Below, in pieces: positions 1-64,000 of a stretch of DNA of 64,000 nucleotides. This DNA is from Octopus sinensis (lineage: Eukaryota). The notes under the pieces are model-generated. The model was not told the DNA's origin. It was given only the letters and a program-made list of their open reading frames with translations, and made no database searches. The stretch is taken from positions 1,302,001 to 1,366,000 of the forward strand of contig NC_043005.1 of assembly GCF_006345805.1 (NCBI RefSeq). Reading direction: 5' to 3'. The translations under genes and the position numbers were made by a program. Position 1 is the first letter of the stretch; each line of letters begins with the position of its first letter.

Positions 1-499
1 GCACCATATAAAAATACTTCAAGAGGAGCATGGAGAAGAAAAATAGTAGAATGCCAATATCAAATTGCTTAACTGTATCCAGTTGCATTTCAAATCCCAC
101 AGGAGCTGACACTGTCATTCATCCCCCTTGGGTCAATAAGATAATAGTTGAGTACCAGTGAACTGAGACCAATTTAATGGTGTGCACCATAGCTGAGTCA
201 ATCTGCAAATATTAGAAACCATTTTTGACTGAGAAGCCATGATAAGCTGAGAGTCTGCCAATGATGACAGTAGACAGAACAGTTCTCTACCATTTATGCC
301 ATCAGCACATGTGTGCGTTTGGAATGGATGAAGCAGTTTGAAACCAAACAAAATTCAGCACAAAGGTTTATGTAGATTATTGAACAAAGCACATGAAAAA
401 TACCGATACACATGATAAAGTGTGCATATCACACACCACATGCACAGTAATGCATAGATTTGCACTTGTGCATGTATACATGGATATGTGTGTAAGTAG

Positions 500-3425
500 A
501 TACCCCCAACAACGATGCTATCTCTGATACCCCTTATTCTGCTTGTTTCCTAATTCCTGCCCCTCAAACTTCACAGCTCAGCATCGTCTATACCAACTCG
601 TGCTCCTTATTTCCAAAGTTCAGCGAAATATTTACACTGGCCATGCATGATTCCCCAGATGTGATAGCTATCACCAAGACTTGGCTGACTCCAGCAGTAA
701 AGGACTTGGAAATCCACCTACAGGGCAACGCCCTCTTCAGATGTGACAGAGAAAAAAGGCGAGGTGGAGGTGTTGCTGTGTATGTTAAATTTGATCTCAA
801 ACCGTCCAACTGTATTCTACCCACTAATGCTCAACCTACAACAAAATTCGATGCCGTCTATTGCAAGCTGAGCATTTCTGGGTTTTGCCTGCCCGTGTTA
901 GCTGTCTACAGGCCGCCTCTTGCCGACCCCCAGGACAATGCTCATTTACTCGAAGCGATAAGATTCGTTTCATCTTCTCATGAATGTTTGATATTAGGAG
1001 ACTTCAACGCTCCCATGATCGACTGGCCCGCATCAATTTGTACATCATCTTCCTGGTTCGGCCAGGCCCCTCTTGACGTGACTGAAGATTGTTTTCTATT
1101 GCAACATGTTGAATCTCCCGTCAAGGCATCGGTCTGGGCAGCAGCCATCTATGCTGGATCTGGTATTCTCCCGCTATCCAAGATCAGTATCAGGCTTATC
1201 TGTGCGCGCCCCTCTTGCCAAGAGTGATCATGCGGTCCTGAAGTTTGACATGCACACAACTTTTTCTACGCCCACAACTACTTCGCTACCACGTAGAGTC
1301 TTCTCTGCAATCAATCTTGAAATTCTAACCGAGGTTTCTGTGCTTCTGGACTGGCAATCCCTGATGACAATGTCCTCAGTTGACAAACTATGGTTGTCCC
1401 TCAAAGCATATGTAATCTGGTTGACTGACCGAGCAGTTCCCATTGGGCTTCCCAAGAAGAAGAAACACAAGCCCTGGGTGACGAAGAAGGTTAAATGAGA
1501 ACTTCGACTCAGAGATATTGCTTGGGCTGAATTCAAAAATCTAGATTCGACTGCAGCTTTTGAGGTGTACAAAACTCAACGAGACCAAGCCGTGAAAATT
1601 GAAAAGGAAGAACGCTTCAGATATGAATACAGAATCGCGGCAAACGCCAGTAGCAAACCAAAAACCTTCTTTGCCCATGTCCAACAGAATTCCCACTTGA
1701 ACAACCAAATTGCAACGTTGGTAGACTCAACAGGCATATCGATTGTGGACCCTTATCAGTAGAGTCAGTTATTTGCTGAGGCTTTTTCGACAATTTTCAA
1801 ACAAGATGATGGTCATGAACCCCCTCCATTTGATAGATTGGTACCTCCAATACCTAGATTGGTCATCACTTGGGACGAAGTCGAACGCATTATTCAAGGC
1901 CTCAATGTCAACAAGGGTCACGGCTCTGATGGCATACACCCACAGGTTATCAAAGCGTTGGCTCCAGTCATCTGCGAACCTTTAACACTTCTATTCAATA
2001 TGTCATTGGCGATGGGTGTTGTACCAGCGGACTGGAGAATAGCGATAATCTGCCTGATTTTCAAGAAAGAGAGCTGTGAAGACCCGCTTAACTACAGACC
2101 AGTTTCCCTTACTTCAATAATCAGCAAGATGTTCGAAACCATCCTCAAGAAAAGTATGTTGCTCCACCTCCAAAACACAGCCTCTATCTCTGATTCCCAA
2201 CACGGCTTTGTGCCAAAGAGATCATGCTTGACCAACTTACTGGTAATGGAAGAATTGGGGACGCGCATCCTCGATGATAGTGACGCTGTTGACATCGTTT
2301 TATTAGACTTTGCCAAAGCTTTTGACTCGGTAAACCACCGCCTATTACTTGTCAACCTTCAAGCATATAGTTTCCATCCGGATATTGTATGATAGGTTGG
2401 TGCCTTCCTCTCGGATCGCTCCTTCCAAGTCCAAGTTAATGGTTCGCTGTCTGACGTCTCCAGTGTGAGCAGTGGCATGCCTCAAGGTTCAGTGCTTGGG
2501 CCGTTATTGTTTTTAGTCTTCATCAATGACTTGCCCAATGACCTCACACAACACACCCTTCTATTTGCCGATAATGTCAAACTGGTCGCTCCTTGCGGTG
2601 ATATAGATGATCTTCGTCGATGCCTCCACCAAGTTTGGAGATGGTCAAACGAATGGGACCTGTGTCTGAACGTGTCAAAGTGCTGTCATCTGCCTGTTGG
2701 CTCCTCTTCTGCAACTCAACTTGATTTCGAGCCGGGTCGTCTGCTGCTGGAGAAGACCGACCAGGTAAAGGACCTGGGTATCTTGGTGGATTCTTCCTTC
2801 TTGCCTTCAGCCCAATGCGTCCATGCTGCCAACAAAGCACGCGGAGTTCTGTTTTTGATTTGACAGTCATTCAGAATGCTCACAGCAGCCATATTCCTAC
2901 CGCTGGTGAGACCCATATTGGAGTACGGGATTCAAGCCTCTTCTCCTTATCTCTTCAAAGACATACATCATCTCGAAAGAGTCCAGAAGTTGGCTACCTG
3001 CATGGTTCTTGGTCTCAAGCATTTGTCTTATGAAGAAAGGCTGAAGACGCTAGACCATTATTCTCTAGAAAAACGCCGCCGCCGTGGTGATCTCATTCTC
3101 ACTCACAACATCATAAGCGGAAAGTGTAACCTCTCGAAAGAGCTGTTCTTCACTCCGGCTCCAGAGTGTCAGCTGTAGGGTTACTCCGAAAAGCTCTATC
3201 TGTGACGATTTCATCTCAATCAAAGGAGAGGGGCTTTCTCTGTCCGAGTTGTGGATCTGTGGAATAAACTGCCAGACGGGATAGTGAAGATGCTGACGAC
3301 CGGTCGGTTCAAAGTCTCTCATGACCAGAAATGGCCTGAACTCTTTGCATGAACACCCTCCCTGTACTTAACTCCATGTCCCCCTACATGGCCTTGCTCT
3401 TGCTTTTAGAGCCAAAAAACTTAAC
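500..3425 (+). mobile_element. CR1-clade LINE, near-complete ORF2 (APE endonuclease + RT), disrupted by stops and frameshifts
   Basis: Consecutive ORF pieces carry APE motifs (YTNSCSL, IAITKTWL, RCDR..RRGGGVAVYVK, YRPP, LILGDFNAP, LDLVF, SDH) and RT motifs (NYRPVSLTS, QHGFVPKRSCLTNLL, LDFAKAFDSVNH, GMPQGSVLGPLLF, LFADNVKL, KDLGILVD). The CR1 C-terminus follows (LERVQKLAT, YEERLK, SLEKRRRRGDLI, WNKLP). The element ends at a (CA)/(TA) microsatellite. Confidence 0.93.
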
Positions 3426-3519
3426 TATATACATGCATAAACACACACACACATATATGCATGTATGATATGTATGTGTGTATACACGCACACACACATA
3501 TACACACAGACATACACAC

Positions 3520-3554
<35 letters not shown>

Positions 3555-3557
3555 AAT

Positions 3558-4011
3558 TAGAATGAAGAATAGCAGGATCCCTAAGCAGATGTTATATGGG
3601 GAACTTGTGAATGGAAAGAGACTCTGGCAGAAACCAAGGCTGCAATGTAAGAACTGTGTGAAGTCCTCATTAAAGGCCCGTAATATGCCAGACTGACTGG
3701 GAGAACAATGCCCGTCATTGTCACAGATGGAGGAAGCAGGTTAAGGAGGGGGTCGACCCTTTTGAGAGAGCACATTATGCAGCATGAAGAACTTAAGCAT
3801 GCTGCTTGAAAGCACACTGCTTGAAAGCGCACTGCTGGTGTAGTGACTGGGGAAAGTTGGTCTGCAATGTTTGCAATTGTGTATGCTTGTCAAGAATAGG
3901 GTTCTTTAGCCACCAACAGAGCCAGAAATGCAAAATAAAAGCTAGTCCTAGAACGCACAATGTTCCTAAAGGTCAGCAATGGTCATCCTCGGTCACAAGT
4001 GAATGGCCATC
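3558..4011 (+). mobile_element. RTE-clade LINE 3' fragment with C-terminal zinc-finger
   Basis: Translates to RMKNSRIPKQMLYGELVNGKR... and CNVCNCVCLSRIGFFSHQQS, matching the RTE C-terminal C..C...SRIGL.SH pattern. Contains a 15-bp tandem duplication (ctgcttgaaagcaca) near 3802. Confidence 0.8.
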
Positions 4012-4097
4012 ATATATATATATTTCAAAATGTAACCATATGTGAATTGTTGGTGATTTTTTTCCCCTTTGTTTTCCTTTTCTATTGGACTTTCCTC

Positions 4098-4134
4098 TGT
4101 TTCTGAAGAAGATCTTTGCTCAAAACATTAAACC
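4098..4134 (+). ncRNA. Degenerate minimal (type I, PLE-like) hammerhead ribozyme motif, C3-G8 core
   Basis: gttt-CTGAAGA-a-gatc ttt gctc-AAAAC-att-aaac. Stem I is gttt/aaac, stem II is imperfect, and GAAAC has decayed to AAAAC (CpG transition). Lies in a ~230-bp insert (4022-4250) flanked by (TA)n. Confidence 0.55.
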
Positions 4135-4540
4135 ATCTTTCTTTCCTTCCCTCAGCATCTGCTAATACTTTACACGTTCCACATCCTCACGTTGTTGTTT
4201 TTTTGTGTTTGTTCTTCGGTTTTTTTTTTTTTTCAGATTTACTATTTTATATATATATTGTCATTAATATTCAGCAGAAGCAACAGAGTGACTCAAGGCC
4301 TGAGAGCTTCGTGCATTGGCACTTATCAAACTAGCTACAGCTCAAAGAGTTGTGGGTTTATATAGCTGGTGAGAATTACATTTTCCTCTGGATTGCTCCA
4401 GATCAAATTTTAAATAATAACACTGTCATGTGGATAATTCATATTTTTAAAACAGTTTGCCCATTATGTCATTTAATATGTAAATACATAAATAAAGAAG
4501 TAAAGAAATAAAGAGAGAAAGAAACTTGTGCGTATCTTCA

Positions 4541-4640
4541 CACATCACCATTTAACCATTTAATGTCCGTCATCCATGCTGGCATGGGTTGGACGGTTTG
4601 ACCAGGGCTGGCAAGCTGGAAGGCTGTACCAGACTCCACA
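4541..4640 (-). mobile_element. RTE-family 3' end fragment
   Basis: Reverse complement of the family tail gtcaaaccgtccaacccatgccagcatgga...gacgttaaatgatg seen on the ORF-bearing copies. Confidence 0.8.
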
Positions 4641-5689
4641 CACAAATACCCACAAAATTCACACACATATATGAGAGAGTATATAAATTAGAAATATAAG
4701 CATATAAATATACATGCATATACAGACACACGTGCATATATATATATATACAGCATATACACACTCATATACACATATACATTTATATATACATATATAT
4801 ATTTATATATGTATGTATGAATTTGTGTGTTTGTTACTGACATATCAATCTCAACTCTTTCACATAAAGTCAATGGTTGATATGCAAGGCAATTACAACC
4901 GAAATACATGCTAAAGAGGAGCTCCAGCTTTACCCTGGAGGCAAAGGAGGACTGCATCACGGGAGAGACGAGGATTGGTAATGGAGAGGCAAGTTGGCAG
5001 CTGACAACACAGAACATCAAAGGCAACTGTTAGCAGTGTGGAAGAAGTTAAAAGTGGGGATGCAGCAGGAGTCTGAGAGGGAAGTATATTGTTTAATTAA
5101 TTAATTTAGTTATTGACGATTCTCAATATGTAGTTCCTTATAGAGCCCTGATGAAATATCTGAATTCTAGAAATTCTTGTATAACATAACCTTTACAACT
5201 GCAACCATCACAAATTCACAAAAGAAAAAAAGAACGAATGTCAATGAATGAATTTGGAGTTTCCATGAGTAAACGTGACCTAAATCCTTGAATCTGGAAG
5301 CAGCAGAAGCAGCAGCAGCAGCTTCCATCAGTCATCCTAAAGGAAGCGAAGGAGAATAGAGCTGGCACTTTTTAGAATGAAGATGACATAAGAAAAACAG
5401 GAGGCGATGGAGAAATTTAAAGAGAAGAAATTAGATAAAGTGGCACACCCAGATATCCACCCTTTAATTTTGGCTTATTTTGGGAACTGTGTCTACAGGT
5501 GTGTGTGAGTGTGTGTGCGCGCGTGTGTGCAAGCATATATACGTTTATAAAACTTCTGCCCTGTACTCTGGATACTGATCTTGCATCTTAAGCTGACAAA
5601 CAATGCGTTAATATTTCTGAAACAGTGATAACGTAGCCATCACCTGTCTTGTTTTTAAATATGGAAGAAGATATGATTTTCCAGAAACA

Positions 5690-5734
5690 GCAGAGAGAGA
5701 GAGAGGGAGAAAGAGGGAAGAGAGAGAGAGAGAA

Positions 5735-5765
<31 letters not shown>

Positions 5766-5790
5766 TGTGTGTGTGAGTGTGTGTGTGTGC
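5690..5790. repeat. (GA)n/(GT)n compound microsatellite
   Basis: Directly visible. Confidence 0.95.
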
Positions 5791-6081
5791 ACGTGCTATT
5801 GAACTGGTCTGAAAGAAAGGGCATTGTGCTCTTGAATTTCAGAGACTCCCGTCATCAATACAATTAACATTCCTTTTGAACAATGGGAAATCCATAACAC
5901 AACAGACGTGAGTGGAAGGATTTCCACAGCAAGGACAAAGTAGAGTAGTTAATGAGGGTCCCAGGCAGTCACAGAGTAGAGAAAGTGCCATAGTTTGCAG
6001 AAATATTGGTGAACAACTTCAGCCCAATAAGCTGGTTTCCTTTGGATGTAGACAAAAACAGGTCTTTGTGTCCACCCTCTC

Positions 6082-6132
<51 letters not shown>

Positions 6133-6193
6133 ATATTATATATATATATATGATATATTTATATATTATATATGATAATATATAATATATATA

Positions 6194-6293
6194 NNNNNNN
6201 NNNNNNNNNNNNNNNNNNNNNNNNNNNNNNNNNNNNNNNNNNNNNNNNNNNNNNNNNNNNNNNNNNNNNNNNNNNNNNNNNNNNNNNNNNNNN
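6194..6293. other. Assembly gap (100 N) next to a (TA)n tract
   Basis: Run of N. Confidence 1.
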
Positions 6294-6998
6294 GCCACTC
6301 ATATAAACACAAAGTTGACATGGCCTGCAGAATGTGTTCCTGGATTCTCAGAACTTTCCAGTCGACAGATATCCACACCATATCCTTCTCTTCTCCACTT
6401 TTGCCCGACCCCACCTTGAATAGTTGTCCACTGTGGTCTCCACAACAATACAAGGTATCATAAAAGTTGAAGCACCTCAAAGGGCAATCACAAAAAAGAT
6501 AGATGGCATGACAGGCCTCGACTATTGGGGTCGGCTAGAAAAGCTAAAACTCTATTCTCTCCAACGTCGTCGTGAGCGCTACATCATCTGCATGATGTGG
6601 AAAATATTCCATCAGCATTGCCCAAATGATGTTGGCATCACCTTAAGGTACATCCAAGGCTTGGGCCCCGTGCATCCGCCCAAAACAAAAATCGCACTCT
6701 CATCTCATACAATACGGCACAATTATTTCACCTCAATTGGCCCCGCTCTCTTTAACATTACACCAAAACACATTAAAACAGAACTGACCCTATAGGGTTC
6801 AAGAAGTCTTTGGACAGATTCCTTCAAGAAATCCCGGATAAACCCCCTACACCCGGATATGTCTCTGTAAACAATAACTCTCTACTTGAGTGGGCCATAG
6901 TGCCCAAATTCTGACTTGAAAGACTTCACCAGGTGGTGCTATTAAGTTAGACATGGCCTGGGCCAATAATGGCCGAAACCTATCAAAGTATCAAAGTA
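6294..6998 (+). mobile_element. CR1/L2-group LINE 3' fragment
   Basis: Translates to EAPQRAITKKIDGM..LDYWGRLEKLKLYSLQRRRERYII. Ends in a stem-loop (ggcca ataa tggcc gaaac) and a (tatcaaag)n tail. Confidence 0.88.
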
Positions 6999-7010
6999 TA
7001 TATATATCAT

Positions 7011-8085
7011 ATTTTGATTTGATTTTGATTTTTCCAGTTTCAGCTAATGAGCTGTGGCCATGCTGGGGCACCGCCATTTGGTTTGCTATATGATTTTACC
7101 TCACGAATGCTTTTTAGCAACTGCCATTAGGTGCATGAGAGAGTTCGATGCAGCTGCCCTCATCTGCACATCCTGCCGTGAAGTTGGTTCATCCGGAACA
7201 CCTGACAGGAAGAGATCCAGTCCTACTTTAAAGATATCCGCATCTACACCATGCAGGTCCCTCAGGTTCTTCGGGAGAATATTGAAGAGCTGTGGGCCTC
7301 TGAAGCCCAGGCTATCACAGTATCTTGTCCTACATCTTGATGGCAAATTTGGAGTCCTTGGTACTACGCAGTGGCGCCCGGTTCTGGCATTTGTGTGACT
7401 CTCGATGCCAAAGTTTGGGACAAGTCCTTCCAGGATCTTCCAGATATATATTATGGCATATCTTTCTCACCTACGCTCCAGGGAATAGAGCTTTAATCTC
7501 TTGAGTCTTTCCCAGTAGCTTATATGCTGCACAGAGGCTATCTTCTTCGTGTAGCTTCGTTGGATCATCTCAAGTTCTGTGATCAACTTGACACTGGATG
7601 GTGACCATAGCTGAGAGCAATAGTCAAAGTGGCTTAGGACAAGTGTCTTCCAGAGGACCATCATGGTTTCTTGTTCTCTTGTTCTAAAGGTTCTAAGAAT
7701 CTATCCACCCAGCCGTCTACATTTCATTGCCAGTTTAGCAACATGTACATGAAAGGTCGCGTCATCACTCATGTGAATACCCAGGTCATGCACTGATTGT
7801 GCCTCTGGGATTGCAATCCCTCCGGGTCCAGTGTATTCATTGGGTATTGCATTCAGTTTTGCATGCTGATAGCATAAAGCTTGAAACTTTTCAGCATTGA
7901 ACTGCATGCTATTCTTTTCAGCCCACTTGTATATTTTGTCCAGCTCACATTGCAGGTGCTTAGTGTCTTCAGGGTTCTGTATTGCCTGTGAAACTTTTGT
8001 ATCATCTGCATAACTTGTGATCATCGCTCTCTGCGTGGCTGAGGGCATGTCTGAGAGGGCCATTATGAACAGTAGTGGTCCCAAA
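7011..8085 (-). mobile_element. CR1/L2-group LINE, 5'-truncated (RT domain 4 to 3' tail), tail-to-tail with the previous copy
   Basis: Motifs GPLLFIMALSD, SYADDTKV, MQFNAEKFQ, DLGIHM, HFDYCSQLWSP, YWERLKRLKLYSLERR and GPQLFNILPK. Tail is (aaaatc)n at 7011-7030. Confidence 0.9.
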
Positions 8086-8213
8086 ACATATATTACAAAG
8101 GAGTGGCCCTATCCTACAGTGCACAGTAGCTGTTTCTTTGGCATACCTGTAGAAAGCTCTGGGGTTAGATTTTATGTTGTCTATATATTATATATCATAT
8201 ATATATATATATG

Positions 8214-8505
8214 TGTGGCCGATGCCAGTGCCGCCTAGACTGGCTTCCATGCCAGTGGCACATAAAAAGCACCATCCAAACATGGCCGATGCCAGCACCG
8301 CCTTGATTGGCTTCCGTGCCGGTGGCACGTAAAAAGCGCCCACTACACTCTCGGAGTGGTTGGCGTTAGGAAGGGCATCCAGCTGTAGAAACACTGCCAA
8401 ATCAGACTGGAGCCTGGTGCAGCCTTCTGGCTTTCCAGTTCCCCGGTCGAACCGTCCAACCCATGCTAGCATGGAGAACAGACGTTAAATGATGATGATG
8501 ATGAT
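8214..8505 (+). mobile_element. RTE-family 3'UTR copy with two gtgccNNNggcac-aaaaagcacc modules and a (TGA)n tail
   Basis: Same 3' sequence as the ORF-bearing RTE copies at 20100-20350 and 40400-40709. Confidence 0.85.
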
Positions 8506-8533
8506 AATATATCATATATATATTATATATATA

Positions 8534-8914
8534 CAAGCAGTATCGCCCAGCGTTGCTCGGGTTTGTAAGGGAAATAACTATATAAGCATTTTTAGAGATG
8601 TAAAGTATAATAGCCATCTCAATATGGCTAACCACAAAGGGGGGTGTTACTGTGGCTTTTTACGTTATGAGATTTAATAAATTTTTAGAGAGTTACTTCC
8701 CTTATATATGCCAAAAATGCATTAAAAATGGGAAAAATTGATGGTAATTTTTTTTTTAAATTGTAGACGCGCGCTAATACCCAGAAGGGCTCAATATGAA
8801 TCATGACTATAAGATACCGGGTTTTGGTTAAACTGCACCGCAAAATGTGGGAGTAGTTAGGAATCTAAATCGTAGGAGACAGACAGCACACAACCTCACT
8901 TTTATATATAAAGA
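8534..8914 (-). mobile_element. Non-autonomous Helitron
   Basis: On the minus strand it starts TC(tttatatataaaag...) and ends cccgagcaacgctgggcgatactgCTTG, a subterminal hairpin plus a CTAG-like end. Inserted between A and T in a TA tract. The 3' end is shared with 55105-55492. Confidence 0.75.
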
Positions 8915-8991
8915 TATATTATATATCATATATATATTATATATATATATATATATATTATACCATATATATTACAAATATCATATATATA

Positions 8992-8993
<2 letters not shown>

Positions 8994-9023
<30 letters not shown>

Positions 9024-9475
9024 TTAACGTTCGCTTTCAAAGCTGGCATGGGTTGGATGATTTGACTGAGGTCTGGCAAACCAAATGGCTGCACCAGGCT
9101 CCAATCTGATCTGGCAGAGTTTCTACAGCTCAATGCCCTTCCTAACGCCAACCACTCTGAGAGTGTAGTGGGTGCTTTTATGTGCTACCGACACTAGGGC
9201 CAGTCAGGTGGTACAGGCAATGGCCATGCTCAAATGGTGCATTTTATGTGCCACCTGCACAGGAGCCAGTCCAGCAGCACTGGCAACGACCTTGCTCGAA
9301 TATTTTTTCATGTGCCTCCAGCACAAGTGCCAGTAAGGCGATGCAGGTAATGATCACGCTCGAATGGTGCTTTTTACATGCCACCGGCAAAGAAGCCAGT
9401 TTGTTGCTCTGGCAACGATCACACTCGGATGGTACTTTTAGCACTCCACTAGCACAGATGCCAGTCATCGAATTT
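8994..9475 (-). mobile_element. RTE-family 3'UTR copy with about five hairpin modules
   Basis: (CAT)n tail, conserved tail sequence, and repeated ggtgcttttt-a-c/t-gtgccacc units. Confidence 0.85.
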
Positions 9476-9708
9476 GATTTTGATATTATACATGATATAT
9501 ATATTATATCATACATATCATAAATATATATTATATATATATTATAGACATATATATATATATATATATTACGGAGATGTACTTGCATAGTAAGTGACTT
9601 GTTCAGAGATCGTGTGCTGGAACGAAAACAATTGTAGCGTGGAAGGTGTTTATAAGCCATTTAAGAAACAGACAAAAATGTTAGATTTACTTCAACATTT
9701 AAATTTAA

Positions 9709-9759
9709 TTTGTCAAAATAATTTCATCACTTTGAGACCGCGACCTGTTCACTGACAAA
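9709..9759 (-). ncRNA. Minimal hammerhead motif, G3-C8 core variant (left arm)
   Basis: Minus strand reads tttgtca-GTGAACA-g-gtcgc ggtctcaaa gtgat-GAAA-ttat-TT-tgacaaa. Confidence 0.65.
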
Positions 9760-9789
9760 ACTTTGTGCTGCATCTGAGCAGCAGGAAGT

Positions 9790-9840
9790 TTTGTCAGTGA
9801 ACAGGTTGCGGTCTCAAAGTGACGAAACTATTTTGACAAA
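9790..9840 (+). ncRNA. Minimal hammerhead motif, G3-C8 core variant (right arm)
   Basis: tttgtca-GTGAACA-g-gttgc ggtctcaaa gtgac-GAAA-ctat-TT-tgacaaa, with a 7-bp stem I and a 5-bp stem II. Confidence 0.68.
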
Positions 9841-9931
9841 TTAGATTTAAATGTTGAAGTGAATCTAACATTTTTGTATGTTTCTTAAATGGTTTATAAA
9901 CACCTTCCACGCTGCAATTATATATATATAT

Positions 9932-10243
9932 ACGGTGGCATGTAAAAAGCACCATCCGTTCGTGGCCATTGCCAGCCTCGCCTGGCCCCGTGCCGGCGGC
10001 ACGTAAAAAGCACCATCCGTCCGTGGCCGTTTGCCAGCTCCATCTGGCACCTGTGCGGGTGGCACGTAAAAAGCGCCCACTACACTCACGAAGTGGTTGG
10101 CGTTAGGAAGGGCATCCAGCTGAAGAAACTTTGCCAGATAAGACCGGAGCCTGGTGCAGCCTTTTAGCTTCCCAGATCCCCGGTCGAACCGTCCAACCCA
10201 TGCTAGCATTGAGAACGGACGTTAAACGATGATGATGATGATG
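9932..10243 (+). mobile_element. RTE-family 3'UTR copy (three hairpin modules, CpG-rich, apparently young)
   Basis: gtgccggcggcacgtaaaaagcacc modules, conserved tail and (TGA)n. Confidence 0.85.
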
Positions 10244-10255
10244 ATATATATATAT

Positions 10256-10293
<38 letters not shown>

Positions 10294-10471
10294 ACATATA
10301 TACACACTAGCTAACGTACCTGGTAATTCCCAGAAAAGTGGGGCTTATCCTCTGGTCCTGTTCTCATAATTGTTTCACTAATCCATATGTTTCACTACAT
10401 ACTAAGTATGTAGCCCTTAAAACGGTTTTTGTGCATTTATTGAGAATACTGAACTGTCTTAGACAGGATCT

Positions 10472-10945
10472 TCATCATTATCATCATCGTTTAATGTCCC
10501 ATGCTAGCATGGGTTGGACAGTTTGTCTAGGGTCTGGGAAGCCAGGAGGCTGCACCAGGCTCCAGTCTGATCAGGCAGTGTTTCTACAGCTGGATGCCCT
10601 TCCTAATGCCAACCTCTCCATGAGTATAGTGGGTGATTTTCACCTGCCACCGGCACAGGGGCCAGAGGATGCTGGCAATGGCCATGATTGGTTGGTGCTT
10701 TCTGCCAACAGAGGTAGTAGTTCTCTGAAATTCCTCCAACCTATTCTTATTCTAGAACTAATACTTTCAGAGCATCCACCACTGTTACTAATTTGGTCAC
10801 CTAAATAGCAGAAACTATCTACTACCTCAAGAGAGTCTCCCAACCATTTGAGAGAGTTTAAGTCTCTTGTGCTCTTAGTACTTATTGTTCCTATACATCT
10901 ATCACACACAAAAGCAACCTTATCTGATAATCTTCCCATGCATCT
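10472..10945 (-). mobile_element. RTE copy, internally deleted (RT segment fused to 3'UTR)
   Basis: ORF 10640-10939 reads FVCDRCIG...LEVVDSFCYLGDQI...RIRIGWRNFRELLPLL and joins directly to the 3'UTR/tail. Confidence 0.85.
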
Positions 10946-11149
10946 CTTGACTGAACCCAGAGCAAAAACCAGTTCCCAACCTCCATGTTATAAATGTAAA
11001 TCCCACCCTTCCCCACACCTCTAATACCCTTCCAAATATTGGAGTATCAAACAATCTAACAAACGACCACCCCACACCTGATAACCCCTAATACACCACA
11101 ACCCCTCCAAAACCCTAGCTCCACCCAGGTAATCCTACCCCCAATCAGA

Positions 11150-12670
11150 TTAAATGAACTAGACCCGAAGACATCAACTGGTTCCACCCCAGTCACCCAT
11201 AACATCCAGATTTGAGCACCCAAACTCTTCTTTGCCCTACTTGAAAACCATTTCCCTAAATCTAACCCACTTAGAAAAATATTTAACCCCCAATCTATAA
11301 AATTGTCCTACTCCACCATCACCAACATTGCCGGAGTTATCTAAAATCTTAACATGAAACTCTAAAATCCATTAATGGCCAACCCCCACCCGAGTAAATT
11401 AATTCAACATAATCCTCAACTCCATACACATAACCCAATGCACCAACTGACCCCGCTGAACAAAACTAGCTCTCATAACTATAATGCCAATGCTAACACC
11501 AGATCCTTAAATGTACAACACCCAAATATACCTCCTGTCATAATAGAGAACATCCTAGAGGATACCACTGGACACAATAATTATCATACCATACAAACCA
11601 ACAACACCACCATCAACTCTTTATCAAACGACAACCTTGATAAGTGCACAGTATCAACTAACAACTGCAATTGCATTTACATCAGCTCATGTAGCACCAC
11701 TTTGTAAGCTAGGGTGAGAAATCCCTACTCTAGCAGTCCATTGTTATCTCAACTTATCAGTAAACTAACACTTGATTCAACCCCTTACACTCTCAAATGG
11801 TCCAGTCACCCACACTAACCCTTACTGTGGATATAACAAGTGGGATCTCTGCATAGTGGCTATTTTGCAATCCACGGATTGTCTCAATGAACACAGTAGT
11901 ATAATATTCATCTGCAAACAGAGGGCACCAAATCTATTCCCAAAATACAAATAACTACAACCTCACCCTGCTCTTATTTTCCCTTAACTCTCATATATAC
12001 ATATATATTTTTCGCCCACTCATCCACCCTCACTACCACCACTTTCTATTAAACCAACAATATCTTTTTCCTTTTTTAATTCCTTGATTGTCAATTACTA
12101 AATTCTCTCTGTATTTATATTTGGTATCTAAAATATTTTTCTTTCCTTTTATTTCAACTCCCTCCCCCTCCATCCTACATAAACTTACACCACTTCACAT
12201 TTTTTTTTTCTTACCTTTTCTGCTTGTTTCTGCCTTCCACAATAAAAGCCTTTTGACTACCAACAAAATTCCTCACCCTACCTTGCTTTATTCATACACA
12301 TTTTCTTTTTTTCCCCATGACTGAAAACATTTCCTCACCCTCTCCCCTCCAATTTTTATCTTTTCTTCTAGTACCAAACCTACTACTAAATTCTGTGATT
12401 TAGCCAAAACCACTATGCTCTCCCCTACCAGTCAACTGACCTTACTCAATTCCTCCTTCCTCTCCCTTATATTTTCTCTTCTTTCTTCCCTTCTTCTAAT
12501 ACTTATTTCTCCCTACATATATGCACCCCTTTCATACCTCCTTGCAACAATGTAACCTTTAATCTAATCAAGATATCCTTGACCTGAAAAGTAACCAGTG
12601 GTATACACTTCACCTGGATTTTACCACTTCTGAGGTTTCACACACTAACAAACATATGTAGCCTGGATTT
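11150..12670 (+). mobile_element. Penelope-like element (Naiad-type) 3' half: RT thumb, GIY-YIG endonuclease and pyrimidine-rich 3'UTR, heavily decayed
   Basis: Frames read INWFHP..., LLENHFPKSNPLRKIFNPQSIKLSYSTITNI, CTVST..YISSCSTTL (YIG-like), KWS..HTNPY..KWDLC and LNEHSSIIFICKQR. These match the WFNPP / KHFP / KIFNRNT.K.SYSC / C.LC / LN.RSE..C.H pattern of these PLEs. Confidence 0.75.
12623..12664 (+). ncRNA. Highly degenerate hammerhead remnant at the PLE 3' end
   Basis: CTTCTGA-g-gtt...aac-AAA-catatg-TA. The core differs from CTGATGA/GAAA, but the palindromic stem III (acatatgt) and the position at the PLE terminus fit. Confidence 0.35.
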
Positions 12671-12737
12671 TTCCTCCTCCATTCTATAACTCTTGTGTTT
12701 GTGTGTGTGTATGTGGGTGTGTATATATATAGATGTC

Positions 12738-14036
12738 CAGGGTGAGGCAAAGAGGTCAGAGGTTTTTGAAAAATTCAAAATCATTAATTTTAGCTGCAAG
12801 CAAATTTTATTGACGCCAATGTGTTTGTATTGAATTAGCATTTGTCAAAATCAAATGTGGAAAACAACATCCATCATGTGGTGTCCATTTTCCTTGATGC
12901 ATTTCTGAAGGTGTTCTTGGAAGTAGGTTTCCACTCTTTCTAGCAATGTTCTGTTGATTTGGGTGACTTCCACACGAATAGTTTCTTTCAAATCATCCAA
13001 TATGCGGCACATACACACGCACTTTGAGGTTTCCCCACAAGAAATAATCACACATGGACAAATCAGGGGACAGGGGGGGGGGGGGCAAGGAAGGACAACA
13101 AATCTGGAAGTGAGGCAGTCACTGAAAAGAGGGTGAAGAACATCCATTGATGCTCTGGCTGTGTGGGCAATCGCCCCATCCTTCTGAAGCCACACATGTT
13201 GAATAGGGATGCGTTTCCGTCGTAATTCAGGCACAAAGAAGTCAATCGTCCTCTCGATGTAATGCTCGGCATTCACAGTAACAGCATTCCCATTGTTGTC
13301 TTCAAACAAGTACAGACCAATGACAGCAGCTTTTCCAACAGTACACCAGACCATTACATTGGGGCTGTGCAGTGGTCTTTTGTGCAGTTCTCTCGGATTT
13401 TCAAGAGCCCAATAACGACAGTTCTGTTGATTCACCATGCCATTGAGATCAAAATGAACTCCATCACTCATTAACAAAATGCAGTTGTCATTTGCCTCAA
13501 AAATTACTTCCATCTGACATGCAAAGTTAGGCTGCTGCACATAGTCCCATGGTTTCAACTGTTGCCCAGTGACCAATTTACATGGGTGGAAATACAGGGG
13601 GAATGCAAAATATGCCTCACCGCTCAATTACTGATGCCAAGTTCAGTGGAATGTCTCCGAGCAGAGCGATTCGGACTCCATATGAAAGCTTGTCTGACAT
13701 GTTCCACATTTTCCGGGGTCCGTACCGTTCGTGGCACTCCACTGGTCTGCTATTCATTAGTGTACCTCATGTACGAAGTGCATTCACCCAACATAAGATT
13801 GTGTTACGGGTGGGAACAGCCTGATTTTGATGACTATTGAAGTGGCACTGAAACTCACACTGAACTGCTGCGACAGATGTGTTATTCTTCATGCAACTGT
13901 CATAAGCAGACATGCAATGCTCTCTGAAAAAAGAATGCTAAGATACCACAAGCCGAATGCTACCTGTTGGACATATGTCTCTCCTCTTGGGTTGAGTAAT
14001 AGCCATTTCAAAAATGTCCATCCTCTATACCCCACC

Positions 14037-14039
<3 letters not shown>
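12738..14039 (-). mobile_element. Full-length Tc1/mariner transposon, DD41D (rosa/VS-type), decayed
   Basis: Imperfect TIRs cagggtg.gg.a.agagg...ttttgaaa at both ends, with TA at the right flank. Transposase has a DUF4817-like N-terminus (AVQCEFQCHFN..VPTRNTILCWV), then MSDG.HF.LNG.VNQQNCRYW, WLQKDGA and PDLSMCDYFLWG. After correcting one frameshift, 41 residues separate D2 and D3. Confidence 0.9.
12851..13940 (-). pseudogene. DD41D transposase pseudogene
   Basis: ORF 12851-13627 plus frameshifted N-terminal pieces. Confidence 0.85.
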
Positions 14040-14071
<32 letters not shown>

Positions 14072-14254
14072 CCTCTTTGAGGTTTTTATCTTCACTTTTC
14101 CATGCTTGTATGGATCAAGTATAATTCCTTGGGAGAGATTTTCTATAGTTGCATGCTTTTCTTGTTGTTAATCCTCTTATGTTTCCATGTCCTCTTTTCA
14201 CTTCGTCTTTTCAACCCAAAGAACACCAGGATCAAGCACAGATCCTGCTTAACA

Positions 14255-14592
14255 AATTCACTCACAAGGCATTGGTTGGGTTTGGGCTGTAATAGAAGGC
14301 ACAAGGTACCATGCAAGGGGATTGCACCTTAAACTACAGGGTTTCAAAGTGAGTTTCTTAACCACAAAGACATGTTTGCACTCACATTTACTTATAGTTA
14401 GAATGCAATGTCAAGGCAGAGAGACACGAGTGCACACGCACGCACACACACACTGGTCTTCTTTCAGTTTAAGTCTACTCACAAAGCTTTAATTGGTCTA
14501 GAGTTATTGAAAACTCTTGCTCAAGGTGCCATGAAGTAAAACTGAAGCTACATAGATCTGAAGTGAATTTCTAAACCAGACATCCATGCCTG
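14255..14592 (-). mobile_element. Two decayed tRNA-derived SINE heads in tandem (14255-14375, 14455-14592)
   Basis: Both match the SINE head at 18085-18222 (cactcacaagg..ttgg...caaggtgccatg...gaa). Confidence 0.6.
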
Positions 14593-14696
14593 ATTAAGTT
14601 TGCATGAAAAGAAATGAAAACACAATAACCCTTCCAAAAAATAAGAATATTTTCAGAAAATAAAAACCAACAAGATTACGACTGGGAGATAACAGC

Positions 14697-15200
14697 TTAC
14701 TCAACGTAGCTGTCCTCCGCTTCCACCATGACCACAACATAGCTCTAGAGCCTGTTGCATGCATTCCTCACCTTTCCCTGGAAAAATCTTCGAAAACCTT
14801 CTTGATCTTGGCCAGCAGCTCAACCCGGATGTTGCAGGCAGAGCAGTTGGTGCCTTTTCTCATCTGCACTCCACTCCCACAGAGTAATCTCAAGGATTAC
14901 AACTGGAGGGAATTAGAAGGCTAGACATTGGGGCTGGTGAAGTCACTAAAGTTCTCCAACAAGCACTTCTTACTCTTCCAGGAGGTATGGCAAGAAGCCA
15001 AATCCTGCTGCCACACATATGGCTTTCCAGTAGCAACACTCCCTAACCAGGAATTGATCACAGTTTCCAGCAGTTACACATAGCCATCTGAATTGAAAGG
15101 TGTGTCTGAAGAAAGTAATTCAACAACATGGGTTGATAAACCATAAGACGTGTGGCCAGAACCTCCTGGAAAATATTCATAGCAAGGTTCATTCTACAGT
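14697..15200 (-). mobile_element. Tc1/mariner (DD37D/maT-like) transposase C-terminal fragment
   Basis: Minus strand reads LLETVINSW..VATGKPYVWQQDLASCHTS...ENFSDFTSPN..PSNS...DY..., then LAKIKKVF and VEAEDSYVE*. Confidence 0.75.
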
Positions 15201-15234
15201 TGAATTGGAACAATCAAAATGAGTGATAGGCATG

Positions 15235-17100
15235 AAGAGGACAAAGATTAAGTGGCCGAAAGCAAATGACGCAGCGAGTTATAAAAAAATTTGACAGCGA
15301 GGTAGCAAGAATGACCACCAAATTCAAAGACGACGACGAACAAAAGCTGGAAAACCTGGTTAATACAATCTACCAGGAAGGAGAGAAAAGATTTGGACTG
15401 GAAACAACGGGGAAGGTAGAATCAACAGCAAAGAGCTGACCATCGAGGAGAGAAAGATGGATAGCAAAGATTTGAGAAGAGAAGAAAGATAGAGGGATGC
15501 AAAGGAGGAGGAAAGAGAAGGGCTAAAGCAGCTATATGAAGAGATAAAAAGGAGGCATTGAGATCTTCTAAGAAAACAAAGAAGGGGGAGCAGAAGAAAG
15601 GAGAGAGAAAAGAACTATCGTAGCTTTGTGAACAATCCCTATCAATATGCGAAACATCTATTTACTGAAAGTAAAAGCAGAAAAATGAATTGCACGAAAG
15701 AAGAGCTCGAACAACATCTGAAAGAGACGGAAAACTAAGGCACGCAGATGTAGTCGGAGCGACACAAGAAGCACAATTTCAGGCCATTTTGCAAGAGCAG
15801 TATAAAAGAGATGAAAGAGGCAGTGGTATACGAAGTGAGAAAGGAGGAAGAAGAAAGGCAAAATGTACATTTGGCGCAATGTAGCCAAAAGGGACAGTGC
15901 CTGAGATGGGAGGAATATGTGATCAACCGCAGAATATCATGGAAAGAACTTTGGGCTTGGGAACAAGCAAGAACATCCTTCCTGTTCAAGTCTACCTTCG
16001 ACGTTCTACCCTCACCGGCAAACTTAGTCCGATGGAACATAAAAACAACCGATGAGTGTAGATGCGGAGAGAAAGCGACAGTCAGACATGTTCTGTCAAA
16101 TTGCAGACTAGCACTAGAAAGATATACATGGCAGCATAATCAAGTCCTCGGCGTCATTAAGCACAAGAAGATCGGGAGGTACAATAGGGGAGAATACCCA
16201 AAAGTAGAAAAGCGCAGGAAAGTATACTTCCACAAGGCGGGAAAAGGTTATAAAACCAGGCCTACAAGTAAAGTATACGAGATAGACGAAAGATGGAAGG
16301 GATACTGGGAGGTGGCCACGGACTTGGAAAGACTAGTAATATTTCCGCTAATGAAAACAACAAAAAGACCGGATTTAGTCCTATGGGACAGAGACCGGAG
16401 AATAGGAATTTTACTAGAACTAACAGTACCTTGGGAAGAGAACATCGGCAATGCAGAGAAATGTAAGAAGAGATACGAAAAGCTAATCGAAGAATGCAGA
16501 GAACAGGGATGGAATGTCGAGTATTACCACCTAGCAGTGGGGGCTAGGGGCTTCATTGAAAAAAAAATGACAACGCTTTTCAAAAGAAGATTTGTTTTTT
16601 CTAGATCGGAGCTGCGAAAACTAATAAGGAGAGTACAGGAGGCGGTCGTAAAAGCCAGCTTCTATATATGGCTGAAGCGGGAAGACCGAAAATGGCTTGA
16701 AAGTCATAACATGCCGGCGGAGAATAACATCACTAGGTGAAACAAGCTGACACTGAATCAGCTTCACTCACTGACAGGTGACGGTCGTTTAGAGAATGCG
16801 TGGGCTAAGACTACGCGCCTTCACTAGTCAGTTAAAGTTGAGTCACTGTCACGTGACAACTTGCTGGGACTGCCTGCTGGAGCCTAGCAGCAAGTAGTTA
16901 AAGGGAAATTTGACAAGACAGTCTGTCGCCCGCTGACACTACATCAAAGAGGCCAAAGAACAGAAGAAAGAAGACATACACCCAACACCAGAGCTGAAGA
17001 CACCTCTGAAAGGAGGGGGGGCTACCACGTCAAAACGGTAGAGGAGTAGGGGCTGAAACCAGATGTGGTTCCTCCTGGTGATGTCTTGAGCTAACTGGAT
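15235..17100 (+). mobile_element. HERO/NeSL-like RLE LINE with the RT domain deleted
   Basis: The pre-RT region (KIKWPKAND, SFVNNPYQYAKHLF, TKEELEQHLKET) joins near 15729 to the post-RT region (LRHADVVGATQ). The CCHC finger and RLE follow. The 3' boundary is uncertain. Confidence 0.8.
15811..16740 (+). CDS. Open 309-aa ORF: CCHC zinc knuckle + PD-(D/E)xK restriction-like endonuclease of the HERO-like LINE
   Basis: Motifs FDVLPSPANLVRW, CRCGEKATVRHVLSNC, RYTWQHNQVL, RPDLVLWD, LLELTVPWEE, KKRYEKL, VGARGF and ASFYIW. Confidence 0.8.
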   Translation: MKEAVVYEVRKEEEERQNVHLAQCSQKGQCLRWEEYVINRRISWKELWAWEQARTSFLFKSTFDVLPSPANLVRWNIKTTDECRCGEKATVRHVLSNCRLALERYTWQHNQVLGVIKHKKIGRYNRGEYPKVEKRRKVYFHKAGKGYKTRPTSKVYEIDERWKGYWEVATDLERLVIFPLMKTTKRPDLVLWDRDRRIGILLELTVPWEENIGNAEKCKKRYEKLIEECREQGWNVEYYHLAVGARGFIEKKMTTLFKRRFVFSRSELRKLIRRVQEAVVKASFYIWLKREDRKWLESHNMPAENNITR

Positions 17101-17496
17101 CCTATAAAGGAGCTGTTGTGGTAGCAGACCACAAAACAAAGTTGAAATTCCTCCTCCTTTTGCAAAACTTACCTACCAACAACAGGATACTCAGCTAGTG
17201 TGTGTGTATGTGTGTCTGTCCGTCTTTTTGTCTATATATGTGTGGTGTGTGTGTGGTGTGTGTGTGTGTGTATTTTTTATCCTTTTACTTGTTCCAGTCA
17301 TTTGACTGCGGCCATGATGGAGCACCACCATTAGTCAAGCAAATCGACCTCAGGTCATACTCTTTGTAAGCCTAGTACTTATTCTATCAGTTTCTTAGCT
17401 GAACTGCTAACATACAGGGACGTAAACACACCAGCATTGGTTGTCAAGTGCTGTTGGGGGGACAAACACAGACACACATATCTATATCTATCTATC

Positions 17497-17559
<63 letters not shown>

Positions 17560-17566
<7 letters not shown>

Positions 17567-18011
17567 CTAGAAATATGTTACAAAAAGAAAATAGAAACTA
17601 CACGAGGTAATGTAAGGGGAAAGTAAGAAAAATAAATGAAAATGCACATTATAAATCAAAAAAAGTAAAGGCTTTTTATGAAAAGTAACGAAAGATGTAT
17701 ACAATTAGATGAACTGAGGTAAAAGTATTATAAAAGTCATTATTGTGAATTGTTAAAGAGATTCAAAAGCATACCGGTTTTGTAAGTTACTAATCATTTA
17801 ACAATTCAGCAATGATTAGTAACTTACAATTAGTAACTTACGAAACTGGTATGCTTGAATCTCTTTAACAATTCACAATAATGACTTTTATTACTTTTAT
17901 TCCTACCTCAGTTCATCTAATTGTATATATCTTTCATTACTTTTCATAAAAAGCCTTTACTTTTTTTTGACTTACAATGTGCAATTTTGCTTATTTTTCT
18001 TACTTTCCCCC
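17560..18011. mobile_element. Penelope-like-derived palindromic element (arms ~17615-17797 and ~17812-18011)
   Basis: AT-rich inverted arms of ~180-200 bp, with hammerhead-like motifs at the centre. Flanked by (TA)n. Confidence 0.72.
17804..17860 (+). ncRNA. Minimal hammerhead motif, A3-U8 core variant
   Basis: agca-ATGATTA-gtaac ttac aatta gtaa cttac-GAAA-ctgg-TA-tgct. The mirror copy on the minus strand (17761-17797) reads ATGATTA-gtaacttac-AAAA-ccgg-TA-tgct. Confidence 0.6.
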
Positions 18012-18046
18012 TATATATATGTATATATATGTGTATGTATATATAT

Positions 18047-18083
<37 letters not shown>

Positions 18084-18224
18084 CAGTTACTGTTTACCAA
18101 ATCCACTCACAAGGGTTTGGTTGGCCTGAGACTATAGTATGAGACACTTGCCTAAGGTGCCATGCAGTGGGACTGAACTCAGAACCATGTGGTCGGTAAG
18201 CAAGCTACTTATCACATTCCTGCA

Positions 18225-20350
18225 AGATAGCTTGCTGAGTGCCACAGACTAAATGGTGCAAAGTCCCTTCCAGACCTATGGTAATGTGGTGGTAGAACAA
18301 TACTGTAGACAGGGCCATTCAAGCAAAGAAACAGGCCTGGAAGAGAGGGGGCAGCAGGGAACAGTATCAGATAGCCAGAAGGGAAGCTAGGAGACAGGTA
18401 TATATAGCCAAAGGAGAAGCAGAAAAGAAGAAGTTTGCCTATGCTCACCGCTGAGGACCAAAGAACTGAAGTATTTTGGATTACAAGACAGTGTGTAAGA
18501 GAAAATTGTGATGTGAGAGAAATGAATCCACATGGATGATGGTGCACTTACTTTTAATGAGTCTGCAAAGAAAGAGGCTTGTAGGTGCCATTATGAAAGA
18601 CTGCTGAACATGGAGAATGAACGGAAGGAGGAGAGTCTGCCAAATGTTGACCCAATTTAGGGACCAGCTACCTGAACCGACAGTACCCTGATAAATAAGC
18701 AATTAAGGATACAAAAACAGGGAAAGCCCCTGGCTCATCAGGAATCACCGCTGAGATGTCTAAAATATCTGGCAGTGTGGGTTATGGTCTAGTTACTTGT
18801 ATTGCAAATTAGGTGGTTCATGAAATAGTCATACCCAATGACTGGTGTAGCAGCACCAGAGTCAACTGCTACAAAGCTGAAGGGGATGTCTTAGATAGAA
18901 ATAATTACAGAAGCATAACATTGTTGGATCAGGTTATGAAAGTTGCAGAAAGAGTCATAACCCAACTAATTAAGTAGAGAGTTACCCTAGATGAGATGCA
19001 ATTTGGTTTTGTGCCAGGTGGAAGCACTACTGATGCTATATTTCTGGTAAGGCCTGCTGCAGGAGAAATACCTAGCCAAGGATAAACATCTGTGCTAGGC
19101 TTTTGTTGACTTGGAGATAGCTTTTGACAGAGTTCCCCGATCCCTTATGTGGTGGTCAATGCAGAAACTAGGGATAGATGAGTGGTTGGTGAGAGCTGTA
19201 CAAGCCTTGTACAGGGACACTACGAGTAAGGTGAGGGTGGGCAATGAGTACAGCAAAGAATTCAGGATACAAGTAGGGGCTCACCAAGGATCAGCCCCCT
19301 CTTGTTCATCATAGTTCTCCAGACAACAACAGAGGAATTCATGACAGGCTGCCCTTGGGCAAAGTTCAGAGACCTCCTAATCCTTATGGCAACAAAGGAC
19401 CTCTCTCTCAGACAGAAAGGCAGACTGTTTGATGTCTGTGTGCAAACAGCTATGCTGCATGGCAGTGAAACATGGGCTATAACAGCCAAGGACATGTGTA
19501 GGCTTGAGAGAAATGAAACTAGTATGCTTCGCTAGATGTGCAATGTCAGTGTGCATGTTCAACAGAGTTTAAGCATCTTGAGAGAAAAGTTAGGCATAAG
19601 CAGAATCAGATGTGGTATGCAAGAGAGACTACTTTGCTGGTATGGTCATGTGATGCATATGGATGAGGACAGCTGTGTAAAGAAGTGCCAATCTCTAACT
19701 GTGGAGGGAACATGTGGTAGAGGTAGACCCAGGAAGACATGGGACGAGGTGGTGAAGCATGATCTTTGAACTTTGAGCCTCACAGAGACAATAACTAGTG
19801 ACAAAGACCTTTGGCGATGTGCTGTGCTTGAGAGGACCCATCAAGCCAAGTGCACCAGTTGGGCCTGATGGAGGCAAAGTGGTTGAGTTCCTCTTGAGCA
19901 TTGGGCCTGATGAAAGCAAAGTAGCTGAGTACCTTTCGAGCATTAGGCCTCATGGAGGCAAAGTGGCTGACTTCCTTTTGAGTGTTGGGCCTCACGGAGG
20001 CGAGGTGGTCAAGTTCCTTCTGAGCGATGGGCCTCATGGAGGCAGTTCCTTTCAAGTGTTGGGCCTCATGGAGGCAATGACCAAGACTTTGGCATTACAT
20101 TGTGCTTGAGAAGAAGACCTGTCAAGCCGAAGAAAATCACAGTTGTGGCAGATACTGGTGTCACACAAACTGGCATGTAAAAGCACCCATTACACTCCCA
20201 GAGTAGTTGGCATTAGGAAGAGATTCCAATCATAATAAACCATGCCAAATCAGACTGGAGTCTGGTGCAGACTTCCAGCATGCCAGCCCAGTCAAATATT
20301 TCCAACCCATGCCAGCATAGACAATGGACGTTAGATGATGATGATGATGA
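18225..20350 (+). mobile_element. RTE-clade LINE, 5'-truncated and internally deleted
   Basis: Motifs GKAPG.SGITAEM, NYRSI.LLDQ, MQFGFVPG.STTDAIF, AFDRVPR, VGAHQGS, AMLHGSETW, WYGHVMHM and GRGRPRKTW. 3'UTR and (TGA)n tail are present. Confidence 0.93.
19858..20080 (+). repeat. 42-bp minisatellite (4 full + 2 partial units) within the RTE 3'UTR
   Basis: Units start at 19858, 19900, 19942, 19984, 20026 and 20058. Consensus is gttgggcctcatggaggcaaagtggctgagttccttttgagc. Confidence 0.92.
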
Positions 20351-20499
20351 TATATATATATAGTTCCAAAATAGTGCTTATAAAATACAGAACTTATTCC
20401 AAACGAACATTCAGACAATACAACAGACACACATTACACACACACAGACATGATTATTTTTATACATATATATACATATATATAAATGTAAATAAAATC

Positions 20500-20745
20500 A
20501 TGCATGGTTGTGTGTTTAAGAAGTTTGCTTTTCAACCACATGGCCTTGGGTTCAGACTTACTGCTTGGACAAATTCACACCTTCTGGACCAATTTTGTCC
20601 AATTTTGGTGGAGACTACAGTTAATTAGATTGTCCCTAAGAAAGCTGAAAGGTAGACTTGACTTTGGACAAGTGTCTTCTGCTACAGCCCAGGGCTGACC
20701 AAAACCTTGTAAGTGGTAATTAGAAATTGAAAGAAGTCTGTGGTG
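20500..20745 (+). mobile_element. tRNA-derived SINE head containing a ~100-bp complex insertion
   Basis: Matches the SINE head (aagtttgctt..caaccacatgg..gggttcag...ttggacaagtgtcttctgcta). Interrupted at 20565-20661. Confidence 0.7.
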
Positions 20746-20799
20746 TGTATGTATGCAGGTGTGTGCAGTGTTCATTTCCAGTCTTCTATGGAAAACATC

Positions 20800-21620
20800 A
20801 AACCATGCTCTGTCTATGATCCAGCATAGTTTGTTTTTTTCCTCATTTAAGACTATGTCCAGTCTCCTCTTCTCTATCTCATGGTCGCACTGAATCATAA
20901 AATCCCATAGTATCTTTCCATTTCTATTTTTGACAATGCCTTCAGGTTTTTGGACATACCAATTTTTTTGCTCTGTTAACTCCATACTTGTTGCAAAGTA
21001 ACCAATGGACAAGCCTGGTCATATTGTCGTGGTGTCTCTTATATTCCTTCTGGGCTAGTGGCATAGGATGGTACTTTTCTGCAGGCTGACAACGTGAGTC
21101 TCAGTTCCAATATCTTCGTCTTTTAGCTGGCATTTCGAGTGCTGTGTCAAGAGCACCAATTACCACAGGAATAATTGCTGTCCTGGTCTTGTACTCTCTC
21201 CTCCTTTCTCTGGTTAGATCTTGATATTTCTGCACTTTTTCCAACTTCTTTGGTACCAACTCTGCTATAATAGTGAACTGTAAAAGTCTATGACTGTATG
21301 TTGTTTATTTTGTCTTCTGTAACCATATCTGCTCTTCTTGCTTCAATAGTATGATCAGTTTTTAGGAGGGAGTCCATCAGATCCTGCAATTCTCATTCTC
21401 TGATGCAACCTCTCCTTCATATTCATACCACTTTCCTATTGTTTCAGCTAACATCATTAAACACTTTTGCACTCACACTCATTCTCTTCTAGTATGCTGC
21501 ACTTACTCAAGAGATGAGTGATACTTTTATCTCCTTTCCTCATTTGCTGCTTGACTAAGTTTTGTTGACCTTTGCTTTTATCAGATCTGTCCTATTGGCT
21601 TGATTCTGAGTGGCTGCTAT
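20800..21620 (-). mobile_element. Two adjacent R4/Dong-like RLE LINE fragments (20800-21065, 21070-21620)
   Basis: LAQKEYKRHHDN, KILWDFMIQCDHEIEKRRLDIV in the first. AATQNQA, EKVQKYQDL and IIPVVIGAL in the second. Confidence 0.75.
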
Positions 21621-21676
21621 TATTATTATTATTATTATTATTATCATTATTAATATTATAATTATTATTATTATTA
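21618..21676. repeat. (TAT)n/(TAA)n microsatellite
   Basis: Directly visible. Confidence 0.95.
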
Positions 21677-21844
21677 AGTAATGAACATGTCTAAGCCAGT
21701 GTTAACATTTTAGACTATTTACTTTGAAGCACTGCTGAGTTGAAATTCAGATGTAATTGATAAGAAAACTAGTAGAGATAGAACTGGAGTCAAATCACAG
21801 CCGTATCTTTGTCATCAGAAAATTGTTTTGGGGCTTAAGGAAGA

Positions 21845-22240
21845 TTCCTAACTTTGGCACAAGGTCATAAATTTTGAAGTAATTTCTTCAAAGATCATTA
21901 GTATTTCACTGGTAGTTTTTAAATTTTATTTTATCAACCACAGAAGGATGAAAGGCAGCCCCTTTGGGAATTACTAAGTCAGAAGGAGAAGAGCAGCACT
22001 TATAACTATTTCCAAGGACTCCAGCATTTGAACTGAGAAGATAATAAGATACAACCTAAATATCGTAAAGCATTTTATTTGGTATTTTCCTGGTTCTGCC
22101 AAACGGTATTTTGTTGCATCCTTTTACATTGAAAAGGAACTTCTACTTAGCTCAAGTTTACCTTTCAGCCTTCTTAGGGACAATCTAATTAACTGTAATC
22201 TCCACCAAAATGTATGGCGTTGTGCCTATGTTACAATCTA
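21845..22240. mobile_element. Decayed copies of a second SINE family (21845-22105 minus; 22140-22240 plus)
   Basis: Share the tttcatcc..gggtc and ggccttgtgcc motifs with 31005-31166. Confidence 0.5.
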
Positions 22241-23304
22241 CCATTACTGAAGAGGTTATGTTTGATAGTGAAAAGAAATGATGGAAACTCAATCAATTAA
22301 TTCTATAAGCCAGAGTAACTAAAAGAAAGAAGAGGAGTGATGGAAAAAAGTGATGAATGTATTTGGTGGAGATGGCTACAATAGGTATTCCTTTGCACTA
22401 CAGTGTCTGAGGTTTTAAATGATTTCTTAGTAAGAAGAAGATTAACGGATGACTAGAACCAGATGCCAATAATAGTTAGAGGGTAACGCAGAAATAAACA
22501 TAGAAAAAGGTAACCAACAACAAGTCTGTTAAAATTTAACAGAATAAATACTTTTAATTACTCAGCTTAGTCAAAATATTTTCTAATTAAAAGAGTAAAG
22601 AATATAATTATAAACAGAGATTATGCCAAGATCATAAAGCATTTATTCTCCATCTGTTTTGGGACCATTCCAATAAAAGCCTGTTCAATAAAGAGGATGA
22701 TCACCACAATCAATATTATCAAGAATTGAGAGTTGGTATTTCAAGAACACTACACCTAGACGAGGGTTGAAGTTGTTTAGTCCAAGAGTTAGCCCTCAAC
22801 AAGTAAACTTATGAACAGAGCCCTTTCAGTTGTGATATCGTGCATTTTTAGGGTATATATGTGCTTTTCTGTGGTTGAAGGTTGTAAAACATAATTAGGG
22901 AAAATTCAGCCACTATTTCTAGCAAGTCATATAACTGCACAGAAGCTGCATTGTTGGATGGCATAAAGTTTCCCACATTGGCTAAATACAAGAAAGGGTC
23001 TAAAGTGGTGGTCATAGGGAAACTGTGGAATATATAGCTGTGAATTCTGATTTAATACAAATATATAATGTTCACGCTACTCCGATGGCCTTAGTGGTAT
23101 AAACAGCCCCAACTAGCTTGTAACTCAGTTTGAAAATATGACTACCTTTGAAGGATGTCTATTTCAAAACAGGGCATTTCTTTAGAAGCAGAGGGATCAG
23201 AAGTCACACCCAAAATAATACAATTCATTTTGCCACAAAAGGATACATTAATATTTGTAAATTTTATATACTGGCCTTTATTGACACAGACCACCACTAC
23301 CAGT

Positions 23305-24614
23305 TTAGACAAGTGGTTGGTGAGAGCTGTACAATCCATGTACAGGGATGCAGTCAGTAAGGTGAGGGTTGGCAATGAGTATAGCTATGAATTCAGGGTA
23401 CAAGTAGGGTTCACCAGGGATTGGTCCTCAGCCCTCTCCTGTTCATCATAGTCTTCCAGGCAATAATAGAAGAATTTAAGACAGGCTGCCCCTGGGAACT
23501 CCTCTATGCTGATGATCTTGTTCTTATAGCTGAATCACTACCAGAACTAGAAGAAATTTCAGGTGTTGAAGCAAGGTCTAGAATCAAAGGGCCTTAAAGT
23601 TAGCCTAGCAAAAACCAAAGTCACAGGTAGATGGCCCTGCTCCATTTGTAGGAAAGCCATAGGTAGAAATTCTATAAAATGTACACAGTGCAAACTATGG
23701 ACATATAAGAGGTGCAGCAATATCAGTGGAAGGTTAACTGGGAAAAAAATTTTTGTGTGTGGAAGGTGCACAGGTACAATAAACACTAAAAATGTACAAA
23801 CGCCAGGGAGGTAGGCTAGGGGTAGTTGATAGCTTCTGTTATCTAGGTGACTAAGTCAGTAGCGAATGTGGATACTCTGAGAGCATAGCTGCAAGAATAA
23901 GAATAGGCTGGGCAAAGTTCAGAGAGCTCCTACCTCTGCTGGCAACAAAAGGCCTCTTCTTCAGTGTGAAAGGCAGATTGTATGATGTTTGTGTGTGAAC
24001 AGCTATGTTGCACAGCAGTGAAACATAGGCTGTGACTGCTGAAGACATGTACAAGCTAACTGTGGAAGGAACCAGAGGAAGAGGTAGACTTAGGAAAACA
24101 TGGGATGGGTTGGTGAAGCATGATATTTGAATGCTGAGCTTCATGGAGGCAATGACCCATGACTAAGACCTTTGGTGATACGCCATGCTTGAGAAGACCT
24201 GTCAAGCTAAGTGAAATCATAGTCATGGCCGATGCCAGTGTCAGGTAACTGGCACCTGTGCCAGTGATACGCAAAAAGCACCTTTCAAGTGTTGGGCCTC
24301 ACAGAGGCAATGTGGCTGCTGCTGCTGGTGTTGTACAACTGGCACCTGTGCCAGTGACACATAAAAAGCAGCTTCCGAGCATTGGGTCACACAGAGGCAA
24401 CAAATGCCTGAGTAGAAGACCCATCAAGCCAAGCGAAGTGATAGTCATGGCAGACACTAGTATCATGTAAAAGCACTCTTGGAGTGATTGGCGTTAGGAA
24501 GGGCAAAGGGCATCCAACCATTGACTGGAGTCTGATGTAGTCCTTCAGCTAGCTAGCCCTGATCAAACTGTCCAACTCATGCCAGCAGGGACAATGGACG
24601 TTAAATGATGATGA
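23305..24614 (+). mobile_element. RTE-clade LINE 3' part with YADD motif and PHD-like insertion
   Basis: GCPWELLYADDLVLIAES, GLKVSLAKTKV, WPCSIC...CTQC...YKRC...CGRC, VVDSFCYLGD and RIRIGWAKFRELL, followed by the 3'UTR and tail. Confidence 0.92.
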
Positions 24615-24974
24615 TTTGGGGTCGCAACTTAGTTTGCTAAAACCTTATTACTGTATTACAGTACCCATCACACATGGGAGACTACTATATTTATAAGAGC
24701 AGTAGTAGCAGTAGTATGGGACCATGTGCTGTAACAGTATGTCACCACATCCACCATTTGTTGGTGATTCCCTATGACTGCTGACGAATGACACCTTTGC
24801 ACCACTTAGGCGACAACCTGACAACCCATGGGTCTGTTTAGGTGGTCATTGTTGGTGAGGGTTTTATGTAGGCTGGAGTGCAATTTCTACCTCAACCGCA
24901 TTTAGTCACCTTCTACAACAAGCAGAAGAATGATTGGGTTTCTTCTTTCGACAGTCCCCCACACATCACTGTGA

Positions 24975-25092
24975 ACAATGTGAAATGAAGTGTTTTGCTC
25001 AGGGCACAGCATAATACCACCTGGTTCAGGAACTGAACCCATGGTCTGGTGATTGCGAGTGCACCACCCTAACCACTGGGCTATACACCTTC
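24975..25092 (-). mobile_element. tRNA-derived SINE head (third family)
   Basis: Minus strand has an A-box-like tagcccagtgg and a B-box-like gggttcagttcc, followed by ccctgagcaaaacactt. Confidence 0.65.
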
Positions 25093-26154
25093 ATGTATAT
25101 TTATACATAAAAGATTTTACATGCAACTAAAGTATTTCTAATATTTATTGCTCAATTTAATCAGCAATCCAATAGAGAAGATTTGAAAAGTGATTTTCAG
25201 AAATATTTTGTAAAGAAGCAACAATTATGGCAAGATGCATTGCTTACCCACCAAAGCACCCACAACCAACTCTAACCTCTCCAGATCAATAACATATCCA
25301 TTTAAAAATTCTATTCCAATACGTTTCAGACTCAAAGAAACAATTTTTTTAATTTGCTTTTCTTCAACATTTTGTGTAGATGTGTGCTTACATGTGTGCA
25401 TGTATTGTGCTTTATGTTTTTTATTGTACTAAAATCATGAATCTATGAATCTAGAAATACACACGCAGCAGCAACAGCAGCAACAGCAGCAGCAGCAGCA
25501 GCTGTAGTAAGAGTGATACGGACATCAGACTCATAGACTGAGTTTCTATGCATTGTTGTTACAAATTATAATTTCAGCTCAAGTTGCCCTTTTAATATAC
25601 ACGAGGAAAATGTTTTAAAGGATTTTATTTGTTTTTATAAACTGCAGCAATGATAGAAAGACAAATCAGGTTCTTCAGATGAAGATAGAGAAATGTCTTT
25701 GATTTTAGTAGTTTTTAATTGTTGAGAGGGAGAGGGAATAGCAAAGAATGCAAGAGAATGAAGAGAGAGGATAGCAAAGAGTGAGAGAGGGGGAGAGGAG
25801 ACAGACAGGCAAAGGCAATAATGAAATGTTGCTTTATGATTTCTGATAAATTGTCAAATCAACAAGTGTCTAACCACAATAAAAAAAACCAGTAGTAACA
25901 TGTCTGAATGATTTTTAACAGTCTGCCAGGCAATCTAGGAAATGGCTTTTAGTTATTATGGTCTGGCAGTTCCTAGTCTGCAGACAGAGGGCGGAATGAT
26001 GCTATTATAAGAATGTAGTAGGCTGTATGGTGTAGCAGTGAAATCTCAGAGAACATAAGTTTGCAACGTAGATTCCTCGTAGGAACTGTTGCACTTCACC
26101 TATGTCACCAATGCTACAGGGGGAAAAGCATCAATATTTCTCTTGCCTCCTTAG

Positions 26155-26345
26155 CATGCCAGGCAAAATGCTTAGCAGCATTTCATCTATTATTACATTC
26201 TAAGTTCAAATTCCACTGAGGTTGACTTTGCTTTCCATCCTTTTAGGGTCATTAGAATTAGAACCAATTGAGCAGTGGGGCTGATGTAATCGACTTAGCC
26301 ACTTCCCCAGAATTGCTGGCCTTGTACCAAAATTTGAAATCAATA
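26155..26345 (+). mobile_element. SINE, second family
   Basis: aagttcaaattcc B-box-like, gactttgctttccatcc..gggtc core and gctggccttgt...gaaa tail. Homologous to 31005-31166. Confidence 0.7.
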
Positions 26346-26447
26346 TTTCTGTTCCCTTCAAAACCTTAAGTCAATAACAATAACCAGTAACATTGTTCAA
26401 GTTTTAGGGTTGAGTAAATTCACTCTGTTTAAATTCATAAGCTTTTA

Positions 26448-26640
26448 CATCATCATCATTTAACATCTGTTTTCCATGCTGGCATGGGTTGGATGGCTTG
26501 AGAGGAACTGGCAAGGCCAGGAGCAGCAACTGATTCCATAGTCTGTTTTGGCATGGTTTCTATGGCTGGATGCCCTTCCTAATACCAGATGCATTACAGA
26601 GTGTACTGGGTGCTTTTTATGACACCAGCACTAGTGCATT
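26448..26640 (-). mobile_element. RTE-family 3' end
   Basis: (CAT)n tail plus catgctggcatgggttgga and ggctggatgcccttcctaa. Confidence 0.8.
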
Positions 26641-27299
26641 TTATGGGGCACCAGTGCTTTTTAAGTGGTACCAGTACTGTGTTTTTACCCTTGTTAGAAA
26701 TCATTAACACAGTAGAGTGTCAGTATTGGAAAAGAAGAGACAAATACTTAACAATATTTAATCTAAAATCTCTTCCTTCTAAATTCAATCTTTACATATG
26801 CCATTTTTATTTTCCATTGCTATGGTATTCATAAAGTATATATCAATCACAGTTTATGAATTATGCCTCTCCTTTAAAATTTAATACTCTGCATAAATGG
26901 GAACTTATCTTTATCATTACTGAACAAAGAAAATGCAGACACTGCATGTTGCATTCTAAGGAATTTATTTATAAGATGTGTATCGAAACAAGAACCGATG
27001 CAGAAGAGAATGGATTCTTCAGTCATCCTACTACAGGAAACCTTTCTAGTGCTGGTAGCATCCATACTGTAAATTAGGTGAGATGCTTTGAATGCCATCC
27101 AACCTACATAAGCCAGACCAAAAAAGACATAAAAATGATGATGTATGGCAGTGGATTTGTAAGAGTGTCTACTCCCCACCATCCACCCCAAAATTTCAGG
27201 TCTCGTGCCTATAGTAGAAAGGATTATCATTATCATGTGATCAAAACTCACAGCTTATTTTGCTGGGTATGATGGAAAGTGTCAGCTGTCCAGAGCCAG

Positions 27300-27830
27300 C
27301 AGACTAAGGTGACATTTGTTTACTGGTCATGCTTCAAGAATCCTGCAAAGAATTCTTGCAGTTCCAAGCAATGCTGATTCTTGTAGGGGTGTTCTAACTT
27401 CACACTTGCACCAATCTTTTTCCGCCATGCTGGTAGTTGAGTGCTGATACTTCCAAGTGCACTAATTACAATTGGTATCACCTCTACTCTCCTCATTGTC
27501 CACAACCTTCGTATTTCCCACTTTAAATCGCCATAGTTGTTTATTTTTTCTTCTTCTTTCACATTGATCCTGTTGCCACTGGGACATGCTATATTGATAA
27601 TTATACATGTTCTTTCACTTTTATTCACCACAACAATGTCCAGTTTCCAATGTCTGGTCAGGTGATCGCACTGGATCACTGCATCCCACAGGATTTTGCA
27701 GTTCTCATTCTTGGTGGCTCCTTCTGGGGTTTGCTCATACCATGTCTTTACTCATTGAGGGCCGTGATTTCCACAGAGCTCCCAATGGATCATTCTTGTC
27801 ACATTGTCATGTTGTCTTTTCAGTTCTATA
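27300..27830 (-). mobile_element. R4/Dong-like RLE LINE 3' fragment
   Basis: RHDNVTRMIHWELC, then WDA.IQCDHL...DIVVVNK..CIIINIACP...KEEEKINNYGDLKWEIRRLW..VIPIVISALG. Confidence 0.85.
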
Positions 27831-28050
27831 TTTAAGAAATGAGGAATTATGTACATTATTTACATTTGACGGATATTTGTCCTCACCGTGTTTGTTGTTA
27901 ACACAATGTTTTGGCTGATATACCCTCCAGCCTTCATCAGGTGTCTTGGGGAAATTTCAAACCTGGGTTCTCATTCCTAAGGTATTTTTTGATGTTATTA
28001 TTATTATTATTATTATTCAGATCACCACCTGGAATTGAACTCGAAATCTT
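27831..28050 (-). mobile_element. Short element: tRNA-like B-box + (TAA)n + hammerhead-bearing tail
   Basis: Minus strand order is gagttcaattcc (28031-28042), (aat)n (27995-28017), then a hammerhead at 27900-27945. Confidence 0.55.
27900..27945 (-). ncRNA. Minimal type I hammerhead ribozyme motif, canonical C3-G8 core, CpG-decayed
   Basis: gacac-CTGATGA-a-ggctg gagggtatat cagcc-AAAA-ca-TT-gtgtt. Stems I and II are intact. Two CG>CA changes convert the expected cGAAAcgtt. Confidence 0.75.
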
Positions 28051-28301
28051 GTGTTGGGCCTCATGGAAGCAATGATAAATGACCAAGACAAGTGAAATTG
28101 TAGGCATGGCAGATAACGGTATCACATGATTGGCACATAAAACCACCCATTACACTCTCAGAGCAGTTGGCATTAGGAAAGGCATCCAGCTGTAGAAACT
28201 ATGCTAAATCAGACTGGAGTCTGGTGCAGCCCCTCAGCTTACCAGCGCAGTCAAACTGCCAACACATGCCAGCATGGACAACAAACATTAAATGATGATG
28301 A
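28051..28301 (+). mobile_element. RTE-family 3'UTR copy
   Basis: Begins with the gttgggcctcatgga module and ends with the family tail and (TGA)n. Confidence 0.85.
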
Positions 28302-30100
28302 CTATTATTATTATTATTATTATTATTATTAAGGTGATGGATTAATAGAATCATTATAACATTGGAGAAAATGTTTTGCAGTATTTCTTTCACCTCTCCA
28401 CATTCTGAATTGAAATCCTTTTCAAGTCAGCTTCGATGTTTATCCCTTTAAGAATCAATGCAATAAATACCAGCCAAATATTAGTCATGATTTAATCAGC
28501 TAACACCTTTTCAAAAATTGCTGGCCTTGTGCCTAAATTAGAAATTATTAAAGGTGGTAGATTGACAGAATCATTAGGGGTTGGCTTATTTCCTATGTGA
28601 GATGCCAGCTTTTGGTCTATCAATAAAGGTAAAAGAAAAAAGACTGAAGTCTTGCATCAACTTAAACCTGGGTGCTGGAATTCGAACCACTAACCTTCGT
28701 GATCACAAATCAACTTCTACCTATGGTAGAAAGAGTTCATATGTTTTGGTAGCAGAATTACTGATAAAGACAGCCTAAATGAAGAGGCAGATCACAACAT
28801 ACATTCAGCTGAGGTAACTTTCTGGAAGTCTAACGACCATCTGTGGAAACCCCGATGGTATAAAGCTGTTAGCAAAATGCAAAATGTATGAAACAGTAGT
28901 AATAGTAGTGTTGTGCCTGCTGTATTCTGCTGAGGCTTCTATATTGTATTATATCATCAGTGTGTGAAAAAGTTGATGAGTTGCCAGTTGCCCTAGCTAT
29001 GATCTACAATCAACATACATAAAGTTTCTTCTTTGTATAGGATGATGGGTAACATTCCTACTGAGTCATACATAGTTTATGATAGACAGCCAAGTAGAAA
29101 AAAATATATCATTTCACCATCAACCTCCTATCTGCCTATCAAAACCCAGCTCTTTTTATTTCCAACTCATCTCAGCACAGCCACTACTTTCTCCTTATAG
29201 CATGACAGAAAGAAGAAAACAAGCCAAATAAAAAAGAAAAGAAACAAGAAAGACACCTGACTTGGCCTTTTTTAGAATTAAGGATTATTTGTTCAGATAT
29301 TGATCAAGATGCTTGAATATCATGACATATTTAAACACAATTTCATCTTGGAATCTGAAGTTTGATAAGCACAAGATAAGGTAACAATAACTGAATAAAT
29401 TATAGTTACTAGGATTTTCTACTATTTACACGAAGAGGAAGGACAAACTTCCTCTTGGTGTTGGTATGAAATTATACCTTGTAATTTCCTGCTAACACCA
29501 ACATAACATTATGAAAGTAAACCATCTAAACTAGCACTTCCACATTCAATTCCTTGTACTATAATATAGTGATGGGGCATTTATGTAGTCACTTCATTTG
29601 CTACACAATAGCTAAATCTCTTTCAAACGAAACTCCAAGCTCTTTAAAAGAGGACACTATGTCTGAAAAACAGAAGGGTAGGTCATAGCTGGAATACCTT
29701 TGGTAATAGGTCTACTTAATCAAGGCTGACTTGGGGCAAAACAACACTAATTCTACATCTTAAGAAATCATTCTGAAGCAAATTTTAGTAGGATAGGTTT
29801 GTGCCATGGCAGGGAATAGAACAGCACTGAAAGACTGAGTTGAAATAGCATTAAGCTCAATTCCACTTAAATGCCAGCCTGCTTTAGCCCATCCATGATT
29901 CTATAATGCAAACTTTAGAAAATGATCTAAATTGAAACCTCCCATCAAAATTTCATAAATCTCCTCAAAACCAGCTTAGTAATGACAAAATTCTTTATTA
30001 TTTTCAAAATTAATTGAATCAACAGCAGTGTATTCCAACAGGAATATAGCAAAAAAAGTGTCATACATACATACACACACACACACACACATAGCTGTAT

Positions 30101-30135
<35 letters not shown>

Positions 30136-30166
30136 GATTACTGTTTTAGGGTGCAATCTAGACATG

Positions 30167-30198
<32 letters not shown>

Positions 30199-30424
30199 AC
30201 TTCCACTTGGAAATACTCTTGGATGTTCGTATGAGTAAAAGCACATTTTTTGCAGAGTATTTACATTATCAAAAGAGGAGATTGGAAAAGATTTTTGTTA
30301 GTTTTCACCATTACATGTGTTTCACTTGCTAATAGGAATTACAAATGAAATGTGTGTAATGGGGGATAAACAATACCAAAATTGTTTTCCAATTTCCTAC
30401 ATATACACACGAACATATATTATT

Positions 30425-30840
30425 GTCATCATTTAACATCTATCTTCAATGCTGATCTAGGTTGAATAGACCAAGAGGATTTGACAAGTTGGAGGGCAGC
30501 ACTGAGCATCTATGCCTGCTTTGGAATGGTTTCTATGGCTGGATGCATTTTCTGATGCCAACCACTTTACAGAATGTACTGGGTGCCTTTCTGATGTCAC
30601 TAGCACTAGTGATGCCACCATATGACATCTTGTCACCACCAACTTTATTCGCTTTCCTGCTCTTTCCATCTGCCTTTCTACAAAACAATATAGTCATGTA
30701 TCTCTTCTACAGCAAGACATCTTTTCGCATTCTTCAGTCGTACTTTAGCCTCTCAAGCCCTGATATAAAACCCTCTTCTTCTCTACTGTATACAGTTAAG
30801 ATGTCTTTTTAGTCCTGTGAGTTATATGGTGACCTCCACC
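30425..30840 (-). mobile_element. Older RTE-subfamily 3' end with an inverted 5' segment
   Basis: Tail at 30425-30630 is on the minus strand. Segment 30630-30840 is the reverse complement of the sequence that follows the tail in the copy at 45632-46720. Confidence 0.6.
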
Positions 30841-31004
30841 TCCTCTCCATGTTTTCTTCGGTCTACTTCACTTTCTCGGTCCATTTACCTCAAACGCAAG
30901 CACCCTCCTCAGAACATGCCCATACCACTGCACTCTATTCACCCTTGCCAGCCATTCCACTGATTCCTCCAGCCCCAACATCCCCATTAAGCTCTCAGTC
31001 CTGT

Positions 31005-31166
31005 TTCGTCTGTCTTTATGTTCTGAGTTCAAATTCTGCCGAGGTTGACTTTGCCTTTCATCCTTTCGGGGTCAATTATTTAAGGACCAGTTGCGTACAG
31101 GGGTCAATCTAATCAACTGGACCCCTCTCCAAAATTTCGGGCCTTGTGCTTAGAGTAGAAAAGAAT
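31005..31166 (+). mobile_element. SINE, second family (well-preserved copy)
   Basis: gagttcaaattctgccgaggttgactttgcctttcatcctttcggggtc...aaatttcgggccttgtgcttagagtagaaaag. Related copies lie near 85-220, 28330-28550, 51400-51475 and 53945-54150. Confidence 0.75.
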
Positions 31167-31277
31167 ATATCCATACACACACATACACAGAAATACTCTG
31201 CCTAAAAATGTAAGGAAAGAAAAAATAGGGTTATTAGTTAAACTTAGGCAAAGTTTTCAATCAAAATTTATCACAGC

Positions 31278-31340
31278 GGTGGTGCCCCAGCATGGCCACA
31301 GCCTTCGGGCTAAAACATTTTTAAGGATTTAAGGATTTTT
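31278..31340 (+). mobile_element. Extreme 3' tail of a CR1/L2-group LINE or SINE
   Basis: ggtggtgccccagcatggccacagcc ttcg ggcta plus a (taaggatt)n tail. Homologous to 7030-7078. Confidence 0.65.
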
Positions 31341-31564
31341 AAGTTGGATATCTTCCTCCAGCTGGCCTTTGACAACCCTTTTAGGGGACAAGAGCTTGAT
31401 ATCTTCGAATTCACTGCTGTTTTACAATTTAGTAACAAATGAAACCATTAAGTTTATTGTTGACTTAAAGATAGAAAACTTTTGTTTATAATTGTGCAAA
31501 GCCACCGCAGCTGGAAGAGAGTGGTGTGGTTTAATTTGAAGTTTGACAAGTTTACAATGTCATG

Positions 31565-31760
31565 TCAAAAACACTGGTGCTTGTGCCATGTACAACGCAC
31601 CCAGTGCACTCTGTAAAGTGGTTGGTGCTAGGAAGGGCATCCAGCTATAGAAACCAAACCTAAGCTGACTATGGAACTTGGTACAGCCTTTGCTTTGCCA
31701 GTTCCTGTTAAGCCATCAAACCCATGCCAGCATGGAAAATGGACTTTATATGATGATGCC
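31565..31760 (+). mobile_element. RTE-family 3' end
   Basis: ggaagggcatccagc...cccatgccagcatggaaaatggac..tgatgatg. Confidence 0.8.
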
Positions 31761-33154
31761 GACGACTGACTTTAGTTAGAGGCAAGGACTATGCACAAAA
31801 TACAGGTGGGCAAGAATTACGTTAGTGCCAAAAACAATGTTCAGATGTGGTGGGAAAACAGCAGAACTGGCTGTTAAAATAATGGTAGAAAGACCAAAGT
31901 GAATATTTCATATATGACAATTGTTGCAACCCCAAATAGATCTATTTACTGCCTCTACCCCCATTACTATACCCCCACTTCTGCCATTGCCAACATAACC
32001 ACTATCTTCCTCATGGCCCAGTAAAACCCCTATTCTTATTTGAATGAATCATATGCTTCAGTTTATGGGTATTTTGAAACCAGTTACTATTTTAAGGACG
32101 TCCTATCAACTTCAAATGCTTCCTAACTGAAGAAGAGACAGAAAAATATATAGGAAATATCAAACCTACTGTAACTGTTTTTTCTTTTTTTGTTGTTGTT
32201 TACTGTTAATTTTGCAATTCTCTAATCTGATAAGCAATCATCACCACCATCGTTACCCTACCTGTTCAATTCTTGTTCAGCCCTGCTTTGAATAGGCAGG
32301 TCATCGCCACTGCTTCCTTCTTAGTCATCATGCCTTATGTTTATGGTATAATCACACACCTGTATACCACTGCCTTCATCTCCCTCTACCACTGCCACCA
32401 TTAACCAGCATTAGTTTTAATTGCTCAACAGTGCAGCAACCTGTGCCTTGGCCAATGCTAACCCCTAGCTACCATCCTGAGTCATTGTCGGAGCTTGCAT
32501 GTAACTAAGATTCTTTGTGTCATTCTAAGACTTTCATATTGTTTCCTGGCTTCAAACCAACAGCTATCAAGACTAGTTTTCTCAGTACAAGTGATACACT
32601 TTGAGAAAAATGCACAACTTGTTTACCATGTGAAAGTGCACTTGGGAGTATTTTAATGGTAGATGACTAAAGACATTATCGGAAAACTAAAATGTTTGAT
32701 TTGGGCTTCAAGCACTGAAGACATTAAAGGAAAAACAAGCCAAAACAGGTCTAAAACATACATAGATGTTATTATACACAATAACTAGAACTGGGAAAGA
32801 CAAGCAGTTGGAGAAATGAGGCCAATGAGATATGAGGCAGTTGACAAACTTTTACAAAATTATATTTCTCATTCCACTGTGAAAATACCAAGTACAGACG
32901 AAGAAACTTACAGGTTTTTGAAGATAAATTATGTAAGAACAGCTGTGTGTGTGTGAGAGAGTGTATGAGTGTATTTGTACATGCGTGTGTGCTCATATAT
33001 ACTTTTTTTCTGAGTACAAATAGAGGACAAGATGTATTACCATCTGTCGAAAGTCCTACAATAAAGGCTTCGAAAACTGAAGTTAAACTACCTGAAATTT
33101 ATTTTAGGTATTCTGATATACGCTGTGTTGCAATCAAATCTAAAATACACACAG

Positions 33155-33185
<31 letters not shown>

Positions 33186-33484
33186 TTGTTATAACAGAGT
33201 GGAGGTGTTATTGCTAACAATCATGCACATACAAAGCAACAATGTCAAGAGTGAGTTTACACATTGTTTCTTTGTGTTTGTAGACAAACATTTGAGAGTG
33301 AGTGTATTGTATCTGGATATATTACTCTATCAATTATATCCATACACACACCAAACCATTGAGGGAGCCTCCACATATTTGCTTGACCTGCTAGAAATAG
33401 CAAGTAAATAATCCTGAGATCACATTACTATCTTAAGGAAAAAAAAGAAACCTTGGATAATTTGATCCTAGATATGCAATAGTG

Positions 33485-34290
33485 ATCATCATTGAACACC
33501 CATGTTTCATGCTGACATAGGTTGGATGGTTTGACAGGAGCCAACAAGCTCAAAACCTGCATTGGGTTCCAATGTCTACTTTGGCATGGTTTCTTCTATG
33601 GCTGGATGCTCTTCCTAAAACCAACTACATTACAGCATGTATGGGGTGCTTTTTTCAAGGAACCAGCACTAGTGAGATTGTCATGCAACTTACAAAACTA
33701 AAATTCCCTTTGATTGGGTGGAGTTACAGAAGATAGGGAGCCAGCTTTATGCATAGGGATAAGAGATTAAAGGTATCAGAAGAGATTAAAGGTCTCATGT
33801 AGTAGAGTTACATGGGTGCTCACATTATAGAAGAGAGGGGGTGACTGGTGCAGAGGTAGAGAAAGTGATGAAATTAGGAGAGATGAGGTGTGAGAGAGGG
33901 CAGTCAAGATAAGAGGTGAGTAGAAGAGAAAGAAGACAGAAGAACTGAAAGTGTGAGTGGGTAGAGGGTGGAAGGGTGAATGGGAGAGTAAGAGATGTCA
34001 CCAATGGGAAACAGGTGACAGAGTGACTATAATGAAGAATAAATGTTACGGGGGGGGGGGAAGAGTAGGTGACAACTGTAGAAATTGGTAGAGTTGAAAA
34101 GAAAAGGGATGGGGTGAAGAGCTACAGATTCATAATAATGATACAGTAAACAGGGTGAGGAAGAAAAAGAGATGGTGTGTGATTGGGTAAGTGATGGTGG
34201 TGGAGAAAGAGAGATAATTTGGTGATCAATGTAGAATGTGGGTGGAGAGGCTAGTATCAAGAAAGAAAGATGGATATCAAGTGAAATGGT
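33485..34290 (-). mobile_element. Older RTE-subfamily 3'UTR with a long pyrimidine-rich tract on the element strand
   Basis: Family tail at 33485-33670, followed by sequence parallel to 45800-46440. Confidence 0.6.
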
Positions 34291-34379
34291 TCTGAGTAGT
34301 ACACTGTTGGGAAGCCTTTTGATGAAAGGTCTCTTTGATCAGAGCAAACCTGGGGCTAAACAACAACTCTCACTCTGTA

Positions 34380-34429
<50 letters not shown>

Positions 34430-35190
34430 AGCACAGAGAATCCTGATAGGAAATTCGTGCACATGCCAACATATCAGTGTGTTTACAAAATGCAAGTGTG
34501 CATTTGCAAATGTGTGTGCTTACATATGCACATGCATTTTTGCCAATGTGCGTGTGTGTGTGTGTTAGTGTATGCTGTAATCTCTAAATACCGTTGTGAG
34601 TTGAAACAAAAACATTTCAAGAATTTCCTATGGATTTGCATCATAGGTGAGGTGAGGGTAGGAGTGGTGATGTTATCTATACGGTGGGGGTGGGGTGAAG
34701 GGAAAGAAACGGGCAAAGATGAGAGATGGAAAGCTGATGAAAAGAACACATGTGAGAGAGAGAGAAGGAGGAGGAGGAATGAGATGAAGCAGGCAGTCAG
34801 CCAAAAAAGTTAAAAGAAAAATGTTTCTAGAAAAAAATTAATTACAAACACCACCACCACCCTCCCCCATTAGCAGAAATTTTATTACCAAACAAAAAAA
34901 AAAAGTGACTGTTGTTGCTGTTAGTACTGTAATAACATTAAGAAGAGTTTCTGTTGGATAACCAACCTATTATTGAAGGATATCTTCATCTAAATATTTA
35001 TTATGTTTTTTTCTTTTTCTCAAACTAGGTGCACGCCAATACATTCACACACACACACAATGAGTTAAAGACATACATCTCTGGATAGTACCAGAGCTGT
35101 TAATTTTGGAATTAGTTCGGGAATGTAGGTTCAACTTGACGTTGTCTTAGATTATTTTTTATGATATTCTTTACCTGCTTCTTTTGGCAG

Positions 35191-35272
35191 ACATGAGAGA
35201 GTTTATGGAGAAAAAGAAGAAAAAAAACCACCCCAAGACAAGCTCCCGTTTCAGGCTGACCCTGAAGCTAAG
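35191..35272 (+). CDS. Candidate internal coding exon (82 nt) of an unidentified host gene
   Basis: Acceptor ctttacctgcttcttttggcag and donor AAG|gtgggt. Open frame HERVYGEKEEKKPPQDKLPFQADPEAK; a second frame is also open. Lies in non-repetitive sequence. Confidence 0.5.
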
Positions 35273-35799
35273 GTGGGTTACATCATTTGGGTTAGGTTAG
35301 GCTTCTCTCTCTCTCTCTCTGTGCTTTGCTTTCTCCACTTCAAAAAGCTAGCATGCCCTCCCCAACATCTCTCCCTTAATGACATTCTAAACGTTCCTAA
35401 AGTTCCAAAATAAACTTTTTAAAAGTCTTGCATGTCTTTTCTACTTTTAAATTGTAAAAACTTTTTTTTACTTTCCTTTCCCTGTCTCTCTTTCTCTAAA
35501 AACAAGGAGAAAGAAAAGGGAAGAAACAATTTTGCAAGAAACATTACTAAACAACAAAACATGCTAATTATTATAGATATAGAGACAAAACCTGCAACTG
35601 GAGTAGAGAAGCTGGAAATATCCTTTTTACTGACTTTTTTTAATTATTAATTTTATTTTGTGCATTTGTGAATGGTAAAGTCATTGCTTATAGGTTTCCC
35701 TGGGGCCAAGTGATATATTTAACTTATCTGAATAAACACCAGAAAGTAGGAAATGATACATGGATCTATTAGTAATATATTGGTGATGTCAATTGCACC

Positions 35800-35854
<55 letters not shown>

Positions 35855-36335
35855 CAAACCAACACAAGGGTATATCTACATGATGGATTTCTACAGTTTC
35901 CATCTGCTTCATTTCACAAGGCATTAATTTGAGGTTATAATAAAAGTAATTTACCCAAGGTTGCTCTACAATGGAATTGAACCAACAATCACATGGCTGC
36001 AAAGTGACATTGTTAATTACATGGCTAAGCCTTCAGCTTCTTTATATCCATTGGGTGGCCGATACCCACAACACTGAAAGCTGTCTATGTCTACTTTTGG
36101 CAATTATAGATGCATATTTGAATACAGATGTAAATAAAAATGTTTGTATGTGTGCATATATAATACACACACACACACACACACAAATTATTTGCAGTGA
36201 TAATATTATGTATAGTATTTATAAGTAGCAGTTGGAGTCTAAGTGTAAATTACAAGTACACATATGAGTGTGTGAATGTACGAGTATGAGTGAATGTGTT
36301 CAAGAGCTGGCGTAAGAGTTTGAGTGAGAGCAGAA

Positions 36336-36381
36336 GTGGACATGTGCAGATGTGGACATGTGCAGATGTGGACATGTGCAA
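36336..36381. repeat. 16-bp tandem repeat x3 (gtggacatgtgcagat)
   Basis: Directly visible. Confidence 0.95.
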
Positions 36382-37090
36382 TATTAGTGATTGTATGTGA
36401 AGATAATAACAATTGCATGGATGTAGTGTTTATTAATTAGACCATTCATAATCAATTTGTGGTCTTTGGGTTTATTGGTGCCATATTCCTGGAATGACAT
36501 CTGGTTTGTCTTTGACTGAAGTGAAGTAAGCTTCATAGATTATAAGTATATCGTTATTGCCAGTCGTGCCATAATTATTGTAGTGTATGAAGAAGCAAAA
36601 GCGCAAGGTGAGCATGACACAGAGTCAGGCATGGATAAAGGAAGTGAAAGTAGACAAACAATAAGAGTAATAGCAGTAGTAGTAGTTATAAAACAGTGGT
36701 GGTGGTGGTAGTAGTTGTAGCAGCAGCAGCAGTGGTGGTAGTAGTAGTGGTAGTCAAGTGATCAGTGCATGCAACAATAGCAGTCATTGTGTGTGTGTGT
36801 GTGTGTGCATGATGCCTGCTTCTTGCCTGTTTCCCCATGCATGCACCAATCTTTGTAAAAGTAGTAAGTGGAGAGCTGTAGCAGAATGTTGCAGAAAAGC
36901 CATGAAAGCGTGAGATTCGAGTGCATTGAAGAAGATGCAGCAGCATTGGTAGGATTGAGTAAGAGACGGAACAACATTGCACTGCTATACAGATTCACAC
37001 GGCGAGAAGCGGGGGGGGGGGACCTTCTACACAGATTGTTACTATTACTGTTACATACAGTAACATTCTTCTTCATCTTATTGCTATTTG

Positions 37091-37124
<34 letters not shown>

Positions 37125-38334
37125 ATTGACATATTGTAACATTAATGTTTTATTGATTATTGACAATATGCTGTTGTCACAGAGCTTATTGTAGGAACTT
37201 GTGACAAGGACGAGTAATATTGGCCATAACTCTGACAATAAATAGACAGGGAGGGAGATGTGCCAAGAGTAATATGGTTTCTATAAACTTAGGAAGCTGA
37301 AAGTCAAGTGTTTGGTGATAATAGATGAAAGGGCCGATTGAGGATTGAGCAGAATGTTTGTATGTAACATCTGCTGTGTGGGGGAACAATAAATAAATAG
37401 AAACTAACTGAAAAAACCCCCCCAAAAAAACTACTACATAATATGAAACTGGCTGCTATAAAGCATCATAAAGACCATTATTGTTTGTTTATCACACTGA
37501 AACTTTGACAATCTAGAATAAGAAAGGAGATAAGTTTTGAGTTTCAAATTATAGAAGAAAAAAAACAAAACACATATCTCAAAAAAGCTCTCCTCTTCTC
37601 GAAAACTCAGAAGTGTTTTGGTATTTTGTTGCTTGATGTAAGAAAAATTTATTTTAAATATCTGGGATCAATCTATATAAATTATACATAAAGTGCTCGT
37701 TTTTAAGTCCACTTTTCCATGTTGGTAAAGGTTGAATGTGACCTTTTTGAGGAAGCTGTCTTGCAACCAGATGCTCGTCATATTAACAGCCCTTTTACTC
37801 ATTTCTTATAATGTGCAAGCTCATATGGTGTACCTATTGTATAAAACTGAGATACACAAACATGTAGGGGGGTGGAGTCTAATTTGCTACACAAATCCAC
37901 ACCCAACTATATAGTATTTGGAGATGAAGCATAGAGTGAGACAGTTCTTTATAGAATTAGGAACAGGATACACACTGGTGGAATCGTTGGCAAAAGTGAA
38001 TTTTGTATTTTTTTATTAGTTTTGTAGCAATCTTCTTTATGAAGTGATGGTACCTACATCATTCATGCTGTTTGCTTTCCACTGAAAAGCCAGATATGTC
38101 TATTCTTACATATTAGCTGTTCATATATGAAGAAGGGCTTGAGTACCATGAGCATGGAACATTTCAATGACAAATTGTATTTTGCTGAAATCGTTGACAT
38201 TATTTGTTGTATTTTTGCTTTTATTTTTCTTTTGGCTTTTATGAGTTTAGGAAATAATGTTAAAACTTTTATCTACTGTTAGGTGCTTTCAACCTGAAAA
38301 AGATTTTAAAGTATTTTGGTATTTTATTTTTAAA

Positions 38335-40709
38335 GTGTTCTGGGAAGGTAACTGTGATGGGGTAGGTGGGGTGGGCATACTTCTGGCATAGAAATGGTTT
38401 GATACAGTCATAAAGGTAACCAGAGTGTGTGATACAGTACTTAAACTCAAGCTAGTTTTTCAGAATAGTAGAGTGACAATTGTCTCTGCCTATGCCCCCT
38501 AAGTGGGTCTACCAAATGAAAAAAAGATCACATCTATGATATCTTTCTGCAGGCTACCTCAAAGACAAATGACAATGATCTTGTCTTCCTGGCTGATGAT
38601 TTCAATGGGCATGTTGGACAGCAGCCAGGAAGCCAGCCAGCCATTTGATAACTCATCAATTATGTGACCACCCTAGCCAGATTGATAACATTCTCACCAC
38701 ACAGGGAGATACATGGTTGCTCATAAACACAAAAACCTTCCCTGGTGAAGAATGTACCCCCCCCCTCTGCATAGATTATTTATTAGTGACTTTAGACTTC
38801 AGGTTAGAAAGGCATCATGAAGAAGACCAGTCAGGAAAAGAAGAATCTGGAAGCTTAAGGATCCTCTGTATGGTCAGAGATTTAGGGATACCCTAATTGA
38901 GAAATTTGATTAGAGGGAGGAGGAACTACAGACTTGTAACGTAGAGGACAACTTGGAATTTCTTCAGGACAGCTTGCTGAGAGTCACAGACCAAATCTGC
39001 AGTTGGTGCAAAGTCCTATCTAGACTGAAGGAGACATGGTGGTGGAGTGATGCTGTAGACAAAGCTATTAGAGCAAAGAAACAGGCCTGGAAGCACTGAG
39101 GCAATATGGAATTGTATGAGATAGCCAGAAGGGAAGCTAGGAGGCATTCAGTAGATTTAGCCAGGGAAGAAAAGCAGAAGTCTGCCAATGTTCTGTGAGG
39201 AGCAGAGACTTGAAGTGTTTTAGATTGCAAAGACAGTGTATGAGAGAAAATTGTGATGTCATAGGAGAGAAATGTGACCCAAGGCTGATGGTTCACTTGC
39301 ATTTAATGATTTTGCAAAAAAAAAAGAGGCTTAGAAATGCCATTATGAAAGGCTGAATGAAGAGAATGAATGGGAGAAGGAGAGTCTGCCAAATGTTGAC
39401 ACAAGTGAGGGACCAGATATCCGAATCAATAGTACCTTGGTAGATAAAGCAATTAAGGATATGAAAACAGGGAAAGTCCCTGGCCCATCAAGAATCACAG
39501 CTGAGATGCTTAAAATATCTGGTAATCTTAGTAAGTAGGAAAGCAGACAAATCACAAATCCCTTCAGACTGATGGCCCTGCTTGATCTGTAAGAAATGTG
39601 TAGGTAGAAATTCCATAAGATGTACTTGGTGTAAACTATAGACACATAAGAGGTGTGGCATTCAGAAGAAGGTTAACAGGGAAAAAAATTTTTGTGTGTG
39701 GTAGGTACACAGGTAGGCTCCATCAAATGCCAGGGGGAAAACTAGAAGTAGTCAACAGTTTTTGTTGCCTAGGTAACCAAGTCAATAGCAGGGGTGGATG
39801 CTCTGAGAGTGTAACTGCTAGAATAAGTTGGACAAAGTTCAGAGAGCTCCTATCTCTGTTGCTAACAAAGGGCCTCTCTCTCAGAGTGAAAGGCAGACTG
39901 TATGATGCCTATGTGCAAACAGCCATGTTACATGGCAGTAAAACATAAGCTGTAACAGCTGTGGACGTGTGTAGGCTTGAAAGAAATGTAGCTTGTATGC
40001 CTCACTGGATGTGTAATGTCAGTGTGCATGTACAACAGAGTGTAAGCTGGGAATAAGAGGCATCAGACGTGGTGAACAAGAGAGACAACTGCATTGGTAT
40101 AGTCATGCGATGCATATAGATGTGGACAGTTGTGTGAAGAAGTGCCAATCTCTACCAATGGAAGGAAGGTGTGGAAGAGGCAGACCCAGGAAGACATGGG
40201 ACGAGGTGGTGAAACATGATCTTCAAATGTTGGGCCTCATGGAGTCAATGACTAGTGACTGAGAAAAGTGAAATCATAGCTGTGGTTGTCGTTGGTGTTA
40301 CATAAAAAGTACCTCTTGAGCGCTGGACCTCACAGAGGTAATGTGGCTGATGCTGGTGTCCCATAAGTAGCCCCTGTGCTGGTGACATGTAAAAAGCACC
40401 TTCTGAGTGTTTGGCTTCACATAGGCAATGACAAGTGACTTGCTTGAGAAGACCCATCATCAAACCAAGTGAAATGGTAGCCATGGCAGCAGATATTGGT
40501 GTCATGCGAACTCACACTCATGCCGGTGGCATGTAAAAACACCCATTACACTCTCAGAGTGGTCAACGTTAGGAAGGGCATCCAGCTACAGAAACCATAC
40601 CAAATCATGCTAGAGTGTGGTACAGCCCCTCAGCTTACCAGCTCTGGTCAAACTGTCCAACCCATGCCAGCATGGACAATGGATGCTAAATGATGATGAT
40701 GATGATGAT
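38335..40709 (+). mobile_element. RTE-clade LINE with APE endonuclease remnants; most of the RT core deleted
   Basis: GVGGVGILL, SAYAP.VG, DDFNGHVG, QIDNIL, TWWW, GKVPGPS.ITAEML. It then jumps near 39522 to the PHD-like region, LEVVNSFCCLG and GRGRPRKTW, then the 3'UTR and (TGA)n. Confidence 0.9.
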
Positions 40710-41719
40710 AATGTTCCAATTATTTAACAACCTAAATGACTTACTAATCAAATTAATCAATGAGCTAAATGATTTATTAATTAAAATCCGTGTGTGAGTG
40801 GCTGAGTATCTCACAAACACATCTACTTTCTACATAGTGTAACAAGGTTGTTCCTTTATATTACAGGTAAAATTCATCCAATCAATTTCCAAACAGTTTC
40901 TGTCTTCCCAGTTTTACTCACAAAACTGTTGGAAGTTATTTAGTGTGTGTGTGTGGGGGGGGGAACCATTGAAAATGGATTCTAGATGTTATGCAAGCAG
41001 ATTGCTCAGGATTTTCTGATTGTAAAGTGAGGTGCTTAACCATCGGCCACACCCTTGTCTATATCCATCGGTAGATGTGGATGACTGACACTTCATATAA
41101 TTTAGTATATTCTAGAAAGCAATACCATTTCAAAATAAAATAAATTCCTCAACTGGAACCAAACCACATTACATGATACTGTTCAGACTTTAGTCTTTTA
41201 CTAAACTAGATATTTTAAAACAAAATTTTCCGACACTGAGTTGTTCGTATAAGTTTCTTGTGGTAATTCTTAAGATATTACAATACTGAATGCTAGCATT
41301 GACAGCTCCATGCTTGAATTGCTTTCAGATAAGCAATCAGATAGCACAAGTGGGGACAGTAAGGGTTAGGGTTAGGTTAGCTATACCTATAAGGCTTGTT
41401 ACACATGCACCAGATCTTTGGTCCTGTGTGTGATAATGAAAGAAATAAAAATGATCATGTTCATACCTTTGCTAGGAACATTAGTAACATAGAGAGAGCC
41501 AAACAATAACTGAAATTGCATCAAAAACTGAGTTCTGAGAGAGATGACCACCACTACAAATACTACCTAATGGAAATAATCTGATCATTCTTCTGAAGAA
41601 TATGGTGAAACTGAATATGGGAGCAGCATCAGCAGTAATGATACTATTATCAGTGACAAACTATTATCAGAGTAAAATGAATTGAAACCAAATCAAATCC
41701 TTTCCTCACACTTTTGATT

Positions 41720-41731
41720 TGTGTGTGTGTG

Positions 41732-41784
<53 letters not shown>

Positions 41785-41918
41785 AAAGAGGGAGGCGGAG
41801 CAGGAGAAGGAAAGAGAGAGGAGAGAGACAGAAAGAAGGAGAGAGAGAGAGAAGGAAAGAGAGAGAAGGAAAGAGAGAGAAGGAAAAAGAGAGAAGGAGA
41901 GAGAGGAGAGAGAGAGAG
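41720..41918. repeat. (GT)n/(GA)n compound low-complexity tract
   Basis: Directly visible. Confidence 0.95.
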
Positions 41919-44248
41919 TAGACTGATCATATTGGTGCATCTTCATCTTTAGAGAAACAGAAGAATGCTGCAACTCATTTGACTTTTGATGCAGCCATTC
42001 CGGAAGAGAATCAATGAATTTGATTCCCTTTAATTAAGGCAGTGTTAAATGACTGAGTGAAAGAGAATATTGGTAAGGTGACACAAATGCCAGGAAGACT
42101 TTGTTAAATACAAGAACTCTATTATTAGAATAATATTACACAGCTGCCTGCTGGCAAGATTCCAAACCAACAAACTTACCAATCATTTAACTTGTATTTT
42201 TTATTTATTTCTATGTAAAAACAAGTGACAATTGATATGACATCGTTAAAAAAGCTGTTATTTTGGAAATAACCACAGATTACTTCAAATACAAAACTTT
42301 GCTTTGGTTTATTTGGTTCTTTTTAATCTGACCATTTTAACATTCCAGTTCAGTTGGTTTCATAAGACTGAAAATTCAGGCATTTGTATAATTGATAGTT
42401 TATAAGTGATTAATGCCAGGAAACTCCCTACCACACATCCTGATATCTAACTGATCAACCAAAAGTGCCATCTATTTCTTCAAAAGAAGTGACAAAGGCA
42501 AACAGACAATACCTCATCTCAACCAGAAACAGTAGAACCAAAAGACAAAGCTTCAAATAATAGTACCTGCCACCCCTTTGAAATCCAATACTTCCATTTC
42601 ATTTCAATATAGGCTTATACCAAAACCACTTCCTAGATTCTTACTTGAACCTAGACACTCAAAAATAGTGTGTAGTAAAAGGCATCAGGTAGAACCAACT
42701 TCATTATTCAATTTAGAATGAAAACATCATTACCAAACCTGTGGCAGAAGCAGGGACTTATGATTTCAGAGTTTCTTCAATTGCAAAACTCATTAGCAAC
42801 ACTCGGTTCCACTAACTGATTATAAAGGATCAATTGTTAAAGTATACATCAATAAATAAGTCATACTTGATTCTAGATACTACTACTAAGAAAAAAAGAT
42901 CTTCCAGGGCAATCTTGTTACATAAAGGAATAACTAATGTGTATCAGCCATAATCAATATTAATAAACAAGCAAATGTACTAATTAACCCATTCTTGAAA
43001 TTTGATGTCAGTAAATCTGGAAGCTGTAAAAGAAAGCCTTATCATCTTGCATCAAAATGTCTACCTTAAGAATCCTATTCTTTTACTGGCAGAGCAACAG
43101 CTTCTGTTACGTTTATATCTATTTTTGTATGTACCTCCACCACTTTCCTGACTGTATGCCTAGCTTCTACTAGACAATGAAATGAGAAAGCATTCAACCA
43201 CATTGTATAACTGGTACTGATGATATGAATACCAGAACGCAACACGTTTTTATGCCAGAATCAATAAGTGAAGAAGTATGAGGATGAAGATAAAGAATTA
43301 ACCTGGGCTGGCAGTGATTGGTGGCCTCTGTGCAGGGGCTATTCAAATTACAGTAGGAAGAGCAACTAAAGTTCTCCTTCAAATCACATAGCTCCTTCAT
43401 ACCATTGTAATAATGAACCAACACATTGGCTAAAAGTTGTCCTAGATACACTGTACTTGAAAATATGATGTGATAATTACTGCTGGGATACCTTCGATCA
43501 AAGATCTCCTGGACCAATGCTGACCCGTGGCTAAACAACAGAAAGTCCTCATTTTATCCTTTAACACAAAAATAGGTGAAAAACAAAGATGAGCCAAGCA
43601 GAACATAAATGTTGGAACCTGACAAATACACAACTAGGAACTGTATGAAACTGTACATGAATGTGCTTCTTCTTTGCTATTACTGTGCCAAATACATTGT
43701 GTTGAAATTAAATACAAACTGACAGGTAAAGTGCAAATATCTATCAGAGTAATGAAGTATGCCAAAGTCAGGATCTGAAGCAAAGTTATTGATCTCATGT
43801 AGAAACCAAGATCTCATCTATGTGAATGTGTGGTGGGTGGTGGGTGTGTGTGTGTGTGTATATATATAGAATAGAAGTCAAATCAGCCTGCTGAATAATT
43901 TCAAATAGTTGACTTAAATAGAGCTTGAAAAAGATTCCATCAAATAAGAATATCATCAGCTCCCCGCCACCCATGTTTGCCTCTTTTACATTTCACAGAG
44001 ATTTATAACAACCCTAAACCATCATTCAAAGCGTCAGAGGAATCCAGAAAACAAGCCAACCACCTGAGAAGCCGAGAGGGAAAGAGACAGTGGGGGAGGG
44101 GAAGACGGATGGAGAAAGGTGGGGAGTGGTGGGCAGAGAAAAACAAAATAAAAGAACCAAAACACATACAAGATGAAGAGAAATATAAAAAAAATAGCTT
44201 TAAATTGATTAGAAATGTTCTACATATTTCAATATTGCAATCAGAAAC

Positions 44249-44307
44249 TGCAGCAGCAGCAGTACCACCACCACCACCACCACCACCACCACCACCACCA
44301 CCACCAC
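44249..44307. repeat. (CAG)n/(CCA)n trinucleotide repeat
   Basis: Directly visible. Confidence 0.95.
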
Positions 44308-45631
44308 TTAGTGGTTGGGTGAGGGTAGGGCTGATGGGGGAGGTGTGGTATAAAGGGTTACAATGGTAGATTGTTGGTAAGAGCATTGATGGCAGCAAGA
44401 GTAAAGGATATTGGAGGTGACAGACTGAGAGAGCGAAAGATGAGAAATGGAGGGAAAGAGAGAGAGAGAGAGAAAGGAGAGTAAAACAAAAATTCTTTCC
44501 AATCCTTTTTTTTTCTTTTTGTGAGTGTGTTTTTGTTGTTGATGTTGTTATTGTCACCGATAATTGATTAAAAGTATTTTATTAAATGTAACTTAATATT
44601 TGGTGGCGGCGAGGGTTGACTATAAATGGTGACATAGGAGTAGAGATAGACTTTGGTGGTGGTGGTGGTGATGCTGATGATAATATTGATATGCTACAGC
44701 GGCTGCTATTAGTGACGGTGGCGGCGGTGTTATGGTGATGTTAGTAAATGCTGGTGATCATAGAGTGAGACAATTGCCATTGTGGCTGCAGGGAATTCTA
44801 TTTTAAATAATGTTCTAGTTATACTAACAAACATCTAAATCTTAAATTGCATGATATCGAAAGGTTTATTCACTGGACACAGACATTAGTGTGATGATGT
44901 TTACAGTTTGACATAGAACAGAAGTGTGTAGAGTCCCATACTCGAATAATATGTACGTGCTTTTGAAGTTCCTAAAAGATCAGAACTTCAAAACCAAACT
45001 CTACTAGTGAACCAAACTAACATCAATACATTAATGCAAGCACCACTTGGATTGCTACTTTCAATTCACTGAGGACCGTTGATATCCACTCAAATGCCAA
45101 CATGAAATTCCAATTCCAATGCTACTGAATTCAGATCCACTGTAAATGTTTCATTGTACTCGTGTGATATTGCCTTAATATGAAATATTGTGACTATATT
45201 TTATAGAAAGCTAAAAATACTAGAAATGATGGTATGAATTAGGTTTTCGTTAGTAACATCATGTTATTTGTTGTAAGCATCTGAAAAGCTAATTTGTTGA
45301 AACTCTATCAAAATACTTTCCAGTTTTAATTTATCTCTTGATACTGCATAGCTATGGACCTTAAGCGCATGTCTGAATGAAGGTTATGTTAATTTGCCCA
45401 AATTGATCTTGGTAAACCTGCCTAGATGCTACTCATTACAGTGAGCCACTTTACAAATCAAAGTGGATATTTACACTAAGACCCCAGTTTCATAGCTTCT
45501 GCCTTCAAGTAATGTTTGAGTAAGTTACCGTATCAAGTTCTAATCTTTCGATAACATGAAATGACTTAAAAGCAACGAGTGTTTGGTTACATTTGACAAT
45601 GTACTGAACATTGTTCACTATCTGAGAGAAG

Positions 45632-46720
45632 CATCATCATCATCTGCTTTCCGTGCTGGCATGGGTTGGATGGTTTGACAAGAGTTAGTAAGCCAGAGGA
45701 CAGCACCAGTTCTATTATCTGCTTTGGCATGGTTTCTGAGGCTGGATTCCCTTCCCGCAAAATGTACTGGGTGCTTCTTACATAACACCAGCACTGGCAG
45801 GGTCACCAAGTAACTTGCAAGATAAGGACCCACCCCCTCAACTGGAAGGGGGGAATGGCATTGAGAGAGGTCACTGTGTACCAGGTGATGAGAATTTACA
45901 AAATAATAGAAGGATAGAAATAAGTGTCTTGATGTAGAAGAGGCACATGGCTACCCCAGTCAAAAACGAAAGGAGACAGAGAAAGAGAAAGGAGGGAAAG
46001 AGAGATGGTGATGTGTTGAGATATACCCCCAAGGTACAGCTGGGACTGAATATAAATAGTACAGATGACTGGACAGGGTGAGTCAGTAAAGAGGGATAGA
46101 GGGGTAATTCTCATAAGAGTGAAAAGAGAGATGATTAGAGATGGAGTAGAGATGATTGTAGCAGGTGATGGTTCAAAGGGAGTTATGGGAGATAAGTGAG
46201 CACATTTTGATTGATAGCAGATAAAGAGGAGTTAAGGATGGAATATATAGGAGAAGGGAGAGAGAGGTGATTTGGGCAGGGAAGATGAGAAACGAAAGAA
46301 GTTGTTCCGAGGGAGGGGGAAGAGGAAGGTAATGAGAAGTGGGGTGGGGGGAATGTGATGTGTGCCGATTCTACTCTTGGAAAAGTGCCACAGACAGAGA
46401 AGTGATGAGTGTTAGGGGATGAGATGTAAGGGAAATGCAAACATTACCAAGGTAGTTTTTATGATATCATTTCTGCTGTGGTAGACAGGTCTTCTTGAGT
46501 ACAACAAAATGCCAATCATCTTGGTCCTTTGTCACCTCCTCCATAAGGCTCAGTATATTGAGACCAGCCTTCATCCCATGTCTTCCTGGGAGACATGGGA
46601 TGAAGTTCAATCCACTTTAAGTGATTGGCACTTCTTTATGCAATAAGACATCATATGACGAAACCGGTGCACTTTTCGCTCTTGCACATGCCTAACTTTT
46701 CTTAAGCATGGAAAAGAGTG
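45632..46720 (-). mobile_element. Older RTE-subfamily 3' part (ORF end + ~800-bp 3'UTR)
   Basis: Tail at 45632-45800 and purine-rich (plus strand) UTR. The ORF-end remnants (PRKTWDE, IKKCQSL) are at 46480-46720. Confidence 0.7.
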
Positions 46721-49674
46721 TAAAGTTGATCAAATCAACATCAGTTTCTTACAAATCTCTACCATACAGCAGTAATTTGTCTTTACTTTCTACACTTCTT
46801 ACAAAGGACAGAAACACTTAAATATTAGTTTGCAAATAGAATTGAGGATAATTACAACCGATGCTAGTATGGAAAACGGACGTTAAACAATGATATAACT
46901 TTGATAGGTTTCAGCCAGTACAGGCCCATGCAGCACCATCTGGTGGTGATATTCATGCATTACCAACTGGAAAATTAAATTGGGATATTATCAAGATATT
47001 GTCTTTAAAACTGTTGTTACAACACAGAACGGAAGTTAACTGAAGGCCAGGCAAATAATGAACAATACAGATAACTAAAGCTTACAAGTTAAAACTTTGC
47101 CATCAGACCATAACCAAATTATCATCGAATCTGTGCATCAATACTTAAGAATTGGAGTTGGGCAAAATTAGCAGAGAGGATCCTTGACAAAGGATATAAG
47201 AGATGATAATCTGCTCTGAGAGGCAATCAACATTTCCAACTGGCAGATTTTTTAACAAAACGGTATACTTGAAATACAATTGAACTAGTAGTAGTTAATG
47301 GTGAGGGCCAACTAATAGAACAAGAGGAAACAGAAATTATTTTTATGTGACTAAAAACCCATTTTTAAAAAACTCTGAAAAAGTAATTGAAGTGATATAA
47401 TGTTGGAAGAAATGGAGGAATTGATTTTGAAAATAAGAAAAATCTTAAGTATCAACTCATTATTGTGGATGAGTAAGTGTGACATGTAGCTTTAAGGTAA
47501 TTTCGACACAAAAACAACAATTTGAAAGGAATATGTATCTACTTCAGAGACTGATGGTCATTTTATATAGTGAGCTAGGGTTGTATAGTGCAGTCAGTTT
47601 ATATACACAAGTTATGATTGGGAGAATGGCTAGAGAGCAGATACTCATTCACTCAGAAAACGCAACAACATTGAATTATCGAATCCATTCAAGCCATGCA
47701 CATCAACATAAAATGAATATTAAATCAATGATGAGGAAGAGGAAGAGGAAAGATAAATAAATCTGGAACACACAAATTGTACTGAGTTTGGATGTCTACA
47801 GTTGTGCCATAAAGTTAAGTCAGCAGCCAGAACTGATAAGAAATCCATATCAAACAGATGTCCAATGGGAGACATCCATATGGTTCTTTTACCTGAAGCC
47901 ACCATATCTGGGAAAGAGCAACCGCTTCCCCATGGTTTGATAGCAATTGATTTTAGGAAGATGTATATCCAGCTGCACACACATGCAAGTGAATTGCCAC
48001 AAAGGAATAATAAAATAGAAATATATGTAAATTGAAAGAGACCCAAACTAATGAAACCATAGAATAAATGTATAGAGAGACAAACGCAAAGAAAAGAAAT
48101 GCAAGAGGTTGAGATAATGGATGTACCCAGATAAAAAAATATGGTTTAATTCACCAAGACACGAATGAATATCTACAACACACACACACATACATAAATC
48201 AGTATTCACAAATCCACAAGCAAACATCCATCTTTAAAATCCACCCAATCTGCCTAAACTCAATGTCCTCTCCAACCTGTATGTTACTCCAGCTCTCCAT
48301 AAACAATGTCCATTTGGATGAAGAAGCAACTGATGATGACATTGCCAAAGGACACTAAGTCATTAGTTCCCAGTGATACCAGATACGGAGCTGCAACTCC
48401 TTTTCAGCTCTCAATAATCTCAGCGCATCATTCACTAAAAAAGCTTTTTACAAGCCATCATGCCATCAAAAACAACAACCATTTGTCATGTTTACATTCA
48501 TCTTATTTCAGTTCTGCTGCATCTCTATTTCAGTTGCTATCCTCTTCTTCCTCCTTACTAGTCTCTCTCTCTATTTATACAGACTTCCTGTCTCTCCTCC
48601 TACCCTTCCCCCATCACTTTGCAACATAACTGATATGGAAGTGGACATTTCTTTTTGTTTTGGCATTTACTTATTTATCCCAGAATATCTTTGTTTATTT
48701 GTTGCATTAAAAGCACCTGTCGATTAACAAGATAAACTGAGTGTGTGTGTGTGTGTGTTACATGTAGCTGTTTTAAATACGTTATATGAGAGTATACTGG
48801 ATGGGGGTGGACTACAAGAGAGCTTTGTATGATAGGAGGAGGAGGAGGAGGAGTGATGAGCGCACTTTTGTGTTTATGCATGTGTACCAGATAAAGTTAA
48901 CAGAGAAATAGTTATGTCTATTAATCACTGGTGTGCATATGACATGACAAGCACGTAACTGCAAGTGTGAATCATTGCTGCTGCTGCTGCTGCTGCTGCT
49001 GCCATGCAACCTTCACTGCTATCCAAGCAAAGTCATCAGACACAATGATTTGACCTTCCTCAGACAGATCTAGCCTACATTTCACATTGACAACAGTCCA
49101 TTCTATTCATCTCTCTCTCACACACACACTCTCTATTTTAAATGGAAACTAATCTTAATAATTGTTCAGAGAAGAGTTAATGGGAATAGGTGTGAGCTGG
49201 TTACGGCTTGCCTAAAAGGTGTTTGTAAATAGATTTGAAACTCTGAATAGATGACAATCTGCCAGAGATTTGATTCTCAAAAAATTTCACTTCTTTTCCT
49301 TAATAAATGACATATGCAACAAAGTACAAATCCTCAAAGCACTAACAACACAAAACAAATATCAAGCTACGAAAAGTACAGGTTGTTGCAAAAAGTCATA
49401 TCTTCAAAAAATGCTTGTAGCATGATACCAGTTAATGACGACAATCACGATGATGATGATGAACTAACTATAAACTTACTGCAGATACAAAAGTGAACGC
49501 ATCAGACAGAATATGAACTACCTTTTAAATGGAAAATCTGAAAGCAAATCAGGCAGAGTTTGATTCTAAGTTGATTGTTTGTAGGTCTGTGGTTGTAGAG
49601 TGTAGGACAAAAGCCCCTCAGACAAAACCCCCATAGTTAAAGTGTGAAAGTGGACGAAACCTCCTCAGTTATAT

Positions 49675-50080
49675 TTTTCAGTCATTAGACTGTGGCCAAG
49701 ATGGGGGTACCGTCTTGAAGAATGTTTAGTTGAACATCGACCCCAGGGTGTTTTTTTTTCTCTTTTTACTTGTTTCAGTCATTAGACTACAGCCATGCTG
49801 GGGCCCTGCCTTGAAGAATTTTTAGTCAAATGTATCAATGCTCAAACTCTTTTTTTTTCCTTTTTCCTTGTTGCAGTTTATTAGACTACGGTCATGTTGG
49901 GACACCACCTTGAAGAATTTTTAGATGACTGTATGGAACCCAGGATATTTTGAAAGTCTGGTCAAAACCACCTCTGTGATATATTTTATCCCCTGCCTCC
50001 TTTGGTCTTGTTAAAAAATTAGACTGTGGCAATGCGGGGGAACTTCCTTGAAGAATTTTAAGTGGAATGTATCGACCCAA
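49675..50080 (-). repeat. Tandem array of four SINE 3'-tail units (~95-150-bp spacing)
   Basis: Repeated ttagact.(c/t)ggccatg.tggg....cttgaagaattttta units near 49676, 49765, 49862 and 50005. Confidence 0.8.
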
Positions 50081-51475
50081 AAATTATTTTAGGCGACTTT
50101 CAACCAATGCATGAACTTAAACCTAGGTCTTTCCATATGCTAGAAGTAACAGCCAAATCCTACAAATTTTTTTTAATAATTTCACATAAGCGGAAATGGA
50201 AATCACGATTGTAAAAATACTTTTATTTTCCAAAATTTTACTTTTTAAGTAAACAAAAATATATTCAATTAAAAATAGAATAACAGAACACAAGACTCTG
50301 CTACTCAATGTACACTTTATCTAAATTCTAACAAAAGGGAAAGCATTTACTTCAAGAAATGTGTAGAAAGATATAAATGATAAATATATTTGAAAAACTA
50401 GCCTTTCGTACCATAATTCTGTTCGACCTTCAACGGCCAGAGAAAGTTCAAAAGGTCAGCTCATTCTCATTAATCTCTAAGTGCAGAGAGAAGAAGACAA
50501 GACTTTCAATTTAAATTCTAAAATGCTGATTTTTCTGCGGCTAAAAAGTGTTGTATGCCCTGGCATGGCCACAGTCCAATGACTGAAACAAGAATTAAAA
50601 TTCTGGGTTTGTTTTATATCCTAATTGTTGCCTCTCTCTTAGGTAGTATTGTTCGTTGCACACAAGCACTCATGTTTTTTGCTCAAACAGACTTTAGTGC
50701 AATTTTTTAACCCCAAGGAGACATCTCCCCTAGCTGGTTAACACTGCACAGCTGCATCCGATACAGTGTGAGCAGGAGAATTGAACTCCTACCACATTCT
50801 AGCAACGGGACCAACACACAGTAATTCGAACAACTACCATTACGGCAACTTACGGGTCCAGTGCAAGTCCAACGTGGAACTAACACAACATGCTCTCAAC
50901 GACTCCTACTGATCTCTTGTCACAACCAATACACTACTCTTTATAAGAGTTTGGCTAGTCCATTCTTCCAATCCCCCAGGGGTGTCAATGACTCTCACCA
51001 CAACAGGTTAAGACATTCAACAAAAAATTCCTCAAGGTGGTGCCCCAGCATGGCCACAGTCCAATGACTGAAACAAGTGAAAAAAAGTTTAGAAAATAAA
51101 AAAAAAACACAAAATAACTAAATATATAACTGGGGTGAGGGGGATCTGCTTTCCCACTTTAACTAAGGGGAATTTGTCTGAGGTGGATATTGCCAGATCT
51201 CATGGTTATATGCAACTGAAACAGGCTTGTACTGCACAGAAATCAAGGGATCTGTTCACAAATAAATGTTGTGGCAACATTGCCATGGTAGAATGGTGTC
51301 AGCACATACCACTAAGGATTCCTGCACCAAGACTAACATGAGAACCTCAAATTAGCCAGACAAAACCTGATTGAAAAAAGCTGCTATTACTGCTGCTATT
51401 CACTAAGTTCCAAGTTCAAATTCTACCAAGTTGATTTTATCACCAGTACCCTTCTTCAAAATTGGTGGCCTTCTA

Positions 51476-51735
51476 CATCATCATCATCATCATCATCATT
51501 TAGCATCCGTTGTCTATGCTGGCATGGGTTGGATGGGTTGACCAGGGCTGGCACGCTGGAAGGCTGTACCAAACTCCAGTGTGATTTGGCATGGTTTCTA
51601 TGGCTGGATGCCCTTCCTAATCCCAACCACTTTGAGAGTGTAATGGGTGGTTTTACATGTCACCGGCACAGGTGCCATTTGTGTGACACTGGTATCTGCA
51701 ACAACTGCAATTTTACTTGGCTTGATGGGTCTTCT
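51476..51735 (-). mobile_element. RTE-family 3'UTR copy
   Basis: (CAT)n plus the family tail. Confidence 0.85.
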
Positions 51736-52023
51736 ACATATGACAGAAATACTGGCATTTTACACACAATGGTCTCTGTGGTGAAGTTGATGAAATTTGT
51801 ACAACACGCATCCCTTACATACATGCATTTATCTTTGAGAGGCAAAATCCCATCACAATATCTTCCCTTCATGAAAAACAGTCATTTTTAGATGTTCTGA
51901 TTCCTAAAAATGATAACAATATGAAAAGGAGATGAAGTCGAAGTTTAAATCTTTGGTGAATGAAGTTTACAGCAAATCTGATTATCAATCACGGTGATTT
52001 AAATTTATGACAAATAAATACAT

Positions 52024-52242
52024 TTAACCTTTTAGTAATTAAACTGGGCATCTCAGGCCTAAATGTTTGACCTGTTTTATGCTTTAACTGACCAAATCCA
52101 GCCTCCCACAGCTATCATGTCATTCTTAAGATAAACAATTACAACATCAAAATGTCAAAGCTTCAAGATGATCGCTGATAAATTCAAAACAATGTAAATA
52201 AATAAGCATCACGTTCAACGGAGCAATCTGAGCGTTAAAGGG
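52024..52242. mobile_element. Possible decayed piggyBac-like MITE
   Basis: ttaa-ccttttag at the left end and ttaaaggg at the right end resemble TTAA/CCC termini. The match is imperfect. Confidence 0.35.
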
Positions 52243-53944
52243 AGCAGCAAGCCATGGCCATCCCACTTGATTACTATTATTTCTTCTAAACAATAGAATG
52301 CCTTGCAGGATTTGTTCAAAACAAATTGTTCTGACTCTCAAATCTTGCCAAAGTCACCTTTGTCTTTCATTTTTCTAAGGGTCAACAGAGTGCCAGTCAA
52401 CTACTGGGATCGATTCGTCTCTTACTCTCTGAATCAGCTACCTTGTGCTATGATGCCCAGAGTTAGGGATGCTAGATGTTCCTTTTTTTCAAGAAATGGC
52501 AGAGCCAGGGGCTAGCAACATCTCAGAGAAAATCTTGGTATGCTGCGGAATCATCCAAAACTAGATCAGTGAGAAGTATTGTACAGAACAGAAAATAAAC
52601 AATGGTCATTCTTGCCAAGTCACTTGACTAACCAATATTCACCTCTCTTCTTTTTTTAGAAAAATAAAATCTCAGTTATTGTAAGAGTATATATCACACA
52701 ATCTGCCCCTTTCACCCTAATAATTTCTTTATAAGAACAAAGCCAGAGCAAATGTATTCTATAGCTTATCCTTCGGGTTCAATACTAACAATGACTTCTA
52801 TGTTTGGATCACTTCCTCAATTCCACGGGTATTTATCTGACTGACCTCCAGTGAATGAAGAGTAACATCAACCTCATGGCAATCTGAACTTATAGACAAA
52901 GATGGAACTCAACACCAGAGAATATTTTATCTGCCACTGTCAACTCTGTTAGTCACCATGGTAACACTGATTTCTTACGTGTTTCGACTGTAGCCTGTTG
53001 GTGATCATAAAATTTGGCACAAAAGAAGTACAAGATGAGCAAGACCTACCCAGTCATTATAGGTAGGAACTTTACTATCACTGCTACACACAAGTTGGTG
53101 TTGCTGCTACACACACACACACACACATTTCACTCGTCCACATGCTAACAACCACTAACCTATATGTGTGGATTCTTTAATCTATCTCAGTTATCACAAA
53201 TCCAACAGCTTCTGCTTGAACTTTTTCCTAATCCATTCTTGCCAGAAGTCTTCTTGCTCACATTTTTGCGTACAGCTGAACCGAGTGAAATGGTCAGCAA
53301 AGTTGATAGCAGTACCTTAACTAAATAATGTTTTTCCCCATTAAACTAAGTTTTAAAAGAGTCACTCTGTAAAATTTACATAAAGGAAAATAAAAAAAAA
53401 TATGAAATTCAATATTTTTCTAATGCTTTGAGCAGACTAAAAGTTCCAAAGGTAAATCAAAACCATTTTATAGAAATAACAACACAAAACCCAGTCATAT
53501 ATTCATAAGAGAAATCTTCCATGATGACTTACTGTTGTTGTTGTTCCTATATTTCTGCCTTGCTTTGACCCCATTAACAAACTTGTTCAATGAAACCATC
53601 ATAGGACATAGGGGTTAGAAACAAAATAGAAATCCTCTCCTGTATATGGATTACTTAAAAAAAAAAAATTCACAAAGAATAATAACTATAATTTAGAAAA
53701 CCTTCCAAAAAATTGTCCATACTTTTCACCAAAGACATCAGATTCAACAAATGTGCCAAAGCAAAATTAAGAAGAGCGAAATTAACCAACGCTAGTAATG
53801 TTACACAAAGCATGGTCAGTGAAATTAACAAATTACATCATAACCACCCATACAAATACATAGAAATAGATGAAACAGAAGAAAAATATCAGAAAAAATA
53901 CAAAAGAAAATTAGGAAAGAATACTATAAAAGACTTAGATTATT

Positions 53945-54150
53945 ATTGGTTTCAAATTTTGGCACAGGGCCAGCAATTTCAGGGGAGTGGGTACATTGAT
54001 TGCAAAGCTCAATGGTATTTCTTTAATCAACCCCAAAAGGATGAAAGGCAAAGCCAACCACAGAGGAATTTGAACTCAGACATAAAGACAAATGATATGC
54101 TGCTAAGCATTTTGCTCAGTGTGCTAACAACTCTGCCAGCTCGCTGCCTT
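53945..54150 (-). mobile_element. SINE, second family
   Basis: Reverse complement of the 31005-31166 type (ggatgaaaggcaaag, ggaatttgaactcag). Confidence 0.75.
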
Positions 54151-54164
54151 TCAAATTAAAAAAT

Positions 54165-54560
54165 GAACTCAATGCTAAAAAATAACCTTAGAAACAATAA
54201 CTCTGAGCACCTTTTCAAACTCCACCCGTCTAACACCCGTGGACATATTTACAAAGTCAGAAAACAGCACAGCTCCCATGACTTTAGGAAACATTTTTTC
54301 ACGCTGCGAGTTGCTGAAGCATGGAACAAACTGCCGGCATCGGTTGTTAGTTGTCGGAGCACTGCATCCTTCAAAACTTCCATGCTTCCTGAGATTCGCC
54401 AACACTACACCTGATTTCCTCCCCTCCATACACACACAAGCATGTATCTGACTCATACATTGTTCGCTTTCCAGACATTTGTACATTACTGCATATACTT
54501 TATACGCACTTTCTGACAAGTTGTGGAGCACCTGAGCATTGTATACAATAATTTCATTAT
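54165..54560 (+). mobile_element. CR1 LINE 3' end
   Basis: NTRGHIYKVRKQ..DFRKHFFTLRVAEAWNKLPASVV...SFK, then a 3'UTR ending in a cattatt tail. Confidence 0.88.
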
Positions 54561-55104
54561 TTAATTATTTTATTTAGATAAGATATCAGGGATAAATACA
54601 CCAGCCATACCAGTCATAAAGTACATTTTCAATATAATAAAATGAAACTTGAGTGAATTGAAAAACTTTAGAAAAACCAGGAAAATACAGACAGTATACC
54701 AAATGAGATATAGACAGAATCTACCTACCCTGTACACAAGAAAGACATGGCCTAACAGAAATACTTAGAAACAAAGAATGGAAGGTTTATAAATGTAATA
54801 AAGAAACTTGAAAAGAACAAAAAATGCTCTTCTCTAGACACAAGGAAATGATAGGATACAAAGTGGAAATAGACTGAAACAATAAATTTAGATAACACAA
54901 CAAACAATATGAAGATAAACTATGAAACTTGAAGGAAAACTACTCGGTGGCCAATACCCTGCAAGGCAGACAGAGAAGAAGTAAAGCAAAGGGGAAAAAA
55001 CAGACATGACTCAAAAGCAGGAATAGATAAAGTGATCTTTGCTGCATAAGACCAATGTCTGGCAGAGACAAGTATAAGTCTAAAATCATGACAATGAATC
55101 CTCA

Positions 55105-55492
55105 TCTCTTCTCTCTCTATATAAACGGCAGTTTGTCTGTGCATTTTCTGTGTGTCTGTTTTCTCGTACCCTCACTCTGACCACGGCTTTCAACCGATTC
55201 TGATGAAACTTGACACACACATAGCCCAATGTCATAATTCAAAACTAACGCAGCGAAAATTTTGAAAAGTTCCCCCAGTTCTGAAAAAAATCGATAAATT
55301 CGACATGGGGTCGAGAATCAGAAACCCAAAGCACAGACCGTCTAGGGGACGCAACTCCACCTTTTTTAACTCTCAAAAAAATTTACCATCATTTTTTTTC
55401 CATTTTTTTGCTATTTTTTGGCTATAACTCTCTAAAAATGCTTTATTGTTATTTCCCTTACAAACCTGAGCAACGCCGGGCGATACTGCTAG
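55105..55492 (+). mobile_element. Non-autonomous Helitron
   Basis: A|TC start at 55105. Subterminal hairpin cctgagcaacgccggg, then a CTAG|T end at 55492. No TSD. Confidence 0.82.
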
Positions 55493-56258
55493 TACCAAAT
55501 AAAAGATGTATAAGCAACACAATAAAACATTGAACATCATATCTGGGTATCCAATCCTTGCCAAATCGGAATATGTACAGAGGTGGTTGTGTTGGCAGCT
55601 ACATCCACTGGGCAATATGCCAACACTTCAATGTGAAAATGAATAAGAAGTGGTACAAGTATGATATATAACAATGATCTGGTTACAATAGTTTGTGATA
55701 TGTCTGTACAAACTGACAAAGAAATTAAGGTAAACCATCCAAACATACTAAAAACAAAACCCATGCACACTCGATAGACATTACAATATCTTCTGATGAA
55801 AATATTTCTTGTAAATAAGAGAAAAAAACTATCAAAATAGAAGAACCTTGAAATTGAAATATTTAATATGTGGGACATGAGGGTGCAAACAATACCATGA
55901 GTAATTGGAGCTCTAGGTATGCATTTGGAAAGTATGAAAAAAACAACATAGAAACCAGATCAAGAATCACAACACTATACACTTCCCAATAAAATAGCTG
56001 CACAAGGAACAGCCCACATCTTGCACAATTCAATAGAATAGCTTAAATAGAACAAACTTCACATACACCCTATACAATAAAGCACTTAATAATTTAAAGC
56101 AGGGGTGTCAAACTCAATCGCACAAGGGGCCAAAACTCAAATTACACTTAAGGTTGCGGGCCGAACTGGATAATCAATCATTAAGCAGTAGAAAACTAAA
56201 CCCTTTTTTAAACAATAATATGAATTAAAACAGACAAAAGTTGAAATAATACCAATTT

Positions 56259-58400
56259 TCAGTCTGATGCCAATTTGTTAGAGCTGGATGTTTGGCATCT
56301 TTTCTTGGCAACAAGTGCGTCTATGTTTGGAATAAGGTTCTTCTGTGTTATGGAGATTCTCAGAATGGACGGCAGGTGTTCATCAGTGAGATGACTCCTG
56401 TGTGATGTTTTGTTAATCTTCATCAAAGAGAACAGCTGTTCACACAGATATGTGCTACAAAATATGCTCAAGATTTGAGCCACATGTAGACGAAGCTGGG
56501 GCATCTCTTTAGGAATGAAATGAGAACTGTGCAGGCCCCACAGTGTTGTACTCTGCCTTTAGTGCCCCATTACACTGCAGCCCTATGAACTCCATCTGCA
56601 AATGTACAGGTGAAGTTTCCATGTCGATGGCAAACAGGTTGTAAAACAGCTTGAAACTACTTTCTTGTACTTCAAAGTCACTAAAACGCCATGCAAAGTT
56701 AGCGTGAAGTGAGCTCAGTTTTTCAGCAAAGTGTGCATTCGGGAACCCCATGCCACTGACTTGGTTCAACATTGCTTTGTAACAAGGAAAGTGAGACAAG
56801 TTGCATGGATGCACTTGTGTCTCTCAAGTGCAGCTTCACTTGAAATACCTTCACTGCATCATGCATATCAGTGATCAAGTGGCCCCTGTCCCTGGAACTG
56901 CAGGTTCTAGACACTGAGATGAGTAATTATGTCAGATAGAAATGCCAGCTCACATTTCCACTTTTCATCCTGCAAAACTGTGGAGTCTTTTCCCTTTGTT
57001 GTCCATGAACTGGCAGACTTCCTCGATCAGCAGGAAAACAATACTGAGAATGTTTTCCCCAACTTAGCTACCGCACTTCTGTATGATAAGGCTTGTCACC
57101 AAATGCTGAATCTATTTCCTGAAAAAAAAGGACTGAAATTGGTGGTGATTTAAATCTTTGGCTCTGATAAAGTTGATGGTTTATGTTACAGTGGTCATTA
57201 CATGTTCCATGTTGAGAACGGATCTTTTCAGTTTCAACGGCAGTTTTTAACATAATTTCTAGGTAACTAAAAAATTTTAAACTTCATATATTGGTAGAAT
57301 GTGTTTATAAAACATCTTTTTCTCTTGGCTTTATTGAGAAAATTCTATAGTTTGTAAGATATTTTCTTCAATTTTGGCAATTTCAACCAATCAATGACGT
57401 GTATTTGAGGTGAAAACATTCTGTGCCATATGAATATGTCCCTTGTTTAAGAAACAGATTGGGTTTATTTACATTTCTGAAGAAAAAAGATACCTTTCCC
57501 CCCTACCCCTAACCCTAAAACAGATTGAAATGCAATAGATCGATACTAGGGTCATAATTATGGGTGACAATTTCATATGACATTGCTAGAAAAAACTGCC
57601 GTTCAAACCGAAAAGATCCTTGAGAACTTTACCACACAGCGACCTTTGTGTATGATGCAATGATACACCATCAACTCACCAGTACAGTCCTTCCTACTAG
57701 TCCACTTTTTTTGCCACACATCACAGGTACTTTATCTGTTGTAAGTCCAACAAGTTTGCCCCAAGGCAGGTTCTTCATGTCCAATATTTCTACTGTAACA
57801 TTTAAACTGGAGGCCACTGCATGGATAAAGATGGTGAGCTGTGTAGTGTCAGTCGCATCATTACTTTTATCGATAGCAAGAGAGCATGCAACAAAGTCTT
57901 TGCCTTTTTTGATCAGCTGTGTTTTCACATCAGTGGCCATCTCACAAACTTGATCAGCAATTGTATCTCTGCTAAGGTTTACATTTGCAAACATCTGCTT
58001 TTTGTCTGGGCGCAAGACATCACACACTTTCATCAAGCAATTCTTCAGAAACTCTCCCTCAGTAAATAGTCAGGCTGATTTGGCAATATCCTCTGCCACA
58101 ATAAGACTTGCTTTCACAGCAGCTTCACTTTGGTATTTTGCTTTGGTGAAAAATATCTGCTGTGATGTTAGGTTCCTCTTCAATTCTTCTACCTTCTGTA
58201 GCTTCTGTTCTGCATTCAAGATTTTCAGTTTGTCTTGATGATTAGTCTCGTAGAGCCATCTTAGATTATATTCCTTGATCACAGTCACATTATCTCCACA
58301 AATTAGACACAGGTTTACAGCCAATATCAGTAAACATATATTGAGCCTCCCAGTGGCTTTGAAAGGCTCTGTTTCCAGAATCAACTTTTCTCTTAGCCAT
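56259..58400 (-). pseudogene. hAT transposase pseudogene
   Basis: ATG at 58400 to stop at 56259, with multiple frameshifts and a 400-bp MITE insertion. Confidence 0.85.
57220..57619. mobile_element. 400-bp MITE with ~29-bp TIRs and an 8-bp TSD (Merlin-type termini)
   Basis: TIRs ggatcttttcagtttcaacggcagttttt and aaaaactgccgttcaaaccgaaaagatcc. Perfect TSD ttgagaac at 57212-57219 and 57620-57627. Confidence 0.9.
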
Positions 58401-58419
58401 TTAATAGCTAGATTTGATT

Positions 58420-59445
58420 TAAGATGGCCCTGCTCAATCTGTAGGAAAGGCATAGATAGAAACTCATGCAGCAATATCAGAGGAAGGTTAACTGGGAAAA
58501 TAGTCTTTGTGCGTGGAAGGTGCAAAGATACAATAAACACTAAAAATATACCGCAAAATAGACTCAATCAACTAGCAGGGGGCTAAGTGGGAGGTAGTTG
58601 ATAGCTTCTGATATTTAAGTGACCAAGTCAGTAGAGGAGGTGGATGCTCTGAAAGCATAGTTGCGAGAACAAGAATAAGTTGGGCAAGGTTCAGAGAGTT
58701 CTTGCCTTTGTTGGCAACAAAGGGTCTCTCCCTCAGAGTGAAAGGTAGATTGTATAATGCATGTGTATGAACAGCAATGCTACATGGCAGTGAAACATGG
58801 GCTGTGACTGCCAAGAACATGTGTAAGCTTGAAAGAAATGAAGCTAGCATGCTTCACCGGATATGCAATGTCAGTGTGCATGTACAACTGAGTATAAGCA
58901 TCTTGAGAGAAAAGTTGGGCATAAGAGGCATCAGATGTGGTGTGCAAGAAAGACAACTATGTTGGTATGGTCACATGATACATATAGATGAGGACAGCTG
59001 TGTAAAGAAGTGCCAATCTTTAACTGTGGAGGGAACTTGTGGTAGAGGTAAATCCAGTAAGACATGGGACAAAGTGGTGAAGAATGATCTTCAAACATTG
59101 GGCCTCATGGAGGCAATAACTGGCGATCAAGACTTTTGGTGATATGCCATGCTTAAGAAGACCCATCAAGCCAAGTGAAATCATAGTCGTGACTAATGCC
59201 TGTGTCACATAACTGGCATCTGTACTGATGGCACATAAAAAAAAACACCATTTGAGCATTGGACCTCATACAGGCAATGTGGCCAAATAACTAGCATCCA
59301 GTATACTTTTTGAGTGGTTGACATTAGGAAGAGTATCTAGCTGTAGAAATCATGCCAAATCAGACTGGAGTCAGGTGCGGCCTCTCAGCTTACTAGCCCT
59401 GGTCCAACAGTCCAACCTATGCCTGCATGTTAAATGATGATGATA
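58420..59445 (+). mobile_element. RTE-clade LINE 3' part
   Basis: RWPCSICRKGI, MLHGSETWAVT, WYGHMIHI and GRGKSSKTW, then the 3'UTR and (TGA)n. Confidence 0.92.
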
Positions 59446-61038
59446 AGTAAGCACAAAATGACCATGTCGGTAAGCAGCTGGGTCATAGCTTCGCTTGTTA
59501 CAGTGGAAACAGACACCGACACATCTGCTGCTTTTCACTGGCTAAAACTACTCAAAAGTTTGTAAACTATAAACACTATTAGCTCTTTATTTATTGATTT
59601 ATGGTGAAAATGATTTCATGTCAATAATTACCATACAAAACTACACCAATATGCCAAATATGAAATCAATTGGAACAAAAATTGAAGAAACTGAAAAGTG
59701 GCAGCCAAATAGAAAAATCCCTATTTTTATTCCTTTTAATCAGAAATAAATTGAGAAAATGTATTGTTCAAGTGTTTCTCATAAACAGTTCCTACTGAAA
59801 ATTGAAATCAAATTGTAGTTTTAGTTGACTGGGTGTTCTGTGTTGCTTAGATCTAAATAACAGCACCAAAATGGATTCTCATATGGAACTACTGGTACGA
59901 AACTAGAACAAGATAATGCAAAGAGATAATAATTTGTGAGTAATTAGCAGAATCAATGCAAACAATTGTGATATTGGTTTATAATAAAGGTAGTTGTAGC
60001 CGACTCGTTGTTCTAATTAAACATGGCAGATTATCAAAATATTGATAGAGGAAAGGGATGAGAGTAGGAATGAGATGATCCGATCCAACTAGTCTTTTGT
60101 GAAGGAGGGAAATCATTGATGCTGTTAGATTTGATGTGCATCGATGTACAACTGGAAATCAAATTGATAATATGGAGAAGTATTCAAGTAGTTTATGTCT
60201 GAGAAACATTTCAAGCAATGGATGTGAGAGCTTTTAAAAGAAATACTTAAATTCCATTATAATGATGAAACTTAAGCTAAACTAAACAGAACACTAACAT
60301 CTAAAGAGTAGATACGTCAAATTGGCTTATAAAGACAATATGTGTAATATTTCTTTCCATTTGACACAAAGCTAGTCTATAACTTGTCTCTTTAATGATC
60401 TCTCTCCGTGAAAACAGCAGTATTGTTTGAATGAGCACTAAACTCATTACATGAGGTAGCATAAAATACCTTTTGTTGGAAATATATATTAAAAAATTGA
60501 CTTATTAAAATCAGGAAAAATTGTGTTAAGAAGTGCCGTCAATTTGACCCCAGTGAATTACTGTTATTACTTGTTTGGTTCTCCAGGTCAATACTGATCA
60601 AGCAGACTTATGATGAAATCAAACCATGGTCATCCAATCATATTTATTTTTTCATGAATAATGTACTTTGAATTACATTATTGGATGTACCTCTTTTTAA
60701 GATGGCAGAGAGTGGTTTAAGGGAGATTTCACTGCTATTTCTAATAGGCTGAATAACCATTTAAAGGCTTTATCATTGGCTCATTACTGCTATTTATTGC
60801 AGATAATGTTGATGCTCAACAAAATATTGATCTGAGAAACATTTGACACAGAACGAAATGTTAAAAGCTGTTCCACCGATATTAGCTCCTGACATGAATA
60901 TTAAATAAGAGAAGTCAATGAGGACTCTACTGATTACTATCATTTGAAAGGATTTGTGATTTGAAGTTAATATATTCCTATACTACAAATATACAATGTG
61001 GTACAATTTGCTTAGTAATTATTTCATCTTTCTTTCAG

Positions 61039-61062
61039 GATGTATGATATCATGTGTTGCTG
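61039..61062 (+). CDS. Candidate 24-nt frame-preserving microexon
   Basis: atttcatctttctttcag|GATGTATGATATCATGTGTTGCTG|gtaagg. The phase-1 reading is (G)CMISCVA(G). Confidence 0.35.
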
Positions 61063-62359
61063 GTAAGGTTAGAATAATAGCAAAACATGTCTAGAATTGT
61101 CTCCAGTACTTGAAAAATAAATTAAAATATTAGACATTAATTAACATTGTATTTCTCCCCTGACCACACAATTTCAGTAAAATGTTTAATTCTCAATGCA
61201 TTAAACATATTAACACTAATTTGCCCATTATTAGATTTAGTTTAATTAACTAGGCTTAAGAATTTATTACAATAATTATCAAAAATAAAATAAATTGTAG
61301 GAAATGTGTACTGCAATAACCAAGACACAAACTGGATTTTATTAATTCATTCATCATTTCTAACAAAATATCTCTTGACTCAAAGAAAACTGCCAGTGAT
61401 CTATAAGAAGAGTCATTTCTTTAGCATAATACAAGAAAGGTTTTGGTATTTTAAAAAATGTCTTCTCTCTTGAATGTTGAAATTTGGGAAAGATACCATG
61501 TTTCCTGTGGAGATGCAATTAACTCTGTAATGTCAAATTCTTACAAAACTGATATATCTTGATTAAAAGATAATCTTTCATTTAGCTTCATTCATATAAA
61601 ACAAAACATGGTAGTTAGTGTTTCCCCAAGAATTATGAGAGGACAGAATCATTCAAAATTAAATTTATTTTTATTAAGTGACAAATATTTGACATAATTA
61701 AGACTTCATCTATAAAAGCTTTAGTGCAAGTAAAATTGTTATATTTTATTTCATATGGGTCATTGCGTAATGATTTCATATATAGGCATAATACACTGGA
61801 ATTATTATGGGAGATAGGGTGGGGGAATGAGATAATGAAAAGTTGGAATGTCCATACCGTTTCCCAGAGGAAACATTAACAACATACACAAATGATTCTA
61901 ACTGGTGACTGAAGATATTTAAGATCATACAATGGCACCAGAGTGTCTAACAACCAACTGTAAAAACTTTCATTAGGATTATTTGCGCGCAAGCACGCAT
62001 GCACACACACACACACACACTCATGCGTTTCATGGGAAGGGCAGTAAAAGTGGTTACCATTACGAATTCCATGTCTTTTGGCTTTACAACTTTGCTATAT
62101 TATAAATATTCAATGAGAATTATATTTAGTAAATAAACTATATTAATTTATCCATAATACATTATAATTTATGTGTTACATTTATTATATACTGATAATA
62201 AATGTAATAATTTAATTTTACAGTAATACAAGGCTATCATACATAGTAAGTACCTAGCTTTTAAAACTGATTCCAAAGTAAAGCTTTTTGAGATAATCCA
62301 GATGTTTGAAGATTATTAAACTTTCCACCTATCCTACTATATATATATATATATTCCTT

Positions 62360-62594
62360 ACTGGCATGTGAAAAACATTCGAGTGAAGTCATTGCCAGTG
62401 CCGCTGGCTCCTGTGCAGGTGGCACGTAAAAGCACCCACTACACTCTCAGAGTGGTTGTTGTTAGGAAGGGCATCCTGCTGTAGAAACTCTGCCAGATCA
62501 GACTGGAGCTTGGTGCAGCCATCTGGTTCTCCAGTCCTCAGTCAAATCATCCAACCAATGCTAGCATGGAAAGCGGATGTTAAACGATGATGAT
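62360..62594 (+). mobile_element. RTE-family 3'UTR copy
   Basis: gtgcaggtggcacgtaaaagcacc module plus the family tail. Confidence 0.85.
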
Positions 62595-62974
62595 GGCACT
62601 TGCCTTAAGCTGTGAAATTTCAAATCTCCCTTTTGAAGAAACACACTGATCTTAAAATGGGGTAAAATATGTTTAATAGTCATTCATGCTTGGTTGCACA
62701 ATATAAAATACCTCCATGGAGTTGATGTAGTGTTAATCACTTTGTTATTTAATCTGTATGCAGAATGTTTAATAGTGAAGAGTTACAGTACTGCAAATAT
62801 TCTCATCAAAATTCTTGTTTTCTACAGACTAGTAATTAAAAAAAAAAACTATTTCCAATCAAATCATTTGTTTATTTTCTCTTTTTCTTTTTGAAAGCAT
62901 TAACAAGATATTTCCCCACTCCTAAGATCATATAAATAGTTTTCTTCATTTTTTATTGGAAACAGGACAACTGA

Positions 62975-64000
62975 TCTGCAACAGAGTAGACCAAAATGAG
63001 ATGCAGTTTGGCTTTATGCTTAAAAGAGGCACCATGCCACCAAGAGGTACCATCTTCTGTGTGAGGGAAGTGCAAGAGAAATACTTGGTTAGGAATAAAC
63101 CACTATTCTTGGCATTTGTTGGTTTGGAATAGGTTTTGAGAGAGTACTATGTTCAGTAGTGTGATAGTCACTAAAGAAACCAGGAGCCGACAAATGGCGG
63201 GGGGGGGGGAGGGGGCTGTACATAATTGTGGTGAGAGTCAACAATGATTTCAGTGATGAATTTAGTGTGAAGGTAGGAGTCTATCAAGGTTCAGTTTTCA
63301 GTCATCTCCAATTCATCATAGTTCTGAAGGACATCACAGAGGTGTTCATGGCTGTCCGCAGGAACTCTAATATACTGATCATCTAATTCTCTTTGCTGAA
63401 TCTAGAGTGAATTAAAGGGGAAATTCCAAGCATAGAAGCTAAACTTAAAATCAAAAAAACCTCAAGATAAACTTATCAAAGATTAAGGTTTTAGAAGAGA
63501 TGTAGTGGTGTCACAGGCAAACAAAGACTGTAAACTATAGTTGCAACAGATGCAGTGGAGCAGAACGCATTATGAACACGCTAGAAATAGTTTCTTTTAA
63601 ATGTCCAGATGGTTCACTAGAGTTAGTCAATTGCTTTTTGTTAACTAGGAGATGTAATTAGCAAGAGGGATGATTGTTCTGAAAGTTCCAGGTTGGAAAA
63701 AGTTCAGAAAGCTACGACCACCACTTGTAACAATAAAAATCTGTTCCCTTGGAGTTAAAAGCAGATTGTATGATGCTCGAGTTGGACTGAAACACTGCAA
63801 GGAAGAGTGAGAGATGGGCTTTGGATGCAGAGCCCTTAAGAAGATTGGAAAGAGATGAAGAGTGGGCATGTTTCATTGGATGTGCAATGTAAGTGTGCTG
63901 AGAGAAAAACTGGGTAGAAGTGGAATTAGATGTAGTGTGCAAGAAAGAAAACTGTGTTGCTGTAGACATGTGATGTGTATGGGTAATGATAGGTATATGA
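62975..64000 (+). mobile_element. Old, highly decayed RTE RT fragment running off the window
   Basis: Remnants of EMQFGFM, VQEKYL.RNKPL.LAFV, VGVYQGSV, GWKKFRKL, GRLYDA and LREKLG. Confidence 0.8.

What the first reader, a model, noticed from the sequence alone, without database searches (positions are those of the whole stretch)
4098..27945. A small 'zoo' of PLE-type minimal hammerheads spanning three different 3-8 core pairs
Seen in sequence: within 24 kb there are C3-G8 motifs (4098-4134, 27900-27945), G3-C8 motifs (9709-9840), A3-U8 motifs (17761-17860) and a remnant at the end of a coding PLE (12623-12664). Most sit in or next to (TA)n or (TAA)n tracts. Inference: this genome hosts a diversified system of short non-coding ribozyme retroelements mobilised by PLE enzymes. 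Family-specific cores and stem III palindromes could restrict dimer pairing to members of the same family. This is the best candidate for an undescribed system in the window. PLE hammerheads as such are already known.
Basis: partly seen in the sequence, partly recalled or inferred. Interest (0 to 1): 0.8.

Follow-up and report, generated by a model that had tools for sequence, protein, structure and literature searches.

The report
Penelope-element hammerheads with swapped core pairs
These are minimal hammerhead-type RNA motifs at the ends of five families of Penelope-like jumping genes, three of them broken end-pieces of protein-coding elements, and across this genome the motifs use all four possible base pairs at one core position, which likely records selection for self-cleavage in the once-active elements.

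Summary
The motifs are real and above chance: 3 strict hits in the window against 0.03 in shuffles, and 8 complementary-core hits against 0.13 in an unbiased 0.8 Mb sample. They belong to five dispersed repeat families with minimal type-I hammerhead anatomy.

The reading 'short non-coding retroelements' holds for one family at most. The G3-C8, A3-U8 and 12584 families run upstream into GIY-YIG or RT reading frames of Neptune-like and Hydra-like Penelope-like elements (PLEs), so they are 5'-truncated PLE ends. The 4098 family is unresolved. The 27945 family has a Pol III A/B-box head, no reading frame upstream, and two head-to-head junctions with truncated coding PLEs, so it is a likely PLE-mobilised SINE.

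A U3-A8 family also exists, so all four Watson-Crick 3-8 pairs occur. One PLE lineage switches between G3-C8 and A3-U8 while keeping stem I and the palindrome, so the core pair does not insulate families. Stem I plus palindrome would.

The window copies are decayed. PLE hammerheads are known. I found no report of natural G3-C8 or A3-U8 cores, but the most relevant paper was unavailable.

The parts
4022..4258 (+). C3-G8 family b element (about 235 nt) between (TA)n tracts; no coding partner found
   Evidence: 0 of 42 copies have a same-strand PLE protein hit within 1.5 kb upstream
4099..4133 (+). decayed minimal hammerhead: core 4103-4109 (C3-G8), G12 changed to A at 4122, family palindrome ACGT broken
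   Evidence: sequence; family alignment
9566..9775 (-). G3-C8 family, left arm with the long 3' end (tail); hammerhead 9759-9709; 5'-truncated end of a Neptune-like PLE
   Evidence: link to reading frame in L402
9778..9919 (+). G3-C8 family, right arm with the short 3' end; hammerhead 9790-9840, core 9797-9803
11104..11998 (+). decayed reading frame (RT thumb, linker, GIY-YIG end) of a Hydra-like PLE, broken by stops and frameshifts; probably starts nearer 10850
12581..12663 (+). decayed C3-G8 hammerhead with a long stem II insert at the 3' end of that PLE; core 12584-12590 (G8 changed to A), palindrome 12652-12659
   Evidence: same motif downstream of PLE frames in L232 and L252/L280
17562..17800 (-). 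A3-U8 family, left arm; core 17797-17791, 5' strand of stem I lost at the junction, G12 changed to A
17805..18012 (+). A3-U8 family, right arm; hammerhead 17808-17855 with a copy-specific 14-nt duplication; 5'-truncated end of a Neptune-like PLE
27822..28050 (-). C3-G8 family a: SINE-like element, 5'-truncated here; head remnant with B box 28018-28050, internal (AAT)n 27995-28017, body to 27822
27900..27945 (-). decayed minimal hammerhead: core 27940-27934 (C3-G8), G12 changed to A at 27912, family palindrome ACGT broken

Best explanation
The motifs are minimal type-I hammerhead motifs at the 3' ends (pseudo-LTRs) of several Penelope-like retroelement families, three of the five window families join protein-coding PLE sequence upstream, and the window copies are decayed, 5'-truncated insertions likely made by target-primed reverse transcription at AT-rich repeats. 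Shown: fixed 3' ends in long and short forms, ragged 5' ends, head-to-head arms, (TA)n targets, joins to GIY-YIG/RT frames, and paired changes at positions 3 and 8. Inferred: in the active element the motif folds as a dimer through stem I and the palindrome, probably with help from the PLE protein, and cleaves slowly; selection on master copies kept a Watson-Crick 3-8 pair while its identity drifted; inserted copies then decayed neutrally. Inferred: the 27945 family is a Pol III-transcribed SINE that borrows PLE enzymes. The two arms of one insertion probably come from two priming events, which would explain junctions between the SINE and coding PLEs.
For: A3-U8: of 25 loci fetched by the endonuclease peptide, at least 20 show the core motif 200-550 nt downstream; longer relatives carry RVT_1 and GIY-YIG. 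G3-C8: L402 joins the motif through a (CATA)n-rich UTR to a frame 58% identical to the L376 protein, Pfam GIY-YIG E 8e-5; four loci reach the endonuclease end. 12584 family: downstream of PLE frames in the window, L232 and L252/L280. U3-A8 family: conserved in 8 of 8 loci, with an endonuclease-like frame upstream in several. 3-8 linkage in one lineage, first 100 of 229 rows: 82 A-U, 12 G-C, 1 A-C, 0 G-U, 5 other (Fisher P 2e-14). The G-C copies form one clade (95/91 and 97/92). Core and non-core columns decay alike in copies (0.017 v 0.015, 0.035 v 0.031, 0.026 v 0.043). 79 of 257 cores have a head-to-head partner within 1 kb, 1 of 257 a same-strand one. Published matches: solo and opposite-strand motifs from truncated PLEs and U3-A8 (PMC4209133); tails, AT-rich cleavage on both strands, protein-assisted cleavage and partial rescue by C3G/G8C (PMC11167929).
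Against: No cleavage was tested. The G-C/A-U switch is one event on the tree, not many, and its direction is unresolved. Only one locus (L402) shows the whole join for the G3-C8 family, and none of the 25 distinct copies of the set reaches the endonuclease end. The 4098 family has no coding partner in 42 copies. The U3-A8 and Hydra-like frames have no significant Pfam hit; they are assigned by motifs and similarity. No complete PLE with both pseudo-LTRs was recovered for the G3-C8 or A3-U8 families.
Confidence: 0.85

Rival explanations
1. All or most families are short non-coding ribozyme retroelements (retrozyme-like) with their own unit-length or circular RNAs, mobilised in trans by PLE enzymes.
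For: Most copies are 150-450 nt and lack coding sequence. The 27945 family has an A/B-box head and 0 of 63 copies with a same-strand frame upstream. The 4098 family mostly starts at one place.
Against: Three of five families join reading frames. Head-to-tail arrays, the mark of non-LTR retrozymes, are nearly absent; six same-strand or distant pairs examined held no hammerhead-unit array, and four were larger duplications. A known coding family also shows a 5' pile-up, and the apparent hard 5' end of the G3-C8 family proved an artefact.
Confidence: 0.08
2. The motifs are non-catalytic structural signals or dead relics: the fold serves protein binding or priming, and cleavage plays no part.
For: Reported min-HHR activity is low (PMC4209133). 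Hammerhead mutants did not affect insertion in vitro, and no reads ended at the cleavage site (PMC11167929). The youngest Neptune-like subfamily has a 2-bp stem II and an altered GAAA segment.
Against: Every family keeps U4/G5/A6/A9/GAAA, a non-G at 17 and a Watson-Crick 3-8 pair, a tertiary contact of the active core. The paired change is hard to explain without the catalytic fold.
Confidence: 0.2
3. Family-specific cores and palindromes evolved to keep dimers within a family (insulation under selection).
For: In a 7 x 7 pairing table, full stem I plus stem III forms only within a family or lineage.
Against: The core pair is intramolecular; G3-C8 and A3-U8 subfamilies of one lineage are fully cross-compatible; palindromes recur across families. 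Divergence of stem I is expected from drift alone.
Confidence: 0.1
4. Chance matches in AT-rich repetitive DNA.
For: Relaxed descriptors give false hits: allowing one mismatch in GAAA added two window hits that were not followed up.
Against: Shuffle tests, family-level conservation, constant sense orientation 3' of PLE frames.
Confidence: 0.01

Closest known systems
Minimal hammerheads (min-HHR) in pseudo-LTRs of metazoan Penelope-like elements (Cervera and de la Pena 2014, PMC4209133)
   Same: Type-I fold with palindromic stem III, G10.1, optional base after A9; many sequence families per genome; mostly solo or opposite-strand copies from truncated PLEs; a U3-A8 core variant in Schistosoma.
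   Different: G3-C8 and A3-U8 cores in high-copy families, all four pairs in one genome, and a switch inside one lineage are not in the parts of the paper I read.
Neptune-clade and Hydra-clade EN+ PLEs, including Hydra-1_Obim of Octopus bimaculoides (Craig et al. 2021, PMC8557442)
   Same: RT then C-terminal GIY-YIG; CX2-5CxxC linker (L376, L402) or RWK, DKT, CxCX5C (L261); (TA)n targets; inverted 5'-truncated partner; hammerhead near the 3' end.
   Different: Every hammerhead row in their File S2 has a C3-G8 core; clade labels here rest on motifs, not on a tree with reference proteins.
Poseidon of Anolis (PAc), the one PLE studied in vitro (Frangieh et al. 2024, PMC11167929)
   Same: Two 3' ends (tail), AT-rich targets, uncut RNA as template; engineered G3-C8 partly active.
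   Different: Here G3-C8 is natural; different clades.
Schistosoma SINE-like promoter-plus-hammerhead repeats (as summarised in PMC6765202) and animal non-LTR retrozymes (PMC7229834; bioRxiv 10.64898/2026.07.22.740005)
   Same: Non-coding units with a type-I hammerhead; proposed non-autonomous PLE derivatives.
   Different: The 27945 family has a minimal hammerhead, is dispersed as single or head-to-head copies rather than tandem arrays, and shows direct junctions with coding PLEs.

Membership tests
PLE minimal hammerhead (type I) | Core N3-UGA-N-N8-A and GAAA with a Watson-Crick 3-8 pair | tested here: met
   Met at family level in all five window families and the U3-A8 family. Not met in the window copies at 4099, 12581, 17797 and 27945.
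PLE minimal hammerhead (type I) | Stem I of 3-7 bp and stem II opened by G10.1 | tested here: met
PLE minimal hammerhead (type I) | Palindrome from A15.1 to U16.1, and H17 not G | tested here: met
   AATATT, ACCGGT, ACGT, ACGT, ACATATGT, ATAT in intact copies
PLE minimal hammerhead (type I) | Self-cleavage as a dimer | not testable with these tools
   needs an assay
EN+ Penelope-like element (G3-C8, A3-U8, 12584 families) | Motif lies in sense 3' of an RT + GIY-YIG frame | tested here: met
EN+ Penelope-like element | 5' truncation, inverted partner, long and short 3' ends, microsatellite targets | tested here: met
EN+ Penelope-like element (4098 family) | Coding frame upstream | tested here: inconclusive
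   0 of 42 copies within 1.5 kb; these copies were selected by a short query, and five extend slightly further
Neptune clade | CX2-5CxxC linker before a C-terminal GIY-YIG | tested here: met
   the feature is shared with Nematis
Neptune clade | RT phylogeny with reference PLEs | not tested
Hydra clade | RWK, DKT, CxCX5C | tested here: met
   All three in L261; DKT and CxCX5C-like motifs in decayed relatives of the window element
Non-LTR retrozyme | Head-to-tail tandem units of 150-450 bp, each with a hammerhead | tested here: not met
   1 of 257 cores has a same-strand neighbour within 1 kb (a slight undercount); none in the window
Non-LTR retrozyme | Abundant circular RNA | not testable with these tools
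   no run on record as RNA, contigs only
tRNA-derived SINE (27945 family) | Internal Pol III promoter: A box at about +8, B box at tRNA spacing | tested here: met
   14 of 30 head ends keep an A box, 10 of them 34 nt before the B box; chance 1e-5 per 150 nt; box consensus recalled
tRNA-derived SINE (27945 family) | Head recognisably derived from a tRNA | tested here: inconclusive
   ARAGORN 0 of 12 loci; no Rfam tRNA hit on the head
tRNA-derived SINE (27945 family) | 3' part shared with an autonomous partner | tested here: inconclusive
   No similarity to the four PLE families held; two junctions with coding PLEs

The most novel reading that the evidence does not exclude
The 27945 family is a Pol III SINE of about 270-300 nt and roughly 30,000 copies that carries a PLE-type minimal hammerhead and is inserted in trans by Penelope-like enzymes, possibly of two clades (Neptune-like and Hydra-like), with mixed insertions recording two different RNAs used in one integration event. 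Alongside it, PLE lineages of this genome explore all four 3-8 core pairs, so descriptors fixed on CUGANGA miss whole ribozyme families, perhaps also in PLE clades now said to lack hammerheads.
Probability: 0.45. Interest if true: 0.65.

Novelty: new variant of a known kind. Interest (0 to 1): 0.42.

Why it matters
The role of hammerheads in Penelope-like elements is open: activity in vitro is weak and was dispensable for insertion in the one system tested. A natural paired switch of the tertiary 3-8 pair inside one lineage is comparative evidence that the catalytic fold was under selection, and it supplies matched natural variants for assays. High-copy G3-C8 and A3-U8 families show that standard descriptors undercount these ribozymes. 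A SINE with direct junctions to coding PLEs would be a tractable case of trans-mobilisation by PLE enzymes. The cluster in this window is otherwise ordinary PLE debris.

Tried and rejected
Hard 5' end of the G3-C8 family: 30 of 30 copies chosen by a 33-nt pattern had no shared upstream sequence other than their own inverted arm, and I first read this as a 215-nt non-autonomous element. Loose ends in public contigs showed another upstream sequence; 610 copies carry it, and it leads through a (CATA)n tract to a PLE frame. The first result came from the pattern chosen and is rejected.

CTGAGG at 12630 as the core: no A9, no stems; the true core is upstream.

Same-strand pairs as tandem PLEs or retrozyme arrays: L311-L313 and L315 are larger duplications and L314 an inverted duplication; the repeat unit at C2:2.03 Mb holds no PLE frame. 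Two other same-strand runs (C1:150.62 Mb, C29:12.36 Mb) were not examined.

Long upstream match in the 4098 family (L106, L117): an unrelated LINE fragment beyond a (TA)n tract.

Rooting the G-C/A-U switch with L402: outgroup branch too long, root unresolved.

Folding of the G3-C8 end piece: z = 0.37, no signal.

Expression: no RNA holder listed; four runs laid were contigs of uncertain kind, no ends callable.

Rfam: no hammerhead hit in the window; no tRNA hit on the SINE head.

The unbiased sample stayed at 0.8 Mb, so the census is small.

Lunse et al. 2017 (PMC5785218) was not held.
Full report
SETTING. The window lies on a 110-Mb contig of a 2.72-Gb animal genome. A PLE protein from it reads much like the published Hydra-1_Obim of Octopus bimaculoides (by eye), so the host is probably an octopus.

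OBSERVATION. A descriptor for minimal type-I hammerheads with positions 3 and 8 free finds the two G3-C8 arms (9797 +, 9752 -) and the A3-U8 motif (17812 +). Local dinucleotide shuffles give 0.03 complementary hits on average, and 0 of 100 reach 3. The two C3-G8 motifs and the remnant fail the scan because the window copies are damaged. At 4122 and 27912 G12 is A and the palindrome is broken; at 12584-12663 G8, G12 and stem II are changed. All five are members of dispersed families with 5199, 1806, 1559, 3828 and 1344 first-look candidates, and their copies show the intact anatomy. The remnant's real core is at 12584, upstream of the stated start; its stem II holds an insert of about 55 nt.

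CENSUS. In 80 evenly placed 10-kb stretches a strict scan gave 4 hits against 0.4 shuffled. A version allowing long stem II gave 8 complementary hits (6 C3-G8, 1 G3-C8, 1 U3-A8) against 0.125, and 2 non-complementary against 1.1; one of the two is a mutant copy of the 27945 family. This descriptor was written after the families were seen. Copies of the five families in the sample numbered 6, 0, 9, 5 and 1. That is roughly 20,000 (G3-C8), 30,000 (27945), 17,000 (4098 with related subfamilies) and 3,000 (12584), with wide error, and no estimate for A3-U8. An exact 34-nt pattern of the G3-C8 family with 3 and 8 free has 1098 matches; of the 100 listed, 85 are G3-C8, 15 differ at one position and none at both. 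The U3-A8 hit is also a family (1382 candidates; core intact in 7 of 8 loci, one U4C). All four Watson-Crick pairs therefore occur in this genome.

WHAT THE FAMILIES ARE. A3-U8: L051 runs from the motif through a UTR into a GIY-YIG frame. A search with that peptide gave 7653 candidates; of 25 loci fetched, at least 20 show the core motif downstream, and longer relatives carry RVT_1 and GIY-YIG with a CX2-5CxxC linker. G3-C8: most copies stop within 30 nt of the core, and a pattern-chosen set of 30 suggested a hard 5' end. That was an artefact. Loose ends in public contigs led to 610 copies with a further upstream motif. These pass through a (CATA)n tract, and L402 reaches a frame 58% identical to the A3-U8 lineage protein (Pfam GIY-YIG). 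Four loci reach the endonuclease end: 3 of 10 copies in the set, 1 of 6 in the random sample, 0 of 25 in the set. 12584: follows a decayed frame in the window and in L232 and L252/L280; it is about 30-40% identical to a young, nearly full-length family with RWK, DKT and CxCX5C, the Hydra-clade marks. 4098: 0 of 42 copies have a same-strand PLE hit within 1.5 kb upstream, and most start at one place after (TA)n. The coding 12584 family shows a similar pile-up, so this is unresolved. 27945: upstream of an (AAT)n linker lies a head with an A box about 8 nt from its start and a B box 34 nt further (14 of 30 head ends keep the A box, 10 at that spacing; chance 1e-5 per 150 nt; box consensus recalled). 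ARAGORN and Rfam do not call it a tRNA. 0 of 63 copies have a same-strand frame upstream.

INSERTION PATTERN. Families have fixed 3' ends and ragged 5' ends, long and short 3' forms (30 and 22 in the 27945 family), and head-to-head partners: 79 of 257 cores within 1 kb, against 1 of 257 same-strand (sets were partly chosen with inverted queries, and the same-strand count misses at least L300/301 and L078). Among head-to-head junctions, 104 join like with like and 3 join different families. One of the 3 has a (TA)n spacer and is discounted. The other two join the 27945 element directly to a truncated Neptune-like body (L378) and a truncated Hydra-like body (L239). About 0.08 such placements are expected by chance in the 85 coding-PLE loci (P about 0.003; shared target preference is not modelled). 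L378 has a 10-nt microhomology, so later recombination is not excluded.

CORE SWITCH. Within the Neptune-like lineage the core reads GTGAACA, GTGATCA, ATGATTA or ATGAATA. A 21-nt pattern with 3 and 8 free has 229 matches; the 100 listed are 82 A-U, 12 G-C, 1 A-C, 0 G-U and 5 other (P 2e-14). On trees built from endonuclease and UTR sequence without the ribozyme, the G-C copies form one clade (95/91 with 35 rows; 97/92 with 30 rows, six loci dropped for short sequence or unreadable core). This is one event, and its direction is not resolved. Within families, core columns decay as fast as other columns, so inserted copies are neutral fossils and the paired change must have been fixed in active masters (inference).

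DIMER SPECIFICITY. In the double hammerhead, stems I and III form between molecules while 3 and 8 lie on one strand (established topology, PMC4209133 Fig. 1 legend). A pairing table from natural copies gives full stem I plus stem III only within a family or lineage; the G3-C8 and A3-U8 subfamilies of one lineage pair fully (only one intact G3-C8 copy was available); the two ACGT families share stem III but form 0-1 bp of stem I. ACCGGT and ACATATGT recur in unrelated C3-G8 hits. The core pair does not insulate. Stem I plus palindrome would, though drift alone predicts that.

MECHANISM. Shown: anatomy, joins to frames, insertion pattern, paired change. From the literature: a PLE protein nicks AT-rich DNA on both strands, primes inside the RNA at two sites that give the tail, uses uncut RNA, and assists hammerhead cleavage; C3G/G8C partly rescues (PMC11167929). 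Inferred: each arm here is one priming event; internal microsatellites and the promoter region set preferred 5' stops; slow protein-assisted dimer cleavage processes tandem transcripts of the active element; the 27945 RNA is made by Pol III and loaded by PLE proteins.

WHAT IS KNOWN. Minimal hammerheads in PLEs, solo and opposite-strand copies, and U3-A8 are published (PMC4209133: parts 1-2 of 4 read, one of two supplements searched, no octopus entry there; PMC3088659: passages, U3-A8 natural). An octopus Hydra element with a C3-G8 hammerhead is in PMC8557442 (passages, section 11, supplement part 2 and term searches); every hammerhead row there has a C3-G8 core, and three short motifs from the families here were not found in that file. 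Retrozymes as non-autonomous PLE derivatives: PMC7229834 (passages) and bioRxiv 10.64898/2026.07.22.740005 (parts 1-2 of 5; supplements closed). Promoter-plus-hammerhead SINE-like repeats of Schistosoma: PMC6765202 (passages). PMC11167929: parts 1-2 of 4. PMC3884650: passages, G3-C8 only as an engineered variant. The Octopus vulgaris repeat annotation PMC13282606 has no mention of hammerheads or ribozymes (term search). Searches showed no report of natural G3-C8 or A3-U8 cores, or of a PLE-mobilised tRNA-headed SINE with a hammerhead. Lunse et al. 2017, on small hammerhead variants of PLEs, was not held and I saw only its citation; it may already list these cores. Repbase and Dfam were not available.

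VERDICT. Real, mostly explained by known PLE biology, and not a new system. The added value is the four-pair spectrum, the within-lineage switch and the SINE candidate. New variant of a known kind; interest 0.42.

Noticed in passing
L261-L267 (G000:C3:18.42 Mb and others): Young, high-copy Hydra-like PLE with frames up to about 700 aa, 95-99% identical between copies, in inverted pairs; its hammerhead has U4 changed to C in the youngest copies and an extra U before GAAA, as in published Hydra-clade motifs.
   Followed up: partly
L376-L384: Youngest Neptune-like subfamily has an A3-U8 core, a 2-bp stem II, an extra base inside the GAAA segment, a longer palindrome and a paired change in stem I; either an unusual active variant or a decaying ribozyme in a still-active element.
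   Followed up: partly
L281-L283, L299-L303, L307, L311, L312, L314: One G3-C8 inverted insertion has been captured in a larger repeat of 1 kb or more and amplified with it, which inflates G3-C8 counts.
   Followed up: partly
L155, L185, L194, L226, L227, L135, L270: Further C3-G8 families with very long stem II inserts (35-80 nt) and 6-8-nt palindromes.
   Followed up: no
G000:C1:150622839-150624011 and C29:12355889-12356652: Three same-strand A3-U8 motifs 576 nt apart and three G3-C8 motifs about 365 nt apart; possible short tandem arrays, not fetched.
   Followed up: no
L051, L054, L058 and others: Some A3-U8 copies carry a duplicated half core (a second A3-U8 strand) 22 nt upstream of the full motif.
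   Followed up: no
window 496-3178: Decayed LINE with AP endonuclease and RT domains (Pfam PF03372, PF00078).
   Followed up: partly
window 15754-16740 (+) and 27320-27751 (-), 20575-21018 (-): Open frames that look like C-terminal parts of restriction-endonuclease-type non-LTR elements (recalled resemblance; no Pfam hit).
   Followed up: no
window 12851-13627 (-) and 56250-58570 (-): Fragments resembling Tc1/mariner and hAT-type transposases (recalled resemblance).
   Followed up: no
L151-L230: 15 A-box/B-box pairs in 0.8 Mb, from several other tRNA-headed SINE families.
   Followed up: no

What the first reader, a model, noticed from the sequence alone, without database searches (positions are those of the whole stretch)
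9630..9919. Palindromic element carrying two hammerheads with a swapped G3-C8 core pair
Seen in sequence: a ~290-bp inverted repeat in which each arm has stem I (tttgtca/tgacaaa), core GUGAACA, one extra purine, stem II (gtcgc/gcgac with CpG decay), GAAA and a very short stem III. Established: C3 and G8 of CUGANGA form a tertiary Watson-Crick pair that tolerates compensatory swaps, and Penelope-like elements carry minimal hammerheads that act as dimers. Inference: this is a non-autonomous PLE derivative with a G3-C8 ribozyme on both strands. Standard CUGANGA searches would miss it, so a whole family may be unannotated.
Basis: partly seen in the sequence, partly recalled or inferred. Interest (0 to 1): 0.85.

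Follow-up and report, generated by a model that had tools for sequence, protein, structure and literature searches.

The report
Swapped-core hammerhead in Penelope retrotransposon
The palindrome is two back-to-back copies of the front end of a common Penelope-type jumping gene, whose predicted self-cutting hammerhead RNA has two paired core letters exchanged in thousands of copies, so it is likely a natural form of a variant I found reported only as a lab mutant, although cutting is untested.

Summary
The 142-bp inverted arms and the G3-C8 hammerhead-like motif in each are real. The palindrome is not the element. The unit is a ~207-bp piece (6,632 exact core matches in this genome) of an autonomous Penelope-like element (PLE): the end of its terminal repeat plus the first 31 codons of an RT/GIY-YIG ORF. 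Related families carry the motif with C3-G8 or U3-A8, and an older relative keeps G3-C8 with changed stems; 92 of 100 listed non-family hits keep a Watson-Crick 3-8 pair. Over four subfamily consensuses 0 of 42 stem/core positions change. In 27 of 30 two-armed insertions one arm has the tail and one lacks it, and 21 of 29 copies starting at the 5' boundary carry an extra G, suggesting both target strands are primed on capped, uncleaved RNA. Against: no cleavage footprint in DNA or RNA, 227 G3-G8 matches, both window copies decayed. No natural G3-C8 in five searches, but the most relevant paper was unavailable. The scan found this family before in two other genomes.

The parts
9569..9777 (-). 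Left arm: complete ~207-bp unit (5' boundary, hammerhead motif, 5' UTR, first 31 codons incl. tail)
   Evidence: family boundaries; same sequence leads into the ORF in L140, L149
9778..9919 (+). Right arm: second, inverted copy ending at the short 3' end (unit position ~148), no tail
9790..9840 (+). Type I minimal hammerhead motif, G3 at 9797, C8 at 9802, predicted cut between 9833 and 9834; decayed at 15.2 (C9828) and two CpG sites
   Evidence: sequence; descriptor, folding
9709..9759 (-). Type I minimal hammerhead motif, G3 at 9752, C8 at 9747, predicted cut between 9716 and 9715; decayed at 15.2 and 11.1
9568..9660 (-). First 31 codons of the PLE ORF (starts MAYKHLP), cut off at the tail end
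   Evidence: translation; same start heads 608-aa and 597-aa frames in L140 and L149
9569..9629 (-). One-sided ~60-nt tail, absent from the right arm
   Evidence: arm 3' ends cluster at unit 142-157 and 201-211
9775..9775 (-). Inferred transcription start (unit position 3, Inr-like context; Inr consensus recalled)
   Evidence: 21 of 29 copies starting here are preceded by G where the element has C or T; inference
9555..9568 (.). (TA)n target, left side
   Evidence: 29 of 53 insertions are TA-flanked
9920..9932 (.). (TA)n target, right side

Best explanation
The palindrome is two head-to-head copies of the terminal-repeat end and ORF start of an autonomous Penelope-like retrotransposon, likely made in one event by priming on both strands of a (TA)n target, and its G3-C8 motif is a hammerhead homologue that is likely kept by selection and would cut weakly, as a dimer or with the element's protein. 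Shown: the unit lies directly before the ATG and again after the stop of an RT/GIY-YIG ORF; G3-C8 dominates the family and an older relative; related families have C3-G8 or U3-A8. Inferred steps: (1) an internal promoter starts a capped RNA about 16 nt before stem I; (2) the RT starts inside the ORF at two fixed sites (unit ~150 and ~209), one on each nicked strand, and runs back to the cap, giving one tailed and one untailed arm joined at their 5' ends, often with a cap-derived G; (3) the template is uncleaved RNA, so cutting is not needed for a given insertion; (4) the hammerhead, 60 nt from the cap and 52 nt before the ATG, would act on the mRNA pool (removing the cap or freeing units from tandem transcripts). 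The two window copies are decayed and probably inert.
For: ORF link: L140 and L149 run unit -> ATG -> ORF; L222 has a 1042-aa stop-free frame with the G3-C8 unit downstream; homologues hit GIY-YIG above cut-off and RVT_1 below it; the profile hits two solved RTs. Core counts for one 18-nt pattern: G3-C8 6,632, G3-G8 227, C3-C8 36, C3-G8 19; none of the 19 matched the unit by BLAST, and most show their own stem II, GAAA and stem I. Descriptor with positions 3, 7, 8 free: 7,479 hits, control 4; first 100 listed, hand tally: 52 U3-A8, 39 C3-G8, 1 G3-C8, 8 unpaired. Older relative: 35 of 41 G3-C8 (hand tally), one stem I pair changed G-C to U-A and stem III palindrome AAUU to AAUAUU. Four subfamily consensuses: 0 of 42 stem/core columns vary, 5 of 9 loop II, 10 of 65 other UTR, P 0.001 (0.013 without the noisiest consensus), while 45 of 189 third codon positions differ between old and young. 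Two-arm rule 27 of 30, none with two tails (hand tally). Extra G 21 of 29 against 13% in nearby flank. PMC11167929: a PLE protein extends both strands from two internal start sites, its hammerhead is protein-assisted, C3G/G8C partly rescues it, and cutting is not needed for insertion.
Against: No cleavage shown. Only 2 of 78 arms begin at the predicted cut site and both are explained by stem I microhomology. No pile-up of RNA ends, reads on both strands (fragmented libraries, a coded organism, about 6% of each run). 227 G3-G8 matches, six times the C3-C8 count, occur on several subfamily backgrounds and in ORF-linked copies, so unpaired cores probably spread too. Folding predicts an extra G3-U17 wobble extending stem I, and co-folding does not give the dimeric hammerhead as lowest-energy form. 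The extra nucleotide is G, outside the published H consensus though present in one listed example. UTR conservation could serve the promoter or RT binding. P0002 itself has no Pfam hit. The extra G could partly come from target or partner-arm microhomology.
Confidence: 0.62

Rival explanations
1. The motif is a catalytically dead or negligible hammerhead relic. G3-C8 was fixed once in a master copy, and the fold is kept for another job (promoter element, RT/protein binding site, or a stop for cDNA synthesis).
For: G3-G8 copies amplified (227) including ORF-linked ones; no cleavage footprint; hammerhead mutants do not affect PLE insertion in vitro (PMC11167929); a related family has C at position 9 in 24 of its 39 listed C3-G8 hits, so core drift occurs.
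Against: Three different Watson-Crick pairs at 3-8 in related families are hard to explain without the tertiary pair, which forms in the catalytic fold; stems and core are unchanged while loop II varies.
Confidence: 0.3
2. Head-to-head arms arise by fold-back self-priming on an antisense template (proposal in PMC3846280), or by later recombination or duplication of a single copy.
For: PMC3846280 passage argues for this from palindromes at inverted junctions; RNA reads come from both strands; junctions often show microhomology.
Against: The two arms end at two different fixed 3' sites in 27 of 30 cases; direct repeats of 11-14 nt flank whole two-armed inserts (e.g. L010, L017, L023, L078); the extra G sits at the sense 5' end.
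Confidence: 0.2
3. A non-autonomous palindromic element or MITE with its own ends.
For: 18 of 26 position-ordered insertions are two-armed; most copies lack the ORF.
Against: The unit is the terminal repeat and first codons of an ORF-bearing element; arm junctions vary; duplications vary in length; 8 of 26 are single-armed.
Confidence: 0.05

Closest known systems
Minimal type I hammerheads in the pseudo-LTRs of metazoan PLEs (Cervera and de la Pena 2014, PMC4209133; main text parts 1-2 of 4, supplement parts 1-2 of 3)
   Same: Type I layout, extra nucleotide between 9 and 10.1, G10.1-C11.1, palindromic minimal stem III, U17 common, thousands of solo copies, a 3-8 covariation (U3-A8 in Schistosoma).
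   Different: Core is G3-C8; none of the representatives in their Fig. S3 text has it. Extra nucleotide is G where their consensus is H. No cephalopod is among those representatives.
Poseidon from Anolis carolinensis, PAc (Frangieh et al. 2024, PMC11167929; parts 1-2 of 4)
   Same: Two RT start sites inside the ORF start define the tail; AT-rich targets; both strands extended; hammerhead at the pLTR-ORF junction; no RNA-seq ends at the cut site.
   Different: There C3G/G8C is an engineered partial rescue; here it is the natural family state. Tail about 60 nt here; motif lies wholly before the ATG; the ORF has a CX3CxxC linker.
EN+ PLE insertions with inverted pLTR and one-sided tail (Adineta Pen2a, PMC3846280, passages; Craig et al. 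2021, PMC8557442, passages)
   Same: Inverted 5' copy, tail on one end, TSD about 9-14 bp, pLTR covering the first 12 codons and tail extending further, (TA)n bias with the CX2-5CxxC linker (Neptune/Nematis type).
   Different: They propose antisense self-priming or leave the mechanism open; the extra G at the 5' boundary was not in the passages read.
Natural core variants of hammerheads (Perreault et al. 2011, PMC3088659; section 8 and passages)
   Same: Compensatory change of the 3-8 pair occurs in nature.
   Different: Only U3-A8 is named in the text; figures and supplements not seen.

Membership tests
EN+ Penelope-like element | Single ORF with RT and C-terminal GIY-YIG endonuclease | tested here: met
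   722-aa and 1042-aa stop-free frames with YVDD and a C-terminal xxY...YIG; homologue P0119 passes the GIY-YIG cut-off; profile hits RT structures. P0002 alone has no Pfam hit.
EN+ Penelope-like element | Direct pseudo-LTRs on both sides of the ORF | tested here: met
   L219: unit at 543-749 and 4904-5050, ORF between with one frameshift
EN+ Penelope-like element | One-sided tail and adjacent inverted copy | tested here: met
EN+ Penelope-like element | CCHH motif in the endonuclease | tested here: met
   Two Cys between the GIY- and YIG-like motifs and downstream His, read; C619 invariant in 71 homologues
Neptune or Nematis clade | CX2-5CxxC linker before the endonuclease | tested here: met
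   CQSNCAVC in P0002; C597 and C600 invariant; feature from PMC8557442
Neptune or Nematis clade | Placement in an RT tree with named clade references | not tested
   No named reference sequences in hand
PLE minimal hammerhead | Core CUGANGA ... GAAA | tested here: not met
   Core is GUGANCA in 6,632 matches; positions 4, 5, 6, 9, 12-15.1 are canonical
PLE minimal hammerhead | Watson-Crick pair between positions 3 and 8 | tested here: met
   227 G3-G8 exceptions
PLE minimal hammerhead | Stems I and II, G10.1-C11.1, palindromic stem III, NUH site | tested here: met
   Lowest-energy fold of two intact copies (L005, L222) gives stems I and II; AAUAUU is self-complementary; site UUU. Window copies have lost the palindrome.
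PLE minimal hammerhead | Located in the pLTR, sense to the ORF | tested here: met
PLE minimal hammerhead | Self-cleavage | not testable with these tools
   Indirect tests negative
MITE / DNA transposon | Fixed terminal inverted repeats and fixed-length TSD | tested here: not met
   Single-armed copies, variable junctions, variable duplications
Non-LTR retrozyme | Protein-free tandem repeats, each with a hammerhead | tested here: not met
   Dispersed single or head-to-head copies tied to an ORF; definition from bioRxiv 10.64898/2026.07.22.740005 part 1

The most novel reading that the evidence does not exclude
One clade of octopus-type Penelope elements has tried three Watson-Crick pairs at the hammerhead's tertiary 3-8 position, including an active natural G3-C8 that has lasted through two families, always with U17. 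The thousands of 207-bp stubs are complete cap-to-start-site cDNAs of the mRNA's front end, and the palindromes are the genomic record of a dimeric RT priming both target strands from two internal sites on uncleaved capped RNA. The ribozyme is then a switch on the mRNA (decapping or cap-free translation) and not part of insertion.
Probability: 0.35. Interest if true: 0.72.

Novelty: new variant of a known kind. Interest (0 to 1): 0.52.

Why it matters
PLE hammerheads are known, but their role is open and their insertion mechanism is only partly worked out. A natural G3-C8 core beside C3-G8 and U3-A8 relatives gives a ready-made set to test whether catalysis is what selection keeps, and shows that CUGANGA descriptors and Rfam miss high-copy families (at least 6,632 copies here), which bears on claims that some PLE groups lack hammerheads. 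The two-arm rule and the extra G are genomic support for the two internal start sites shown in vitro for one lizard element, and argue against the antisense self-priming idea. Young copies with long stop-free frames exist, so the element can be assayed.

Tried and rejected
Rfam scan of 8500-11000 at E up to 5: 8 matches, none a hammerhead, all below gathering scores. Splice-acceptor reading of the 5' boundary (622 copies carry the upstream branch/pyrimidine-like stretch): set aside because short copies join unrelated DNA there, with a G excess; not excluded. G3-G8 as the evolutionary intermediate: five G3-G8 rows sit in one mid-aged group among G3-C8 rows (support 94/83, midpoint root only) and the older relative is 35 of 41 G3-C8, so loss is more likely, but not proven. 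Cleavage footprint in 5' ends: none. Sequencing-run search: no RNA holder listed. Pfam and PDB searches with P0002 alone: nothing. Structure prediction submitted but not finished, so no fold evidence. TSD calls have no shuffled control. Literature searches for a natural G3-C8 found only engineered ones; Lunse et al. (RNA Biol, PLE hammerhead variants) was not held and could already contain it; Repbase and Dfam could not be searched; supplements of PMC8557442, PMC11167929 and PMC3088659 were not read.

Full report
Observation. The inverted repeat is real: arms 9630-9771 and 9778-9919, 93% complementary, folding far below all 100 shuffles. A relaxed hammerhead descriptor fits both arms and 3 of 5000 shuffles. 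Rfam reports no hammerhead in 8500-11000.

What the unit is. The window lies in G000, a 2.7-Gb animal genome; the best protein hit of the linked ORF is named from Octopus vulgaris. The repeat unit is about 207 bp and extends to 9569, beyond the palindrome. An 18-nt pattern over stem I, core and stem II has 6,632 exact matches, a 29-nt pattern further 3' has 7,054. Following upstream extensions (622 matches) led to L136, where a 722-aa stop-free frame precedes the unit on the same strand, with an unrelated insertion between them that other loci lack. In L140 and L149 the unit runs straight into the ATG of the same ORF; L219 has unit, ORF (one frameshift), unit; L222 has a 1042-aa stop-free frame. 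[quoted passage not shown] This fits an EN+ PLE of Neptune/Nematis type (PMC8557442, passages); the clade was not tested. The window's left arm translates to the first 31 codons.

How the palindrome arises. In a position-ordered sample, 18 of 26 loci have an inverted partner (4 of 30 dropped as second fetches of one place; three of the 26 look like segmental duplicates); in the best-hit sample 12 of 27 (3 of 30 dropped: two are the window, one a repeat fetch). Of these 30, 27 pair an end at unit 203-211 with one at 142-157 and none has two long ends (hand tally). The window follows the rule (209 and 148). 29 of 53 loci are TA-flanked and several have 11-14-nt direct repeats around the whole insert; this count has no control. 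Among 78 arms chosen by a pattern 3' of the cut site, 59 start at or before stem I by script (about 62 after three indel artefacts), only 6 reach more than 10 nt beyond the 5' boundary, and 2 start at the cut site, both within stem I microhomology. Of 29 copies that start exactly at unit position 3 and do not extend upstream, 21 are preceded by G where the element has C or T (nearby flank 13% G; two of the 21 share a flank). I infer a capped start there (cap-derived G is recalled from other retrotransposons). With the two internal RT start sites and both-strand extension shown for the Anolis PLE (PMC11167929, parts 1-2), the simplest model is two cDNAs, one per start site and target strand, running to the cap and joined head-to-head. 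PMC3846280 (passages) describes the same anatomy and proposes antisense self-priming, kept as a rival.

Is it a hammerhead? With the same flanks, core counts are G3-C8 6,632, G3-G8 227, C3-C8 36, C3-G8 19. The 19 do not match the unit by BLAST and mostly belong to other repeats with canonical cores. Sister PLEs at about 28-48% identity in the matched stretches carry the motif at the same place before their ATG: one group with C3-G8 and C9, one with U3-A8. A descriptor with 3, 7, 8 free and a shorter loop II gave 7,479 hits against 4 controls; of the first 100 listed, 52 are U3-A8, 39 C3-G8, 1 G3-C8, 8 unpaired (hand tally; copies are not independent events). An older relative with the same boundaries is G3-C8 in 35 of 41 matches (hand tally; two look like copies of the young family, two are duplicates) and differs by a compensatory stem I pair and a shorter stem III palindrome. 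Across four subfamily consensuses 0 of 42 stem/core columns vary against 5 of 9 in loop II and 10 of 65 elsewhere in the UTR (P 0.001; 0.013 without one noisy consensus), while third codon positions differ at 45 of 189. Intact copies fold into stems I and II. In the listed copies G3 and U3 families have U17, and C17 appears only with C3 (by eye), as expected if N3-N17 pairing traps an inactive form (PMC3884650, passages).

Against activity. No cleavage was shown. RNA reads of a coded organism (1431, 1083, 1038 laid; about 6% of three runs) cover both strands with no place where many molecules begin or end; no variant of 10% or more is listed at positions 3 or 8, with two rows not shown. Such libraries are poor at showing ends. 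G3-G8 is six times more frequent than C3-C8; 18 of 20 such loci fetched belong to this family, on several backgrounds, and include ORF-linked copies. In the endonuclease tree (67 rows, midpoint root, bootstrap not settled) five G3-G8 rows sit in one mid-aged group with G3-C8 rows around them, which suggests loss followed by some spread. Folding adds a G3-U17 wobble and does not favour the dimer. Both window motifs are decayed, lie on opposite strands, and are buried in the hairpin on read-through.

Comparison. PLE minimal hammerheads, with the extra nucleotide, palindromic stem III and U3-A8, are described in PMC4209133 (main text parts 1-2 of 4; supplement parts 1-2 of 3); no listed representative has G3-C8. 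PMC3088659 (section 8, passages) names only U3-A8 in nature. G3-C8 appeared only as an engineered rescue in searches. Lunse et al. was seen only as a reference and may hold it. PMC13725137 (abstract, passages) shows that 5' UTR hammerhead cleavage can start cap-free translation in viruses, a lead for function. PMC6765202 (passages) and bioRxiv 10.64898/2026.07.22.740005 (part 1 of 5) gave background. After reaching these results I read earlier scan notes: the same family in two other genomes, and the two-arm rule for other elements of this genome; these are AI notes, not support.

Verdict. Known kind of element and known kind of insertion; the natural G3-C8 core is a new variant as far as I could search, well supported as a hammerhead homologue (about 0.9), moderately as an active ribozyme (about 0.55-0.6). 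Interest 0.52.

Noticed in passing
L184, L198, L202, L203, L206, L211, L216, L312 (sister PLE family): Hammerhead motif with C in place of the conserved A9 (24 of 39 listed C3-G8 hits), a high-copy core variant.
   Followed up: partly
L199, L200, L205, L207, L210, L213, L310 (sister PLE family): U3-A8 hammerhead, 52 of the first 100 hits; its short copies also seem to start at one boundary, often after a G (by eye).
   Followed up: partly
L136:4859-7604: An element with ~600-bp direct terminal repeats (98% alike), no long ORF, inside a larger insertion in the PLE's 3' region; related pieces in L130.
   Followed up: no
L136:4183-9080 and consensuses: The PLE's ~1.1-kb 3' region is built of (CATA)n/(CA)n repeats and was rearranged between old and young subfamilies while the last 230 nt stayed fixed.
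   Followed up: partly
L157-L167: Internally deleted G3-G8 copy (unit fused to mid-ORF) present at many places with shared flanks, i.e. carried in a segmental repeat.
   Followed up: no
window 8216-8512, 9004-9470, 9933-10249, 10503-10701: Several copies of a different SINE-like repeat with ~65-nt internal tandem units and a (CAT)n tail flank the finding on both strands; octopus tRNA-derived SINE by recall.
   Followed up: no
window 496-2863 (+) and 15754-16740 (+): Broken LINE frames: an endonuclease/RT element and the C-terminal part of another non-LTR element; a transposase-like frame at 12851-13627 (-) (by eye).
   Followed up: no

Follow-up and report, generated by a model that had tools for sequence, protein, structure and literature searches.

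At positions 17564-18011 of the window (the whole 64,000-nt stretch of DNA that was analysed), the 3′ end of a multi-copy repeat probably occurs twice, in head-to-head orientation, and this repeat end is likely the pLTR of a Penelope-like element (PLE). Together with copies of the repeat in other organisms, the two copies share a predicted type I hammerhead ribozyme in which positions 3 and 8 of the core are A and U. The palindrome itself would be an ordinary product of Penelope-like insertion, and the interest lies in the core.

The palindrome is bounded by two (TA)n microsatellites. The left one (17501-17560) is the likely target site, judging by its sequence and by the ends of contigs from public runs, and the right one occupies 18012-18083. 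A one-sided extension of about 50 nt (17564-17614, minus strand) precedes the left arm. It constitutes the 3′ end of the repeat family, has no partner on the right arm and is read here as a PLE “tail”. Self-alignment delimited a left arm (17615-17798, minus strand), an inverted 5′-truncated copy of the repeat end (putative pLTR), and a right arm (17811-18011, plus strand), a direct 5′-truncated copy without the tail. The arms were 184 and 201 nt long and 92% identical (166 of 180 aligned positions, with 25 gap columns). Folded as RNA, the inverted repeat reached -230 kcal/mol (z = -30), and none of 100 shuffles was equally stable. A preliminary description of this DNA had reported inverted arms of about 190 bp, and both the alignment and the fold bear this out. 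It had also placed the start of the element at 17615, which has to be moved to about 17564 given the left-only extension. The arms are short, AT-rich and non-coding, with three ORFs of 22-50 amino acids, and no second copy of the 17564-18011 element was found within the 64-kb window. The arms are joined by a 12-mer (17797-17808, plus strand) that is an exact copy of 17864-17875 and the reverse complement of 17746-17757. A match of this length was reached in none of 2000 shuffles of the loop, so we interpret this templated insertion as a sign of template switching.

The hammerhead motif lies on the plus strand, where its boxes are AUGAUUA (17812-17818), GAAA (17842-17845) and UA (17850-17851). 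In standard hammerhead numbering, the first of these supplies core positions 3-9 (A3 U4 G5 A6 U7 U8 A9). The segment 17842-17851 supplies G12 A13 A14 A15.1, a short stem III (ACUGGU), U16.1 and A17, with the predicted cut after 17851. The right arm thus carries the type I boxes U4 G5 A6, A9, G12 A13 A14 and A15.1-U16.1, and its H17 is not G. The plus-strand segments 17804-17811 and 17852-17860 form the 5′ and 3′ strands of stem I, which pair over 8 bp with one bulge (probabilities of 0.93-1.0 for the three pairs checked in the isolated motif). Stem II (17819-17841, plus strand) consists of 4 bp, C.C, another 4 bp and a 5-nt loop, with G10.1-C11.1 as its closing pair. Over stems I and II together, probabilities in the isolated motif were 0.86-1.0 for the six pairs checked. 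The canonical identities C3 and G8 are absent from the AUGAUUA core. Positions 3 and 8 nevertheless form a Watson-Crick pair, A3-U8, not only in the two arms but also in the loose-end consensuses of two public runs, X1 and X8.

The left arm holds a broken hammerhead on its antisense strand (17760-17797, minus strand), in which AUGAUUA, stem II and ACCGGU are kept, G12 is changed to A and the 5′ strand of stem I is missing. Here stem III has the form ACCGGU, very short and self-complementary as in dimerising PLE hammerheads, with a self-duplex energy of -8.3 kcal/mol versus -3.2 kcal/mol for the right-arm ACUGGU. The preliminary description had located the motif correctly (AUGAUUA, GAAA, UA and the agca/ugcu strands of stem I), but its stem I of 4 bp is in fact one of 8 bp with a bulge in the right arm. 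The palindromic accggt stem III that it described is intact on the left-arm antisense strand, where G12 is lost, but not in the right arm, where the core is complete. The loss of G12 and the change from ACCGGU to ACUGGU resemble, by their sequence, changes of the CpG-decay type. In the full-element transcript the pairing probability of stem I was about 4e-23, as pairing between the arms forms a hairpin of about 190 bp. This genomic copy is probably decayed and inactive: one arm is without G12, the other has a weaker stem III, and the hairpin is predicted to trap the two.

A hammerhead descriptor permitting any Watson-Crick 3-8 pair, designed post hoc with the finding already known, matched only once over the two strands of the 64-kb window, at the AUGAUUA motif. 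In 30 block-shuffled windows it gave no match with stems I and II of at least 4 bp and a short stem III, and at a looser setting it gave four matches in total. The Rfam hammerhead models were not among the 35 and 48 matches recovered for this DNA, where only sub-threshold hairpin and microsatellite matches appeared. Non-matching was expected from the changed core, yet it still counts against membership by that test.

Stem II of the right arm owes its length to a 14-nt tandem duplication, seen as a 13-nt exact repeat at 14-nt spacing. That this duplication lengthens the stem rather than breaking it had been suggested before, and the resulting 4 + 4 bp confirm it, but there was no sign of selection. 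When 14-nt duplications were simulated along the arm, 24 of 173 folded equally well or better, and thus the extension carries no selection signal. The stem becomes longer because the duplicated stretch is a near-palindrome. No 14-nt insertion was found among the 12 indels listed from the public-run contigs.

Part of the stretch was matched by 20 of 24 listed public runs, under six organism labels and with no RNA run listed among them. Four of these runs (X1, X2, X3 and X8, one each from organisms A, B, C and E) were used to align contigs to 17562-17830, within which 17805-17830 had zero contig cover in all four and was not counted as evidence. Between 864 and 1298 contigs aligned per run, with identities from more than 99% down to less than 90% in every run. 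The repeat is therefore a multi-copy family, a status taken from contig counts and the spread of identities and not from summed depth. Contigs of the family cover the extension and stop at 17564, where the loose ends consist of (TA)n in every run (27, 41, 43 and 20 contigs).

The core was directly read in two of the four runs, among the loose ends listed. Behind 17780 in X1 (18 contigs, agreement 0.81) and behind 17785 in X8 (29 contigs, agreement 0.78), the sense strand of the ungapped consensus reads AUGAUUA, and the strand preceding it pairs over 10 bp with the sequence past the cut site, forming stem I. Contigs of both runs also align through the ACCGGU stretch. Stem II is far less constant, with the sequence GUAAUAUUAC in X8, GUAAAUUCAC in X1 and GUAACUUAC in the window. 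The three have only the two outer pairs in common (G-C and U-A), and the third pair is an A.C mismatch in the X1 consensus. As a control for chance, a relaxed A3-U8 core pattern was searched in viral contigs, and all 11 matches had stems I and II of at most 2 bp and were rejected for want of stems. Since AUGAUUA and the 10-bp stem I are kept in two organisms while the inner part of stem II varies, we regard A3-U8 as a family trait and not as decay. The claim that an independent family carries an A3-U8 core, first made from this copy, is therefore supported, as the same core and a stem I able to form were found in the consensuses of two other organisms. Selection on a ribozyme would leave this sequence pattern, in which core and stem I are conserved as stem II changes, and A3-U8 was likely kept in this way. 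The conservation between organisms could also come from plain descent of one master copy.

Two minor classes of contig were observed beside the main one. Loose ends behind 17783 (4 contigs in X1, 6 in X2 and 4 in X3; agreement 0.64-0.86) have the core GUGAAC, a different palindromic stem II and an altered stem I strand. As A9 follows only in the X2 consensus, this class is treated as a lead towards a possible G3-C8 sister subfamily. In all four runs a few contigs join 17594-17604 to 17660-17673, skipping 65-69 nt of the arm, and these may represent a deletion subfamily.

The preliminary description had taken the palindrome for the functional architecture of the family, and this part of it is not supported. 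In X1 and X8 the consensuses run from the core through stem I into non-palindromic upstream sequence, unlike the loop of the window. Only one opposite-strand joint (one contig, in X2) was present among the joints listed, though other copies may fold back further upstream, beyond the reach of the 17562-17830 reference. On sequence grounds the palindrome is probably not the architecture of the family. It is most likely a by-product of PLE insertion, because the contigs lead into upstream sequence of an ordinary kind, a templated 12-mer makes up the loop and the layout matches inverted pLTRs described in PLEs. In EN+ PLEs, head-to-head inverted pLTRs with a palindromic junction and an optional one-sided tail are described as such a by-product (PMC3846280; PMC8557442), and microsatellite targeting is described in Neptune and Naiad (PMC8557442). 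The element in the window likewise has an inverted 5′-truncated copy head-to-head beside a direct one, a putative tail on one end and (TA)n on both sides. It differs in that truncation of the two copies as far as the ribozyme has left no coding sequence. Its extension is also longer, at about 50 nt versus the 30-40 nt described for PLE tails, and none of the loose ends listed fell near 17614.

A second palindrome, at 9571-9925, is built in the same order of (TA)n, a left-only extension of about 55 nt, two head-to-head arms of about 150 nt and (TA)n. As had been noted, its sequence is unrelated (best blastn E = 0.85), and its centre did not fit the hammerhead descriptor with any Watson-Crick 3-8 pair. 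Because the layout is shared, one insertion mechanism acting on two families would explain both palindromes.

Insertion of the element can be pictured as follows. The endonuclease of the element would nick (TA)n, and reverse transcription from the tail would proceed through the uncleaved hammerhead, halting just beyond the core. The new strand may then have changed templates, using 12 nt of its own sequence, and re-primed at a short ATTCA match in stem I to produce the inverted arm. In an active parent, ribozyme cleavage would take place after GUA in a dimer held together by ACCGGU, and A3-U8 would serve as the 3-8 pair required for the active fold. Przybilski and Hammann reportedly found in 2007 that any Watson-Crick 3-8 pair keeps activity in vitro. 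In descriptions of the active fold, C3-G8 is a tertiary pair (PMC3884650), and a dimer model of cleavage has been proposed for PLE hammerheads (PMC4209133; PMC6765202). The tail of the anole PLE is defined by two internal start sites of reverse transcription, the main template is uncleaved RNA, and a C3G/G8C double mutant partly restores cleavage (PMC11167929).

The repeat likely belongs to the PLEs, to judge by its layout and its ribozyme, no reverse transcriptase or GIY-YIG gene being linked to it. Among the 20 long frames selected from the window, no PLE-type Pfam domain was found, only remnants of LINE-type reverse transcriptase and endonuclease. Scans with the family pattern gave no match in viral contigs and none in GTDB; 17 pattern matches in metagenomes, none with the core or arm sequence, were rejected as chance. 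A known octopus Naiad with an overlooked hammerhead was also considered, and was rejected for the published Naiad_Obim and Naiad_Ovul consensuses on the basis of a motif search and a comparison of 3′ ends. Seven short motifs gave no match to Naiad ends in the PMC8557442 supplement, where wrapped lines may hide matches, and the 3′ end of Naiad_Obim printed there appeared by eye to be unrelated to the repeat. In O. vulgaris, 190 families of Penelope-like elements account for 6.83% of the genome (PMC13282606), and searches of that paper and its supplement gave no mention of hammerheads and no motif match.

Three other explanations were weighed against a PLE insertion with a family-wide A3-U8 core. 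The core may be a dead or nearly dead relic, in which two mutations became fixed in one master element and were copied passively, with no need for ribozyme activity. Purine-3/pyrimidine-8 pairs are slower in some backgrounds, which counts for this reading. So do the slow PLE hammerheads (PMC4209133), the amplification of Naiads without canonical hammerheads (PMC8557442) and the insertion of the anole PLE in vitro without cleavage (PMC11167929). Against it, the two changes are transversions that exactly restore the 3-8 pair, and the rest of the core, ACCGGU and the 10-bp stem I are intact despite the altered inner stem II. We therefore find a relic rather improbable. It is unlikely that the repeat is instead a non-autonomous hammerhead element (a non-LTR retrozyme or SINE-like PLE derivative) without a coding parent, moved by PLE protein and inverted here by accident. 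The short, AT-rich, non-coding arms and the type I hammerhead are what such an element would have. Retrozymes are described as low-GC units of about 300 nt (PMC7229834) and have been proposed to derive from pLTRs (bioRxiv 10.64898/2026.07.22.740005). However, they are defined by head-to-tail tandem units, whereas here the two units face each other head-to-head, the extension is one-sided and the commonest family end adjoins (TA)n in all four runs.

It is very unlikely that the palindrome is itself the mobile unit, as a MITE, a fold-back DNA element or a member of a hairpin-moving family, with the hammerhead either incidental or acting as a central processing signal. Its TA flanks on both sides, its near-perfect arms and the similarly shaped element 8 kb away would fit such a unit. 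However, its ends are asymmetric, with an extension on one side only, where symmetric terminal inverted repeats would be expected, and the main loose ends of the family do not fold back at this junction. The non-palindromic upstream sequence of the main consensuses, the single opposite-strand joint listed and the templated loop also speak against it, as does a hairpin that would prevent the ribozyme from folding. A PLE insertion carrying the A3-U8 hammerhead thus remains the preferred reading.

In several respects the family resembles the minimal, dimerising hammerheads of PLEs, sharing their type I topology, UGA/GAAA/UH boxes, G10.1-C11.1, palindromic stem III and AU-rich flanks, and the occurrence of pairs on opposite strands. 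In Schistosoma PLEs, minimal hammerheads are described in pairs, one on each strand and 100-700 bp apart, as is a natural U3-A8 swap (PMC4209133). Unlike the PLE minimal hammerheads, the present family has A3-U8, a 10-bp stem I and a short, near-palindromic stem II. The extra base typically found in them between positions 9 and 10.1 is absent, as it is in two of 56 published representatives (PMC4209133). As counted in that paper's supplement, these 56 PLE hammerheads comprised 53 with C3-G8, two with U3-A8 and one with U3.G8, and none with A3-U8. Natural U3-A8 hammerheads (PMC3088659; the Schistosoma Cercyon families, PMC4209133) also show a compensatory change of the 3-8 pair, but they keep a pyrimidine at 3 and a purine at 8, whereas this family places the purine at 3. 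With non-LTR retrozymes the family has in common a short, non-coding, low-GC sequence, a type I hammerhead and a relationship to PLEs, but not the head-to-tail tandem arrangement, and its end adjoins (TA)n.

Among natural 3-8 pairs, the published cases that we found are C-G and, in rare instances, U-A. No case of natural A3-U8 was present in searchable full texts; most subscription papers, including the survey of Lunse et al. 2017, fall outside that scope and could contain such variants. Within the searchable literature the architecture is thus already known, and the family-wide natural A3-U8 core looks new. An A-U pair retained in several organisms, possibly alongside a G-C sister, would offer a covariation series from nature for the active site's tertiary pair. 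This would argue for selection on the active fold of PLE hammerheads, though cleavage is dispensable for insertion in vitro (PMC11167929), and would expose a blind spot in descriptor-based ribozyme counts. We tentatively raise the further possibility that this is the first natural working purine-3/pyrimidine-8 hammerhead family, possibly with a G3-C8 sister, and that its stem I is a site of strand fold-back. If so, such cores are invisible to CUGANGA descriptors and may be carried by some retroelement families considered to be free of ribozymes. Fold-back at stem I would in that case explain why head-to-head inversions of PLEs break at the hammerhead.

The A3-U4-G5 of the right arm (17812-17814, plus strand) spells an AUG start codon, which is impossible with a C3 core; the downstream frame is short here. 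The ORF of the anole PLE begins inside its hammerhead (PMC11167929). The window as a whole is animal-type sequence, rich in repeats and LINE remnants. Broken frames of a LINE-type endonuclease and reverse transcriptase (Pfam Exo_endo_phos and RVT_1) were located at 496-2860 (plus strand) and 7704-8108 (minus strand). In addition, a dispersed repeat of about 200-350 nt with 72-87% identity was found at 8217-8533, 8928-9291, 9960-10299, 10468-10701 and about ten other places, and includes an inverted pair at 10007-10244 and 10472-10701.
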